NCBI GenBank assembly: GCA_023426865.1
Contig: JAEZBT010000024.1
Coordinates: 1 to 47,060 of the forward strand
Source: Actinomycetes bacterium
Lineage (GTDB): Bacteria; Actinomycetota; Actinomycetes; Actinomycetales; Cellulomonadaceae
Reading direction: 5' to 3'
DNA: 47,060 bases
Part shown: piece by piece, positions 1-47,060 of the stretch
Position numbering within the stretch: the first letter of the stretch is position 1
Layout of the letters: each line of letters starts with the position of its first letter
Position numbers and translations under genes: made by a program
The notes under the pieces: model-generated
Told to the model about the DNA's origin: nothing
Seen by the model: only the letters and a program-made list of their open reading frames with translations
The model's database searches: none

Positions 1-2
1 CC

Positions 3-2621
3 CCGCCGCCCCCGCCGCCGCCGCCGTCGATCTGCGAGGACTCGAACGCGACCAACCCGGGTGCTCCGCTGCCGTGCGCCTACCGCTACAACGGCGAGGC
101 CGACAACCTGCTGATCGGTACCAGTGCCGACGTGGCGCGCGAGGCGGGCTACACCGGTGAGGGCGTCCGCATCGGCGTGGCCGACGACGCCCACCAGTTC
201 ACCAGCTACGCGCCGCTGGCCGGAGTCGTCGCCTCGTATACGGACCACACCGGTGAGGGTGGCGCGCCGGAGCCCGATAGCAACGCCAAGCGTGGCCACG
301 GCACGATGGTCTCGGCGACGATCGCAGGTCAGGCCGGTGACGGCTTTAGCGGCGGCGTCGCCCCGGATGCCTCGATCTACTGGGGTCGCGTGTGCGCCAA
401 GGACGCCTGCGACAACATCTCGACCCGCGCAGCCATGACCGGCTTTGCCGAGAACGGCGTCTCAGTGGTCAATTTCTCGATTGGCCAGGTCGAGACGGAC
501 CCGGACCGACTCGCATATCAGGTTGGCCAGTGGGCCTATGCGTTCGCCCCTGCGGTCGACGCCGGTGCTCTCATCGTAGTGGCCACCGGCAACGAAGCCC
601 ATTCCAACGCCGGCGTGACGTCGCTTGTGCCGAGTGTGCTCCCTGAGCAGGCGGGCAGCTTCCTTGCCGTCAGCGCCGTGGACCTCGACGCAAAGGGCGA
701 AGCGAGCGGGCTGGCCAGCTACGCAAACGCCTGCGGTGATGCCGCCGCGTGGTGTATGGTCGCTCCGAGCCTGTTCCAGGTCCCGGCGCTGAACGGCACC
801 ATGTACGAGGGCCGCATCGCGGGCACCTCGTTCTCGGCCGCCTCCGTCACCGGCGTGGCTGCGTTGGTCAAGGAAGCCTACCCGTGGTTCTCGGCGTCCA
901 ACCTGCAGCAGACCTTGCTGACCACCGCCCGTGACCTGGGCGAGGCCGGCGTGGACTCCACCTATGGCTGGGGTCTGGTGGACGCTGGCGCAGCGGTCAA
1001 GGGGCCGGGCCAGTTTATCGGCCTGTTCGACGCAGCGGTGGAGGGGGATTCCACCTTCTCCAACACCATCACCGGCACCGGTGGCCTGCGGAAGTCCGGC
1101 ACGGGCACGCTGACGCTGGCCGGTGCCAACCAGTACACCGGCCTGACCGAAGTCACCGAAGGCTTCCTCGGCCTGCAGGGCGACCTGCGCGGCGACCTGA
1201 CCCTGAGCGGTTCTGGCGGGCTGCTGGCGCTGGGTGGTGTCGTGGGTGGAAGCTTCGTCGCCGGCGAAGGCACCACCACGGCCGTGACCATCGGCAATCC
1301 GCTGGCCATCACCGGAAAGGCAACGCTGGATGGCTCGCTGCTGCTGAAGGCTCCGGCCTCCACCTACACCGTGGGCGCGACCGAGCGCGTCCTGACTGCT
1401 GGCCAGGTGGCGGGCACCTTCGATGCGGTCGCGGCGGCCAACGACTTCTTCTACACCGCGAGCCTGAGCTACACCGGCGACACCGTCACCGCTAACCTCA
1501 CGCGCGCCTCGGCGGCCAGCGCGGCCACCGCGAGCGTGCAGCTGGCGTCCGTACAGGACGGTGCGCGTCAGGCCGACGCTCTCGTGGCCGCACTGGACGA
1601 CCGCGTGCTGTCCGGGCGCACGGAGGGACTGGATCGCATCATCGCCTCGACCGCCTCGCTGCTGGCCGCCGACAACGCCACCGTGGCCGCCGCGCTGCCG
1701 CTGCTGACCGGGCAGATTCATGGCGTGGAGCGCACCATCGGCGTCCAGACCGCGCTGAACGATGCACGCGAGGCTGCCGACCGCCTGCCGTTCCTGGCCG
1801 AGACGTTCGCCCCCACCTTCTGGGTGGCCGGCAACGCGACCAATGGTTCGACCAGCCGCACCGGCTATGCCTCGGCCGACTACGACCAGGATTCGGTGTC
1901 GGTGGGCGTGGACCTGCCAGTGGCCGATACCACTGTCGTTGGCGCGGCGCTGAGCAAGGGTCGGGTGCGTGGCTCCATCGGTGCGGAAGGCGCGCGGTTC
2001 GACGCCGACAGCTTCGGCGTCACCGGCTACCTGTTCCAGCCGCTGTCCCGCGACGCCTATGTGTCGGCGGTGGTGGGCTACGGCACCAGCGAAGTGGAGT
2101 CGGATCGAATCGTGGCGTTCGGCAACGGCTACGAGGCCGTGGCATGCAACCGCGACGATTCGGCGTGGACCGCGCGTGTGGAAGCCGGCGCCCGGCTTGG
2201 CAATGGCATCAGCCCGTTCGTCGCGGTCGGCATGGTCAGCCAGAAGCAGGATGCCTTTGCCGAGCAGGCCGAGTCTGGCCTGGGCCTGTCGGCCGGCAGC
2301 GACACCCTGACCGCCAGCTACGCCGATCTTGGCCTGCGCCACCGCGTCGTGAGCGGCAAGTGGATGTTCGATAGCCAGTTGGCCTATCGCAACGTGTTCT
2401 CCGGTCGCAACACCGACTTCAAGGCGTGGTTCACCGGCCTGCGCGAAGCCGAGTTCACCGTGGCTGGCCAGCCGCTTTCCCGCGAGGCGGTGCGTGTGAC
2501 CTTTGGCGGCGGCTACAACCTGACCCCGGCGGTCACCCTGTACGGCAACGTCAATGCGGAGCGCGCCGGCAGCGTTGACTCGGCCGCCGCCGTGAACCTG
2601 GGCCTGCGCTGGAAGTTCTAA
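3..2621 (+). CDS. Autotransporter subtilisin-like (S8) serine protease, 5' truncated by the window edge
   Basis: The frame is open from base 3 (PPPPPPPPSICEDSN...). Catalytic motifs GVADD, GHGTMVS and GTSFSA are present, then a passenger repeat GGLRKSGTGTLTLAGANQYTG and a C-terminal beta-barrel ending LGLRWKF. Confidence 0.93.
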   Translation, partial: PPPPPPPPSICEDSNATNPGAPLPCAYRYNGEADNLLIGTSADVAREAGYTGEGVRIGVADDAHQFTSYAPLAGVVASYTDHTGEGGAPEPDSNAKRGHGTMVSATIAGQAGDGFSGGVAPDASIYWGRVCAKDACDNISTRAAMTGFAENGVSVVNFSIGQVETDPDRLAYQVGQWAYAFAPAVDAGALIVVATGNEAHSNAGVTSLVPSVLPEQAGSFLAVSAVDLDAKGEASGLASYANACGDAAAWCMVAPSLFQVPALNGTMYEGRIAGTSFSAASVTGVAALVKEAYPWFSASNLQQTLLTTARDLGEAGVDSTYGWGLVDAGAAVKGPGQFIGLFDAAVEGDSTFSNTITGTGGLRKSGTGTLTLAGANQYTGLTEVTEGFLGLQGDLRGDLTLSGSGGLLALGGVVGGSFVAGEGTTTAVTIGNPLAITGKATLDGSLLLKAPASTYTVGATERVLTAGQVAGTFDAVAAANDFFYTASLSYTGDTVTANLTRASAASAATASVQLASVQDGARQADALVAALDDRVLSGRTEGLDRIIASTASLLAADNATVAAALPLLTGQIHGVERTIGVQTALNDAREAADRLPFLAETFAPTFWVAGNATNGSTSRTGYASADYDQDSVSVGVDLPVADTTVVGAALSKGRVRGSIGAEGARFDADSFGVTGYLFQPLSRDAYVSAVVGYGTSEVESDRIVAFGNGYEAVACNRDDSAWTARVEAGARLGNGISPFVAVGMVSQKQDAFAEQAESGLGLSAGSDTLTASYADLGLRHRVVSGKWMFDSQLAYRNVFSGRNTDFKAWFTGLREAEFTVAGQPLSREAVRVTFGGGYNLTPAVTLYGNVNAERAGSVDSAAAVNLGLRWKF

Positions 2622-2646
2622 GGAGCGTCGAGGATAGAACGGAGAC

Positions 2647-2676
2647 AAGCCCCGCCAAGTGCGGGGCTTTTCTTTT
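2647..2676 (+). terminator. Intrinsic terminator
   Basis: AAGCCCCGC-caagt-GCGGGGCTT followed by TTCTTTT. Confidence 0.85.
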
Positions 2677-2693
2677 CGCCCTCCGCCTCCTTC

Positions 2694-2753
2694 CAACCCC
2701 CCTCGCAAACGGCCGGGATACGACCACGGAACGGCCTGCACACGCCCTATCTT
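2694..2753 (+). promoter_or_regulatory. Variant regulon box (CAACC-N17-GGATA) with -10 TATCTT
   Basis: One mismatch to YAACY-N17-RGTTR. The -10 at 2748-2753 is at the same offset as in the other copies, and a GTG start follows at 2761. Confidence 0.6.
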
Positions 2754-2760
2754 CCCCTGC

Positions 2761-3177
2761 GTGAAGTCATCGCCCTCCTCCATCGCTCTCGCCGCCCTGC
2801 TCCTTGTCGCCGGGACGTCCGGCGCGGCCGACTTTGTTCCAGCCGACCAGGCATTCGCGTTCCATCTGGCCCGGCAAGGGAGCAGCTACGCGGTGGTGGC
2901 CAACGTCCGCCCTGGCTTCGCTCTCTACGCCGACAAGCTGACGATTCACGGCGAAGGAACCGGCCCCATCGAAGCTGCGCTTCCGCCGGCTGACGTGATC
3001 GATGACCCGGCTGAGGGCACTACCCGCGTGTACCTCACGCCGGTGGCCGTCCCACTGCGATTCCTTACGCCGACCGGACGACCGTCAGCGGGCGCGATCT
3101 TGGTGCGATACCAGGGCTGCCAGATCGATCAGGTCTGCTATCCGCCACGGACCGTGGCCCTGAACGTGTGGGGCTGA
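2761..3177 (+). CDS. Secreted stand-alone DsbD N-terminal domain protein
   Basis: Signal peptide, FVPADQAF, PGFALYADKL and YQGCQIDQVCYPP (the nDsbD YQGC-x5-CYPP redox motif). Start reassigned to GTG 2761. Confidence 0.8.
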   Translation: MKSSPSSIALAALLLVAGTSGAADFVPADQAFAFHLARQGSSYAVVANVRPGFALYADKLTIHGEGTGPIEAALPPADVIDDPAEGTTRVYLTPVAVPLRFLTPTGRPSAGAILVRYQGCQIDQVCYPPRTVALNVWG

Positions 3178-3443
3178 CCGTGCGGAATCTCCTCGTCCGT
3201 CCAGGACAGTGGTATCGCGCGGGCGGCAAAGGGCCACAGAAGCGCCGAGTGGTTGCGATCGGCCCCGAGCACCGGCCGCGCACGGAGGAGCTGGGTACGC
3301 CGTCGAACGACGCGCTCGGAGTCCTGTTTGTCCATCCAAATGGTTCGCAAGGCCGAACCACGCTGAGCCAGTTCCAACGCTGGGCAGCCTTACCGCTGCC
3401 TCCCGAGTTCAACCACCCCGCGCGGCACCGCCGCACCCGATAA
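3168..3443 (+). CDS. Hypothetical protein
   Basis: 91-aa ORF that overlaps the upstream stop and fills the gap to the next gene. Confidence 0.45.
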   Translation: MGLTVRNLLVRPGQWYRAGGKGPQKRRVVAIGPEHRPRTEELGTPSNDALGVLFVHPNGSQGRTTLSQFQRWAALPLPPEFNHPARHRRTR

Positions 3444-3457
3444 AGGAAGTTTGTCTG

Positions 3458-4144
3458 ATGAAGCACCTCGTCCTCTCCGCACTCGCCGCTGGCTGCATCT
3501 TCGCAAGCACCGCCGGCGACGCCGACGCAACACAGTTCAACTACGACTACCTGGACGTCCGCCTTGGACAGGTAGACATCAAGGACGCCAGTGAGAAGCT
3601 GGATGCCGTGGAAGTCGAGTTCTCGGCACGCCCCGTCCAGTCCCTGCTGCTGAAGGGCGGCATCACCTTCGGCGAACTGGGCGAAGGCGACCTGGACGTC
3701 TCCGCTCGTACTGCCTACATCGGCCTGGGCACCGTCGTGCCGGTCCACCAGAAGGTGGACATCATCGGCAGCACAGCCTATCGCTGGACCAGCCTGAACC
3801 TGGACTACGACGACAGCGATGTGGCCCTGAAGGGTAAGGCCAACGTGGACTCGTGGTCGACTGAGTTCGGGATCCGCAGCAATCCCGTTGCCAAGCTGGA
3901 TCTGGAGCTGTCGGTCGGCTATGAGCGCTTCCTCGAAGCCGAGCTGCGCAACGTGCGTGCCAGCATTGGCGACCAGGCCGAGTCGATCGATCGCGTGGAC
4001 ATCAGCGATGAGCTGGACTCCAGCGACACCTTCTTCCGCCTCGGCGCCCGATACCCGATCTCGCGCACCTGGGACGCCTCCTTCAGTACCGTCCGCTACA
4101 GCGACTTCAACATTTACTCCATCGGCGTGCGCGCGAACTTCTGA
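3458..4144 (+). CDS. Outer-membrane beta-barrel protein (Ax21/Omp1X-like)
   Basis: AAGGAAG RBS, signal peptide MKHLVLSALAAG, mature start FNYDYLD, alternating beta-strands, C-terminal Phe (GVRANF). Confidence 0.75.
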   Translation: MKHLVLSALAAGCIFASTAGDADATQFNYDYLDVRLGQVDIKDASEKLDAVEVEFSARPVQSLLLKGGITFGELGEGDLDVSARTAYIGLGTVVPVHQKVDIIGSTAYRWTSLNLDYDDSDVALKGKANVDSWSTEFGIRSNPVAKLDLELSVGYERFLEAELRNVRASIGDQAESIDRVDISDELDSSDTFFRLGARYPISRTWDASFSTVRYSDFNIYSIGVRANF

Positions 4145-4171
4145 TCGCCAACCCGCCGCCAGCTGCAAGAG

Positions 4172-4205
4172 AAGAAGCCGGGCCCTGCCCGGCTTCTTTG
4201 TTCTT
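4172..4205 (+). terminator. Intrinsic terminator
   Basis: AAGAAGCCGGGC-cct-GCCCGGCTTCTT followed by TGTTCTT. Confidence 0.8.
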
Positions 4206-4240
4206 CGAGAACCGGGCCAGCCCTGGTGCATGATAAGCAC

Positions 4241-4471
4241 ATGCACCTACCCGCCTCCGCATCCGTCCTTGCCGTGCTTCTGGCCTCTTGTGCTTCCTCA
4301 CCGCCACTCGGTCCGTTGACCGCACCGGATGAGGTCGTCACCGCGAGCACGCAGGGATTCCCGGCTGAGTGGCTGGAGGATCCGGCGCCTCACCAGATCC
4401 CAATGCGTTGCCACGCGAACGACAGTTGCTCTCGCAAGGCGGAGGAGGCCGCGGAGCCCGAGTCTCCCTGA
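4241..4471 (+). CDS. Small putative lipoprotein
   Basis: Hydrophobic stretch ending in lipobox LLASC; 76 aa. Confidence 0.5.
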   Translation: MHLPASASVLAVLLASCASSPPLGPLTAPDEVVTASTQGFPAEWLEDPAPHQIPMRCHANDSCSRKAEEAAEPESP

Positions 4472-4668
4472 GTGCGCCACGGGGGGTCTCCTCGCTTCTT
4501 GCTGACCCACAGCTGACCGCTCGGCGCCCAGGAGCATCGCGGACGGTCGCTGGGCAGCGACCATACCGGTCTGCCAGTCAGCATCCGCGTCGATGGCGCA
4601 GAGGAGTCGATCATGCATTACCGACGCATGTGCGTCCCTAGCGACAGCGCCGCCGCGGCGTTGCCGCC

Positions 4669-5508
4669 ATGAGGTCTCAAGCGATGCGGCACATGGAGCC
4701 CATTAACGGCCACACCCTGGTCACCTTGCTGGACGACGCGGGCCTGATCCCTGAGACCCTGGATCGGCGGGACCTGCACGCACGCGTGGCAATCCAGGTG
4801 GCATTTCAGCCCATCTTTGACTCTGCTGGCGAGTATGTTGCTGCAGAAGCGCTGGCGCGCATTTCCGTCGATGGCCACCAGCTTCCAGCTCGGGCAGTGA
4901 TCCGGCAGTGCCGGGAGATGGACCTGCTCCCCAGCTTCAGCAGCCGCGTTCACCAGTTGGCAATCGCCACCTTCGCCCAGTACCGGGAAGCTGGCTCGGC
5001 CCCACCCCTGCTTTGCCTGAACGCCTCGCATGAGGAGCTTGTGCTAGACAGCTTCCCCGTGAATCTGCTGCGCATGATCGACCGGGCCAGCGTGCCAGGC
5101 TCGTCGATCGTGCTCGAGGTGACCGAGGACAGCCCGCGCCCACAATGGACAGAGGTGGTCACCAGCCTGTCGGCCCTGCGGGTGAATGGGGTTACCGTTG
5201 CGCTGGACGACTTCGGCGCCGGCAGCAGCGGCCTGCTGGCACTCCGGCACGTGCAACCTCACTGGGTGAAGCTGGACAAGGGCTTCATGCCGTCCTTGCA
5301 GCCAGGCGACGTGATGCTGCGCAGCATCATCGATATGAGTCACCGGATGGGAATGAAGGTGGTCGCCGAGGGTGTCGAGCAGTTGGGCGAGGCCCAGGTG
5401 CTGCTGGGTCTGGGTTGCGACATGCTGCAGGGGCACCTGCTGGGTCGACCGGGCCTGTTGGCCGATCGTACGCAGTCCACCGTCGACTGCAGCCGGCGTG
5501 GTCGCTGA
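4669..5508 (+). CDS. Stand-alone EAL domain c-di-GMP phosphodiesterase
   Basis: FQPIF, AEALAR, CLNAS, LEVTE, LDDFGAG, VKLDK, VAEGVE and LQG motifs are all present. The start may be 4684. Confidence 0.9.
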   Translation: MRSQAMRHMEPINGHTLVTLLDDAGLIPETLDRRDLHARVAIQVAFQPIFDSAGEYVAAEALARISVDGHQLPARAVIRQCREMDLLPSFSSRVHQLAIATFAQYREAGSAPPLLCLNASHEELVLDSFPVNLLRMIDRASVPGSSIVLEVTEDSPRPQWTEVVTSLSALRVNGVTVALDDFGAGSSGLLALRHVQPHWVKLDKGFMPSLQPGDVMLRSIIDMSHRMGMKVVAEGVEQLGEAQVLLGLGCDMLQGHLLGRPGLLADRTQSTVDCSRRGR

Positions 5509-5568
5509 GAACCCATAACGACGAAAGGCGGCATCACTGCCGCCCTCCCCTGCCCCGCTTGCCGGTGC

Positions 5569-6066
5569 TCAATTCGCCTTTGACGGACTGTTGCGTCGGA
5601 CCAACTTGCCGGGCTTCTCCGAGATCACTACGGAATCACTGGAACGCGGTAGCGTGCCAGCGGTTTTGATGGCCAGCGAGAAAGCCGCGCGCAGTGCCTC
5701 GGAACTGACACCCTCCCTCGTCGGTTCCAGCAGGCGCACACGACGGACGACTTCGCTGAGGTAGCTCTGGGCATCCTTCGTCAAGCGGATCACCTTGCTC
5801 TCGGTGAACGCCATATTGCCCTCACCGGCGCCGACAAGCATGACCACGTCGGGTCGCTTCAGCAGATCTTCCAGGGCACGCTCGATCCATCGCGCCAGGC
5901 CGCGCTGGCCATACTTTTCCAGTGCAAGCGCTTCGACCGCTTGGCGCATCTCCGGGGGCATCCGCACAGTTGTGCTACGCAGGCTCGTGCCAGCCGCCTT
6001 CGGCGCGGCTAGAGCGGATTTCTGCGTCTTCCCGATCGCAGCCAAGTTCTTTGCAGCCGCCTTCAT
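5569..6066 (-). CDS. Putative ribbon-helix-helix DNA-binding protein, third gene of the par operon
   Basis: Overlaps the parB stop. Two strand-helix-helix-like units: TTVRMPPEMRQAVEALA...LARWIERALEDLL and KVIRLTKDAQSYLSEVV...SEALRAAFSLAI. Confidence 0.6.
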   Translation of the reverse strand: MKAAAKNLAAIGKTQKSALAAPKAAGTSLRSTTVRMPPEMRQAVEALALEKYGQRGLARWIERALEDLLKRPDVVMLVGAGEGNMAFTESKVIRLTKDAQSYLSEVVRRVRLLEPTREGVSSEALRAAFSLAIKTAGTLPRSSDSVVISEKPGKLVRRNSPSKAN

Positions 6067-7064
6067 TCCAATTCCTTCTCTATTTGCTGGAGCATCTGGG
6101 CGAAAGCCTTCTTCACCGAGGCGTAGTCCCCCCAGTCAATGTCGCTCGGCATCTGGTCGCCTAGCACCCTGGCCATTATTAGCTTCACGACGGCGGGCTT
6201 GGTGACCTTGCCGAGATTGACGGCTTGGGCCGGACGGCCGCGGTTGCGGCGCGCAGCAGCGAGCGCCTCCGGGCTCGTTGTCGTGGTCTCTGGCGGCCGG
6301 CTTTCTACGTTGGCCTCGCCAACGGCAGCCGGCGACGTGCCATCGAGTTCTGCATTGAGCCGACGCAGCAACTCCTCCTCGTCCGGCGCACCAGCGATGT
6401 ACTCAGCAACCGACAGCTTGGTGATCTTCTGCGCATTGATAGCTTCGCGGAGTATCTCCGGGCCGCGCAGAATCAACAGGAAGCGGTATGCCGTGCTTCT
6501 CGGGCAACCCACCCTTTGCAGGGCGTCCGCCGCACCCGAATCGCGTGGCGCACAACCAGCTTCCTCGAGCAGTTGCTCAATTACCACCAGGCGATCGCGG
6601 AGGTCGAGGTTCTCGCGCATCGCGTTCTCAATGAACTGCTTTGCTCGAGTCTGCTTGGCCGTCGGAGCTATAACCGCAAAGATCGTGAGCTTGCCCAGCA
6701 GCTTATGCGCCATCAGCCGTCGGTGTCCGACCAGGAGCTGAAACTGGTCGCCACGGCGCGCAACGACGACAGGCTGGAGCAGGCCGTGCGTTTGGATCGA
6801 ATCGGCCAGCCCTTGCAGGGTTTCGAGCTCGCGTGCTTTCTGCTCGTGGGCAGGGTCGTCCGCATCAATCGCGCCAGGGTTGTCCCAATCCAGCAGCATC
6901 GTGCGCGCGTTCGTCGGGTCAGGAATCACCCGATCAACCGGAATCATGTCAGAGCCGGGCGGCAGCTCGCGCCCAGGGTCAGCGATCGCACCGATGTTCT
7001 GGTTGACGCTGGTCTGCTGCGAGTACAGCGCCCTCTTCCCGAGTGCAGGTCGTGAACTGGTCAT
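6063..7064 (-). CDS. parB: ParB/RepB/Spo0J family partition protein
   Basis: LADSIQTHGLLQPVVV, GHRR box, ENAMRENL and an HTH; coupled to parA. Confidence 0.92.
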   Translation of the reverse strand: MTSSRPALGKRALYSQQTSVNQNIGAIADPGRELPPGSDMIPVDRVIPDPTNARTMLLDWDNPGAIDADDPAHEQKARELETLQGLADSIQTHGLLQPVVVARRGDQFQLLVGHRRLMAHKLLGKLTIFAVIAPTAKQTRAKQFIENAMRENLDLRDRLVVIEQLLEEAGCAPRDSGAADALQRVGCPRSTAYRFLLILRGPEILREAINAQKITKLSVAEYIAGAPDEEELLRRLNAELDGTSPAAVGEANVESRPPETTTTSPEALAAARRNRGRPAQAVNLGKVTKPAVVKLIMARVLGDQMPSDIDWGDYASVKKAFAQMLQQIEKELE

Positions 7065-7951
7065 TAGGCGAATCCGAGCTTCTTCATCACGAAGTTGATG
7101 ACGTCCTCCGCCTCAATGCGAGCAGCATCCTTCTCACTGAGGTCCAGGACGCTCTTCGGCTCCGCGGACTCATGGTCCGCTTCGGCGAACGCCGTGCGCT
7201 GGCCAAGCTTGTGCGGGATCATCAGCGTGCCGGTCACCGGGTCATTGGTGAGGGATTGCAGCAGGCCTTCATGCAAAGCGACGCCACGGCGGAACTTGTT
7301 CGGAAGGATGCCGATCAGGTTGATCAGATCAGAGGCGTCACGAAGACGGTTCTCGTACGTGAGCATCGACAACATGCCCTGCAAACCTTCCACGCCCTGC
7401 GGCTCCATCGAAGTCGGGATGAGCACGTCAGTAGCCGCGCGTATAGCGCTCATCGTCAGCGGCCCCTTCGACGGGCTCGTATCGATCACTACCAGGTCCC
7501 AGGTTTCCTCGATCTCGGGTGCGCGCAGGAAGTCACGCATCCGGTTGTGCACCTGCTGCACCACCTGCTCCTGCGTGACCATCTCCACGCGGCGCAGGCC
7601 ATCGCCCTCACCGGGAATGATTTCGAGGTTCGGGATGCGTGTCTGGTACACGTAGAGCGGATTACCGAGGAAAACATCCGCGCTGCTCGTTCGGCCGGTG
7701 AAGGCCTCATCGAACTCTGCCGGATTGGCGAGCCATTCTTCGTTGAGCGGCGGCAGAATGCCGTCAACCGAAGTGGTATCTCGGGCCATGCGCAGAAAGC
7801 GTTGGCTCATGCTGCACTGAGGGTCGAGATCGATAACCAGAACCCGCAGACCACGGCGCGCAGCACCTTCTGCCACGATGCGCGAGACCGTGGTCTTACC
7901 AGTGCCCCCTTTCTGCTGGCTAACGCTCAGTATTCGCAACTTGGCCCCCAA
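7064..7951 (-). CDS. parA: ParA family Walker-type ATPase
   Basis: QKGGTGKTT, VIDLDPQ and VVIDTSPS motifs; TTG start. Confidence 0.95.
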   Translation of the reverse strand: MGAKLRILSVSQQKGGTGKTTVSRIVAEGAARRGLRVLVIDLDPQCSMSQRFLRMARDTTSVDGILPPLNEEWLANPAEFDEAFTGRTSSADVFLGNPLYVYQTRIPNLEIIPGEGDGLRRVEMVTQEQVVQQVHNRMRDFLRAPEIEETWDLVVIDTSPSKGPLTMSAIRAATDVLIPTSMEPQGVEGLQGMLSMLTYENRLRDASDLINLIGILPNKFRRGVALHEGLLQSLTNDPVTGTLMIPHKLGQRTAFAEADHESAEPKSVLDLSEKDAARIEAEDVINFVMKKLGFA

Positions 7952-7978
7952 TCAGGTAAGGTCTACTCGGTGTGAGGG

Positions 7979-8036
7979 AGCCTACGCCCCTTGCATGCTG
8001 CGAGTCAAGCTATCATAGTGCGATGTATTCTATGAT
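7979..8036 (-). promoter_or_regulatory. Putative sigma70 promoter of parA with adjacent inverted-repeat operator
   Basis: Minus strand TTGACT (8008-8003)-N18-TAGGCT (7984-7979). Inverted repeat ATCATAG (8012-8018)-N11-CTATGAT (8030-8036). Confidence 0.55.
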
Positions 8037-8109
8037 CGTCGGACGGCGGCAGCGGGGCCCCTCGCGGAGGCCTTTTTTCGATTAATTCGGAACCGCTAAA
8101 TCCCTTTGC

Positions 8110-8156
8110 AGTCAATTCGTTAGGGGCGTTATCCACAGGCAATCCCATTTGGGACT
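8110..8156 (+). promoter_or_regulatory. IHF-like site, perfect DnaA box and TCCCA-N2-TGGGA palindrome (copy 1)
   Basis: AGTCAA-TTCG-TTA (8110-8122), TTATCCACA (8129-8137), AATCCCATTTGGGACT (8141-8156). Confidence 0.75.
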
Positions 8157-8177
8157 CTCCCTGGATCCGGATCATAT

Positions 8178-9329
8178 ATGAACGCGATGACCGTCTCTCC
8201 GTCTTGGGATCGATGCCATCAAGCCTTTAGCGAGCAGCTGGCGACGGACGACTACGAGAAATGGATCAAGCCGATCCGAGCCTTGGAAGTCGACGGCGTC
8301 TTGGTGATTTACGCCCCGAACGCATTCATCAAGGATGTCATCCAGAACGACTATCTCGCGGTGATCCGCGAGCTCGTGGATGACTCACTCCAAATCAAGG
8401 TGGCCGTGGGTGACCCGCCCAAGGCGAAACCCGCCCGGTCCGAAGGCCCCTCGCCCACTCCGCCACAAGCGGCTGGCGGGGAGCCAAGCACAAGGGCGCC
8501 CGCAGCGCCACGGCGCGCTCCACGAAATGTTCCCGTCGCACCCGTAGATGGCGTGCTTCAGGATCCCTGGCCTGATGAACTGCGTGGCCTCAGCTCGGAC
8601 CTGGCGCGCTCCGCCTTCTTTACCGCCAACCGATATGGCATTGGGGTGAAACGCCCAATGCGGGATGGCACCCTCCTCTTCTCCCAGCGCAACATCAAGA
8701 TCTGGGTGACTGGTGAGGAGGTGAATGCATTCGATGAGCTTGTGTTGACTCAGCTCATCCATTACCAGCGCCGCCTTCCTTTCGGCCAGCCGGTTTACTT
8801 CTGCCTCAGCGATCTGGCGCGTTGGCTGGGCCTGGCCACGAGCGGGTTCTCGCTGAAGAAGGTCGAGGAGAGCATAAGGCGGCTCAATAAGTGCCATATC
8901 GACCTCTCTTACGCTGATGGCAGCAAGGTGTTCCGGGGTGTGCTCATCAACACGTACGAGATGGACCTCACTCAGCCGCAGCACTTCCGGCACAAGGTCA
9001 CCTTCTCCCAGCGTGTTGTCGACCTCTTCTCTGCCCATAACGTAAGTCTTGTGGACTGGGAGCAGCGCCTGCAGCTGCGTATCGAGCTCGCACAGAAGGT
9101 GCATTCGTTCCTGTCCACCCACCGCTCGCCATTCCCAATGGGCGTCCCCTTCTACCGCGGGATCTCTGGCACCGAGAACAACCTGAAAACCCTTAAGGAT
9201 TTCCGGCGAAAGCTGCGTGAGGCACTGAACGAGCTGGTCCGCGTTGGTTTCCTTACGGAGTGGAAGATCGACCAGGACGACAAAGTCCATGTGGTCCGCG
9301 CGGAAAGGAAGCGCATCGAACGTTCGTAA
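8178..9329 (+). CDS. Replication initiator: DnaA N-terminal domain fused to a TrfA-like Rep domain
   Basis: N-terminus WDRCHQAFSEQL...YEKWIKPIRALEVDGVLVIYAPNAFIKDVIQNDYL resembles DnaA domain I. After a P/A-rich linker, PWPDELRGLSSDLARSAFF, TGEEVNAFDELVLTQLI, STHRSPFPM and FRRKLREALNELVRVGFL parallel IncP TrfA. It lies next to the iterons. Confidence 0.88.
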   Translation: MNAMTVSPSWDRCHQAFSEQLATDDYEKWIKPIRALEVDGVLVIYAPNAFIKDVIQNDYLAVIRELVDDSLQIKVAVGDPPKAKPARSEGPSPTPPQAAGGEPSTRAPAAPRRAPRNVPVAPVDGVLQDPWPDELRGLSSDLARSAFFTANRYGIGVKRPMRDGTLLFSQRNIKIWVTGEEVNAFDELVLTQLIHYQRRLPFGQPVYFCLSDLARWLGLATSGFSLKKVEESIRRLNKCHIDLSYADGSKVFRGVLINTYEMDLTQPQHFRHKVTFSQRVVDLFSAHNVSLVDWEQRLQLRIELAQKVHSFLSTHRSPFPMGVPFYRGISGTENNLKTLKDFRRKLREALNELVRVGFLTEWKIDQDDKVHVVRAERKRIERS

Positions 9330-9348
9330 GGGCCGCTTAGCGGCCCTT
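9328..9348 (+). terminator. Hairpin directly after the rep stop codon
   Basis: AAGGGCCGC-tta-GCGGCCCTT; weak U tract. Confidence 0.6.
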
Positions 9349-9423
9349 CGCGTTTAGGGGCACTACTTGCCCGCCCCAAGCCTCTGGATTATTTCTAAAT
9401 TCTGCAGGCAAAAAGGGCTGCAA

Positions 9424-9470
9424 ATACAATCGGTTAGCCTCACTATCCACAGCCAGTCCCAGATGGGATT
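9424..9470 (+). promoter_or_regulatory. IHF-like site, DnaA box (1 mismatch) and TCCCA-N2-TGGGA palindrome (copy 2)
   Basis: ATACAA-TCGG-TTA (9424-9436), CTATCCACA (9443-9451), AGTCCCAGATGGGATT (9455-9470); same internal spacing as copy 1. Confidence 0.7.
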
Positions 9471-9842
9471 GGAGTTCGCACAGGTCCGCGGTGCTACCGC
9501 TGCACGGCACCCTCCTGACGCGTAACCTGCGGCGTGGAACCGGGGGCCAACGCATGGGCGAGGCTGCTCGCCGAGGCGTCGGCACGCCCGCCGGAGCCAT
9601 GCGGCGCTAAGGTGGCTCGGACAAGCGCAACCTGCGCGTCGATCTTGAGCTGCTGCACGGGCCGAACGGGCAGCGCAGAGGCTCGCCATGTTCACCGGCC
9701 CGCCAGGACCTACGTGAAAGCATCGAGTACCTGGGCGGGCTTGCAACCCAGCGTCGCAGAAGTGGCGGTACGGCTGAGATCTGCCGTCCAGGTAGAGCCG
9801 GCCGCCCCCAAACAAAACGGTGCGCTTGCCGGTGAACAGGGT

Positions 9843-10007
9843 GGTGCCGAAATTATCGAACCTTTCCCAGTCGCTGCCATTCACCCATGCCGGGGGGCGC
9901 CGAAATTATCGAACGCCGTTAAACGGAGGGTGTGCAACGCGGTGCCGAAATTATCGAACGTTGACGGGAACAGGGCTGGGCGGAGGAGGGTGCCGAACTT
10001 GTCGAAC
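9843..10007 (+). repeat. Four dispersed iterons, inverted relative to the origin array
   Basis: GCCGAAATTATCGAAC at 9846, 9899 and 9944, and GCCGAACTTGTCGAAC at 9992; periods 53, 45 and 48 bp. Confidence 0.9.
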
Positions 10008-10146
10008 CTCGTCGTTTCACACGCCCAGAAGGCCAGGCTAGAGCCCTACATGTTGCCGCCAGCGACTGATAAACCACGAGATCTGCTCGGCAGGAAGGGC
10101 TTGTAGAGCCGGTTCCGGCGTTCGCCAGTCCGCCACCAGGAGGGCC

Positions 10147-10338
10147 GTTCGATAATTTCGCCCCCAGTTCTAAAGCCGCTCCTTGGTGCGAGGTTCGATA
10201 GATCCGCCGCCGCAGAAGGGGGCTCCGGCGACCGGTTCGATAGTTCCACCCCCCCCGTTCGATGATTTCACCGCCGACCTTCGATGCTTTCGTCCCCCAG
10301 GTTCGATAGTTTCATCGCCGTGGTTCGATAATTTCGCC
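10147..10338 (+). repeat. Origin iterons: two isolated copies plus five phased copies at a 22-bp period
   Basis: GTTCGATARTTTCRCC-like units at 10147 and 10193, then at 10235, 10257, 10279, 10301 and 10323. Confidence 0.92.
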
Positions 10339-10395
10339 GCCGGGCTAGCGAGGGAACCCAAGTGTAGGAAGGGCTGATCCGGGGTCCGGCTGCCC

Positions 10396-10445
10396 GCTAA
10401 CCGCTTTATAACCGCCTTGCTAACTGATCAATAACCGCTTCTTAC
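10396..10445 (+). repeat. Putative DNA unwinding element with four 11-12 bp repeats
   Basis: TAACCGC at 10398, 10409 and 10432 and TAACTGA at 10421, in a locally AT-richer tract just beyond the phased iterons. Confidence 0.65.
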
Positions 10446-10499
10446 GCTGCGCGTTTGATAGGAGGAAGGACCAAGCAAAGGGCAACCGCTCGGTCCCTT

Positions 10500-10559
10500 C
10501 AACCCAGCCGGCATGGACCTCAGTTGCTGGTGAGGGGGAGGGGTGCCAGAGTCCATAAT
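10500..10559 (+). promoter_or_regulatory. Regulon box with -10 CATAAT
   Basis: CAACC-N17-AGTTG (10500-10526), -10 at 10554-10559. Confidence 0.75.
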
Positions 10560-10586
10560 CGACCGGACTTCCGCGACCGCATCCCG

Positions 10587-11030
10587 ATGGAATGGCTTGC
10601 CCCTAACCCGTCAGCCCCCCCACGCCTCCTTACTCCAGGCGTTCATGTCCGAGCATTTCTATGGGTGGCGATCGTGCTCGGGCTTCCAGTGCTGATCCTG
10701 CAGGTTGGCCGCGGTCCCACGACCCACTGTATCTCCATCCCCCTTGCCATCGCCTGTGCCTACGCGCTGATGGCCGTCCATAGGCTGCACTCGGCCACGC
10801 TCACTCGCAGTAGCTGGTTCCATCTGCTACGCCGCTCGTTCTTGGTCGGCACCATCCTAAGCACGGCCGCGATAGGCATCTTCAGTTGGGCAGGCCCAGG
10901 CATGTCCGACATGGGCCGCCTCGCTGCCAGTGCGTTGTCCAACAGCGTGCTGTCCGTCCCTGCTGTGATGTGGGCGCTGCTGGCCAGAGCCTATTACGAA
11001 GCACGAGAGACAGCGGCTATGGTGGCGTAA
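10587..11030 (+). CDS. Hypothetical integral membrane protein
   Basis: About four hydrophobic segments. Start placed at ATG 10587, downstream of the promoter box. Confidence 0.6.
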   Translation: MEWLAPNPSAPPRLLTPGVHVRAFLWVAIVLGLPVLILQVGRGPTTHCISIPLAIACAYALMAVHRLHSATLTRSSWFHLLRRSFLVGTILSTAAIGIFSWAGPGMSDMGRLAASALSNSVLSVPAVMWALLARAYYEARETAAMVA

Positions 11031-11091
11031 GGGACCGGTCCCCAATGAGTCGATAACTTTGTTCCGGCGTTCGGCGTGATTGGCTCATGCC

Positions 11092-11499
11092 ATGACCACG
11101 ACTACCAAGAGCCTCTACCTCAGCCCCATCGCCTGGCGCCGGTTCATCGCCACAGGGTCGGTGGACCTTCCCGTGATCTGGCCATGGCAGAGCATGGGTC
11201 AATGTCCATGGCACGCCCGCGTCGTAGAGCCCGGCGGGGGCAGCGGAGCCAAGATCCTGGATGGTCATGGCCAGCACCTGTTCGAGCTGCCGACGCCGGT
11301 CGCTAGGGGGCCCGTCGCCCTGGGGAGGCAGATCCCCCGATCGCCACGCTCTAGAGCAGGGGTCATCGAAGGTATCGCGGTCGTCGAGCGCATCAGCATC
11401 GAATGCGTCGAGTCTCAGCAGGACGACGGGCCCATTCCTCTGACTCCCGCCCGCTACATTTGGCACATCGAGTTGCGCGATTACGAGCGGCTGCCATAG
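11092..11499 (+). CDS. Hypothetical protein (possibly ASCH/PUA-like)
   Basis: Globular-looking ORF; VIEGIAVVERI...YIWHIELRDYERL loosely recalls ASCH C-termini. Confidence 0.5.
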   Translation: MTTTTKSLYLSPIAWRRFIATGSVDLPVIWPWQSMGQCPWHARVVEPGGGSGAKILDGHGQHLFELPTPVARGPVALGRQIPRSPRSRAGVIEGIAVVERISIECVESQQDDGPIPLTPARYIWHIELRDYERLP

Positions 11500-11504
11500 C
11501 AGAC

Positions 11505-11520
11505 TGTTCCCCGGGGAACA
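11505..11520. promoter_or_regulatory. parS-like perfect 16-bp palindrome (copy 1)
   Basis: TGTTCCCCGGGGAACA. Confidence 0.8.
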
Positions 11521-11586
11521 AAACGGGCAGCGTACCCCCCACGATCGGACCCGAAGGGCTTCACGCTTCCCGTTCCCCTTGATTTC

Positions 11587-11602
11587 TGTTCCCCGGGGAA
11601 CA
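11587..11602. promoter_or_regulatory. parS-like perfect 16-bp palindrome (copy 2)
   Basis: TGTTCCCCGGGGAACA, ending 2 nt before the ATG at 11605. Confidence 0.8.
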
Positions 11603-11604
11603 CA

Positions 11605-12114
11605 ATGCAACACATGGAGCAGCCTGATACCCCGTCCGACCTGTCCGTAGTCCTCGCCTTGCGCGAGGGCGGACTGCGGCAGCGCGCCGTAGGGCAACAG
11701 CTACAACTCAGCCGGGCTCGAGCGGCAAACCTGGAGCGTGTCGCCAAGGCGCTCCGCCGCAATCCAACCTGGGCGACCTGGGTCGCCGCGGGCAAGCTGA
11801 GTCGGAAGCACATTGAGGCGGTGGCCAGCCTGCCAGCAGACGCGGCCGACAGGCTGCTGCGCGAAGCGATTGCAGGCGGCTGGCGAGCAGAGCTCCTCCG
11901 AAAGCAGGTGCGTGTGGCTCGCGGCCACCGCGATGAGGACCAAGCGCACCCGGATCCAAACGTGGCACACCTCGAGAACCGGCTCAGCGAGCTTCTGGGC
12001 ACGAAGGTGGTGCTCAAGACCAGGCCGCAGGGCGGGGGAGAGCTGATCCTCCGCTACACCGATTACGAGACCCTTGACGGCCTCCTGGAGCGACTGGGGT
12101 ACCGGGAGGGCTGA
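11605..12114 (+). CDS. Truncated chromosomal-type ParB (HTH and C-terminal dimerisation domain, no CTPase domain)
   Basis: HTH LRQRAVGQQLQLSRARAANLER, GKLSRKHIEAV, and C-terminus DPNVAHLENRLSELLGTKVVLK...GGELILRYTDYETLDGLLERLG typical of Spo0J. No GxRR box. Confidence 0.8.
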   Translation: MQHMEQPDTPSDLSVVLALREGGLRQRAVGQQLQLSRARAANLERVAKALRRNPTWATWVAAGKLSRKHIEAVASLPADAADRLLREAIAGGWRAELLRKQVRVARGHRDEDQAHPDPNVAHLENRLSELLGTKVVLKTRPQGGGELILRYTDYETLDGLLERLGYREG

Positions 12115-12120
12115 GGCAGC

Positions 12121-12180
12121 CAACTGCCGGGTAACTCGGCCGGGTTGCGACGGCACAGCACCGCGCGGCCTTCCTACCAT
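12121..12180 (+). promoter_or_regulatory. Regulon box with -10 TACCAT
   Basis: CAACT-N17-GGTTG (12121-12147), -10 at 12175-12180. Confidence 0.75.
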
Positions 12181-12184
12181 CTGG

Positions 12185-13324
12185 GTGACCCACCTCAGGT
12201 TGCAGCCCATCGTTACCGGACACCCCTTGGCGTCGAGTCCGCCCAGCACTATCGGGGACGTCGACAGGATCATCGACCTCTACTACTACGAGTCGGTACC
12301 GGCAGCGCATCCCTCATTGAAGGCCGGGGGCGCCGGGTCCTACTGCTATTACGGTCCCCCAGAATGTGTGCGCCTGGCAGGGACAGAGTTGGAGGGGTGG
12401 GTCACCGGGCTCATGGAGCACGTGGCCGCCAAGCAAAGGTCCGGAGAGGACTTCCGCATCCAGTACGACGGCCGCTACTGGCGTGCTTGCCGTGACGTTT
12501 CGGACGCCGGCACGCAAGTCAGCGTTAGGCGGCTGCCCGATGACTGTCCGCACCTCGACGGTCTGTCCTTCGAGGCCCCGGTGGTCCGCGACATCCTGAT
12601 GGGGGAGTGGCTGAACGATGGCGGCCTGATCCTGTTCTCGGGACTGACCGGTCAGGGCAAGACGACTACTGCAGCGGCAACCGTCCGCTCACGCCTGGAA
12701 GCAATGGGGGGGCGGGCCGTGTGCGTAGCTGACGTCAATGAAATCGCTGCCTTGGAGGGCGTTTGGGACAAAGGGTCCTGCCGCCAGCTCAACGTCGACT
12801 ACCAAACGGACGACCCAGCGCGGCGTGGCTTCATCGGCGCAATCCGGCGTGCGTACAGGAGCATGCCCGCTACGCGACCAGGGCTGCTCCTTGTTGGTGA
12901 GGTCCGCGACGCTGAAACGGCGTCGGAGGTCCTTAAGGCATCCTCGAACGGGATGCTCTGCATAACGACAATACACGCCTTCGACCCGATCTCGGCGCTT
13001 CTCAGACTCGCGTCCTTGGCCGAGCAACAGATGGGTGATACCGCAAACCTCGCCTTGAGCCAAGCGCTCAGAGTGGTGGTACACCAAACCCTCACCCTCG
13101 CGCCCGACGTAGCCGGGTGGAGCCGGGGCCATTTCAGCCAGGCATTGCTGGTAAGCGACGGGCCGCAGCACGCACTTGCGAACCTCATTAGGAAGTCAGC
13201 ATACCCGCACATGGCGGCGATAGCGGACACCCAGCGGATCCGCATCGAGCAGGCCAGCCGTCGGGCGACCCCGGTCGATCACTTGATGCGGATGTTGGGC
13301 TCGGGTGGCGACGGAATGGGTTAA
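12185..13324 (+). CDS. PilT/DotB-like secretion ATPase (paralog 1)
   Basis: Walker A GLTGQGKTT, Walker B LLVGEVRD, His box TTIHA; Asp box altered (CVADVNE). Start uncertain. Confidence 0.8.
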   Translation: MTHLRLQPIVTGHPLASSPPSTIGDVDRIIDLYYYESVPAAHPSLKAGGAGSYCYYGPPECVRLAGTELEGWVTGLMEHVAAKQRSGEDFRIQYDGRYWRACRDVSDAGTQVSVRRLPDDCPHLDGLSFEAPVVRDILMGEWLNDGGLILFSGLTGQGKTTTAAATVRSRLEAMGGRAVCVADVNEIAALEGVWDKGSCRQLNVDYQTDDPARRGFIGAIRRAYRSMPATRPGLLLVGEVRDAETASEVLKASSNGMLCITTIHAFDPISALLRLASLAEQQMGDTANLALSQALRVVVHQTLTLAPDVAGWSRGHFSQALLVSDGPQHALANLIRKSAYPHMAAIADTQRIRIEQASRRATPVDHLMRMLGSGGDGMG

Positions 13325-13381
13325 CCCCGGGCGCACAGGCTGGGGTTGGCCAACCGGTCGCCTGGGAGGGCAGGGCACCAT
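13322..13381 (+). promoter_or_regulatory. Regulon box with -10 CACCAT
   Basis: TAACC-N17-GGTTG (13322-13348), -10 at 13376-13381, ATG at 13388. Confidence 0.7.
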
Positions 13382-13387
13382 GGCGAC

Positions 13388-13936
13388 ATGGATACCTCCG
13401 ACAAGGCAAACCAGGACCTGGGCACGGCCGCACAGGCCGCCTTCATCGAACAGCTTGCCGGAGCCCTCGGCTTTGCTGACGTCGCTGCTGCGCTGACCAG
13501 CTTGGGTATGGCTGCTCCATTAACGGTGAAAGAAGCGAGCCAGGCGATCGACAGGCTCAAGGCGAAGCTCCCGGCTCAGGAGGAGCATGGCCGCCGGAAG
13601 TTCCTGACGGCACGTCATCTGCTTCTCATCGACCGCGGCGAGATGAGCGCGCCAGATGATCTCGACACCGACGCAGCCACGGTCCTGCAGCGGCTGGCGA
13701 AGCTGAGGGAGGTCGAGCGTGTCCTCCAAATGCCCGCCCAGTGGGGTGGCGCCAACCGCGGCGGCCCTATCCTGGTTGAGCATCTTGTGCAGCACTTTGG
13801 CAGCCTGGAATCTGTGGCTGCCGCCTTCGGGGTGAGCCTGAGCACGGTCAAGGGCTGGGGTGCGGTCCTGCCCGAGCAGAAGAGCTACGAGGCGGAGGTA
13901 AAGACGCGAGGTTGGGTATGCGCCGCGCGCTCCTGA
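13388..13936 (+). CDS. Protein with a C-terminal Cro/YdaS-like HTH
   Basis: LVQHFGSLESVAAAFGVSLSTVKGWGAVLPEQKSYEAEVKTRG fits the Cro-like HTH pattern. Confidence 0.7.
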   Translation: MDTSDKANQDLGTAAQAAFIEQLAGALGFADVAAALTSLGMAAPLTVKEASQAIDRLKAKLPAQEEHGRRKFLTARHLLLIDRGEMSAPDDLDTDAATVLQRLAKLREVERVLQMPAQWGGANRGGPILVEHLVQHFGSLESVAAAFGVSLSTVKGWGAVLPEQKSYEAEVKTRGWVCAARS

Positions 13937-14619
13937 CGGCCCTCCTCGCGGCGCCGACTGCAGCGTTGGCGGGCACGATCGTCGTGGACACGGGCCACAG
14001 TCCGCGGTCAACGGGGTCAGTGGCGTCCGACGGCACTCCTGAGTTCCTGATCAATCGTGGCTTCACCGAGGTGCTCGTAGCCGAGTTGAGGAAGCTGGGG
14101 CACAAGGTCATCGACACCCATGCCCTGGACCGGGATCGCACGTTGTACGACCGTGTGCGGCCAACAGTCGGTGCAGACCTCCTCATCTCCGTCCACCACG
14201 ATCCCGTGCAGCCGTTCCTGGTCGAGGAAGGACTGGCAGAGGAACTGTCCGGCTATTCGCTTTTTGTCTCCACAAAGAACAAGAAGCTGCACGCGTCCCT
14301 ACGCTGCGCGGTGCACGCCGGCGAGGCCATGAACCGTGTTGGCGAGGCACCGTCGCGCCATCACGCAGCAGACGTGCCGGGGGAACGCCGCCCGCTTCTG
14401 GATGACCGCCGCGGAATCTACCGTCACGACGACCTGGACATCCTCAAAGCCGCTTCGAGCGCAGCTCTCCAGCTTGAGCCGGGAGTGGTCGCCAATCCCT
14501 ACGAGATCGGGAAGCTAACGGACCGCTCGTGGCAGGCGCGGGTTGCCGTAGAGGTCGCGGCCGAGATCACCAAGTGCGTGCAGCCCGCCACGCAGGCTGC
14601 AAAGGAGCCAAACCGCTAA
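13918..14619 (+). CDS. N-acetylmuramoyl-L-alanine amidase (Amidase_3)
   Basis: Signal peptide; Zn/catalytic motifs IVVDTGH, PEF, ISVHHD and LQLEPG. Confidence 0.88.
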   Translation: MRRALLTALLAAPTAALAGTIVVDTGHSPRSTGSVASDGTPEFLINRGFTEVLVAELRKLGHKVIDTHALDRDRTLYDRVRPTVGADLLISVHHDPVQPFLVEEGLAEELSGYSLFVSTKNKKLHASLRCAVHAGEAMNRVGEAPSRHHAADVPGERRPLLDDRRGIYRHDDLDILKAASSAALQLEPGVVANPYEIGKLTDRSWQARVAVEVAAEITKCVQPATQAAKEPNR

Positions 14620-14679
14620 CTTTCGTAGAGGGCCGCGGGTGCTATCGGATAGGTACCGTCTCACGCACTGAGAAAGCCA

Positions 14680-15249
14680 ATGGAGCTGTCACCGATCTCC
14701 GTTGCACTGCTGCTTGCCGCAGGCAGCATGGCAATCGTTGTCCACCGTCTCGCATCGGCGCATAAGGCTGCATCGCGCTCCGAAACGGATGCGTATGAGA
14801 ACAGCGAGCGGGCGCGCATGCCGCGTGAGGTTGCTCAGGGCAAACTCGTCATCAGCGAGAAGACCTTCTACTTCCGCGGCCGACGCCCCTTTGCGGCGAA
14901 GACGGATCAGGGGTTTCTCACCCGGGAAGGCTGGTTGGTCCTGGTGGAGTCGAAGACCAGGTACGGACTCTCGCCTTCAGACATCGTCCAGATCAGCGCC
15001 CAGGCGCTGGCCGTCGCGCAATCCGGCAAGTGGCGCGTTGCGCCGTGGGCATACGTGCGACTCGCGCCCCTGGGAGCCAAGCCGTACTACCAACATGTGA
15101 ACCTGCTTCCTGAGGAGCGAATCATGCAGCTGTGGGATCGGTGGCGATCCCTGCATGAGGGCACCGCCGGCCCGGTAACGCGACCCCACGTCCGCACCTG
15201 CCGATCGTGTGCGCTCAAGGCGCGGTGTGGAGTTGCGATCCGCCAGTAG
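14680..15249 (+). CDS. PD-(D/E)XK nuclease, Cas4-like, with an N-terminal hydrophobic anchor
   Basis: AKTDQGF...LVLVESKTR, QISAQAL and C-terminal CRSCALKARC. Confidence 0.7.
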   Translation: MELSPISVALLLAAGSMAIVVHRLASAHKAASRSETDAYENSERARMPREVAQGKLVISEKTFYFRGRRPFAAKTDQGFLTREGWLVLVESKTRYGLSPSDIVQISAQALAVAQSGKWRVAPWAYVRLAPLGAKPYYQHVNLLPEERIMQLWDRWRSLHEGTAGPVTRPHVRTCRSCALKARCGVAIRQ

Positions 15250-15347
15250 GCGAGGGCAGCCGGGTCGGCATAAGGGCCAAGCGGACTGGCTGCTCGCTCG
15301 CAACGACGCGCACAAGATCAGGTGCGTCCCGCGCTTCCTGAGATCCC

Positions 15348-15407
15348 TAACCCCCCCTCAATCAGGCCTAGTTATCCGCCGGTCTGAAGGGCGGCGACAC
15401 CTAAGCT
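15348..15407 (+). promoter_or_regulatory. Regulon box with -10 TAAGCT (pil operon promoter)
   Basis: TAACC-N17-AGTTA (15348-15374), -10 at 15402-15407. Confidence 0.78.
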
Positions 15408-15456
15408 GACTCCGCCCAATTCCGGGTTCTCAGCCCGGTGGATCATGGAGAAAGCG

Positions 15457-15978
15457 ATGAATCGAAAGCTCGCGCCGCTGGTGGTTGCACTGCTGGGCAC
15501 CATCACCGGTACGGCCTCCGCGCAGCCCGGCTTGCGCCCGATGGACCCGGGCGCCCTCGGTTTGGGCGGCGCAGCTGCGAAGGCCGAACCGGCACCTGCT
15601 GCCGCGCCTGGCGCAGCCGCCAGGCAGGGGCCGATGAAGCCCCTGAAGCCAATCGACCTGACCACAAGTGTCCATTCGCTCGGCGCGTCCTCCGCCCAGA
15701 CCTCGGGGCTTTCCAGCGCCCTTCAGCCCGGCCAGAACCTCTCGGAAGCGCTCGAGCGCTATGTCCGTGAGCGCGGGTGGTCGCTGCGCTGGAACATCGG
15801 CGAGGACTACGTCCTTGACGCATCTCTCCCGATCCCGTCGACCGACCTGATCGAGAGCGTTACCTGGGTGGTGAACACCTACCAGTCGCAGGGCGGAATG
15901 CTCGGTGTTGTCCCGCGCTTCGCGCGCAGCAACCGGGTCGTCGTGATCGAAAAGATGGACGTGCGGGATAACCACTGA
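15457..15978 (+). CDS. TcpQ-domain type IVb pilus accessory protein (PilL-like)
   Basis: GGAG RBS, signal peptide, GQNLSEALERYVRERGWSLRWNIGEDYVLDASL; first gene of the pil operon. Confidence 0.7.
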   Translation: MNRKLAPLVVALLGTITGTASAQPGLRPMDPGALGLGGAAAKAEPAPAAAPGAAARQGPMKPLKPIDLTTSVHSLGASSAQTSGLSSALQPGQNLSEALERYVRERGWSLRWNIGEDYVLDASLPIPSTDLIESVTWVVNTYQSQGGMLGVVPRFARSNRVVVIEKMDVRDNH

Positions 15979-17654
15979 TGACCCATACCAACGGCAAGAT
16001 TGCGCTGGCCCTCGCGGCCGTCGTCTGTATCGCAGGTTGCTCCTCGATGCGTGAAGTGCGCACCGAAGCAGAGCAGGCCCATCAGTCCGCTACGAATGCC
16101 GCCCAGTCCTTGATGGACAGGCGCGTGGCATCGGTAGGCCAGCCTGTGCGCGGGCCGGTGGTCACCGACATCCCCTTCGTCAACGTCAAGCCGATCCCGA
16201 AGGCCCCTTCGCTGCCGGTCACCTTCAACCGTGTCGTTACCTTCGCCGAGCCGGTGGGCCTGCCCATGGACGCGCTGGCCCAGCGTCTGAGCGAAGTCAT
16301 CGGAATGCGAGTGACTTATCAGCACGACTTGGTACGTGCCGGTGGTGAGGATCAGACGGCGGGCGCGCAGGCCGCGCCGGCATTCCCCAACCTTCCGTCC
16401 CTTCCGGGCAGCGCCAGCGCCACTACCCGTCCAGGCCGGGACATGAGTGTGGCCGTCAACTACCCATCCGGCTCAGTGACCGGTCTTCTGGACGCTGTGG
16501 CCACCAGCGCGAAGGCTTCGTGGGAGTACGACGATCAGTCGAACACCGTCCACTTCTACAAGTTCAAGACCGAGCTCTTCCGGATCGCCATGGTGCAGGG
16601 CGCGGCGAAAAGCAGCACCCAGATGGGTGGCAAAAGCAGCTCGTCCTCTTCGGGTGGCTCCGGTGGCGAGACGCTTGAAACCGCCCAGGCGGAAGCGACC
16701 TTCGCCACGAGCGCCTCGCTGTGGGACGGGATCGAGGATGGCGTGAAGAAGCTGCTTTCCCCTGAGGGCGTGTTCTCCATCAGCGAGGTCGGCGGAACGA
16801 TCCTGGTCCGCGACGTGCCGCAGCGCATGCAGCTGGTCGAGAAGTTCATCAACGACACCAACGCCGCACTGAGCCGGCAGGTGGACGTAGCCGTCACCGT
16901 GTACCGGGTGATGGCCCGCAAGAGCGACATCCGCAGCGTCAACTGGGATCTCCTGTTCCAGAGCCTGATCGACACCTCCGCTTACGACGTTCAGTGGCTC
17001 ACCCCGCGCGCCGACACGGCGTCGGATGGCCTGGCCTCCCTGATTATCGGGACGAAGGAGACCGACCAGAACGGCGTGCCTCACCGCTATGGCGGAACAC
17101 AGGCCTTCCTCGACTCGCTCAGTCGGTTTGGCGACACCTCAGTGGTCACGAATACGTCGGTTGTCACGGTCAACAACCACCCGGCACCGGTGAAGGTCGT
17201 GCGCCGCCACACCTACCTGGCGGAGGTTACCCCGACCTTCGTTGGTACCAGTGGCAGCGCGGTGGCTGGTGGCGCCGCACTGACCCCGGGCACCGTGGAA
17301 ACGGGCCTGAACCTGTTCCTCCTGCCGCACGTGCAGGACGACGGCAAGCGTCTGCTGCTCAACGTCATGGTCAGCCTGAGCACCTTGGAGCAGATGGACA
17401 CATACACCTCTGCGGGCTCGTCCATCCAGCAGCCGCAGGTGGCGAGCCGAGAGTTCCAGCAGATGGCATGGCTCAACTCGGGCGAGACCCTGGTGCTGGC
17501 TGGCTTCGAGCAGGTCGATGCCGGACTCGACTCGAGTGGCCAGGTCGATCGCAAGGTCTGGTGGCTAGGCGGCCGTCGTGACGCCACCAAGGAAAAGGAA
17601 ATGGTCGTGGTCGCTATCCGGCCGGTCGTTACCGCCGCACGCAGCCGCATCTAA
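15978..17654 (+). CDS. pilN: Type IVb pilus lipoprotein secretin (PilN/BfpB family)
   Basis: Lipobox IAGC, Ser/Gly-rich loop, secretin domain (TVNNHPAPV, LTPGTVETG, LNSGETLVLAGFEQ). Confidence 0.9.
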   Translation: MTHTNGKIALALAAVVCIAGCSSMREVRTEAEQAHQSATNAAQSLMDRRVASVGQPVRGPVVTDIPFVNVKPIPKAPSLPVTFNRVVTFAEPVGLPMDALAQRLSEVIGMRVTYQHDLVRAGGEDQTAGAQAAPAFPNLPSLPGSASATTRPGRDMSVAVNYPSGSVTGLLDAVATSAKASWEYDDQSNTVHFYKFKTELFRIAMVQGAAKSSTQMGGKSSSSSSGGSGGETLETAQAEATFATSASLWDGIEDGVKKLLSPEGVFSISEVGGTILVRDVPQRMQLVEKFINDTNAALSRQVDVAVTVYRVMARKSDIRSVNWDLLFQSLIDTSAYDVQWLTPRADTASDGLASLIIGTKETDQNGVPHRYGGTQAFLDSLSRFGDTSVVTNTSVVTVNNHPAPVKVVRRHTYLAEVTPTFVGTSGSAVAGGAALTPGTVETGLNLFLLPHVQDDGKRLLLNVMVSLSTLEQMDTYTSAGSSIQQPQVASREFQQMAWLNSGETLVLAGFEQVDAGLDSSGQVDRKVWWLGGRRDATKEKEMVVVAIRPVVTAARSRI

Positions 17655-17663
17655 GGAGCCCCT

Positions 17664-18482
17664 GTGAAGTTCAAGACTCTGATCCTCACTGCAACGATCG
17701 TCGGATTCGCCGCTGCCGGCGCCGCGGCCACTGCAAACGACGACCTGCTCGGGACGGTCTCCTTGAAGGAAGGGGAAGAGAAGCCCGCGTCGGCAAAGTC
17801 CCCGGTGCCGGCGATGGCCAGCAGGGGTATCGTACCGACCGTAGCCAATGGCGGCGGTGGTCCTGCTCCTGCCTCAAAGAGCGTGCCGGTTGACAAGCTG
17901 GCGGTCACGGCAGAGAGGAAGCCGGCACCGGCACAGGCGCCGACCGCGGCCGCGCCCCCGCCACAGCGCCCGGCGCCTTCCGCGGCCGTGGAACACGCAG
18001 CTGACCTCGCGCCTGTTGCTCCGGAGCTCCAGATCGAGGAGCCGGTTGCCGTACCCGATCCACCGCTTCCGCAGCCGACCCGCACGGTCAAGCCGGTGCG
18101 ACTCAGCCCGAGCGAGGTGGCTTACCAGGCCCAAGAAGCGCGCAGCCTGCGCGAGATCCGGATCCTGCGCATGCAGGCTGAGGCCATGGAACTGCGCCGG
18201 AAGATCCAGGAGCAGTCCGCGGTCGACCAGCCGGCCCTGCCGCCCGTCGAAGTGGGCCCGCTGGCGTCCGTCCTGGACTTGCCGGAAGAGCCGCCGGTTC
18301 GCCTGATCTCGGTCTGGGGCACTGCCGGCGACCTGAAGGCGGACGTGCTGTCCAACGGCATGCGCATCTCGGTGAAACCGGGCGACCCCCTGCCGGAAGG
18401 CTGGAGCGTGGCGGAAGTGACTCGAGGATCGATCGTGGTCCGTCGCGGCGGCAAGCAGACCGTCGTCAAGATCGGAGGCTGA
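17664..18482 (+). CDS. pilP: Type IVb pilus biogenesis protein, PilP-like
   Basis: Signal peptide, Pro/Ala-rich region, coiled coil, C-terminal VRLISVWG...VKPGDPLPEGWSVAEV. Confidence 0.7.
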   Translation: MKFKTLILTATIVGFAAAGAAATANDDLLGTVSLKEGEEKPASAKSPVPAMASRGIVPTVANGGGGPAPASKSVPVDKLAVTAERKPAPAQAPTAAAPPPQRPAPSAAVEHAADLAPVAPELQIEEPVAVPDPPLPQPTRTVKPVRLSPSEVAYQAQEARSLREIRILRMQAEAMELRRKIQEQSAVDQPALPPVEVGPLASVLDLPEEPPVRLISVWGTAGDLKADVLSNGMRISVKPGDPLPEGWSVAEVTRGSIVVRRGGKQTVVKIGG

Positions 18483-18485
18483 TCA

Positions 18486-19757
18486 GTGCGCGTAGCCAAG
18501 ATCGGCAAGCGCCAGTTTGCCTTCGACCTCCTCTGGAACGACGCCTACGGCGACGACGCTGCAGAGGCGGCGCGTAAGGCCCTGGGCGAGGACGCCAGCG
18601 GCTACTACACCGTCGTCAGCGGCGAGGGTGAGGTGGCCGAGGTCCTTGGCTGCGCCCAAGGCAAGGTCAAGGGCAGGGTGTACAGCTATGCAGAGGCGCT
18701 GGCCGGCCTTGACCGGGACGGCATCTACTGCGCATCCGTGGACGAGCAGCGCTGCTGGTATGCGGTCATACAGCAGGGCATCGTCATGCCCGGCACCGAC
18801 CGCACCATCGGTAAGAGCGAATTCGTCAGTCTCTACACGCAGACCCTGCGCCGCACGTTCAAGGTTCCAGTGTTCTGCACCGACGAAACACTCATCGGGC
18901 AGGACGTGTATCCGTTCCGACTCGAGGAGGCGGTGGCATCCTCCAAGGTCAAGCCGCTGAAGGTCGTGGGCGCTGGTGCCGCCGGAAACAATGTGGTTGG
19001 CGGGATCGTCCTCGCAGCGGCGGTTGTCGGCATCGCCTATGGCGGCTGGTACACCATTCTCCGCAACCCCCATGGAGACATCGATCAGGCGGCGCTCGAC
19101 GCCCAGGCACGCGAGCTCTACATCGCCGCGGCAAAGTCCGAGATGGACCAAGTCCCGACTGACGCGAACTGGGTCTCGGAGGCATACCACCGCGCGAGCC
19201 TGACCTTCGACTCAACGCTGGCCGGATGGGTGCTGGACGGGGTGACCTGCGAACCGGTCGCCTGCACCGCCACGTACTCATTGCCTGAGGGGCAGCTGAC
19301 GTATGCGGTTACACCGGTCCTCGAGCGCTACGGCCACGAGCGTGTCCAGATGCTCGAGGATGGCCGTAGCTTCAATGTCAACCTGGAGCTGGACCGGCCG
19401 GACCAGTCCATGGCCACGGATTTCGACGTGCTGCAGCCGAAGCCGCCCAGGAGCCGCGCTGCCGACACTCTCGGCCTGCTGAACCTGTCGTTCGACCAGG
19501 TGAACGTCGACCAGAAAGCAACGACCGAAGTGATCGGGAGTCGTCTCGGCGCTCCGGGCGACATGCCCGAGATCATCAGGGAGACCGTCATTACGAGCCA
19601 CGACACGCAGCTTGAGCCGGTTCGTCTTCGCACTCTTTCGGCCTACATGAGCCGCGTGGAGTTCGTGGCGACGAAGCTCGCTTTCAGCAGCGGCAGCGGG
19701 GCGCTCGCCCCAGCATGGTCGGTGGAGTGGGTCCGCTTCCATGGAGGTGAGCAGTGA
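18486..19757 (+). CDS. pilO: Type IVb pilus accessory protein, PilO-like
   Basis: IGKRQFAFDLLW N-terminus, central TM segment, GWVLDGVTC periplasmic motif; operon position. Confidence 0.75.
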   Translation: MRVAKIGKRQFAFDLLWNDAYGDDAAEAARKALGEDASGYYTVVSGEGEVAEVLGCAQGKVKGRVYSYAEALAGLDRDGIYCASVDEQRCWYAVIQQGIVMPGTDRTIGKSEFVSLYTQTLRRTFKVPVFCTDETLIGQDVYPFRLEEAVASSKVKPLKVVGAGAAGNNVVGGIVLAAAVVGIAYGGWYTILRNPHGDIDQAALDAQARELYIAAAKSEMDQVPTDANWVSEAYHRASLTFDSTLAGWVLDGVTCEPVACTATYSLPEGQLTYAVTPVLERYGHERVQMLEDGRSFNVNLELDRPDQSMATDFDVLQPKPPRSRAADTLGLLNLSFDQVNVDQKATTEVIGSRLGAPGDMPEIIRETVITSHDTQLEPVRLRTLSAYMSRVEFVATKLAFSSGSGALAPAWSVEWVRFHGGEQ

Positions 19758-21568
19758 TGAATGCTGCACGCTCCGACAGCAGCGCGCTCGTCAGCTTCAG
19801 TCCCGTGGTCCGGGCTCTCGTAGAGCTGGAGGTGGTCACCGATGCTGAGGTGGACGATGCCATCGACGCATCCGTCGAAAGCGGCAGGGAAGTGGAGGAG
19901 GAGCTCCAACGCAATGGCCGCGTAAGCCGCAACGATCTCATCCACGCGATGCTGCACGCCGGCCACACCATCCGAGCCGAGCGCGCAGACCACCTGCCCG
20001 AGTGGGATCAGATTCTCAACGACGCTGGCGGCGCGCTGGCGCGCGGCGGTGTCCGCGACCCTGACATGGCCATCCTGGCCTTGGAATCTGACCGCGTACG
20101 GCGCTGCTACATCGTCTTCAACGACAAGGTGAAGCAAGAGAAGGCGCAGGCGGCGGTGACCAAGGCCTCCGGCAACGGCTATCAGGTCTGCGGTGTCATC
20201 TTGGCCACGCGCCCGCTCATCGACTCAATCTACGTCGAGTGGGACGCCAGACAGGCCAGCCCGGGAGAGGGCCTCGTCGCTGAGTCTGACTTGCAGCGCG
20301 AATTCGAGGAGCTGGCGAGCGCGGCCTACAACATGCGTGCTTCCGACGTGCATATCACCTGCACGCCCCGGAAGGGCTTCATCAAGCTGCGCATTGATGG
20401 GGAGCTGCAGCATTACAAGGACATGACCGAGGAGCACACCAGGAATCTGGCCTCGGTCATCTACAACACCCTTACGGAGCGCGGCTCAACCCGAGACGGT
20501 TTCAACCCCGACAAGGTGCAGGACGCCGTCATCGAGCGCCAGCTCCCCGAGGGCCTGGTGCGCTTTCGCTACTCCGGCCTGCCGATCGCACCGAGTGGCT
20601 TCGACATCACTTTGCGCATCATCCCTGTGGGCGTCTCCAGCCGTAGGAAGGAGCTGCGCGAGCTGGGTTACGAGCCGGAACAGTGCGAGCAGATCGAGCG
20701 CATCTTCTCCTACTCCGAGGGAATCATCCTCATCGCCGGCACGACCGGCTCCGGCAAGTCGACCACCATGTCGACCATGCTCAGCAAGATGGCTGCCGAA
20801 CGGCCGGGCCACAAGATCCGCACCGTCGAGGAGCCTGTCGAGTACAAGATCGAGGGCGCATATCAGACGGGCGTAACCCGTTCCGACGATGGCAAGAACA
20901 ACTTCCTGGACACGCTTCGCCAGCTCATGCGTAGCGACCCGGATGTGATCGGCGTGGGCGAGATCCGTGACCAGAACACGGCCGAGCTCGCAATCCAGGC
21001 TGCGCGGTCTGGCCATCTCTGCATTTCCACCATTCATGCGCAGGGCGCGCCGATCTGTTACGACCGCCTTGTCGGAATGGGCGTGCCCCGCGGCGACCTT
21101 GCGTCGGTCGGTCTGATCGTCGGGCTCATCTACCAAAAGCTCCTGCCGGTGCTGTGCGATCGGTGCCGGCTCGACGTCGGAGCTTATCGCAGGATCAAGG
21201 GTTCCGAGGCCCAGGGCATCCTGGGCCGCTTGCAAAAGGTCATCGGCGCCGACCTCCGCGGAATCTACTTTCGGAACGAAGAAGGCTGCCCGAACTGCAA
21301 GCAGCGCGGAATCGTTGGCCAAACGGTATGCGCGGAAATCCTGCGCCCGTCGCCGGCAATGATGCCTGCGGTCGCGGCTGGCGACTCCAACAGCTTGTGG
21401 CAGCAGTGGCGCGCCACAAGGGACGCGTCCGATCCCAACAAGGTCACCGGGAAGACCGCCTTTGAGCACGCGCTACTGAAGATGCGCCGCGGTGCTGTTT
21501 GCCCGGTTTCCATTGAGTCGAAGTTCCGCTTTATCGATGAAGCAGCCTACGGGGAGGGCGGGGCATGA
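19757..21568 (+). CDS. pilQ: Pilus assembly ATPase (PilQ/GspE family)
   Basis: ASDVHI, GTTGSGKST, TVEEPVEY, MRSDPDVIGVGEIRD, STIHA and two CxxC motifs. Confidence 0.93.
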   Translation: MNAARSDSSALVSFSPVVRALVELEVVTDAEVDDAIDASVESGREVEEELQRNGRVSRNDLIHAMLHAGHTIRAERADHLPEWDQILNDAGGALARGGVRDPDMAILALESDRVRRCYIVFNDKVKQEKAQAAVTKASGNGYQVCGVILATRPLIDSIYVEWDARQASPGEGLVAESDLQREFEELASAAYNMRASDVHITCTPRKGFIKLRIDGELQHYKDMTEEHTRNLASVIYNTLTERGSTRDGFNPDKVQDAVIERQLPEGLVRFRYSGLPIAPSGFDITLRIIPVGVSSRRKELRELGYEPEQCEQIERIFSYSEGIILIAGTTGSGKSTTMSTMLSKMAAERPGHKIRTVEEPVEYKIEGAYQTGVTRSDDGKNNFLDTLRQLMRSDPDVIGVGEIRDQNTAELAIQAARSGHLCISTIHAQGAPICYDRLVGMGVPRGDLASVGLIVGLIYQKLLPVLCDRCRLDVGAYRRIKGSEAQGILGRLQKVIGADLRGIYFRNEEGCPNCKQRGIVGQTVCAEILRPSPAMMPAVAAGDSNSLWQQWRATRDASDPNKVTGKTAFEHALLKMRRGAVCPVSIESKFRFIDEAAYGEGGA

Positions 21569-22662
21569 TCCCAGTGGAAACGGCGTTCTGGTTCGTCGAG
21601 CCCTTGATCAGGGCGTTCAAGCGTCCCGGCTTCAAGGCAGCGAGGCGGGAGGCCTTTTACCTGGACATGGCCGCCTTCCTCGAGGCTGGCATCGCGCCGT
21701 ACGCGGCAATGGAGCGCATGCGAGATGTGGCAAAGCCTCGGCGGCGCATGCGATCGATCTACCGGCTGCTGCGGGACGTGCTCCAGAGGATGACACACGG
21801 CGCGAGCCTCGCGGCCGCGTTGAAGCCATTCATTCCGGCAGAGGAGTTCGTCTTGTTGCTCGCTGGCGAGAGGGGTGGCCGAACTGTCCAGGCGCTGACC
21901 GAACTTGCGAGCCTGCTCGAGCGACGCCGGATCATGGGCAGTGCACTGCGGTCTCACCTCATCCCGTCAGGCGTGATGCTGCTCATCCTGATCGGGATCA
22001 TGGTCTACATCCTGAAAGTGGTGCTCAGTGATGCGCGGGGCATGGTGCCCCCTGAGATTATGCAGAAGCTGATGATCGCCCCGTACTACTTCGCAGCGGG
22101 TGACTGGTTCCTTCAGGCAATCCCATATCTGGCCGCATGCGCAATCGCATTCGCCATGGCCGTTAGCGTGTCGCTACCGCGATGGAAGCCTGACAGAGCT
22201 CGCAAGTGGCTGGACCACCACCTGCCGCCGTACAGCATGTACACGCGCATCCAGTCGAGCTACTTCCTGACGACGGCTGCAGCAATGATGGAGGCCGGTG
22301 TTCCCTTCACCCAGGCGGTGCAGGACATCAAGAAGAACTCGAACCCGTGGGTTAAGGCCCATGCGACACGAATGCTCGTGCGCATTGCATCGGGTCGGGG
22401 CGAGTCAGAGGCCATGCAGACCGGTCTTTTGCCGTGGGACGTCGAGGATCGACTGGCGATCTACAAGATGCTCGACGACCTCAAATCAATCATGCAGCGC
22501 ATGGCCAAGGACTCGATGGAGATCCTGCTGAAGCGCGTGACCCTGCTTGGCGCAACAGTGCGCAACGTGGTGATGGTGCTGCTGGCAGCTTTCATCCTCG
22601 CCACCGTCGGATCGATCGGCGAGATAGCCATGTCTGCACAGAGCAGCGCTGGAGCGTCCTAA
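21565..22662 (+). CDS. pilR: Pilus inner-membrane platform protein (PilR/GspF family)
   Basis: Two T2SSF-like repeats (FLEAGIA, MMEAGVPF), LAGERGG and three TM segments. Confidence 0.88.
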   Translation: MIPVETAFWFVEPLIRAFKRPGFKAARREAFYLDMAAFLEAGIAPYAAMERMRDVAKPRRRMRSIYRLLRDVLQRMTHGASLAAALKPFIPAEEFVLLLAGERGGRTVQALTELASLLERRRIMGSALRSHLIPSGVMLLILIGIMVYILKVVLSDARGMVPPEIMQKLMIAPYYFAAGDWFLQAIPYLAACAIAFAMAVSVSLPRWKPDRARKWLDHHLPPYSMYTRIQSSYFLTTAAAMMEAGVPFTQAVQDIKKNSNPWVKAHATRMLVRIASGRGESEAMQTGLLPWDVEDRLAIYKMLDDLKSIMQRMAKDSMEILLKRVTLLGATVRNVVMVLLAAFILATVGSIGEIAMSAQSSAGAS

Positions 22663-22719
22663 GGAACCCCGGGCCGGGTAGGCCAAACGTAAGCAAACCC
22701 ACAGTAAAGGAAGGATCAC

Positions 22720-23280
22720 ATGAAGAGCTACAACATCAAGAGCAAGAAGAAGCAGCAGGGCTTCACCCTTATCGAAATGGCAATCGTCCTGGTGCTGGCC
22801 GCGGCCGTGGTGTACGGCATCTTCGCGGCGATGAAGGTGGTCGGCACGCGTACGACCAACAACCAGGAAGTGAAGAACGCAACCATGATCGCGGCCGACC
22901 TGAAGACGAAGTTCGGTGGGCAGCTGAGCTATTCCGGCCTCAACAACGCGACCGCCATTCAGATCAACGCGATCCCGAAGGGCATGATCCAGGGCGCCAA
23001 CATCATTACCGGTTGGGGCACCACGCTGGCCATCACCGCATCGAACGTCAACGGCACGGCAAACGATGGCTTTGCCCTGACCTACGACGTACCGGCAGAC
23101 AGCTGCTCGGACTTCATCTCCGCGGTCGAAGGCGCCTTCACCAAGATCACGATCGGTACCAACGTGGTCAAGAACACGCGCAGTGGTGACTCCACGCTCA
23201 CCGTGGCTGACCTGGCTCGCTGCTCTGCAACCGCCACCGGCAACGCCGGTGTGGCTGTGATCCTGGAAGCCAGCCGCTAA
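22720..23280 (+). CDS. pilS: Major type IV pilin (PilS-like)
   Basis: Strong RBS, basic leader KKKQQG/FTLIEM, hydrophobic helix, C-terminal Cys pair (VPADSC...LARC). Confidence 0.9.
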   Translation: MKSYNIKSKKKQQGFTLIEMAIVLVLAAAVVYGIFAAMKVVGTRTTNNQEVKNATMIAADLKTKFGGQLSYSGLNNATAIQINAIPKGMIQGANIITGWGTTLAITASNVNGTANDGFALTYDVPADSCSDFISAVEGAFTKITIGTNVVKNTRSGDSTLTVADLARCSATATGNAGVAVILEASR

Positions 23281-23302
23281 CCGGCGGTCGGGGAGAACGC
23301 GA

Positions 23303-24478
23303 ATGAAACGAGCACGCGCCACAGTATCTGGACGCCGCCTGCAGGGGGGCTACATGCTGCTCGGCGCGCTGCTAGCGCTCGTCGTTTTCGCCTCGATCAT
23401 GGCGGTGGGTATTCAGTGGGCAAACCGCCATATGCTCGAGCAGCAGGCAGCCGCCGATGGAGCGGCGCTGGGGCAGTTTGCCGTCGGCCTACGTGGGTTT
23501 GCCGCCGCCGCCCAGGCGAACCCCGGGATCATCCCGGGGTCTGCCCGGGTCGGCGTCAACTGGCTCAAGCCGCCGTCCTGCGGCGGCTTAGCCACCAATC
23601 CGGCCGAGGGCTACGTTCCCTGCTCGTTCACTGGTGGGCGATACGGCGCCAACTACCGCACCACGTTTACCTATACCGGTGCGACAGGTCAGCTAGAGGC
23701 CAGGACCACGTACGACATCAGCGCCGCGGGCTATGACCGTCCAAGCGCCGGCAGGGTTGCCAGCCTGGTTGTCCGAGCGGCACTTTCCCAGCAGTCCAAC
23801 CCGAACAATGGCGTGTTCTTCATGGCCTACGCCAATGCGCCGAGCAATCTGGCTGCGGCTCCGACTCCGTCCGACCCAGTCTTCTACAACCCAGGCACAA
23901 ACGAGGGACGGGTAACTGCTGTAGTCACGAACGCCCCATCGAATGACATCTTTCTCCGCACTGACGGCACAAACCGGATGCTGGCCAATCTCAACATGGG
24001 TGGGCATAGCATCGGCAATGCGAGGGATGCACGCTTTCAGGGCAGGGTGCAGATCGACCAGGGCATGACCGTAACCAACGGTACGGCTGACTTCCGCCAG
24101 GGCGTGGTCACCACCGACGTCTCCCTGACCTCTATCCAGCGAGCGGCATCGCAGGGCATCTACGACGCCGAGGTCAAGCACGGCGCCGCTAGCTACACGA
24201 TCGCAAAGCCGAACTGCGCTCAAGCGGGCAACCGTCCTGCGATCTACGCGGCAATCCAGAGCACCGGTACGGTCAACCATGCCGGCTACCAGGCGGACGC
24301 GATGTACGAGAGCCGGGTGGACGTGATCGACAACGGCTCTAACTGGACAGTCCGCCCGGTCGTGCGTGGGACCCGCTTCGATGTCACCGCGGACGCGACC
24401 AACATCTACTTCAGCCGCAACCTGGTGGAGGTCAATCCTCAGGACATGCGCATCCTCGTGATGACTCGCTGCAAGTAA
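23303..24478 (+). CDS. pilV: Minor pilin / tip adhesin (PilV-like)
   Basis: Prepilin site QGG/YMLLG; FLRTDGTNRMLANLNMGGHSIGNA resembles the PilV constant-region motif; ends in C-K. Confidence 0.72.
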   Translation: MKRARATVSGRRLQGGYMLLGALLALVVFASIMAVGIQWANRHMLEQQAAADGAALGQFAVGLRGFAAAAQANPGIIPGSARVGVNWLKPPSCGGLATNPAEGYVPCSFTGGRYGANYRTTFTYTGATGQLEARTTYDISAAGYDRPSAGRVASLVVRAALSQQSNPNNGVFFMAYANAPSNLAAAPTPSDPVFYNPGTNEGRVTAVVTNAPSNDIFLRTDGTNRMLANLNMGGHSIGNARDARFQGRVQIDQGMTVTNGTADFRQGVVTTDVSLTSIQRAASQGIYDAEVKHGAASYTIAKPNCAQAGNRPAIYAAIQSTGTVNHAGYQADAMYESRVDVIDNGSNWTVRPVVRGTRFDVTADATNIYFSRNLVEVNPQDMRILVMTRCK

Positions 24479-24505
24479 GACCCCCCCCCCACGGTCCGCC
24501 GTAGG

Positions 24506-24565
24506 TAACCCCGCCGGAATTGCATCTGGTTGGCGGCCTGCGCGGGCGCCCGGGCAGCCTATCGT
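24506..24565 (+). promoter_or_regulatory. Regulon box with -10 TATCGT
   Basis: TAACC-N17-GGTTG (24506-24532), -10 at 24560-24565. Confidence 0.75.
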
Positions 24566-24595
24566 TTCCCTACCGAAGCACCCCCAGCCGAAGCC

Positions 24596-25372
24596 ATGGG
24601 CGACGTCCCCGCGCACGAACAGAACATAGCCACCTGCGTAGCCACAGCGGCCAGACACTACGGTGCCGATGGCGAGCGCGTGCTGGCGCATGTGCGGCTT
24701 CGGGACGGCAAGAGTGGCGAGATCCGCGTTCTCCCAAACGGCGACTTCGAGGTCGGCCTGGCGCGGATCCCCGGGAAAGAGATCCCTGCCTTGGAGAAGA
24801 ACCACGGCATCACGGCCAAGGCCCTGGCTGACGACGACTGCCTCAACGTGACCATCGCCACCTACCTCTACCAGAGGGATGCGCTGGCCGCAGTGTCCAG
24901 GACGGGCGGTGAGGCCGGCGCCGGCAAGCCAGCTAACGCCGCGCTGGGCCGAATCTTCGACCAGATGGGCAGCGTGCCAGCTCGCTCCAGCATGCCCGGG
25001 GACGCGTGCGAGGTCAGCGCGGCCGCCAGATACAGCCTGCCGCTGCCGCTGTTTCAGGCTGTGCTGAAGACCGAAGGCGGCTGGGATGGCCTGAAGAAGC
25101 CCAACACCAACGGATCCTTCGACCTGGGCCGTGCGCAGATCAACACCATCCACCTCCCGGAGCTCAAGCGTTACGGCATCACCGAGCACGCCCTGATCCA
25201 TGACCCGTGCACGAACCTGCACGTGGCGGCCTACCGGCTGCGGTTCGAGATCAACCGGGCGGGTGAGCTCTGGCGAGGGGTGGGTAACTACCACTCGCGG
25301 ACGCCGCACCTCAATAGCGCTTACCAGAAGCGCGTGAAGCGGCACCTCGATCGCATCACCGCGTCTCGCTGA
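24596..25372 (+). CDS. Lytic transglycosylase with tandem SLT domains
   Basis: C-terminal domain has VLKTEGG, DLGRAQIN, DPCTNL and VGNYHS. The N-terminal domain is a degenerate copy (EVGLARI, DDCLNV). Confidence 0.85.
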   Translation: MGDVPAHEQNIATCVATAARHYGADGERVLAHVRLRDGKSGEIRVLPNGDFEVGLARIPGKEIPALEKNHGITAKALADDDCLNVTIATYLYQRDALAAVSRTGGEAGAGKPANAALGRIFDQMGSVPARSSMPGDACEVSAAARYSLPLPLFQAVLKTEGGWDGLKKPNTNGSFDLGRAQINTIHLPELKRYGITEHALIHDPCTNLHVAAYRLRFEINRAGELWRGVGNYHSRTPHLNSAYQKRVKRHLDRITASR

Positions 25373-25398
25373 CGGACGCCTGCAGAAGGAACAAACGC

Positions 25399-26541
25399 AT
25401 GATCGCCGGCATCGACAACCTCGAGGCGCTACCCGCCACCGACTGGCCGAAGGTGAGGGACATCAGCATCCCGCTACGCAGGGGCGCCTCTGGCAAGCTG
25501 GAGGCCGACCTCCAGGGAGCTGTCTGCTTCGCCAGCAGGCCCCACGCCTACCGCCTGTGCGACACCGCGGATGCGACGCTGCTGGACCGTGCCGTTCAGA
25601 TCGTCAGCGCAGCCCAGCCCAGCCTGGACCGCAAAGAGCGAAGGTTCCGCCTCACCTGCGGGCACCTGAGCTTCCGGGCCCAGATCGGCGACAACGCCGA
25701 TGGCATGGACCTGCAGCTGCGTGTGCTGCCGGAGGAGACGCCCTCGCTGGGCCAGCTGCACCTGCCGGCCGCCTGGCGAGCGGTCATGCTCGACGAGGGC
25801 CTGATCAACGGGGGCCTGGTTCTGCTCACCGCGCCAAGCGGGCAAGGCAAGACCACGACCGCCTCTGCCATGGTCCGCACTCGACTGGAGTATTTCGGTG
25901 GCCAGGCCAACACGATCGAGGATCCCATCGAGCTGCCCCTGCAGCGGGTCTGGGGCACGGGCGGCATCTGCTACCAGCGACCGGTCAACACCCTACTGGA
26001 TGCCGAGCACCCGGGTGACGGCTATCACCGGGCCATGGTGGAAGCGCTGCGCCAGTTCCCCGCGATTGCCGGCGGCAACACCATCCTGATGGTTGGGGAG
26101 ATCCGCGACGCCCGCACTGCCGCCGAGACCCTCAAGGCCGCCTGCAACGGCCACCTGGTCATCGCCACCATGCACGCGAAGTCAGCCGAGACGGCGGTGC
26201 GCAGGATCATGACGCTGGCCACCGACACGGACGACGGCATGCGCTCTGCCAATGTCCGGGAGATGCTCTCGGAGTCCCTGCGCTGCGTCTTCAATCAGCG
26301 ACTGAAATGGGCGCTGGACCAGGAGGGGTGGAGCGCCGGTCGGATTGACGGCGACCTGCTCTGGTCGGATGGCTACGACTCGGAGGTTGCCGCGGCGATC
26401 CGGGCCGGCGGAGTTGAATCCCTCCTTCGCATCACCCGCGCCCAGACCACGGCGGCACGGGCAACGGAAGACAGTGCTGACGAGGGTGGAGCCACCGGTG
26501 CCTTGAGGGACGCCGCCCGGGCGGCCGCGGACCAGAAGTAA
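25399..26541 (+). CDS. PilT/DotB-like secretion ATPase (paralog 2)
   Basis: AAGGA RBS; APSGQGKTT, TIEDPIE, LMVGEIRD and ATMHA. Confidence 0.85.
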   Translation: MIAGIDNLEALPATDWPKVRDISIPLRRGASGKLEADLQGAVCFASRPHAYRLCDTADATLLDRAVQIVSAAQPSLDRKERRFRLTCGHLSFRAQIGDNADGMDLQLRVLPEETPSLGQLHLPAAWRAVMLDEGLINGGLVLLTAPSGQGKTTTASAMVRTRLEYFGGQANTIEDPIELPLQRVWGTGGICYQRPVNTLLDAEHPGDGYHRAMVEALRQFPAIAGGNTILMVGEIRDARTAAETLKAACNGHLVIATMHAKSAETAVRRIMTLATDTDDGMRSANVREMLSESLRCVFNQRLKWALDQEGWSAGRIDGDLLWSDGYDSEVAAAIRAGGVESLLRITRAQTTAARATEDSADEGGATGALRDAARAAADQK

Positions 26542-26559
26542 GGCACGCGCGACCGAAGC

Positions 26560-27855
26560 ATGTGGATCAACAACCTCACGGCCTACCACCTCGACTTTGC
26601 CCGCCCCGACGAATGGGCTGAGCAATTCTCGGAGTACCTGGTTAAGACGCCCGAACTAGGCGCGCGGCGCGCGATCGGCTTTGCACGGGACGCTCAGGGC
26701 AATCTCGTGGACCACGTGGCTCCCCACTACGCGTTCCAGGCGGCGCAGGCAGAGCGCCACTTGCCGCGGGATGCGGTCGAGCGAGAGGTCCGCCTGCGAA
26801 ACCTGGCACCAGACCCGGCGGACGCCAAGGCTTACAAGAAGGCGTGGGCAGACGTGGAGCAGGAGCTCCTGGCATCTGCTCCGGTTCGGGAGAAGGCGAT
26901 CCCGGCAATCTTCGACGAGGAGGCTAAACGCCTCTACGTATTCGGCAGCTCCTCGAGCGCCGAGCAAATCGTTCTGCCCGCAATGCGGTTGGCCCTGGGT
27001 AGCACGCAGGCGCGGCCGATCCGGCCCGCGGATGGCGTCGGCAAGCTGCTGAATCGCTGGCTCGAGCAGGGCGCGCTCCCGCAGCCTTTCGCGCTGGGGC
27101 GGCATGTTGAGCTGCGCGAGGAGGGCAAGGACGGCGGCAAGGCGACCTTCCACGGGCGCGACATTGGCAGCCCCGAGGTTCAGCGCCACCTGGAGAACGG
27201 CGATTACGTCACCCTGCTGGAGCTCAGCTGGCGTGGCCAGCTGACCTTCCGGCTCACCATGAAGGGCGAGGTCCGGTCCATCGCCCCTCCCGAGTGCCAG
27301 ATGAAGGCGCAGTACGCGTTCGCCATCTGGCCAGAGATCATGGACAGGCTGCCGCACTTCTTTGACGAGGTGATGGCACTGTTGGGTGGGGTCCGCTCGG
27401 ACGCGATTGTGGCTGTAGAACGGAAGCGCCGCGGCGAGCAAGCCGGCGACGCCGTAACTGATGGCGCCGATGTGGGGCATACGCAACCGGAGGTGGACAG
27501 CGCGGCGCCGGCCGGGGTACGTGTGGCCGTCGTGTTGGAAGGCGACCGTGAGCAAGCTCTCACTGTCCGGGATGGACTGGACGCGCTGGCCACGGAAAAG
27601 GCTTTGGCGGAGATCGTGATCCCGGACATCGGGAACGACCTCATGCGCATGGCATACCACTGGGCCAGGACGCGTGGTATCCGAGTACGACTGATCAGAA
27701 AGGGCGATCGCACGCCAGAGGCACGCGCTGACCAGGTGTTCGGCTGCAAACCCCATGGACTGGTGGCCTTCGGGCAATCGCCGGAAGCCGACCTCTACAT
27801 GGAGCGCGCTAAGGCCAACCGCGTCCGCGTGCGCCGCCTGGACCTCCTCCGCTAA
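26560..27855 (+). CDS. RdgC-like recombination-associated protein with an extra C-terminal SLOG-like domain
   Basis: MWINNLTAYHL, AERHLPRDAVEREV, EQELLASA, FALGRHVEL, EVQRHLENGDYVTLLELSWRGQLTFRL follow RdgC; about 115 extra residues at the C-terminus. Confidence 0.78.
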   Translation: MWINNLTAYHLDFARPDEWAEQFSEYLVKTPELGARRAIGFARDAQGNLVDHVAPHYAFQAAQAERHLPRDAVEREVRLRNLAPDPADAKAYKKAWADVEQELLASAPVREKAIPAIFDEEAKRLYVFGSSSSAEQIVLPAMRLALGSTQARPIRPADGVGKLLNRWLEQGALPQPFALGRHVELREEGKDGGKATFHGRDIGSPEVQRHLENGDYVTLLELSWRGQLTFRLTMKGEVRSIAPPECQMKAQYAFAIWPEIMDRLPHFFDEVMALLGGVRSDAIVAVERKRRGEQAGDAVTDGADVGHTQPEVDSAAPAGVRVAVVLEGDREQALTVRDGLDALATEKALAEIVIPDIGNDLMRMAYHWARTRGIRVRLIRKGDRTPEARADQVFGCKPHGLVAFGQSPEADLYMERAKANRVRVRRLDLLR

Positions 27856-27912
27856 CCGCGGGTGACAAAGTGCCGGTTAACGACGCTCCGGACGCCGGCG
27901 CCGGGTGAGAAT
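27853..27912 (+). promoter_or_regulatory. Regulon box with -10 GAGAAT
   Basis: TAACC-N17-GGTTA (27853-27879), -10 at 27907-27912. Confidence 0.7.
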
Positions 27913-28002
27913 GCACCTGCGCCACCACTCTCTCCGGTGGCGCCATCCCCCTGGGCCCGGGGCATCGAAAGGTGCTCCGGGCCATTTTTCTTGGAGAACG
28001 CT

Positions 28003-28500
28003 ATGCCCCGATTCCTTCAGGTTTGCGCCATCGCTGTGCTCGCGCTGAGCGCGTCACCGGCTGTGCTGGCGCGAGCCAAGGTCGACACGCCGGAGCGGGT
28101 GGAGTGCGTCCAGCGCGCCGCGGCGGCGTTCCGCGTCCCGGACTACGCGATCCTGGCGCTGATGGACGTCGAAGGTGGCGACGTGGGCACCGTGAGCCCC
28201 AACAAGAACGGCACGCGAGATCTCGGAGTTATGCAGGTCAATACGAGCTGGCTGCCGCATCTGGCCAAATTCGGCCTGACCGAGCAGCAGATCACGCACA
28301 ACTTCTGCGCCAACGTGTTCGCGGGATCCTATATCCTCGCCCGCGCTCTTGCGGACCACGGAGCGCTCCCAAGGGCGCTTGCCTACTATCACTCGCCAAC
28401 CCCGGTACATCAGCATCGATACCTGGGACTGGTCCAGAAGGCGCTTCTGCGCCGCGCCGCTCAGGTGCGCACTGGCCAGTCCGTTCGAGCTGACGGGTAG
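28003..28500 (+). CDS. Secreted lytic transglycosylase (SLT; TrbN/IagB-like)
   Basis: GGAG RBS, signal peptide, LMDVEGG, DLGVMQVN, YYHSPTP. Confidence 0.9.
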   Translation: MPRFLQVCAIAVLALSASPAVLARAKVDTPERVECVQRAAAAFRVPDYAILALMDVEGGDVGTVSPNKNGTRDLGVMQVNTSWLPHLAKFGLTEQQITHNFCANVFAGSYILARALADHGALPRALAYYHSPTPVHQHRYLGLVQKALLRRAAQVRTGQSVRADG

Positions 28501-28520
28501 GGCACTCACGGAGAACAGCC

Positions 28521-29258
28521 ATGCACCAGTTCAGCCAGATCCAGCACCTCCTCGAGCAGCTGCGTCTGCGCCTCGAGCCTTACCAGGTGGTCGGCGTCCG
28601 GACGGATTACACGGTGAGCAGCAGCACTGGGAACAGCCTGCGCTGCCTGGTGCCAGAGAAGCACGGCATGGCCGTCCGGTACGCCGTGCTCTCGCCGCGC
28701 GAGGGCACTCGTCGGCACGGTCTCGGGGCGCTCGAGAAGTACCTTGGGGTCAAGGATCCGGTCGAGGGGAACACGATTCTCGACCTGGCCCATGAGCTGT
28801 CCGAAATCAACGACCTCGGTTCCTGGCCCTTGGCCAGCGACGAGCGGTCGGAGATTGTGGCCACGTCGACCGGAGTTGGGGGCAGGGGGTATCGCCGCCT
28901 ACCTGGTGTCGAGCAGGCCTTCCGCAACATGGCAGATGCCATGCCGTCGATCAGTGAGATCGTGCTGACCGTCAACACTGGCAGCAGGAAGCAGACGTTA
29001 AAGAGCACCAAGACCTGGGCGTCTTTCCGGGACCGTTCCGGTGATGAGCTGTGCGCCCTGACCCTTGGCCAGCTTGCGCTTTCCCTCAAGAAGTGGTTTG
29101 CGGAAGGCGATGCCGATCGTCCGATTGCCGACCGTCACCTCGGCCGCTGGGCCAACCAGCTCAACACCGACCAGAGTCGGTTCATCGAAGCGGCAATGGA
29201 ACTGATCAAGCTCGACAGCATCCTGGGCGTGACCCGCATCCAGTTCGACGGAGTCTGA
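28521..29258 (+). CDS. Hypothetical protein
   Basis: GGAG RBS, 245 aa, operonic, no motif recognised. Confidence 0.75.
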   Translation: MHQFSQIQHLLEQLRLRLEPYQVVGVRTDYTVSSSTGNSLRCLVPEKHGMAVRYAVLSPREGTRRHGLGALEKYLGVKDPVEGNTILDLAHELSEINDLGSWPLASDERSEIVATSTGVGGRGYRRLPGVEQAFRNMADAMPSISEIVLTVNTGSRKQTLKSTKTWASFRDRSGDELCALTLGQLALSLKKWFAEGDADRPIADRHLGRWANQLNTDQSRFIEAAMELIKLDSILGVTRIQFDGV

Positions 29259-29260
29259 GC

Positions 29261-29398
29261 ATGGGACCGATCCTGATCAACGATGTGCCGACCCGCCGCG
29301 AGCGCAAGCGCCGCCAGGCTGCCTCCCGCGTGCGCTTGGCACTCGCCACCCTGGTGGCGGTGATCGCTGCGGCCATGTGGGTTGTACCAGGCCTGTGA
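29261..29398 (+). CDS. Small membrane peptide (45 aa)
   Basis: MGPILINDVPTRRERKRRQAASRVRLALATLVAVIAAAMWVVPGL exactly fills the gap between its neighbours (GTGA overlap with the next gene). Confidence 0.55.
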   Translation: MGPILINDVPTRRERKRRQAASRVRLALATLVAVIAAAMWVVPGL

Positions 29399-29967
29399 GC
29401 CGCCGCGCCGAGTGGGCGAAGCACCTTGGAATCGAGCCGGCGACGACACCGAAGCGGCGGCCGGCGCGGGGTGGGCTGCGGAGGTTCGCGTCATTGGCGC
29501 AGTCCCGGGTGGAGTCGGAGCGCCAGCGCCACGAGCGCTTTCGTGTTGAGGCTTCGCACGCCCTGGAGCCTGACCCGTCCATCCCGGACACGCAGGTTTA
29601 TGAGATCCACGCCAGGCCGAAACCTCGCCAGAGCCAGCGGGACCAGTGGGATTCGCGGCCAGAAGTGGAGCGCTATCGGGTCTTTGCCGATCTGCTCCGG
29701 CTCGCCGGCGCGCAGCTGCCGAAGGCGTACGAGGTCCACTTCGTGCTGCCCATGCCTGAGGGGTGGCCGGAGGAGCTCAAGACCGCCATGGACGGAATGC
29801 CCCACCTGCAGCGGCCGGACACAAGTAACTTAGTGAAGGCCGTCGAGGATGCTCTAGTGGAGAAGGATGAGGTGCTCTTTGGCGCCGGCGCGACCAAGCG
29901 CTGGGGCCGACGCCCACTCATCGTCATCCGCAAGGTCAACCCCCGAGAAGTGCTTCGACCCCTATGA
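29395..29967 (+). CDS. RusA-family Holliday junction resolvase
   Basis: PKPRQSQRDQW, VHFVLPMP, HLQRPDTSNLVKAVEDAL and KRWG. Confidence 0.82.
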   Translation: MSRRAEWAKHLGIEPATTPKRRPARGGLRRFASLAQSRVESERQRHERFRVEASHALEPDPSIPDTQVYEIHARPKPRQSQRDQWDSRPEVERYRVFADLLRLAGAQLPKAYEVHFVLPMPEGWPEELKTAMDGMPHLQRPDTSNLVKAVEDALVEKDEVLFGAGATKRWGRRPLIVIRKVNPREVLRPL

Positions 29968-30066
29968 GCTGCACCCGGTCATCGTCCCGAGCGGTCAGCC
30001 GCGCCGCCCGCTGCATGCGATTCGCTTCGCTTGTGGGCCAGTGCGGGCCCAGCCAGGGGCACTGAT

Positions 30067-31857
30067 ATGGAGATTAAGCCCAGCGACGAACAGCTCGCCG
30101 CGATCGCATGCTACGAGACAGGCGAGAACCTGGCGATCGAGGCCTTGGCCGGCTCAGGGAAGACGACCACACTGCGCATGCTGGTGGAACGCGGATCCCC
30201 GCGCGGTGGGAAGATCCTTTACACGAGCTTCGCCAACAAAGTTATCGCTGACGCGAAGGGCAAGTTCCCCAAGAGCGTGCGGGTGTCGACCATCCACGCC
30301 CTCGCGTGGCCGGTCGGCGTCAAGTATCAGCAGCAGGGCCGCTTGCGAGGGCGCATCACCCCCAACGACCTTCTCACAAGACTCGGGTGGTCCGATCTGG
30401 ACTTTGGCCACGGCATCGACGCGTGCACCGGTGCTCACTGCGTGATTCAAACCTTGGCCAACTTCTGCCAGGGGGCCGACAGGACCATCACTGCAAAGCA
30501 CGCCATGGGAAGCGCGCTGCGGGCGTGTCGCGGCGACAAGAGCTCGAGTCGGGAAGCTGCCCAGGTGATTACCAAGAAGGCTGCCGACGTGTGGGCTTCG
30601 ATGATGCTGCCCACATCGTCGATGCCTGTAACTCATGACGTCTATCTGAAGGAGTGGGCGCTGGCTGAGCCGCGTCTGCCGTACACGACGATCATGACGG
30701 ACGAATGCCAGGATTCCTCGGCCCTATTCGTTGAGGTGCTCCGCAATCAGAAGCATGCCCAGCTCGTGATCGTTGGTGATGCCCGCCAGAGCATCTACTC
30801 GTGGCGCGGCTCGGTCAACTCCATGGATAGCTTTCAGATCGCTCATCGGGTACAGCTGACACAAAGCTTCCGCTTCGGCCCAGAGATCGCGGAGGTTGCC
30901 AATGCGATCCTGCACGACCAGTGCGGCGCCGACCTACCGCTGAGGGGTGATCCGAATCAGCCCGGCTTCGTCTCGGTCTGCGATACCCCGCACTGCTACC
31001 TGGCCCGAACCAATGCGAGCTTGATCGGGCAGCTTTTTGAGGTGCAGCGTGACGCCCCGGGCTACAAGGTCGGCGTGGTCGGCGGCGTCGACGAGATGGT
31101 CAAGCTGGTCGACGCCGCCGAGCAGCTGCAGGCCGGCATTCCAACTGCCCATCCGGAGCTGGCTGAGTTTGCGCATTGGCAGGCTGTCCGTGAGGCGATC
31201 GCGCATGACGGCTACGCCCATCTGCGCATGCTGGTGCGCGTAGTTGATGAGTTCGGGAGCCGGCAGCTGCGGGAGAGCTTGGAGCGGATCCGCGGGAACG
31301 AGGCCGAGCCGGAAACCTGCGATGTAATGCTGTCCACCGCCCACAAGGCCAAGGGCTCGGAGTTCGAGACCGTCAAGCTGCTGGACGACTTCAAAGTGAA
31401 AGGGCCCGAGGCCAATCCCGGCCTGTTCGGATGGGCGCCGGAGGAGGGCAACCTACTTTACGTCGCCGTGACCAGGGCGCGGGTCCATCTGGACATCAGC
31501 GATTGCCAGGCCGTTCTGGCCAGCCTTCCTGTAGGCTGGATGCCCAGCTTTCCAGTGCCAGAGTCGGTGGTTGACGACTACGACATGGCGTCCATCGCGC
31601 TGGGCGAGGAGCCGTCGCCGCCGGCGTGGCGCCGCCCCCGCCTCGAGGCCGGCGTGTGGGACCACCCGATCATCGCCGATGCGACGCTAGAGATCAGCGA
31701 AGAAGCGGAGGGGTACCTGGTCCGAGTGGTCGCTGCGGGCGGCGTCCTGTTCGAGACCTGGGGCGACCTCAGTGACGTGGGTGCAGAGATTGGAGGCCGC
31801 GTTGACGTGACCGTGGGCAACGCTCGTCTGCATGTGCCTCGCGCCGCCCTGACGTAA
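30067..31857 (+). CDS. UvrD/REP-like SF1 helicase
   Basis: ALAGSGKTT, DECQD, VGDARQSIYSWRG, LTQSFRFG, STAHKAKGSEF and LLYVAVTRA. Confidence 0.92.
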   Translation: MEIKPSDEQLAAIACYETGENLAIEALAGSGKTTTLRMLVERGSPRGGKILYTSFANKVIADAKGKFPKSVRVSTIHALAWPVGVKYQQQGRLRGRITPNDLLTRLGWSDLDFGHGIDACTGAHCVIQTLANFCQGADRTITAKHAMGSALRACRGDKSSSREAAQVITKKAADVWASMMLPTSSMPVTHDVYLKEWALAEPRLPYTTIMTDECQDSSALFVEVLRNQKHAQLVIVGDARQSIYSWRGSVNSMDSFQIAHRVQLTQSFRFGPEIAEVANAILHDQCGADLPLRGDPNQPGFVSVCDTPHCYLARTNASLIGQLFEVQRDAPGYKVGVVGGVDEMVKLVDAAEQLQAGIPTAHPELAEFAHWQAVREAIAHDGYAHLRMLVRVVDEFGSRQLRESLERIRGNEAEPETCDVMLSTAHKAKGSEFETVKLLDDFKVKGPEANPGLFGWAPEEGNLLYVAVTRARVHLDISDCQAVLASLPVGWMPSFPVPESVVDDYDMASIALGEEPSPPAWRRPRLEAGVWDHPIIADATLEISEEAEGYLVRVVAAGGVLFETWGDLSDVGAEIGGRVDVTVGNARLHVPRAALT

Positions 31858-31914
31858 CCGCGGACGCATGAGTGGGGGTTGGGTGAGGACATTTCCGCGG
31901 CGCCTCATTAACCT
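31855..31914 (+). promoter_or_regulatory. Regulon box with -10 TAACCT
   Basis: TAACC-N17-GGTTG (31855-31881), -10 at 31909-31914. Confidence 0.72.
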
Positions 31915-32142
31915 GCTCACCGTCAGCTGGCACGCCCACCCGTCAATCGAGGTATGCCAGGGTTCGCGGTTACCCCCTTTCCGCAACCTTCCGAACGGTG
32001 TCCCCTCACCGCCCCCGGATGACAGAGCCCCGCCGTGAGGCGCGGCTCGCTCAAGGCCTTGCAGAGCGAGACTTTGAGCGAGCTGCGTCGGTCCAGCTTT
32101 GGACCGCGCTGCAACGTGCTTCGCCAGTCGTCTGGCAAAGGG

Positions 32143-32243
32143 CCGGCTTACCGGCACACACCTGGGTCACTCTGACCCATCACCCCGCGGGGCACATCCC
32201 CGCATGGGGATGCTGCGTCCGCACCTCAAGGAGCAGCAACATG
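32143..32243 (+). repeat. Conserved structured 5' leader motif (copy 1)
   Basis: CCGG-ctta-CCGG...CACCCCGCGGGG (32181-32192) CACATCCCC-gcat-GGGGATG...TCCGCA..TCAAGGAGCAGCAACATG. Confidence 0.75.
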
Positions 32244-32738
32244 ATCACCCTCAAGAAGCTGAAGATCTCGCAGGCGCTGAGCCGCGAAACTGTGGCCTTC
32301 ACCGCCGACATCTACTTCAACGGCAAGCGTGTCGGCGAGGCGTACAACGAGGGCCATGGTGGATCGACCATGGCCGCGCTGCACCATGTCGACGAGTTCA
32401 CCCGCGCTCGAATCGGTGGCGTGGTCAAGGACTACTTCAGCAAGAAGCCGGCCGCGGAGAGGATCCCCGGCATGGAGACGCTGGATGAGTACATCGACGA
32501 CCTGGTCTACGCCGAGCAGGAAAAGAAGGAGGCCGAGCGGCTGTACCGCAAGACCGCCAGGACCGTCCTGTTCGTACAGGGCGGCCTGCTGCGCCACCTC
32601 GTGGGCAAGGTCTCGCTGGAGGAAGCGGCCATCGATCAGTTCAAGCGCCGTAATCCTGACGCAACGGTTATCAACGGCATGCCCAAGGATCAGGCCATCG
32701 AGCTCCTCCTGAAGCACGTCCGCGGCCAGGTCGGCTAA
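32241..32738 (+). CDS. Hypothetical protein
   Basis: AAGGAG RBS, MITLKKLKISQALSRETVAFTADIYFNGK..., strong codon bias. Confidence 0.85.
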   Translation: MITLKKLKISQALSRETVAFTADIYFNGKRVGEAYNEGHGGSTMAALHHVDEFTRARIGGVVKDYFSKKPAAERIPGMETLDEYIDDLVYAEQEKKEAERLYRKTARTVLFVQGGLLRHLVGKVSLEEAAIDQFKRRNPDATVINGMPKDQAIELLLKHVRGQVG

Positions 32739-32805
32739 CCGCCCCGGCAGCCCCCCGCAATCGATCCTGGACTGCTGGGCGCGCGTGCCACATCCGAGAG
32801 CCACT

Positions 32806-33099
32806 ATGGACACCATCACCGTTACCGGACCGCACGGTTCGTTCGAGGTCTGTGCCGCCACAGGGCAGATCGTGACCCCGTACACGCGCATGCCGCCCGT
32901 GTACCGCCACTACAGCGGTGCCAACGTCGCCCAGCTCAAGAGCTGGTGTGTTCGGCAGGGCCTGCTGGTGCCGCGGGAGGTTCCTCTCCTGTGCCTGACC
33001 ATGCGCCGTTACGGGGGCACGGTCGAGCCGGTCGAGGAAACCTTCCGCGAGGAGTGGGGCGACCATTACGCCTACTCTGCGACCACCCTGGCTGCCTGA
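32806..33099 (+). CDS. Hypothetical protein
   Basis: MDTITVTGPHGSFEV...; operonic and followed by a terminator. Confidence 0.65.
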   Translation: MDTITVTGPHGSFEVCAATGQIVTPYTRMPPVYRHYSGANVAQLKSWCVRQGLLVPREVPLLCLTMRRYGGTVEPVEETFREEWGDHYAYSATTLAA

Positions 33100-33148
33100 G
33101 CAGGGAATCGCGCTCCGGCCGCTGGCTAGCAACACCGCCAGCCAAACC

Positions 33149-33186
33149 AGGCCCCTGTCCTTTACGGACGGGGGCCTTTCCTTTTT
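33149..33186 (+). terminator. Intrinsic terminator
   Basis: AGGCCCCTGTCC-ttta-CGGACGGGGGCCT followed by TTCCTTTTT. Confidence 0.8.
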
Positions 33187-33254
33187 CCGGGCTTCCGAAG
33201 CACAACTTCGATGGCAGGGGCCACCTGCTGAAATGCCGCCCTACGTGGAGATGC

Positions 33255-33650
33255 ATGATGCGGGACTTCAATCAACCAACCCGGGCCGATAGAGCCGCAC
33301 CCCCCAGCCTCGGCACCACCGTCCAGGCCGTGCTCACCGCATGGCAGGCGCTGCGACTCCATGGCCCTTACGGGCACGAGACTGCAATTTGCTGGGTCCC
33401 GGGCGTGGGCCATTTCCAGCTGGCGGATGGGACCCCGGGGGACTGGCAGCTGCAGGCGGTCGAGCGCGGCAATGGCGGGCTTCCATCCTGCCGTGTAGCC
33501 ACGGCCGATGAGGTGACCGCTGTGCTTGATGCACTCGCTTGCGGGTTCGCTGAGATCCGCAGCAGCCCGACGTGCAGCCCATATCGGAACGCTGCCGGCG
33601 CCGGGCGAGTCCTGCACCGCGCCACGGGGCGCGCACTTGCTCAACCCTAG
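33255..33650 (+). CDS. Hypothetical protein
   Basis: GGAG upstream of MMRDFNQ...; weak support. Confidence 0.4.
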   Translation: MMRDFNQPTRADRAAPPSLGTTVQAVLTAWQALRLHGPYGHETAICWVPGVGHFQLADGTPGDWQLQAVERGNGGLPSCRVATADEVTAVLDALACGFAEIRSSPTCSPYRNAAGAGRVLHRATGRALAQP

Positions 33651-33723
33651 TCGTCGTAGGTGCCCAAGCGCGATCCAGTGCACGTTTCGGCCTTTATGGG
33701 GTCCGTTCCACCCGGATAGAACG

Positions 33724-33783
33724 CAACCCGGGGCCGATCCGGCGTGGTTAGCGAGGTGTCCGGGGGGTGGAGCTGTCTAGGAT
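33724..33783 (+). promoter_or_regulatory. Regulon box with -10 TAGGAT
   Basis: CAACC-N17-GGTTA (33724-33750), -10 at 33778-33783. Confidence 0.75.
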
Positions 33784-33803
33784 GAGGGCCACTGAATGCT
33801 GGT

Positions 33804-34823
33804 GTGTCCATGGAACGAGACAAGAAGTCGAACCTGCAGCCTGTCGTCGCATCGAGCGAAGCCTGGCATCTGGGGAACCTCCGTGGCCTTGAGCGGGCCC
33901 TCGAGGTCGTCCGCGCGTCTATGCCGGACGCGCCCTCTTCCAGCTTGAATGCGTTCTCTGGCCAGCTGGCGCGCGCCCTGACAGATGAGGCCGAGTCTTC
34001 GTGGCGCGAGTACCTGCGCTACGCAGATCGGCCGCAGCTCAACCTGGACAGGCAGGCTGTCGACGTCACATACGACGAGGCGCGGGCCCTGCCCATGATC
34101 GCTTGGCCTGGGGACTCCGCCGACACGAGTTGGGGGCTGGTCGATCTGGAGGCCGACGGCGGTCCAGACATCATCATGGCTGCGCCCTTCCGCTCGGTGC
34201 GCCTGGACTCCCTGCCGGATGACAAGGTCATCGTGAAGCTGCACGACAGCTACCACACCGCGACGGCGGCCCTGGTCGAGATACTCACCTGCGCCTCGAG
34301 GGATGCTCGAAATGCCTTCATCGCGCCCGACGGCCGTGCCTCCTGGCGCCGACTGAACACCTTGATCAACATCTATCGCCAGTCCTCGCTTGCCGCGCTC
34401 AACACGCTGAAGGAGGATGAGTACATTGGCTGGAAGCCGACGCTGCCGGCTGAGTTCCAGCTCGATAGCGCGCCCCGGCTGATCTGCCAGATCGCTGGAA
34501 CGCCGCGGGCGCAGATGGCCCTTGCGACCTACCTGACCGCCACCTGGTTGCAGGCGCTGGCGGACGCGGCCGAAAGCCTTCCGCCTCAGCGGCGTCGGGC
34601 GAGCTTTGAGCTCCGGCTGGAGGAGGCTCGCACCTGCATGGAGGACGCCCTCAGCGGGATGAACCGGACAGTGGCAGCTGGCCACTGGACGACTGGTCGG
34701 GCTTTCCAGTGCATGGTCATCTTCCGTCCGCAACCGCAGTCCATCCCGGTCCTTGCAATCCTGCCATCAGCGGAGCCGGCCACGGTCGCCGAGCTTTCCC
34801 GGGCAAAGGGTCGCGGCGGGTAA
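33804..34823 (+). CDS. Hypothetical protein
   Basis: 339-aa ORF downstream of a regulon promoter; no motif recognised. Confidence 0.75.
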   Translation: MSMERDKKSNLQPVVASSEAWHLGNLRGLERALEVVRASMPDAPSSSLNAFSGQLARALTDEAESSWREYLRYADRPQLNLDRQAVDVTYDEARALPMIAWPGDSADTSWGLVDLEADGGPDIIMAAPFRSVRLDSLPDDKVIVKLHDSYHTATAALVEILTCASRDARNAFIAPDGRASWRRLNTLINIYRQSSLAALNTLKEDEYIGWKPTLPAEFQLDSAPRLICQIAGTPRAQMALATYLTATWLQALADAAESLPPQRRRASFELRLEEARTCMEDALSGMNRTVAAGHWTTGRAFQCMVIFRPQPQSIPVLAILPSAEPATVAELSRAKGRGG

Positions 34824-34917
34824 CTCTGGCCAGCGGCCACCGGTAGCAAGATGCAGCGGCCAGAACGGGCCCGGGCGATCCGGGCGGCGAACTTACGCAG
34901 GGCGGGAGATTTGACAG

Positions 34918-35385
34918 ATGGCGAGAGGAGTCAACACGGTTCACCTGATCGGTGGGATTGGCGCGGCGCCGGAGGTCAAGGTGACCCAGGGCGGCCTGAC
35001 CATCACTACCGTGCGACTCGCCACGGACACCGTGCGAAAGGGCCACGACGGCCAGCAGGTGGTCAAGACGCAGTGGCATCGCGTCAAGTTCTTCGGGCGG
35101 CTAGGAGATCTGGCCGCGGACCTGATCGATAAGGGCAAGATGGTGTATGTCACTGGCAGCATCGACTACGACCAGTACACCAAGCCGGACGGGAGCAAGG
35201 TGTACACGACCGAGATCCACGCGTCTGGATTCGAGCTGCTCGGTGGCCGGGAACAGGGGTCCAGCCACGCGGGATCGAGTCGGAGCGGCCCCAACGACGA
35301 GCACGAGGCCGATCATGCCTATGGCCAGCCGCAGTATCAGGGTGCGGCCGCCCTCGGCCCCGATTTCGGGGACGAGAATTTCTAG
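34918..35385 (+). CDS. ssb: Single-stranded DNA-binding protein
   Basis: MARGVNTVHLIG, TQWHRVKFFGRL, KGKMVYVTG, YTTEI and acidic tail DFGDENF. Confidence 0.95.
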   Translation: MARGVNTVHLIGGIGAAPEVKVTQGGLTITTVRLATDTVRKGHDGQQVVKTQWHRVKFFGRLGDLAADLIDKGKMVYVTGSIDYDQYTKPDGSKVYTTEIHASGFELLGGREQGSSHAGSSRSGPNDEHEADHAYGQPQYQGAAALGPDFGDENF

Positions 35386-35477
35386 TTCAAGGACGCGTCG
35401 TCGCCTGGCAACACTGGTAACTGGCACGCCTTAAGCCCGGTCGAGCTTCGGGAGGTGTATGCCGCCGCGCGTCGAGC

Positions 35478-35521
35478 CCGCAACGAAAGAGCCCCGCGTA
35501 AGCGGGGCTCCTTCGTTGCGG
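35478..35521. terminator. Probable bidirectional terminator between convergent genes
   Basis: CCGCAACGAAAGAGCCCCGC-gtaa-GCGGGGCTCCTTCGTTGCGG. Confidence 0.7.
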
Positions 35522-35533
35522 CAGGACTGAGGT

Positions 35534-36070
35534 TTAGGAGAAGGCGCGAATTGCTTCGCTGCCCGCCTCGCCGAAGTCGGTGGCCAAGTAGTCCGCCAGC
35601 ACCGCGGCGAGCTGTGCGGCCAGGGCCTTTGCCATGGCGGGGTTGTCCGGATTGTGCAGCTGGCGCGTGACCACTCTCATGAGGCTCTGGGGAAAGTTCC
35701 CTGTAGAAGCTAGCAGCGAGGTCACGACTCGAGAAAGAGTGTCTTGGTGTGCCGTGCCAGCGCTGGCCCCGTCCGGGTAGAGGCAGACCTCCAGTTGTCG
35801 CTGCCCCGTCCGACCCACAAAGCTGCGTGCAGCGAAGCCATGGCCCGACACCTGGCCCATGAGGAGAGATTCGCCCATGCTGCCGCTGCAACCAGGAACC
35901 GCAATATCCGCTGTGATGTCCGGGGCGAGAGCATCGAACAGCGGCACAAGCGGCCTCTCGGCGGGTCCTGCGCTGTAGAGCAGGCGAAGGCATCCCCCCT
36001 CCATGGTTGCCGATGTGGTTGCACCGAGCTGGGCTGTCAGGTGTTCGAGGATCGCTTGCTGCGCGGTCAT
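35534..36070 (-). CDS. Hypothetical protein
   Basis: AGGAG RBS, MTAQQAILEHL..., preceded by a regulon promoter on the minus strand. Confidence 0.75.
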   Translation of the reverse strand: MTAQQAILEHLTAQLGATTSATMEGGCLRLLYSAGPAERPLVPLFDALAPDITADIAVPGCSGSMGESLLMGQVSGHGFAARSFVGRTGQRQLEVCLYPDGASAGTAHQDTLSRVVTSLLASTGNFPQSLMRVVTRQLHNPDNPAMAKALAAQLAAVLADYLATDFGEAGSEAIRAFS

Positions 36071-36094
36071 GGGGAGTCTCCTGCAATTGAGAAA

Positions 36095-36213
36095 AGCCTA
36101 AGCGGTTGCGGCCAGCACCCGGCCCGCTAACTGGCGCTGACTCCGCCGCGGTTAACCAGGCGTGTTCGCCCCGGAGTTGGGCAGGCGACGCGAGGCCTGC
36201 CGGCGACTACAGT
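36095..36213. promoter_or_regulatory. Back-to-back regulon boxes driving divergent promoters
   Basis: Box 36128-36154 with minus-strand -10 TAGGCT (36100-36095); box 36153-36179 with plus-strand -10 TACAGT (36208-36213). The two boxes share GTTAAC. Confidence 0.75.
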
Positions 36214-36244
36214 TCCTGCCATGACTCCCGCGTGGAGCTTTCGA

Positions 36245-36338
36245 CCGGGCGATTCCCGGAAACACCCCGCGGGGCTCTTCCCGCAGGGGAGGCGCTCCGC
36301 CCTGAAGGTCCGCACCGGACCAGGAGCGCTACATCATG
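36245..36338 (+). repeat. Conserved structured 5' leader motif (copy 2)
   Basis: CCGGG-cgatt-CCCGG-AAA-CACCCCGCGGGG (36263-36274) CTCTTCCC-gca-GGGGAGG...TCCGC...CAGGAGCGCTACATCATG. Confidence 0.65.
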
Positions 36339-36476
36339 TTCAAGTTCAAAGTCGTTACCCGCCAGGGGTCCTTCGAGGTCGAGGCCACCTGCAGCATTGC
36401 TGCGGAGCTTGAGATCGAGGACCAGGGCCTGGGCGTTGCCATCGACGTCATCCCGTTGGGGGTGGGTCATGTCTGA
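36336..36476 (+). CDS. Small acidic hypothetical protein (46 aa, absent from the ORF track)
   Basis: AGGAG RBS; MFKFKVVTRQGSFEVEATCSIAAELEIEDQGLGVAIDVIPLGVGHV; overlaps the next start. Confidence 0.65.
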   Translation: MFKFKVVTRQGSFEVEATCSIAAELEIEDQGLGVAIDVIPLGVGHV

Positions 36477-36741
36477 GGTCGCCGTTTGCAAGGTTCTGGC
36501 TACCGCCCCCGGCGGCTACCTGGCCACCGTCACACCGGCTGGTGGCCCCCGCGGCTACGCGGCGATCCGAAGCGGATCAGCGCCGACCATCGACGAAGCC
36601 ATCGGACGTGCCATGGGGCGGCCGGGACTGCGCTTTGCCAGCGACAGCGACGAACGCGAAGCCCAGATCCTGACGTTCCGCCAGCGCGCCTTCAGTGTGC
36701 TAGCTAAGGACGACAAGCTCTGCACCATCGGCTTGCGCTGA
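36469..36741 (+). CDS. Hypothetical protein
   Basis: MSEVAVCKVLATAPGG...; translationally coupled to the upstream small ORF. Confidence 0.6.
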   Translation: MSEVAVCKVLATAPGGYLATVTPAGGPRGYAAIRSGSAPTIDEAIGRAMGRPGLRFASDSDEREAQILTFRQRAFSVLAKDDKLCTIGLR

Positions 36742-36795
36742 TCAAACCATCGAAGGGGTGCATCGCCAGGGCGATGGCACCCGTGGAGCACATGC

Positions 36796-37239
36796 ATGGA
36801 CTACGAGAGTTACAACGCGGCATGGGGGGTGATCAGCCCGCTGATGCTGAAGCGTCTGGAAGAGCTTTCGGACGTATTCGGCGAGCACAGCGTCTCGATG
36901 ACCGAGCCCCGGCAGTCTGGCGACGAGGAGTGGTCGCACAGCGTCGAGCTGATGAGGGATGGCGAGGTTATCGCATCGCTGGATTTCACGCTGCACGATG
37001 GTGACGTGTACGGGGAGGAGGGGTTCTCCACCTCGCTGACCTGGTCGGCGGCGGACGGCGACCTGCCGGCCCACCGCTGGGCACCGTACGTCTACACCCC
37101 GGAGGCGTTCTCCCAGGACCTCGCCGAGATCCAGCGGCGGATTGAGCGGGAGCTGGACCCAGGCATCATCTGCGCCACAGTGATGGCAGACCTGCTGGTC
37201 TTGGCCCATCGCACAGAGGCGCCAGCCGCCACACCGTAG
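36796..37239 (+). CDS. Acidic hypothetical protein
   Basis: GGAG RBS, 147 aa, very D/E-rich, followed by a terminator. Confidence 0.75.
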   Translation: MDYESYNAAWGVISPLMLKRLEELSDVFGEHSVSMTEPRQSGDEEWSHSVELMRDGEVIASLDFTLHDGDVYGEEGFSTSLTWSAADGDLPAHRWAPYVYTPEAFSQDLAEIQRRIERELDPGIICATVMADLLVLAHRTEAPAATP

Positions 37240-37245
37240 TACCCC

Positions 37246-37277
37246 AACCCCCTGCAGCATGCTGCAGGGGGTTTTCT
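37246..37277 (+). terminator. Intrinsic terminator
   Basis: AACCCCCTGCAG-catg-CTGCAGGGGGTT followed by TTCT. Confidence 0.85.
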
Positions 37278-37299
37278 ATGCCTGAGTGGGGCTGGCAGG

Positions 37300-37360
37300 T
37301 AACCCCCCACCCATCGGCCCGGGTTGGCCCAGCTTGGGCTGGGGGGGGAGGGCTTACAGT
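37300..37360 (+). promoter_or_regulatory. Regulon box with -10 TACAGT
   Basis: TAACC-N17-GGTTG (37300-37326), -10 at 37355-37360. Confidence 0.72.
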
Positions 37361-37391
37361 CCTCAGGTCTCAGTAGACCTTGCTCGCATTC

Positions 37392-38879
37392 ATGAAGAAG
37401 ACCGCACTGTCCCTGGCCCTCGCAACCGTGCTCATTGCCGGTGCCCCGACTGCCATGGCAGCGACCGCATCCACGATCGCCAGTGTCGCTGCCCGTGCCG
37501 ACGGAGGTGACGTCGAGGCGATGTACGAGGCCGGCCGCTATTACTTGGCCACCGGCGAAGTGCCCCGCGGCATCTTGTACCTGGAGAGCGTCATCCGGTC
37601 GGGGGCAGCAACTGGTGCGTACGCCCACGCCGCCCTCGCCGATTACTACGAGGGTAGCCGTCATCAGCAGGTCGCCCGCGAGGCCATGTACTACCACCTG
37701 CAGCAGGCCGCGGTGAAGGGCGACGTTGCTTCACAGGTGAAGCTCGGCAAGGAGCTGCTGGCCCAGGCTCGCATTCCCGGCACCGACCCGGCTACGCGCT
37801 CCCAGAATCAGAATCAGGCCCGCGTGCTGCTCGAGCATGCCTTCAATGCCGGCGACGAGAGCGAGGCTGGCTATCTACTGGGCCACGCTCTGCTGACTGG
37901 TGACGGACAGGCGACTGACACGATGGGCGGGCAGGCATGGCTGGCCAAGGCTGCGCAGCGCGGTCACACCCGGGCGGCGGCCGAGCTGGCCAACCACTAC
38001 GTGGCGACCGGCAACGGGGCTAGCGCCAAACCGTATTTCGAGCTCGCCGCCAACGCCGGCGACGGCAATGCCATGCTGGCCCTGGCAAATGGCCATCTGG
38101 ATGGCTCCCTTGGAGCGCCGAGCCCGGGTGAGGCAAGGAAGTGGGCAGAGCGTGCAGTTGCCGCCGGTGTCGCCGGCGCCACGACCGTCCACCAACTCGC
38201 CCAGTCGGCAAGTGCTTCCGCCACCAGCCCGGCGGTCATCGTCCGCCCGCCGGCCGCTGCCCCGGCGGCAGCCAACGAGGATCGCGGCTTCGTCGCACGT
38301 CTGCGCGGCATCTTTGGCCGCAAGGAGCGGGACTATCCGGCTGTGAGCAACCGCTACGAGCCGGAGAACGGAATCATAGCCGCCTCGCCAGAAGACGAGG
38401 CCGAGGTTCTGCGTCGCAAGGTGGCGCAGCTGGAAGCGATCGTTACTGACCTTGCCGGCGGAGGGGAGCGCGCACGGGTGGCGCGCGCCCAGTCCGTGGA
38501 CCTTTCCCTCGAGTACCAGGACCTGCGTGATCCCCTGACCACGAACCAGCGTGGCCTGGACGCCCATGCGGCCGGCAACTATGCCGAGGCCTACCGCTAC
38601 TTCAGCCGGGCCGCCCGGGGCGGCGATGTCGATGCAATGAACAACATGGGTCTGCTGCTGCTGCAGGGCCTGGGCGTCGAGCAGAATACGTCGAAGGCCA
38701 TGGAGATGTTCCGAAGGGCATCCGAGATGGGCCATGCAACCGCGGCACATAACATCGGTTACATGTATGAGAACGGCGTGGGCGTCCGTCAGGACATCAG
38801 TCGGTCCCGGGTGTGGTACCGCCACTCGGCAACCATGGCTCGCCGCGCTGGGCAGGTGATGACGGCACAGGCCTACTGA
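37392..38879 (+). CDS. Secreted Sel1-repeat (SLR/TPR) protein
   Basis: Signal peptide MKKTALSLALA; multiple Sel1 repeats (AMNNMGLLLLQGLGVEQN, AAHNIGYMYENGVGVRQD). Confidence 0.9.
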   Translation: MKKTALSLALATVLIAGAPTAMAATASTIASVAARADGGDVEAMYEAGRYYLATGEVPRGILYLESVIRSGAATGAYAHAALADYYEGSRHQQVAREAMYYHLQQAAVKGDVASQVKLGKELLAQARIPGTDPATRSQNQNQARVLLEHAFNAGDESEAGYLLGHALLTGDGQATDTMGGQAWLAKAAQRGHTRAAAELANHYVATGNGASAKPYFELAANAGDGNAMLALANGHLDGSLGAPSPGEARKWAERAVAAGVAGATTVHQLAQSASASATSPAVIVRPPAAAPAAANEDRGFVARLRGIFGRKERDYPAVSNRYEPENGIIAASPEDEAEVLRRKVAQLEAIVTDLAGGGERARVARAQSVDLSLEYQDLRDPLTTNQRGLDAHAAGNYAEAYRYFSRAARGGDVDAMNNMGLLLLQGLGVEQNTSKAMEMFRRASEMGHATAAHNIGYMYENGVGVRQDISRSRVWYRHSATMARRAGQVMTAQAY

Positions 38880-38907
38880 CTACTTCTCCCAGGAAGGGAG
38901 GCGGGTG

Positions 38908-38975
38908 GGGGGCGGGTCTTCGGGTCCGCCCCTTTTTCATGGCCGGAAAAAGAAAGGCGCCCCGAAGGGCGCCCA
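38908..38975. terminator. Two opposed intrinsic terminators
   Basis: GGGGCGGG-tcttcggg-TCCGCCCC-TTTTT on the plus strand; AAAAAGAAA-GGCGCCC-gaa-GGGCGCC acts on the minus strand. Confidence 0.8.
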
Positions 38976-38989
38976 GTGATACAGGTCTC

Positions 38990-40675
38990 TCAGGTGGCCT
39001 GCTTAACGCTCAGGACACCTTGCTCATCGAACTCCAGTAGGAAGCGACTGCCCTTCAGGGCGTTCGGGAACCTACGCGGCAGACCATTATCCAGCATGCT
39101 CCTCAGGAGACCCACCGGGTCCGGACTGAGGATAGCCTGCCGGACAGCGGCAATCGCCTGACAGGTCACATACTCCACATGCTCGTCGTGGCGATCATCA
39201 CTGTCGGTGAAGGTGACGATGTTCCGCGCGGCGACCCACGGGTCCGTTTCGGGAGTCACGTAGAGCACGTTGTTGTCAGCGTCGTAGCGCGCGGCAATCT
39301 CAACCTCCGCACGAACGAGCGGCCGCAACTGAAGCGGGATCTCTTCGGCGGTTGCATCGCCCGGGTCCCACTTGGCCAGGATCTTATCGACCACGCACAA
39401 CGCCGTGGGCGTTCCGAAGATCATCACCTCGTCGCTCCCAAGGCTGTTGCCAACCCGCCACGAGAACTGGTACGGCTCTACGCTTTGCGTATGCGCACGA
39501 GACCAGTGCCAGAACGGCGCCCGACCGTCGGTAGCCAGTACACCAGCCCCGTGGACGAACTGCCTACACAGCAGGTACTCCTGCTCATCCGCGTAGTCCT
39601 CGAACTCCATGAGGCCATGCTTAGCCACAGCGTCACGGGTCCAATCCTCACTCGGATAATCGCGGCCATCCTCCACATGCTGCTGGAGGACAGGGTCACC
39701 CTCGAAGGTCCAAGCCCAGTGCCCGGGGAAGCGGGACAGCGAATTCAAGAGGTCCTTCATTCCCAGCTTTAGGGCCTCTCCGTAGTGCTCCGCGCAGAAC
39801 GCCTCTTCGGACATTACGCGCCGGCGCTCCTCCAGGAACGAGATCCGAAGGGCTCGGAGCTCTTCCGTGATCGTCTTGCTCGCACTCTCCGCGTCGACCA
39901 GATAGGCCCGGTCGGGCATCCTGCCCTTGAAAGCGGTGGGGTCGAGGTGGACGACCGACTTGCTCGTGTGCACAAGGTCGTGATGCCCCTCCCATACGTG
40001 GATCGGGAGGCCCTGGAGGTAGTAGGTCGCAAGGGCGTCGGTCTCGACGGTCACGCGCGAAACGTGGCCGATCGATGCAGCGATCACCTCGAGGTTCTCA
40101 AGTGCATCGGGACGAGGAAGCTCCTCGCCATCCAGGAACACTGGGATGGGAAAGCCCCGAACCAGCTTGCGCAGATACGCGCGGACGTGAGCGGCGGTGC
40201 CGAAGTTGTAGTCGTGGAGCCGGAACTCGGTAACACCGAGATCCGCGCTGTCGTTGACCGGCACGGCCTTCAGGTCCTGCAGGTCCTGGGTCATCGCGTA
40301 GACGTGCTTGCCCAGCGACATGATCCCCAATGCCTTGCAGGCAAAGATGGCGGCGCAGAGTCCCATGCCATACGGGCCCTCGGCCTCCTGGATCCCCTGG
40401 TCCCAGCCGGACTTGGCCAGCGAGAAGAGGATCCCGAAGTCGCTGATGCCGCAGCCATTGTCCTGCACGACGACCACGTCATCGGTCACGAAGAAATCGA
40501 CGTGGGTGGCACCGGCGCGGCGGGCATTCTGGAGTAGCTCGCCCAGCACGACCAGCTTGCCGCTGAAGGTGGCACCGATACCGCGAAGCACGCTTCTGGG
40601 ATCGGCCGTGACCTGGATGGAGCTGGGGGCATTGCCCTGCTCGGTGGCGGGGCAGTTGTTGGAATCGAACGTCAT
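38990..40675 (-). CDS. GHKL (HATPase_c/HSP90-like) ATP-binding protein
   Basis: AGGAG RBS; ELLQNARRAGA (N box), QDNGCGI (G1 box), PYGMGL (G2 box). Start reassigned to ATG 40675. Confidence 0.85.
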   Translation of the reverse strand: MTFDSNNCPATEQGNAPSSIQVTADPRSVLRGIGATFSGKLVVLGELLQNARRAGATHVDFFVTDDVVVVQDNGCGISDFGILFSLAKSGWDQGIQEAEGPYGMGLCAAIFACKALGIMSLGKHVYAMTQDLQDLKAVPVNDSADLGVTEFRLHDYNFGTAAHVRAYLRKLVRGFPIPVFLDGEELPRPDALENLEVIAASIGHVSRVTVETDALATYYLQGLPIHVWEGHHDLVHTSKSVVHLDPTAFKGRMPDRAYLVDAESASKTITEELRALRISFLEERRRVMSEEAFCAEHYGEALKLGMKDLLNSLSRFPGHWAWTFEGDPVLQQHVEDGRDYPSEDWTRDAVAKHGLMEFEDYADEQEYLLCRQFVHGAGVLATDGRAPFWHWSRAHTQSVEPYQFSWRVGNSLGSDEVMIFGTPTALCVVDKILAKWDPGDATAEEIPLQLRPLVRAEVEIAARYDADNNVLYVTPETDPWVAARNIVTFTDSDDRHDEHVEYVTCQAIAAVRQAILSPDPVGLLRSMLDNGLPRRFPNALKGSRFLLEFDEQGVLSVKQAT

Positions 40676-40765
40676 GTTGCTATCTCCTGAGATTGCGGAG
40701 ACAGCAGCCCCTGGCGGGGATGCGTGTCCCCGCGGGGTGGGTGTGTATCCGGCTACGGGCCGGTC
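40673..40765 (-). repeat. Conserved structured 5' leader motif (copy 3)
   Basis: Minus strand: CCGG-cccgtag-CCGG-ATACACAC-CCACCCCGCGGGGACACGCATCCCC-gcca-GGGGCTGCTGTCTCCGCAATCTCAGGAGATAGCAACATG. Confidence 0.75.
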
Positions 40766-40789
40766 CGACGCCAGGGGCGTGGTGCGCCC

Positions 40790-40883
40790 ATTGTGCGTTG
40801 GGTGCGGGGATGCGGCGACGGTGCAACCCTCGCCCATCGGGCCGGGGTTGCGAGCCGATCGAGGCGGGGCACCCGGCAATACT
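40790..40883. promoter_or_regulatory. Single regulon box serving divergent promoters (relaxase and GHKL gene)
   Basis: CAACC-N17-GGTTG (40824-40850); plus-strand -10 AATACT (40878-40883); minus-strand -10 CACAAT (40795-40790). Confidence 0.7.
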
Positions 40884-40890
40884 GGTGGAC

Positions 40891-43782
40891 ATGCTCAAAG
40901 GCCTGTCCAAGTTCCTCTTTGCCCGTGGTTCCGCCGCGCCCGCGCCGGATCCAGCGGCCCAAGCACCGGAGCTGGCTACGCAGACGGCGGCGCCTGCGGC
41001 CGGGGGCCCCCAGATCACCGAGATCCTTGACCCTGGCGCGCCCTACGCATTCGGCGAGCCCGTGCCGCGGTGGCCTGAAAGGGGTGCTGCCGTAGTCGCA
41101 GCTCACCCAGACCAGCTGTTGGAGACCCAGCGGGATGTGATCCAGCGCATCAAGTCCTTCAGCCCCCTGACACCGGCCAGGTTCGACGCCCTGGTCCTGC
41201 CTGTTTTCCGCCGATACGCGGAGTGGGTGCACCTCTTGCCGGCAAGCGAGGCGCACCACCACTTCGGGCCGGGCGGCCTGCTGGCTCATGGCTTCGAGGT
41301 CGCGCTGCACGCCGCGCGCATGGCTGACGGAAAGCAGGTGGGGATGGAGCTGTCCCCGAGTGAGCGCGCCCTCTACACGCCGCGCTGGCGCATGGCCACG
41401 ATGCTCGGCGGTCTCTTCCACGACCTGGGCAAGCCTCTGGTTGACTGCGGCGCGACGGATCCGACGAATACCAAGACGTGGCCTTCCATGGACGGGAGCC
41501 TGTACGCGTGGCTGATGGCCAACGGGCTGACCCATTACCGCATCTACTGGCGCTCGGGCGCGCGCCACGAGCGGCACAAGCCGGTGGGCACTGCCGTCGT
41601 AAGAGAGATCCTCGGCCACGACATGCTGGCGTGGCTGAGTGACGAGCCGACCCAGGAGGTCGTCACGCTGCTGATGATGAGCATTGCCACGGGGCGTGCG
41701 GCGAACAACCTGATGTCCGTGGTGGTCTCCCAGGCCGACTCCCTGTCGGTCGAGGCGGACCTGAAGCGTCTGGCGGCCAAGACCCAGCAGACAGGTCAGG
41801 GTGGCACGCACAGCGTCGGCGCGCTGTTCATGGCGGAACTGCGCAAGCTGGTGGAGAGCAACAAGATCGAGGTCAACAAGCGCGGCGCGTCGCTCTATCA
41901 CACCAACGCCGGCACGTTCGGCTTGAACCCGGCCATCATCGACGCCGTCCTTCCGGCGCTGGCCAAGAAGAACATCCCCGGTCTGCCGTCCAGGGCGGAC
42001 ATGGTGCAGCTGCTAGCCGACACCGGCTACATCGAGGGCTTCGAGGAGAAAGGCAAGGAGGTTGAGCGAGCGGGCGCCATCTGGGCGCTGTCGGTCAAGA
42101 CGACCCACAGGGACGAGGTGCTGCTCACGCCGGACCTGCGGGCCATCAAGTTCGCGCAGCCGGAGTACATATTCGGCAACCTGCCGTTGCCGCCGGAGCT
42201 GGAGGCGCAGGCACGGCCGCCCTTCATGACCGACGCCGATCGCGCAGCCGCTGCCGCGGCGGTCCAGGTTGCCGACGCTCCACAGTCGGCTGAGTCCGCC
42301 TTGGGCGCTCCACAGGTTCCGCAGGCGAGACCTGAGCCGCAGGTCACCTCTGAGGCGTCCCCCGTGGCAGCCGCGACCACATCGGCGTCGACAGCGCCGC
42401 CAGCGCAGACGCCAGCGGCCAGTGCCGCCACTGCGTCAGCGTCGGAGCCGCTGCAGCCCGAGCCTGTCGCCGGCGCAGCGGAGCCCTTCATCGCTGACCG
42501 CAAGAATCGCCGCGACCTGGCGGACGAGACCAGCATGGAGGCCGAACGACGCCGCGATAAGCGGACCGGCGAGGGTGAGTCCGCAGCGGACTGCCTGGCC
42601 AAGCTCGAGACGATGGGCTTCGCCGGACCAGCCGTGTCTGGCGTCATCCGCCGCATAGCAAGCCGCAAGCTGATCTGGCAGCAGGACGTGTTCGAGACGA
42701 GCGATGGCCTGGTCGTGCGCTTTCCCGCAGGGCTGGAGAAGCTAGGCATGGCGCCAGAGGACATCCTGAGCCATTGCGCACAGCAGCGCTGGCTCGTCAC
42801 CGACGCGGGCTCGTCCAGGAAGACGACTGAGCGCAGCTTTCCGAACGGCCAGGCAGCCAAGTGCGTGGTCTTCACGGGCTTCGTGCATCGGACCTGGGAG
42901 GCCGTGCGGCGCGAGTTCCCGGCGATTGCCGACGGCCAAGCCGTCACCCTCCCCGGGGATGAGGAGCCTGCAGGGGGGGCGAACGACACCGCCGCGGGCC
43001 AGGTCGCACCTCAGCGGCAATCGCGGCAGCAGGGTGCGTCCGACGCGCCCCGGGACCGCGGCACGTCCTCGGCCCGGCGCGAGGCCGAGGGCGCTCGCCC
43101 GTCGGGGGCGCCATCTGGTGCGCGTCCTGCGCAGGGGCAGTCCGCCGCACAAGGCAATCGGTCAGCGCAGGAGGCGCCGGCGCGCCGGGAGCGCAAGTTC
43201 CAGCCGATCGCTGGGGCGGCGCCGGCACCTGGCCGCGGCCCGTCCGCGCCCTCAACCGTGATCAACCCGGTCGCCAAGGCGCCGGTCGACACTACCGGCC
43301 CGCGACCGGCCGCGATGTCTGCCGCAGAGCCGACTCTGCCCGTCATCCCGGTGCAGAACACGGGGAAGAAGTACCCACGTGGCCTGGGTGACCTCGCCGC
43401 CGACAAGAAGAGCGACCTCAATCCGATCAAGATCGAATGGATCAACGGCATGGTCATGCGCGTGGTGCTCATGGACATGGTCAAGCACGGCCTGGATCCG
43501 AACGACCTGACGCAGTGCACGCCCGAGATCATCAAGAGGGCGCTGAAGTATTACACCAGCCGCCAGGGTGGGCCGCGCATAGGACCCATGTTCGCGGTGC
43601 TGGAGGACAGGGCGAATCCGGCCTTTATTGTGCAGCTGCCGCCCACCATGGACATCGAGGCGATCAAGGACATCAAGGTGAACCCGGAATACAAGATGCC
43701 CGATTGGGTCGTGCGTGTTGACGGCAAGGATTTCCTGCAGATCGCACGCGACACCGTAAAGGCACATGGAGGTAAGGCGTGA
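40891..43782 (+). CDS. traI: MOBH family conjugative relaxase
   Basis: HLLPASEAHHHFGPGGLLAHGFEVA, FHDLGK and SQADSLSV (TraI_2 HD domain). Start reassigned to ATG 40891. Confidence 0.93.
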   Translation: MLKGLSKFLFARGSAAPAPDPAAQAPELATQTAAPAAGGPQITEILDPGAPYAFGEPVPRWPERGAAVVAAHPDQLLETQRDVIQRIKSFSPLTPARFDALVLPVFRRYAEWVHLLPASEAHHHFGPGGLLAHGFEVALHAARMADGKQVGMELSPSERALYTPRWRMATMLGGLFHDLGKPLVDCGATDPTNTKTWPSMDGSLYAWLMANGLTHYRIYWRSGARHERHKPVGTAVVREILGHDMLAWLSDEPTQEVVTLLMMSIATGRAANNLMSVVVSQADSLSVEADLKRLAAKTQQTGQGGTHSVGALFMAELRKLVESNKIEVNKRGASLYHTNAGTFGLNPAIIDAVLPALAKKNIPGLPSRADMVQLLADTGYIEGFEEKGKEVERAGAIWALSVKTTHRDEVLLTPDLRAIKFAQPEYIFGNLPLPPELEAQARPPFMTDADRAAAAAAVQVADAPQSAESALGAPQVPQARPEPQVTSEASPVAAATTSASTAPPAQTPAASAATASASEPLQPEPVAGAAEPFIADRKNRRDLADETSMEAERRRDKRTGEGESAADCLAKLETMGFAGPAVSGVIRRIASRKLIWQQDVFETSDGLVVRFPAGLEKLGMAPEDILSHCAQQRWLVTDAGSSRKTTERSFPNGQAAKCVVFTGFVHRTWEAVRREFPAIADGQAVTLPGDEEPAGGANDTAAGQVAPQRQSRQQGASDAPRDRGTSSARREAEGARPSGAPSGARPAQGQSAAQGNRSAQEAPARRERKFQPIAGAAPAPGRGPSAPSTVINPVAKAPVDTTGPRPAAMSAAEPTLPVIPVQNTGKKYPRGLGDLAADKKSDLNPIKIEWINGMVMRVVLMDMVKHGLDPNDLTQCTPEIIKRALKYYTSRQGGPRIGPMFAVLEDRANPAFIVQLPPTMDIEAIKDIKVNPEYKMPDWVVRVDGKDFLQIARDTVKAHGGKA

Positions 43783-45644
43783 GCCAGCAGTTGACCGCGT
43801 ACGAGGACCCGTTCCGCCCCATCTATGAGCGGTACTCGATCGCCACCTGGGCCGCCGCGGGTCTGATTGCCTTTGTGGTCACGCTCTTCTCCGACTACCA
43901 GGCGACGCTCTTCTACCTGTTTGCGGCCTTCTGCATCTCCATGGCCGCCTACCGAGCGCTGCCGGCTATGCGCCTTCATCGCGTGCAGCGGGCCATGAAC
44001 GGCGCTGGGCTGACCTTTATGACACGTGCCGAGCTGAAGGCCATCTGCGCGGAGAAGCCGGGCCACTTGTTTCTCGGCTACGGGTTCAACTGGTCACAGG
44101 AGCAGACCCAGATTGCGTACACGATCACTCGGTACGATCCGGACAAGCTTATGCCCCGGTCCGAAGGGGCCATGGGTCACCGCTGGATCCATGGACTGGG
44201 CGTGATGCACGAGGCGAAGCTGTTCATGCCGGTGGAGCATGCCGGCACGCACACGCTGATTGTCGGCACCACCGGCTCCGGTAAGACGCGAACCTTCGAT
44301 GCTCTGATCGCCCAGATGATCGCCATGGACTACGCGGTGATCATCATCGACCCGAAGGGCGATCGGGACATGTGCGACGCTGCGCGCATCGCATGCGAGG
44401 AATTGGGACGTCCCAATGACTTCGTGTACTTCCACCCGGCGTTCCCGGAGAAGTCGGCACGTATCGACCCACTGAAGAATTTCGGTCGAGCCACCGAGCT
44501 GGCAACCCGAATCGCCAGCCTCATCCAGTCGGAGAGCACCTCGGATCCCTTCGTGTCCTTCTCGATGATGGCGGTGAATAAGCTGTGCGAGGCGCTGCTG
44601 TTCATTGCCGACCGCCCGTCCATCGTGATGCTCCGGCGCCTGCTCGAAGGCGGCATGACCGGCCTGATGATCCGAGTCCTCGAGACTCACTTCGAGCGAG
44701 TGAAGCCTGGCAAGGATGCCAACGGGCTGGATGCGGCTAATGGCTGGATCGTCGAGTCCAAGCCGTTCGTGGAGAAGATGCGCGCGAAGGGCGAGGAGGG
44801 CATAGCCAAAGCGTACATCCAGTATTACCGCGACCACATAATGCCTATTAGTGCCAATTCGACGGTCGAGGGCCTGATCTCCAGCTTCGAGCACGACAGC
44901 ACGCACTTCGGCAAGATGGTGACATCGCTGATGCCGGTCCTGACCATGCTGACGTCGGGCCCCATGGGAGGCCTCCTGTCCCCGAACTACGAGGACGCCG
45001 AGGACAGTCGCCTCATCACCGACTTCGGCAAGATCACGCGGGCTGGCCAGGTTGCTTACCTGGGCTTGGACTCGCTGTCGGACTCCATGGTGGCCAGCGC
45101 CATTGGCTCGCTGTTCCTGTCGGATCTGACCGCCGTCGCCGGCGACCGGTACAATTTCGGCGAGCGGTCTGAGCAGGTGCGCATCGCACTTTTCGTGGAC
45201 GAGTGTGCGGAGGTCATCAACGCGCCGCTGGTGCAGCTGCTCAACAAGGGCCGCGGCTCCGGGTTCAGCTGCTTCCTGGCTACCCAGACCATCTCGGACA
45301 TCGCGGATCGACTGGGCTCCAAGGATCTGGCCCTGAAGACCCTGGGCAACATCAACAACGTGATCGCTCTGCGCTGCAATGACACCGGGACGCAGGAGTA
45401 CATTGCCGACATGTTCTCGGAGACGGTCGTGCGCCGGGTCGACGTTGGGCACTCGGCTGCCAGTGAAAGCGATAACCCATTGATTTTCCGAGGCACCGTC
45501 AGTGAATCCTTGAAAGAGGAGACGGTGCCTCTCGTGCCGGCCCAGATGTTAAGCTGTGTGCCCAACCTGGAGGGGTTTGCACGCGTCTCTGCAGGGCGCG
45601 TAATCAAGTGGCGCGTTCCCATCTTGACTGCCAAGGCGGGCTGA
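43779..45644 (+). CDS. traD: Type IV coupling protein (SXT/TOL-type TraD)
   Basis: YEDPFRPIYE, two TM segments, WIHGLG, GTTGSGKT, IIDPKGD, FVDECAE and LLNKGRG. Confidence 0.95.
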   Translation: MSQQLTAYEDPFRPIYERYSIATWAAAGLIAFVVTLFSDYQATLFYLFAAFCISMAAYRALPAMRLHRVQRAMNGAGLTFMTRAELKAICAEKPGHLFLGYGFNWSQEQTQIAYTITRYDPDKLMPRSEGAMGHRWIHGLGVMHEAKLFMPVEHAGTHTLIVGTTGSGKTRTFDALIAQMIAMDYAVIIIDPKGDRDMCDAARIACEELGRPNDFVYFHPAFPEKSARIDPLKNFGRATELATRIASLIQSESTSDPFVSFSMMAVNKLCEALLFIADRPSIVMLRRLLEGGMTGLMIRVLETHFERVKPGKDANGLDAANGWIVESKPFVEKMRAKGEEGIAKAYIQYYRDHIMPISANSTVEGLISSFEHDSTHFGKMVTSLMPVLTMLTSGPMGGLLSPNYEDAEDSRLITDFGKITRAGQVAYLGLDSLSDSMVASAIGSLFLSDLTAVAGDRYNFGERSEQVRIALFVDECAEVINAPLVQLLNKGRGSGFSCFLATQTISDIADRLGSKDLALKTLGNINNVIALRCNDTGTQEYIADMFSETVVRRVDVGHSAASESDNPLIFRGTVSESLKEETVPLVPAQMLSCVPNLEGFARVSAGRVIKWRVPILTAKAG

Positions 45645-46315
45645 TGGGTTCGCTGGGTAACAGAGCGCGAGCGTTTCATCCCAATGTAAGGCTTCCTGCT
45701 AGGAAGGCAGATAGTCGGTCCCTCCACGTGTCCAACCTCAGTTTCGTACGCACACCAGCCTCGGTGCTCACGGAGATCCTGCGCCACATGCGGATCGCCC
45801 AGCACGCGCGCGTCGTGTTCGAGATATTCCCGGAGCTGCAGCCGGGAACTGAGGGTCTGGCCTGGCATCTCAGCGAGCGACTGCCTTGGCCGGAGCCGCT
45901 GCCGCTTGAGTCCACCGCCCCGCTGATCGGCGTGTGCATCAAGTCGGCCATGGAATGGATGAACCACCGAGCAGCGCAGCCCGAGGCGTCCCGCCGCGAC
46001 GTACAGACTGCCTACCTTGCCGGCCTGTTGTTCCACACGCCCGAGGTTGTGCACCTCGAAGTGCGAGACGGCGAGCGGGTGTGGGATCCGCTTAAAGAAG
46101 CTGAGGATCCTCTCTGCATGTGGCTGCCGCGGCACCCACACGCGATCATTCAGGTTCGAGAGCTGAGTCCATATGAGCAGCGCCCACCGGGGCCAGCCAT
46201 CCGGATGCTCCTGCTCCGAAAGATCTATCCCGGCGGCCACTGGGGCCGGCTGGATGTCGAGGTCGGCCATGTCTTCCGCCCACCTGATCACCTCATACCG
46301 CCGCGGGAGCAGTGA
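45644..46315 (+). CDS. Hypothetical protein resembling a catalytically dead MOBH HD domain
   Basis: TGATG coupling to traD; AYLAGLLFHTPEVVHLEV...VWDPL..DPLCMWL parallels the relaxase segment TMLGGLFHDLGKPLVD...TWPSMDGSLYAWL. Confidence 0.6.
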   Translation: MGSLGNRARAFHPNVRLPARKADSRSLHVSNLSFVRTPASVLTEILRHMRIAQHARVVFEIFPELQPGTEGLAWHLSERLPWPEPLPLESTAPLIGVCIKSAMEWMNHRAAQPEASRRDVQTAYLAGLLFHTPEVVHLEVRDGERVWDPLKEAEDPLCMWLPRHPHAIIQVRELSPYEQRPPGPAIRMLLLRKIYPGGHWGRLDVEVGHVFRPPDHLIPPREQ

Positions 46316-46956
46316 TGGCCAAGGGTCAGTCTTCCACCTGGTACAAACTCTTTCTGCTCCTGACGCTTTACGTCGGCCTGTTCATCGTCTTTGTTGGAGA
46401 GAGCTACCTGGTCAAAGTGATCGAGGTCGAGGGGGGCATGAACCGCGACTTCTATTCTGGCGAAGTGGCGGAAAAGTCCACGGATCGCGGCAGCCGCTGG
46501 TTTACCGCGGTGTTCGTCGACACTCAGATCATGGCCCATACCTTCGAGCCGTTTATCCCCACTGAGGAGGAGATGCAGGCGGCGAAGGGTATGGAGGACT
46601 TCGGCCGCCCGGTCTTCCACTGGTGGGAAGGTCGCTTACGCGCCTGGTGGACGCTCATTTGGGCGTGTTTCGTGCGACTGTCGAGTGTGCTGCTGTGGGC
46701 GCCGTACTCGCTCCTCTTCATCGTGCCGTGGCTCGTCGATGGGCTGGTGGAGCGCGAGAAGGGCAAGCACACGTTCGCCTACGCCAGCCCGATGCGGAAC
46801 CGCTACGCGATGATGGCGCTGGCAGTGATGCCACTGGTGTTTCTGGTCATCCTCACCGCGCCGCTGCCGCTCCACCCGTTGACCACGCCAATCCTGCTGA
46901 TCCTGATCGGCGTTATGGTCTATCAGCTGGTGGCCAACTTCATGAAGCGGGCCTAG
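46315..46956 (+). CDS. DUF4400 family conjugative transfer membrane protein
   Basis: About four TM segments, VDGLVEREKGKHTFAYASP motif; position after traD as in SXT/IncC-type modules. Confidence 0.85.
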   Translation: MAKGQSSTWYKLFLLLTLYVGLFIVFVGESYLVKVIEVEGGMNRDFYSGEVAEKSTDRGSRWFTAVFVDTQIMAHTFEPFIPTEEEMQAAKGMEDFGRPVFHWWEGRLRAWWTLIWACFVRLSSVLLWAPYSLLFIVPWLVDGLVEREKGKHTFAYASPMRNRYAMMALAVMPLVFLVILTAPLPLHPLTTPILLILIGVMVYQLVANFMKRA

Positions 46957-47060
46957 AGCGCCCAAGGTGCCAGCCGTGGCCACGCCGCGGCTCCGATTAG
47001 AGCGCGGGCGTGGCCCCGCCCCGTGTTTCCCCTACGCGGCGCCCAGGACCGTATTAGAGA

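Follow-up and report, generated by a model that had tools for sequence, protein, structure and literature searches.

The 47,060-nt window analysed here, an entire contig of a 2.62-Mb assembly in 488 contigs, carries 12 exact copies of a 27-bp box, YAACY-N17-RGTTR, each accompanied at a fixed distance by a −10-like hexamer. Judged from the sequence, these are very probably activator-dependent promoters, about 14 in number, that belong to one regulon. The box is likely to mark one on-switch for transfer genes, which is a familiar kind of control; the box itself has not been described previously.

Box sequence and predicted promoter anatomy

Measured between their centres, the half-sites YAACY and RGTTR are separated by 22 bp. 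A pattern search of the window recovered all 12 exact boxes that had been predicted, together with the one-mismatch variant at 2694 (Table 1). The chance expectation was 0.19 boxes per window in 100 dinucleotide shuffles; the shuffle maximum was 3, and 12 or more boxes were reached in 0 of 100. Allowing one mismatch added four sites in the window, the variant at 2694 and three sites within genes (26965, 29153 and 42245). In the whole assembly 13 exact boxes were found, 12 of them in the window, and the only one in the other 2.58 Mb (C360:3545) has no −10-like hexamer on either flank. The boxes had been described as 27-bp palindromes, which holds for the terminal pentamers but not for the inner 17 nt, where symmetry is at chance level (2.46 of 8 positions versus 2.47 of 8 in shuffled spacers). 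On the evidence of its sequence, the box is a real, selected cis-element.

All 12 exact boxes, and the variant as well, have a TAnnnT-type hexamer at a distance of 27–28 nt, with one on each flank of box 40824; every hexamer of the original prediction is present. On the 24 flanks of the 12 exact boxes, NANNNT (background frequency 0.030 per position) occurs ten times at offset 27 and four times at offset 28, versus 0–2 times at each of the remaining 58 offsets. An ungapped stack of the 13 boxes has A at +55 in 11 and T at +59 in 10, and shows no conserved −35. The predicted lack of a −35 is further supported by a two-hexamer sigma-70 scan of 24000–41200, a region containing 8 of the 13 boxes, which returned 0 sites. 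No TGn extension was read in front of the window hexamers, and the hexamers are weak. The combination of a weak TAnnnT −10 with neither −35 nor TGn suggests that RNA polymerase should require a bound activator.

The boxes occupy gaps between genes or gene junctions, as had been proposed. Each of the 13 contains at most 3 coding bases in our own gene map, where 7.7% of positions qualify (P ~4e-14 for the 12 exact boxes), an enrichment that is partly by construction because the starts of box-adjacent genes were chosen downstream of the predicted −10. Independently of start-codon choice, three boxes (13322, 27853 and 31855) open with the TAA stop codon of the preceding gene.

Table 1. Boxes, associated genes and candidate binding proteins in the window, with matched boxes of the sister plasmid (G001).
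Feature	Position	Strand	Offset, hexamer	Genes and remarks	G001 counterpart
Variant box CAACC-N17-GGATA, one mismatch	2694..2753	+	27 nt, TATCTT	DsbD_N-like gene (GTG 2761), outer-membrane beta-barrel gene	
Box	10500..10559	+	27 nt, CATAAT	Directly beyond oriV iterons; predicted to drive 10587-11030, 11080-11499 and small ParB-HTH/C gene 11605-12114	C23:13488
Box	12121..12180	+	27 nt, TACCAT	T2SSE-family ATPase gene (ends 13324)	
Box	13322..13381	+	27 nt, CACCAT	TAA is ATPase gene stop; predicted to drive Cro-like gene (ATG 13388, 6 nt past hexamer), then amidase, PD-(D/E)XK	C12:8048
Box	15348..15407	+	27 nt, TAAGCT	Type IVb pilus cluster	C12:10084
Type IVb pilus cluster	15445-24478	+		TcpQ-like, secretin, ATPase, PilR-like, PilS pilin	
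Box	24506..24565	+	27 nt, TATCGT	SLT transglycosylase, T2SSE ATPase, RdgC-like genes	C12:19782
Box	27853..27912	+	27 nt, GAGAAT	TAA is RdgC-like gene stop; predicted to drive second SLT gene, 28521-29258, RusA, UvrD-like helicase	C12:23135
Possible weak box, uncertain (one mismatch, RGTCG)	29153..29212	+	27 nt, CAAGCT	Inside end of 28521-29258, upstream of rusA	
Box	31855..31914	+	27 nt, TAACCT	TAA is helicase stop; 31998-32738 and beyond	C12:27398
Box	33724..33783	+	27 nt, TAGGAT	33810-34823, ssb	C33:2345
Box 36128-36154, used leftwards	36095..36154	−	27 nt, TAGGCT	35534-36070(−)	C33:4808(−)
Box sharing 2 nt with box 36128	36153..36213	+	28 nt, TACAGT	36232-36741, 36796-37239	C33:4808(+)
Box	37300..37360	+	28 nt, TACAGT	Sel1-repeat protein gene	C33:7729
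Single two-way box 40824-40850	40790..40883	both			C33:11483, likewise two-sided
Box 40824, rightwards		+	27 nt, AATACT	traI (ATG 40891, 7 nt past hexamer), traD, DUF4400	
Box 40824, leftwards		−	28 nt, CACAAT	HATPase_c_3 protein gene 38990-40675(−)	
Candidate binder, tandem ribbon-helix-helix	5569..6066	−		165 aa; last gene of parA-parB operon, which has no box	
Candidate binder, ParB-HTH/C	11605..12114	+		169 aa; ParB HTH and C-terminal dimerisation domain, no N-terminal domain; predicted box-driven	
Candidate binder, Cro-like	13388..13936	+		182 aa; C-terminal P22-Cro-type HTH; predicted box-driven; 50% identity in G001	

Content of the probable regulon and conservation in a sister plasmid

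A TraI_2/MOBH relaxase, TraD and DUF4400 were identified in the window by profile search, along with a TrfA replicon and ParA and ParB homologues, the ParB being of ordinary size (333 aa). By its gene content, the window is a fragment of an environmental MOBH conjugative plasmid. Boxes precede pilus, relaxase-traD, ATPase, wall-hydrolase and cargo operons, the same set that had been predicted, and none precedes rep or parA in the window, as had already been noted.

Of the new evidence, the strongest comes from a distant sister plasmid in a Hydrogenophilales MAG (G001). Its contigs (202 kb) are syntenic with the entire window, and the proteins are 26–72% identical. It encodes TraL, TraK, TraB, TraC, TraN, TraF, TraG_N and MobI, and its genes place it in the MOBH/F-type-pilus kind. 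The plasmid contigs carry 36 of the 51 exact boxes in this 3.6-Mb genome, and boxes precede traL/dsbC (divergent), the traC block, traF and traI. A hexamer at 27/28 nt is present on at least one side of 32 of the 36 boxes and on both sides of 4; NANNNT occurs at this distance on 37 of 72 flanks, versus 0–5 at other offsets, except offset 0 with 12. Symmetry reaches 9–10 nt per arm (consensus tAACCgGCC...GGCCGGTTa), and some copies are near-perfect 27-nt palindromes.

The 11 positionally matched promoter pairs of the two plasmids are 87–89% identical in the half-sites, a value partly due to pattern selection, and 74% identical in the −10, whereas the 17-nt spacer, the 27-nt linker and the outer flanks of 30 nt on either side reach 28–32%. 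Conservation is confined to the half-sites and the −10, with random identity elsewhere, which suggests that these are most likely activator-dependent promoters of one regulon.

Proposed activator and alternative explanations

We propose that each box binds a plasmid-encoded transcription activator with two-fold symmetry, most likely of the FlhD/FlhC type, and give this proposal as a whole an even chance. The boxes, their distance to the −10, their location and their conservation can be read from the sequence, whereas activation, start sites, the binding protein and feedback are inferred. The 22-bp separation would place both half-sites on the same helix face. With a start ~7 nt past the hexamer, the box would lie at about −66 to −40, just upstream of the −35 position, and RNA polymerase with the housekeeping sigma would need the bound activator to initiate. 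Because the box is symmetric, one copy could serve a promoter on each flank, as proposed for box 40824. Some 14 promoters would be switched jointly, including those of the type IVb pilus, traI-traD, secretion-type ATPases, wall hydrolases, DNA-handling genes and cargo, and replication (trfA) and partition (parAB) would stay outside the set. The activator would be of the same kind as AcaCD and SetCD of MOBH conjugative elements, with its genes on plasmid sequence absent from the contig. The putative activator genes of the sister plasmid form part of a box-driven operon, an arrangement that would create positive feedback.

Profile matches in the sister plasmid identify an FlhD-like protein (PF05247; E 2.4e-9; 37.8 bits, exceeding the cut-off of 27) and an FlhC-like protein (PF05280; E 6.9e-4; 19.9 bits, below the Pfam cut-off of 27), the latter aligning over model positions 16–162 of 173 and containing CxxC...CxxC. 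The order is box 3521(−), a parM-like gene, a 174-aa ORF, flhD, flhC, box 712(−) and traF. An FlhD/FlhC-type pair encoded outside the window is the favoured candidate binder, carrying about half of our belief. The original prediction had invoked a different, possibly uncharacterised master activator, which is not needed, since the sister plasmid with the same boxes encodes this pair near traF. MOBH membership, the pair in the sister plasmid and a window without that plasmid part together make a family-typical FlhDC-type activator with a new box the simpler explanation. Searches of the window and the assembly with Pfam models and with Xanthomonas and sister-plasmid proteins as queries found no FlhD/FlhC genes; this is weak counter-evidence, because mating-pore genes were also found in neither and the bin is 68.7% complete. 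Two scanned Xanthomonas plasmids with flhD/flhC-like genes gave 1 and 3 box matches versus 3 and 4 in controls, so an FlhDC-like pair does not predict the box. The lack of resemblance between the box and the AcaCD and ICEclc motifs likewise speaks against this candidate.

Both box-bearing plasmids also share three further conserved DNA-binding proteins, which counts against an FlhDC-type binder. The box may instead be bound by one of these small in-window proteins, a symmetric oligomer over two helical turns acting as master activator; we regard this as possible but doubtful. The Cro-like, ribbon-helix-helix and ParB-HTH/C proteins share 50%, 39% and 50% identity, respectively, between the two plasmids, and the Cro-like and ParB-HTH/C genes are predicted to be box-driven, so feedback is possible. 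The ribbon-helix-helix protein has two beta-alpha-alpha units in a predicted model (pLDDT 85), and the versions from the window and the sister plasmid have almost the same base-reading strands (TTVRM/TTVLM, KVIRLT/KVIRLT), unlike that of a box-less Xanthomonas plasmid (TSLRM, RYIGLT). The half-sites read by NikR, a tetrameric ribbon-helix-helix protein, are 16 bp apart. However, no activator precedent is known in this plasmid group for any of the three proteins, and a master activator of this small-protein kind is not one known from conjugative elements. Cro-like and ribbon-helix-helix homologues are also present in 23 Xanthomonas plasmids, and the two that were scanned are without boxes. The ribbon-helix-helix protein would be made constitutively, because its operon has no box, and the top fold matches of its model, F-plasmid relaxosome chains and VirC2 (weak, E 0.03–0.16, TM to target 0.41–0.63), point to a putative oriT or partition accessory role.

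It is unlikely that a global repressor uses the box as its operator, in the manner of KorA, KorB and TrbA of IncP-1 plasmids, and that the promoters fire from the −10 alone. The TrfA replicon, which IncP-1 plasmids also use, the ParA and ParB homologues and the IncP-1 pattern of a dozen or so scattered palindromic sites would fit such a role, but the box ends ~27 nt upstream of the −10 without overlapping the core promoter, strict 27/28-nt phasing with no −35 or TGn is a requirement of activators and not of repressors, and the −10 hexamers are weak. A promoter for an ECF sigma factor, with AAC as −35, GTT as −10 and accidental palindromy, is very improbable: AAC...GTT near this spacing resembles ECF consensus promoters, but the sister-plasmid arms are symmetric over 9–10 nt, boxes are used in both directions, there is a distinct conserved TAnnnT 27–28 nt beyond the box, and a profile search of the window found no sigma-factor gene. 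Equally improbable are structural repeats (hairpin terminators or REP-like) with no role in initiation, which would suit the gene junctions and the near-perfect palindromes of some sister-plasmid copies but not the chance symmetry of the inner 17 nt or the lack of a T-run after the box in the window, and which leave the phased −10 unexplained.

Comparison with known systems

The proposed activator regulon shares features with several known systems. The IncP-1 KorA/KorB regulon likewise combines a TrfA replicon with about a dozen scattered palindromic sites that coordinate plasmid functions; however, its sites act as repressor operators and the promoters there have normal −35 and −10 elements, whereas here rep and par lie outside the set and the promoters have no −35. 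Phage P2 late promoters, which have no −35, use one small activator for a gene set, with an Ogr site (TGT-N12-ACA) centred near −55. The predicted activator site here is similarly dyad-symmetric, is centred in the −50s and serves a whole gene set, but Ogr is a phage zinc-finger activator and its dyad is shorter.

The E. coli FlhDC box consists of two inverted repeats with a 10–12 bp spacer, a precedent for wide spacing (PMC9962212). Like the box here, the FlhD4C2 box is a bipartite inverted repeat whose halves are widely spaced, and it precedes activator-dependent sigma-70 promoters, but its arms are 16 bp and of other sequence, and the system is a chromosomal flagellar class II system (PMC9962212). 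The BisDC regulon of ICEclc resembles the present one in that ~11 transfer-competence promoters with a common motif are co-activated, the activator genes are under positive feedback, and a ParB-like protein is involved (PMC9286271, PMC12409273). The 27-bp MEME motif of ICEclc, whose 15-nt consensus is weakly palindromic (PMC9286271, PMC12409273), is unrelated to the box. The ParB of the window is of ordinary size, and a search for a DUF2857/BisC homologue found none.

AcaCD of IncA/C plasmids is an FlhDC-type master activator, as is the candidate here, with class II-like geometry and a plasmid-wide regulon that includes many genes of unknown function besides the tra genes (PMC4207636). The AcaCD core is a compact palindrome of the TGCCC-N5-GGGCA type, in contrast to the widely separated half-sites here, and the box has no likeness to the TGCCCAAAWWGGGCA-type AcaCD box as given in Table 1 of that source (PMC4207636). 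In SXT/R391 the membership of the SetCD regulon is similar to that of the boxes in the sister plasmid: its sites stand before traD, traV and traF, among others, directly upstream of a −35 region without a recognisable motif (PMC4344509). SetCD uses an oriented motif of 19 bp, two copies of which stand back to back at divergent promoters (PMC4344509), whereas a single 27-bp box, symmetric at its ends, covers both directions here. The two sequences are unrelated, and the binder here is a predicted one. Both systems are MOBH conjugative elements with one element-encoded activator, predicted in our case, a box in front of many tra operons and next to a −35 region with no clear motif, and divergent promoters (PMC4344509).

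A box with fixed −10 spacing in the plasmid fragment

A pattern scan of the window recovered the same 12 exact YAACY-N17-RGTTR boxes as originally predicted (0.19 expected), and none of 100 shuffles reached 12. The one-mismatch variant at 2694 was found again, together with three further one-mismatch sites, all of them intragenic. The remaining assembly contains one more exact box, which lacks any −10. Every hexamer proposed as a −10 lies 27 or 28 nt from a box edge. The scan pattern NANNNT occurs at these two offsets on 14 of the 24 flanks of the exact boxes, and 0–2 times at each other offset between 0 and 59. The spacing rules are exact, with 5-N17-5 followed by 27/28 nt to the −10. The absence of a −35 was likewise borne out, no conserved −35 being visible in the stack of boxes. 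A two-hexamer promoter scan of 24000-41200, which includes 8 of the 13 boxes, returned 0 sites, and no TGn extension was read before the hexamers. Judged from sequence, a weak −10 without −35 or TGn, combined with a symmetric site phased at 27/28 nt, is the anatomy expected of an activator-dependent sigma-70 promoter.

The boxes had been described as lying between genes or at gene junctions. On our own gene map, each box is either non-coding or coincides with a stop codon, a test that is partly circular because gene starts were self-called and box-adjacent starts were placed 3' of the predicted −10. Independent of the choice of start, three boxes share their initial TAA with the gene before them, whose stop codon it is (13322-13324, 27853-27855 and 31855-31857). 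Gene end and next promoter are packed very tightly in these three cases. No box was found ahead of trfA or parA, as predicted. The description of the box as palindromic holds for the terminal pentamers, which are symmetric; the symmetry of the inner 17-nt spacer is at chance level in the window, and a hairpin or terminator reading of the boxes was rejected on this basis. In the window the spacer is rich in G+C except for an A/T-rich centre, and position 13 is A in 9 of 13 boxes. Box 40824 is single and flanked by a −10 on both sides; 36128 and 36153 are two boxes with a 2-nt overlap, one per direction.

Transcription starts are predicted here. With a start about 7 nt past the hexamer, the box would span about −66 to −40 and end just 5' of the −35 position. 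A comparable placement, at the −35 position or directly 5' of it, is described for SetCD and AcaCD boxes (PMC4344509 and PMC4207636). A single symmetric box would drive both directions at 40824 and at four sites in the sister plasmid of a Hydrogenophilales MAG (G001). The predicted −10 is followed by the traI ATG (40891) after 7 nt (40884-40893), by the ATG of the Cro-like gene (13388) after 6 nt (13382-13390) and by the GTG of the DsbD_N gene (2761) after 6-7 nt (2754-2763), which would mean leaderless mRNAs for these three genes. The traI arrangement is identical in G001 (contig C33, ~11543-11551), and the N-termini are homologous. In the remaining box-driven genes, the −10 lies 20-37 nt from the start codon, and those inspected have no clear Shine-Dalgarno.

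The window (47,060 bp) is the entire contig C335, the longest of a metagenome-assembled bin of 2.62 Mb in 488 contigs. Its G+C content is 64.8%, compared with a bin median of 73.5%, which leaves the host of the plasmid and the purity of the bin uncertain; C335 is one of 23 bin contigs below 67%. A Pfam scan identified the window as a fragment of a conjugative plasmid, and its top plasmid matches carry the annotation MobH relaxase. Mating-pore genes were absent from the window by Pfam, and no homologue was found in the rest of the bin. The ORF at 9534-10106 is probably not a gene, because oriV repeats (9831-10341) were found in this region. At 27954-27993 (plus strand), a strong hairpin with a T-run resembles a terminator; it separates the predicted transcription start of promoter 27853 (~27919) from the likely SLT start codon and may be a leader attenuator. 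A second terminator-like hairpin, at 33149-33177, falls within the called ORF 32946-33650 and makes this ORF doubtful. Three runs labelled RNA-Seq that contain the window sequence are probably DNA; compared in contig form, they yielded neither transcript ends nor strandedness.

Features located in the window
Feature	Position	Strand or context	Source
TrfA-type initiator	8178-9329		Pfam
parA and parB	7951-6063	minus strand	Pfam
Type IVb pilus cluster	15445-24478		Pfam
Two SLT transglycosylases and three T2SSE-family ATPases			Pfam
RdgC-, RusA-, UvrD- and SSB-like genes			Pfam
TraI_2 (MOBH) relaxase, TraD, DUF4400	relaxase to 43782		Pfam (TraI_2 E 6e-56)
Seven iterons, 22-bp-spaced, GGTTCGATAATTTCRCC type	10145-10341	oriV adjoining trfA	
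Four iterons, reverse complement of the GGTTCGATAATTTCRCC type	9831-10010	oriV adjoining trfA	
Two similar 42-nt segments with TTATCCACA-type DnaA-box-like words	8113-8154, 9427-9468		
GTCC-N5-GGAC sites	1547, 3195, 3557, 12439, 16106, 18266, 19136, 27565, 29577, 30390, 33157, 36308, 40400, 41988, 42579		

Conservation in a sister plasmid and wider occurrence

A search with the ATPase adjoining box 13322 retrieved one related genome contig, which belongs to G001. This MAG contains 51 exact boxes, 36 of which are on 11 contigs that total 202 kb and are syntenic with the whole window (26-72% protein identity). The proposed regulon comprises approximately 14 window promoters and, in the sister plasmid, at least 36. 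The G001 contigs add TraL, TraK, TraB, TraC, TraN, TraF and TraG_N of an F-type pore as well as MobI, all seen in G001 only. The scan of relatives proposed with the original prediction showed both the box and the fixed −10 spacing in this sister plasmid. Of the 36 boxes, 32 have NANNNT at 27/28 nt on one side or both; it is present on both sides of four (C33:4808, C33:11483, C56:877 and C88:3340). In the offset histogram, 37 of 72 flanks fall at 27/28, and other offsets hold 0-5 except for offset 0 with 12. The G001 arms are symmetric beyond the pentamers.

Boxes in G001 are located ahead of traL/dsbC, the traC block, traF and traI. Boxes in matching positions precede the Cro-like gene, the pilus cluster, the two SLT genes, the genes at 31998 and 33810, the divergent genes near 36.1 kb, Sel1, and also traI together with its divergent HATPase gene in both plasmids. 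Across 11 matched promoter pairs, identity is 74% for the −10 and 87-89% for the half-sites, a value to which the search pattern itself contributes. The other segments compared in these pairs (30 nt on the upstream side, the spacer, the linker of 27 nt and 30 nt on the downstream side) are at the random level, with 28-32% identity. The phylogenetic footprint covers exactly the two elements of the original prediction, box and −10.

A metagenome contig identical to G001 (L025) links the end of contig C23 to the start of C12. This join places a second TcpQ/secretin/ATPase cluster in the sister plasmid, flanked by the ParB-HTH/C gene and the ATPase-Cro block.

No close relative was found among public plasmids by megablast of 20 kb, and protein searches reach only Xanthomonas, Rhodanobacter and Dyella megaplasmids with ~35-40% identity. 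Three such plasmid records were scanned and contained no boxes above control. A lineage-specific box in Xanthomonas plasmid pXAS220 was rejected, the top dyad there being the TrfA iterons; a palindrome count limited to its intergenic DNA gave nothing. A metagenome scan with the RdgC-like protein had no match. The scan with the ATPase alignment found three loci, one identical to G001; the other two, a 21-kb relative (51% identity) and a 3-kb piece, contain 0 boxes each. Among 401 sampled genomes of the order of G001, scanned for box plus −10 with the reversed pattern as control, only G001 was clearly above control (37 vs 2). These include four unpublished genomes (G380, G295, G027 and G206), none outstanding, and the result is the same for the other 397. 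No account of the YAACY-N17-RGTTR box was found in the literature searched, and none of the 12 matches listed, out of 184 papers containing the box letters, dealt with plasmid promoters.

A second plasmid-wide palindrome, GTCC-N5-GGAC, has 15 copies in the window, compared with a dyad expectation of 1.3 and with 1 and 3 copies of two control patterns. The spacing is specific (N5, 15; N4, 3; N6, 2), and 14 of the 15 copies are inside genes. Its density is 0.32 per kb in the window versus 0.056 per kb elsewhere in the assembly. The G001 contigs (loci L009-L024) carry 93 copies over their 202 kb, against 11 and 4 for the control patterns, and 33 of the 93 are on a single 33-kb contig. Possible roles of these sites are dispersed loading sites of the ParB/KorB type or a modification target.

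Candidate binding proteins

By analogy with known MOBH systems, the family prior for the protein that reads the box is an FlhD/FlhC-type complex. G001 encodes an FlhD/FlhC-like pair directly upstream of traF. The FlhD-like protein is above the Pfam cut-off (E 2.4e-9); the FlhC-like protein is below it (E 6.9e-4), aligns end to end and has the four cysteines. The gene order is box, parM-like, 174-aa ORF, flhD, flhC, box, traF. The pair is in a box-driven operon, which would create positive feedback if it binds the box. In E. coli, the canonical FlhDC box likewise consists of inverted repeats set far apart (PMC9962212). In related Xanthomonas plasmids, this flhD-flhC-traF block recurs right after parA-parB-RHH. 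Three points speak against an FlhDC-type binder. Xanthomonas plasmids with such pairs lack the box, and both box-bearing plasmids share three further DNA-binding proteins. In addition, no FlhD/FlhC-like subunit was seen in the window or in its assembly (68.7% complete), where the FlhC and FlhD models gave no usable hit. The relevant part of the plasmid would be missing from this assembly, since the assembly is also without any mating-pore gene. The plasmid must carry pore genes, and we infer flhDC as well, on DNA outside contig C335.

A different binder is possible, although we consider it unlikely: a small plasmid protein retained alongside the box in both plasmids. It would be either the Cro-type HTH protein, whose N-terminal domain is large, or the tandem ribbon-helix-helix (RHH) protein of the par operon, acting as a symmetric oligomer that bridges two helical turns and recruits RNA polymerase on either side of one box. 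If true, conjugative plasmids would have a master activator of a new type, a single site would activate in both directions, and the mRNAs of traI and the regulator would be leaderless. The interest of the system would be considerably higher if the binder were not FlhDC-like.

The RHH protein (5569-6066, minus strand; 165 aa) is encoded by the third gene of the parA-parB operon, and the order parA-parB-RHH is also present in ~200-kb Xanthomonas plasmids. Its family is small and has no Pfam model. A profile search gave 93 hits among 1.84 billion representative proteins, and a word-index protein search gave one near-identical match only. RHH_1 matches weakly in 1 of 68 aligned sequences (the window protein and 67 of the 93 hits). 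A first fold from 2 sequences had a pLDDT of 50; the model redone with the 68-sequence alignment contains two RHH units with high confidence. The nearest solved folds, with weak scores, are F-plasmid relaxosome chains (presumably TraY), VirC2 and single-chain Arc. These modelled likenesses point more to an accessory role at oriT or in partition than to a master activator.

Comparison with known regulatory systems

In MOBH conjugative elements, a single master activator is known to switch on the transfer genes. To our knowledge, the activator boxes described for such elements are few, namely those of SetCD and AcaCD and the ICEclc motif, and each comes from a clinical or model element. The box described here is a clean comparative definition of another one, from an uncultured environmental plasmid lineage. 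It allows the regulon, and hitch-hiking islands that copy the box, to be found by sequence alone. It also offers simple testable features, namely a symmetric box serving two divergent promoters and a traI start codon directly after the −10.

Three other types of control were considered and fit the observations poorly. A BisDC regulon, as in ICEclc, is opposed by the absence of PF11198 (BisC, DUF2857) from the assembly at E up to 1, and by the window ParB-like protein, which has 333 aa with ordinary ParB matches, in contrast to the extra activation domain of BisD. In an IncP-1 Kor repressor regulon, operators overlap or adjoin full sigma-70 promoters, rep and par promoters among them, whereas the window boxes do not; there is no box at trfA or parA and no two-hexamer promoter in 24000-41200. 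An ECF-sigma promoter (−35 AAC, −10 GTT) was rejected on account of the extended symmetric arms in G001, the two-sided use and the separate phased TAnnnT.

The window shares the MOBH relaxase with the FlhDC-type MOBH regulons, and the F-type mating-pore backbone was seen in G001 only. Also shared are a common box just upstream of the −35 position, many −35-less promoters and a location before tra operons. The AcaCD and SetCD motifs are unrelated to each other according to PMC4207636 and PMC4344509. By analogy, the system appears to work like the SetCD, AcaCD and BisDC regulons, with a box unrelated to the AcaCD sites of PMC4207636 (Table 1) and to the ICEclc motif of PMC9286271 (S3 Fig), as far as these two displays go. 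The kind of control is already known; the box sequence and the environmental plasmid lineage are new. Its unusual details are the use of one symmetric box on both sides, the TAA that serves as a stop codon, and start codons 6-7 nt past the −10.
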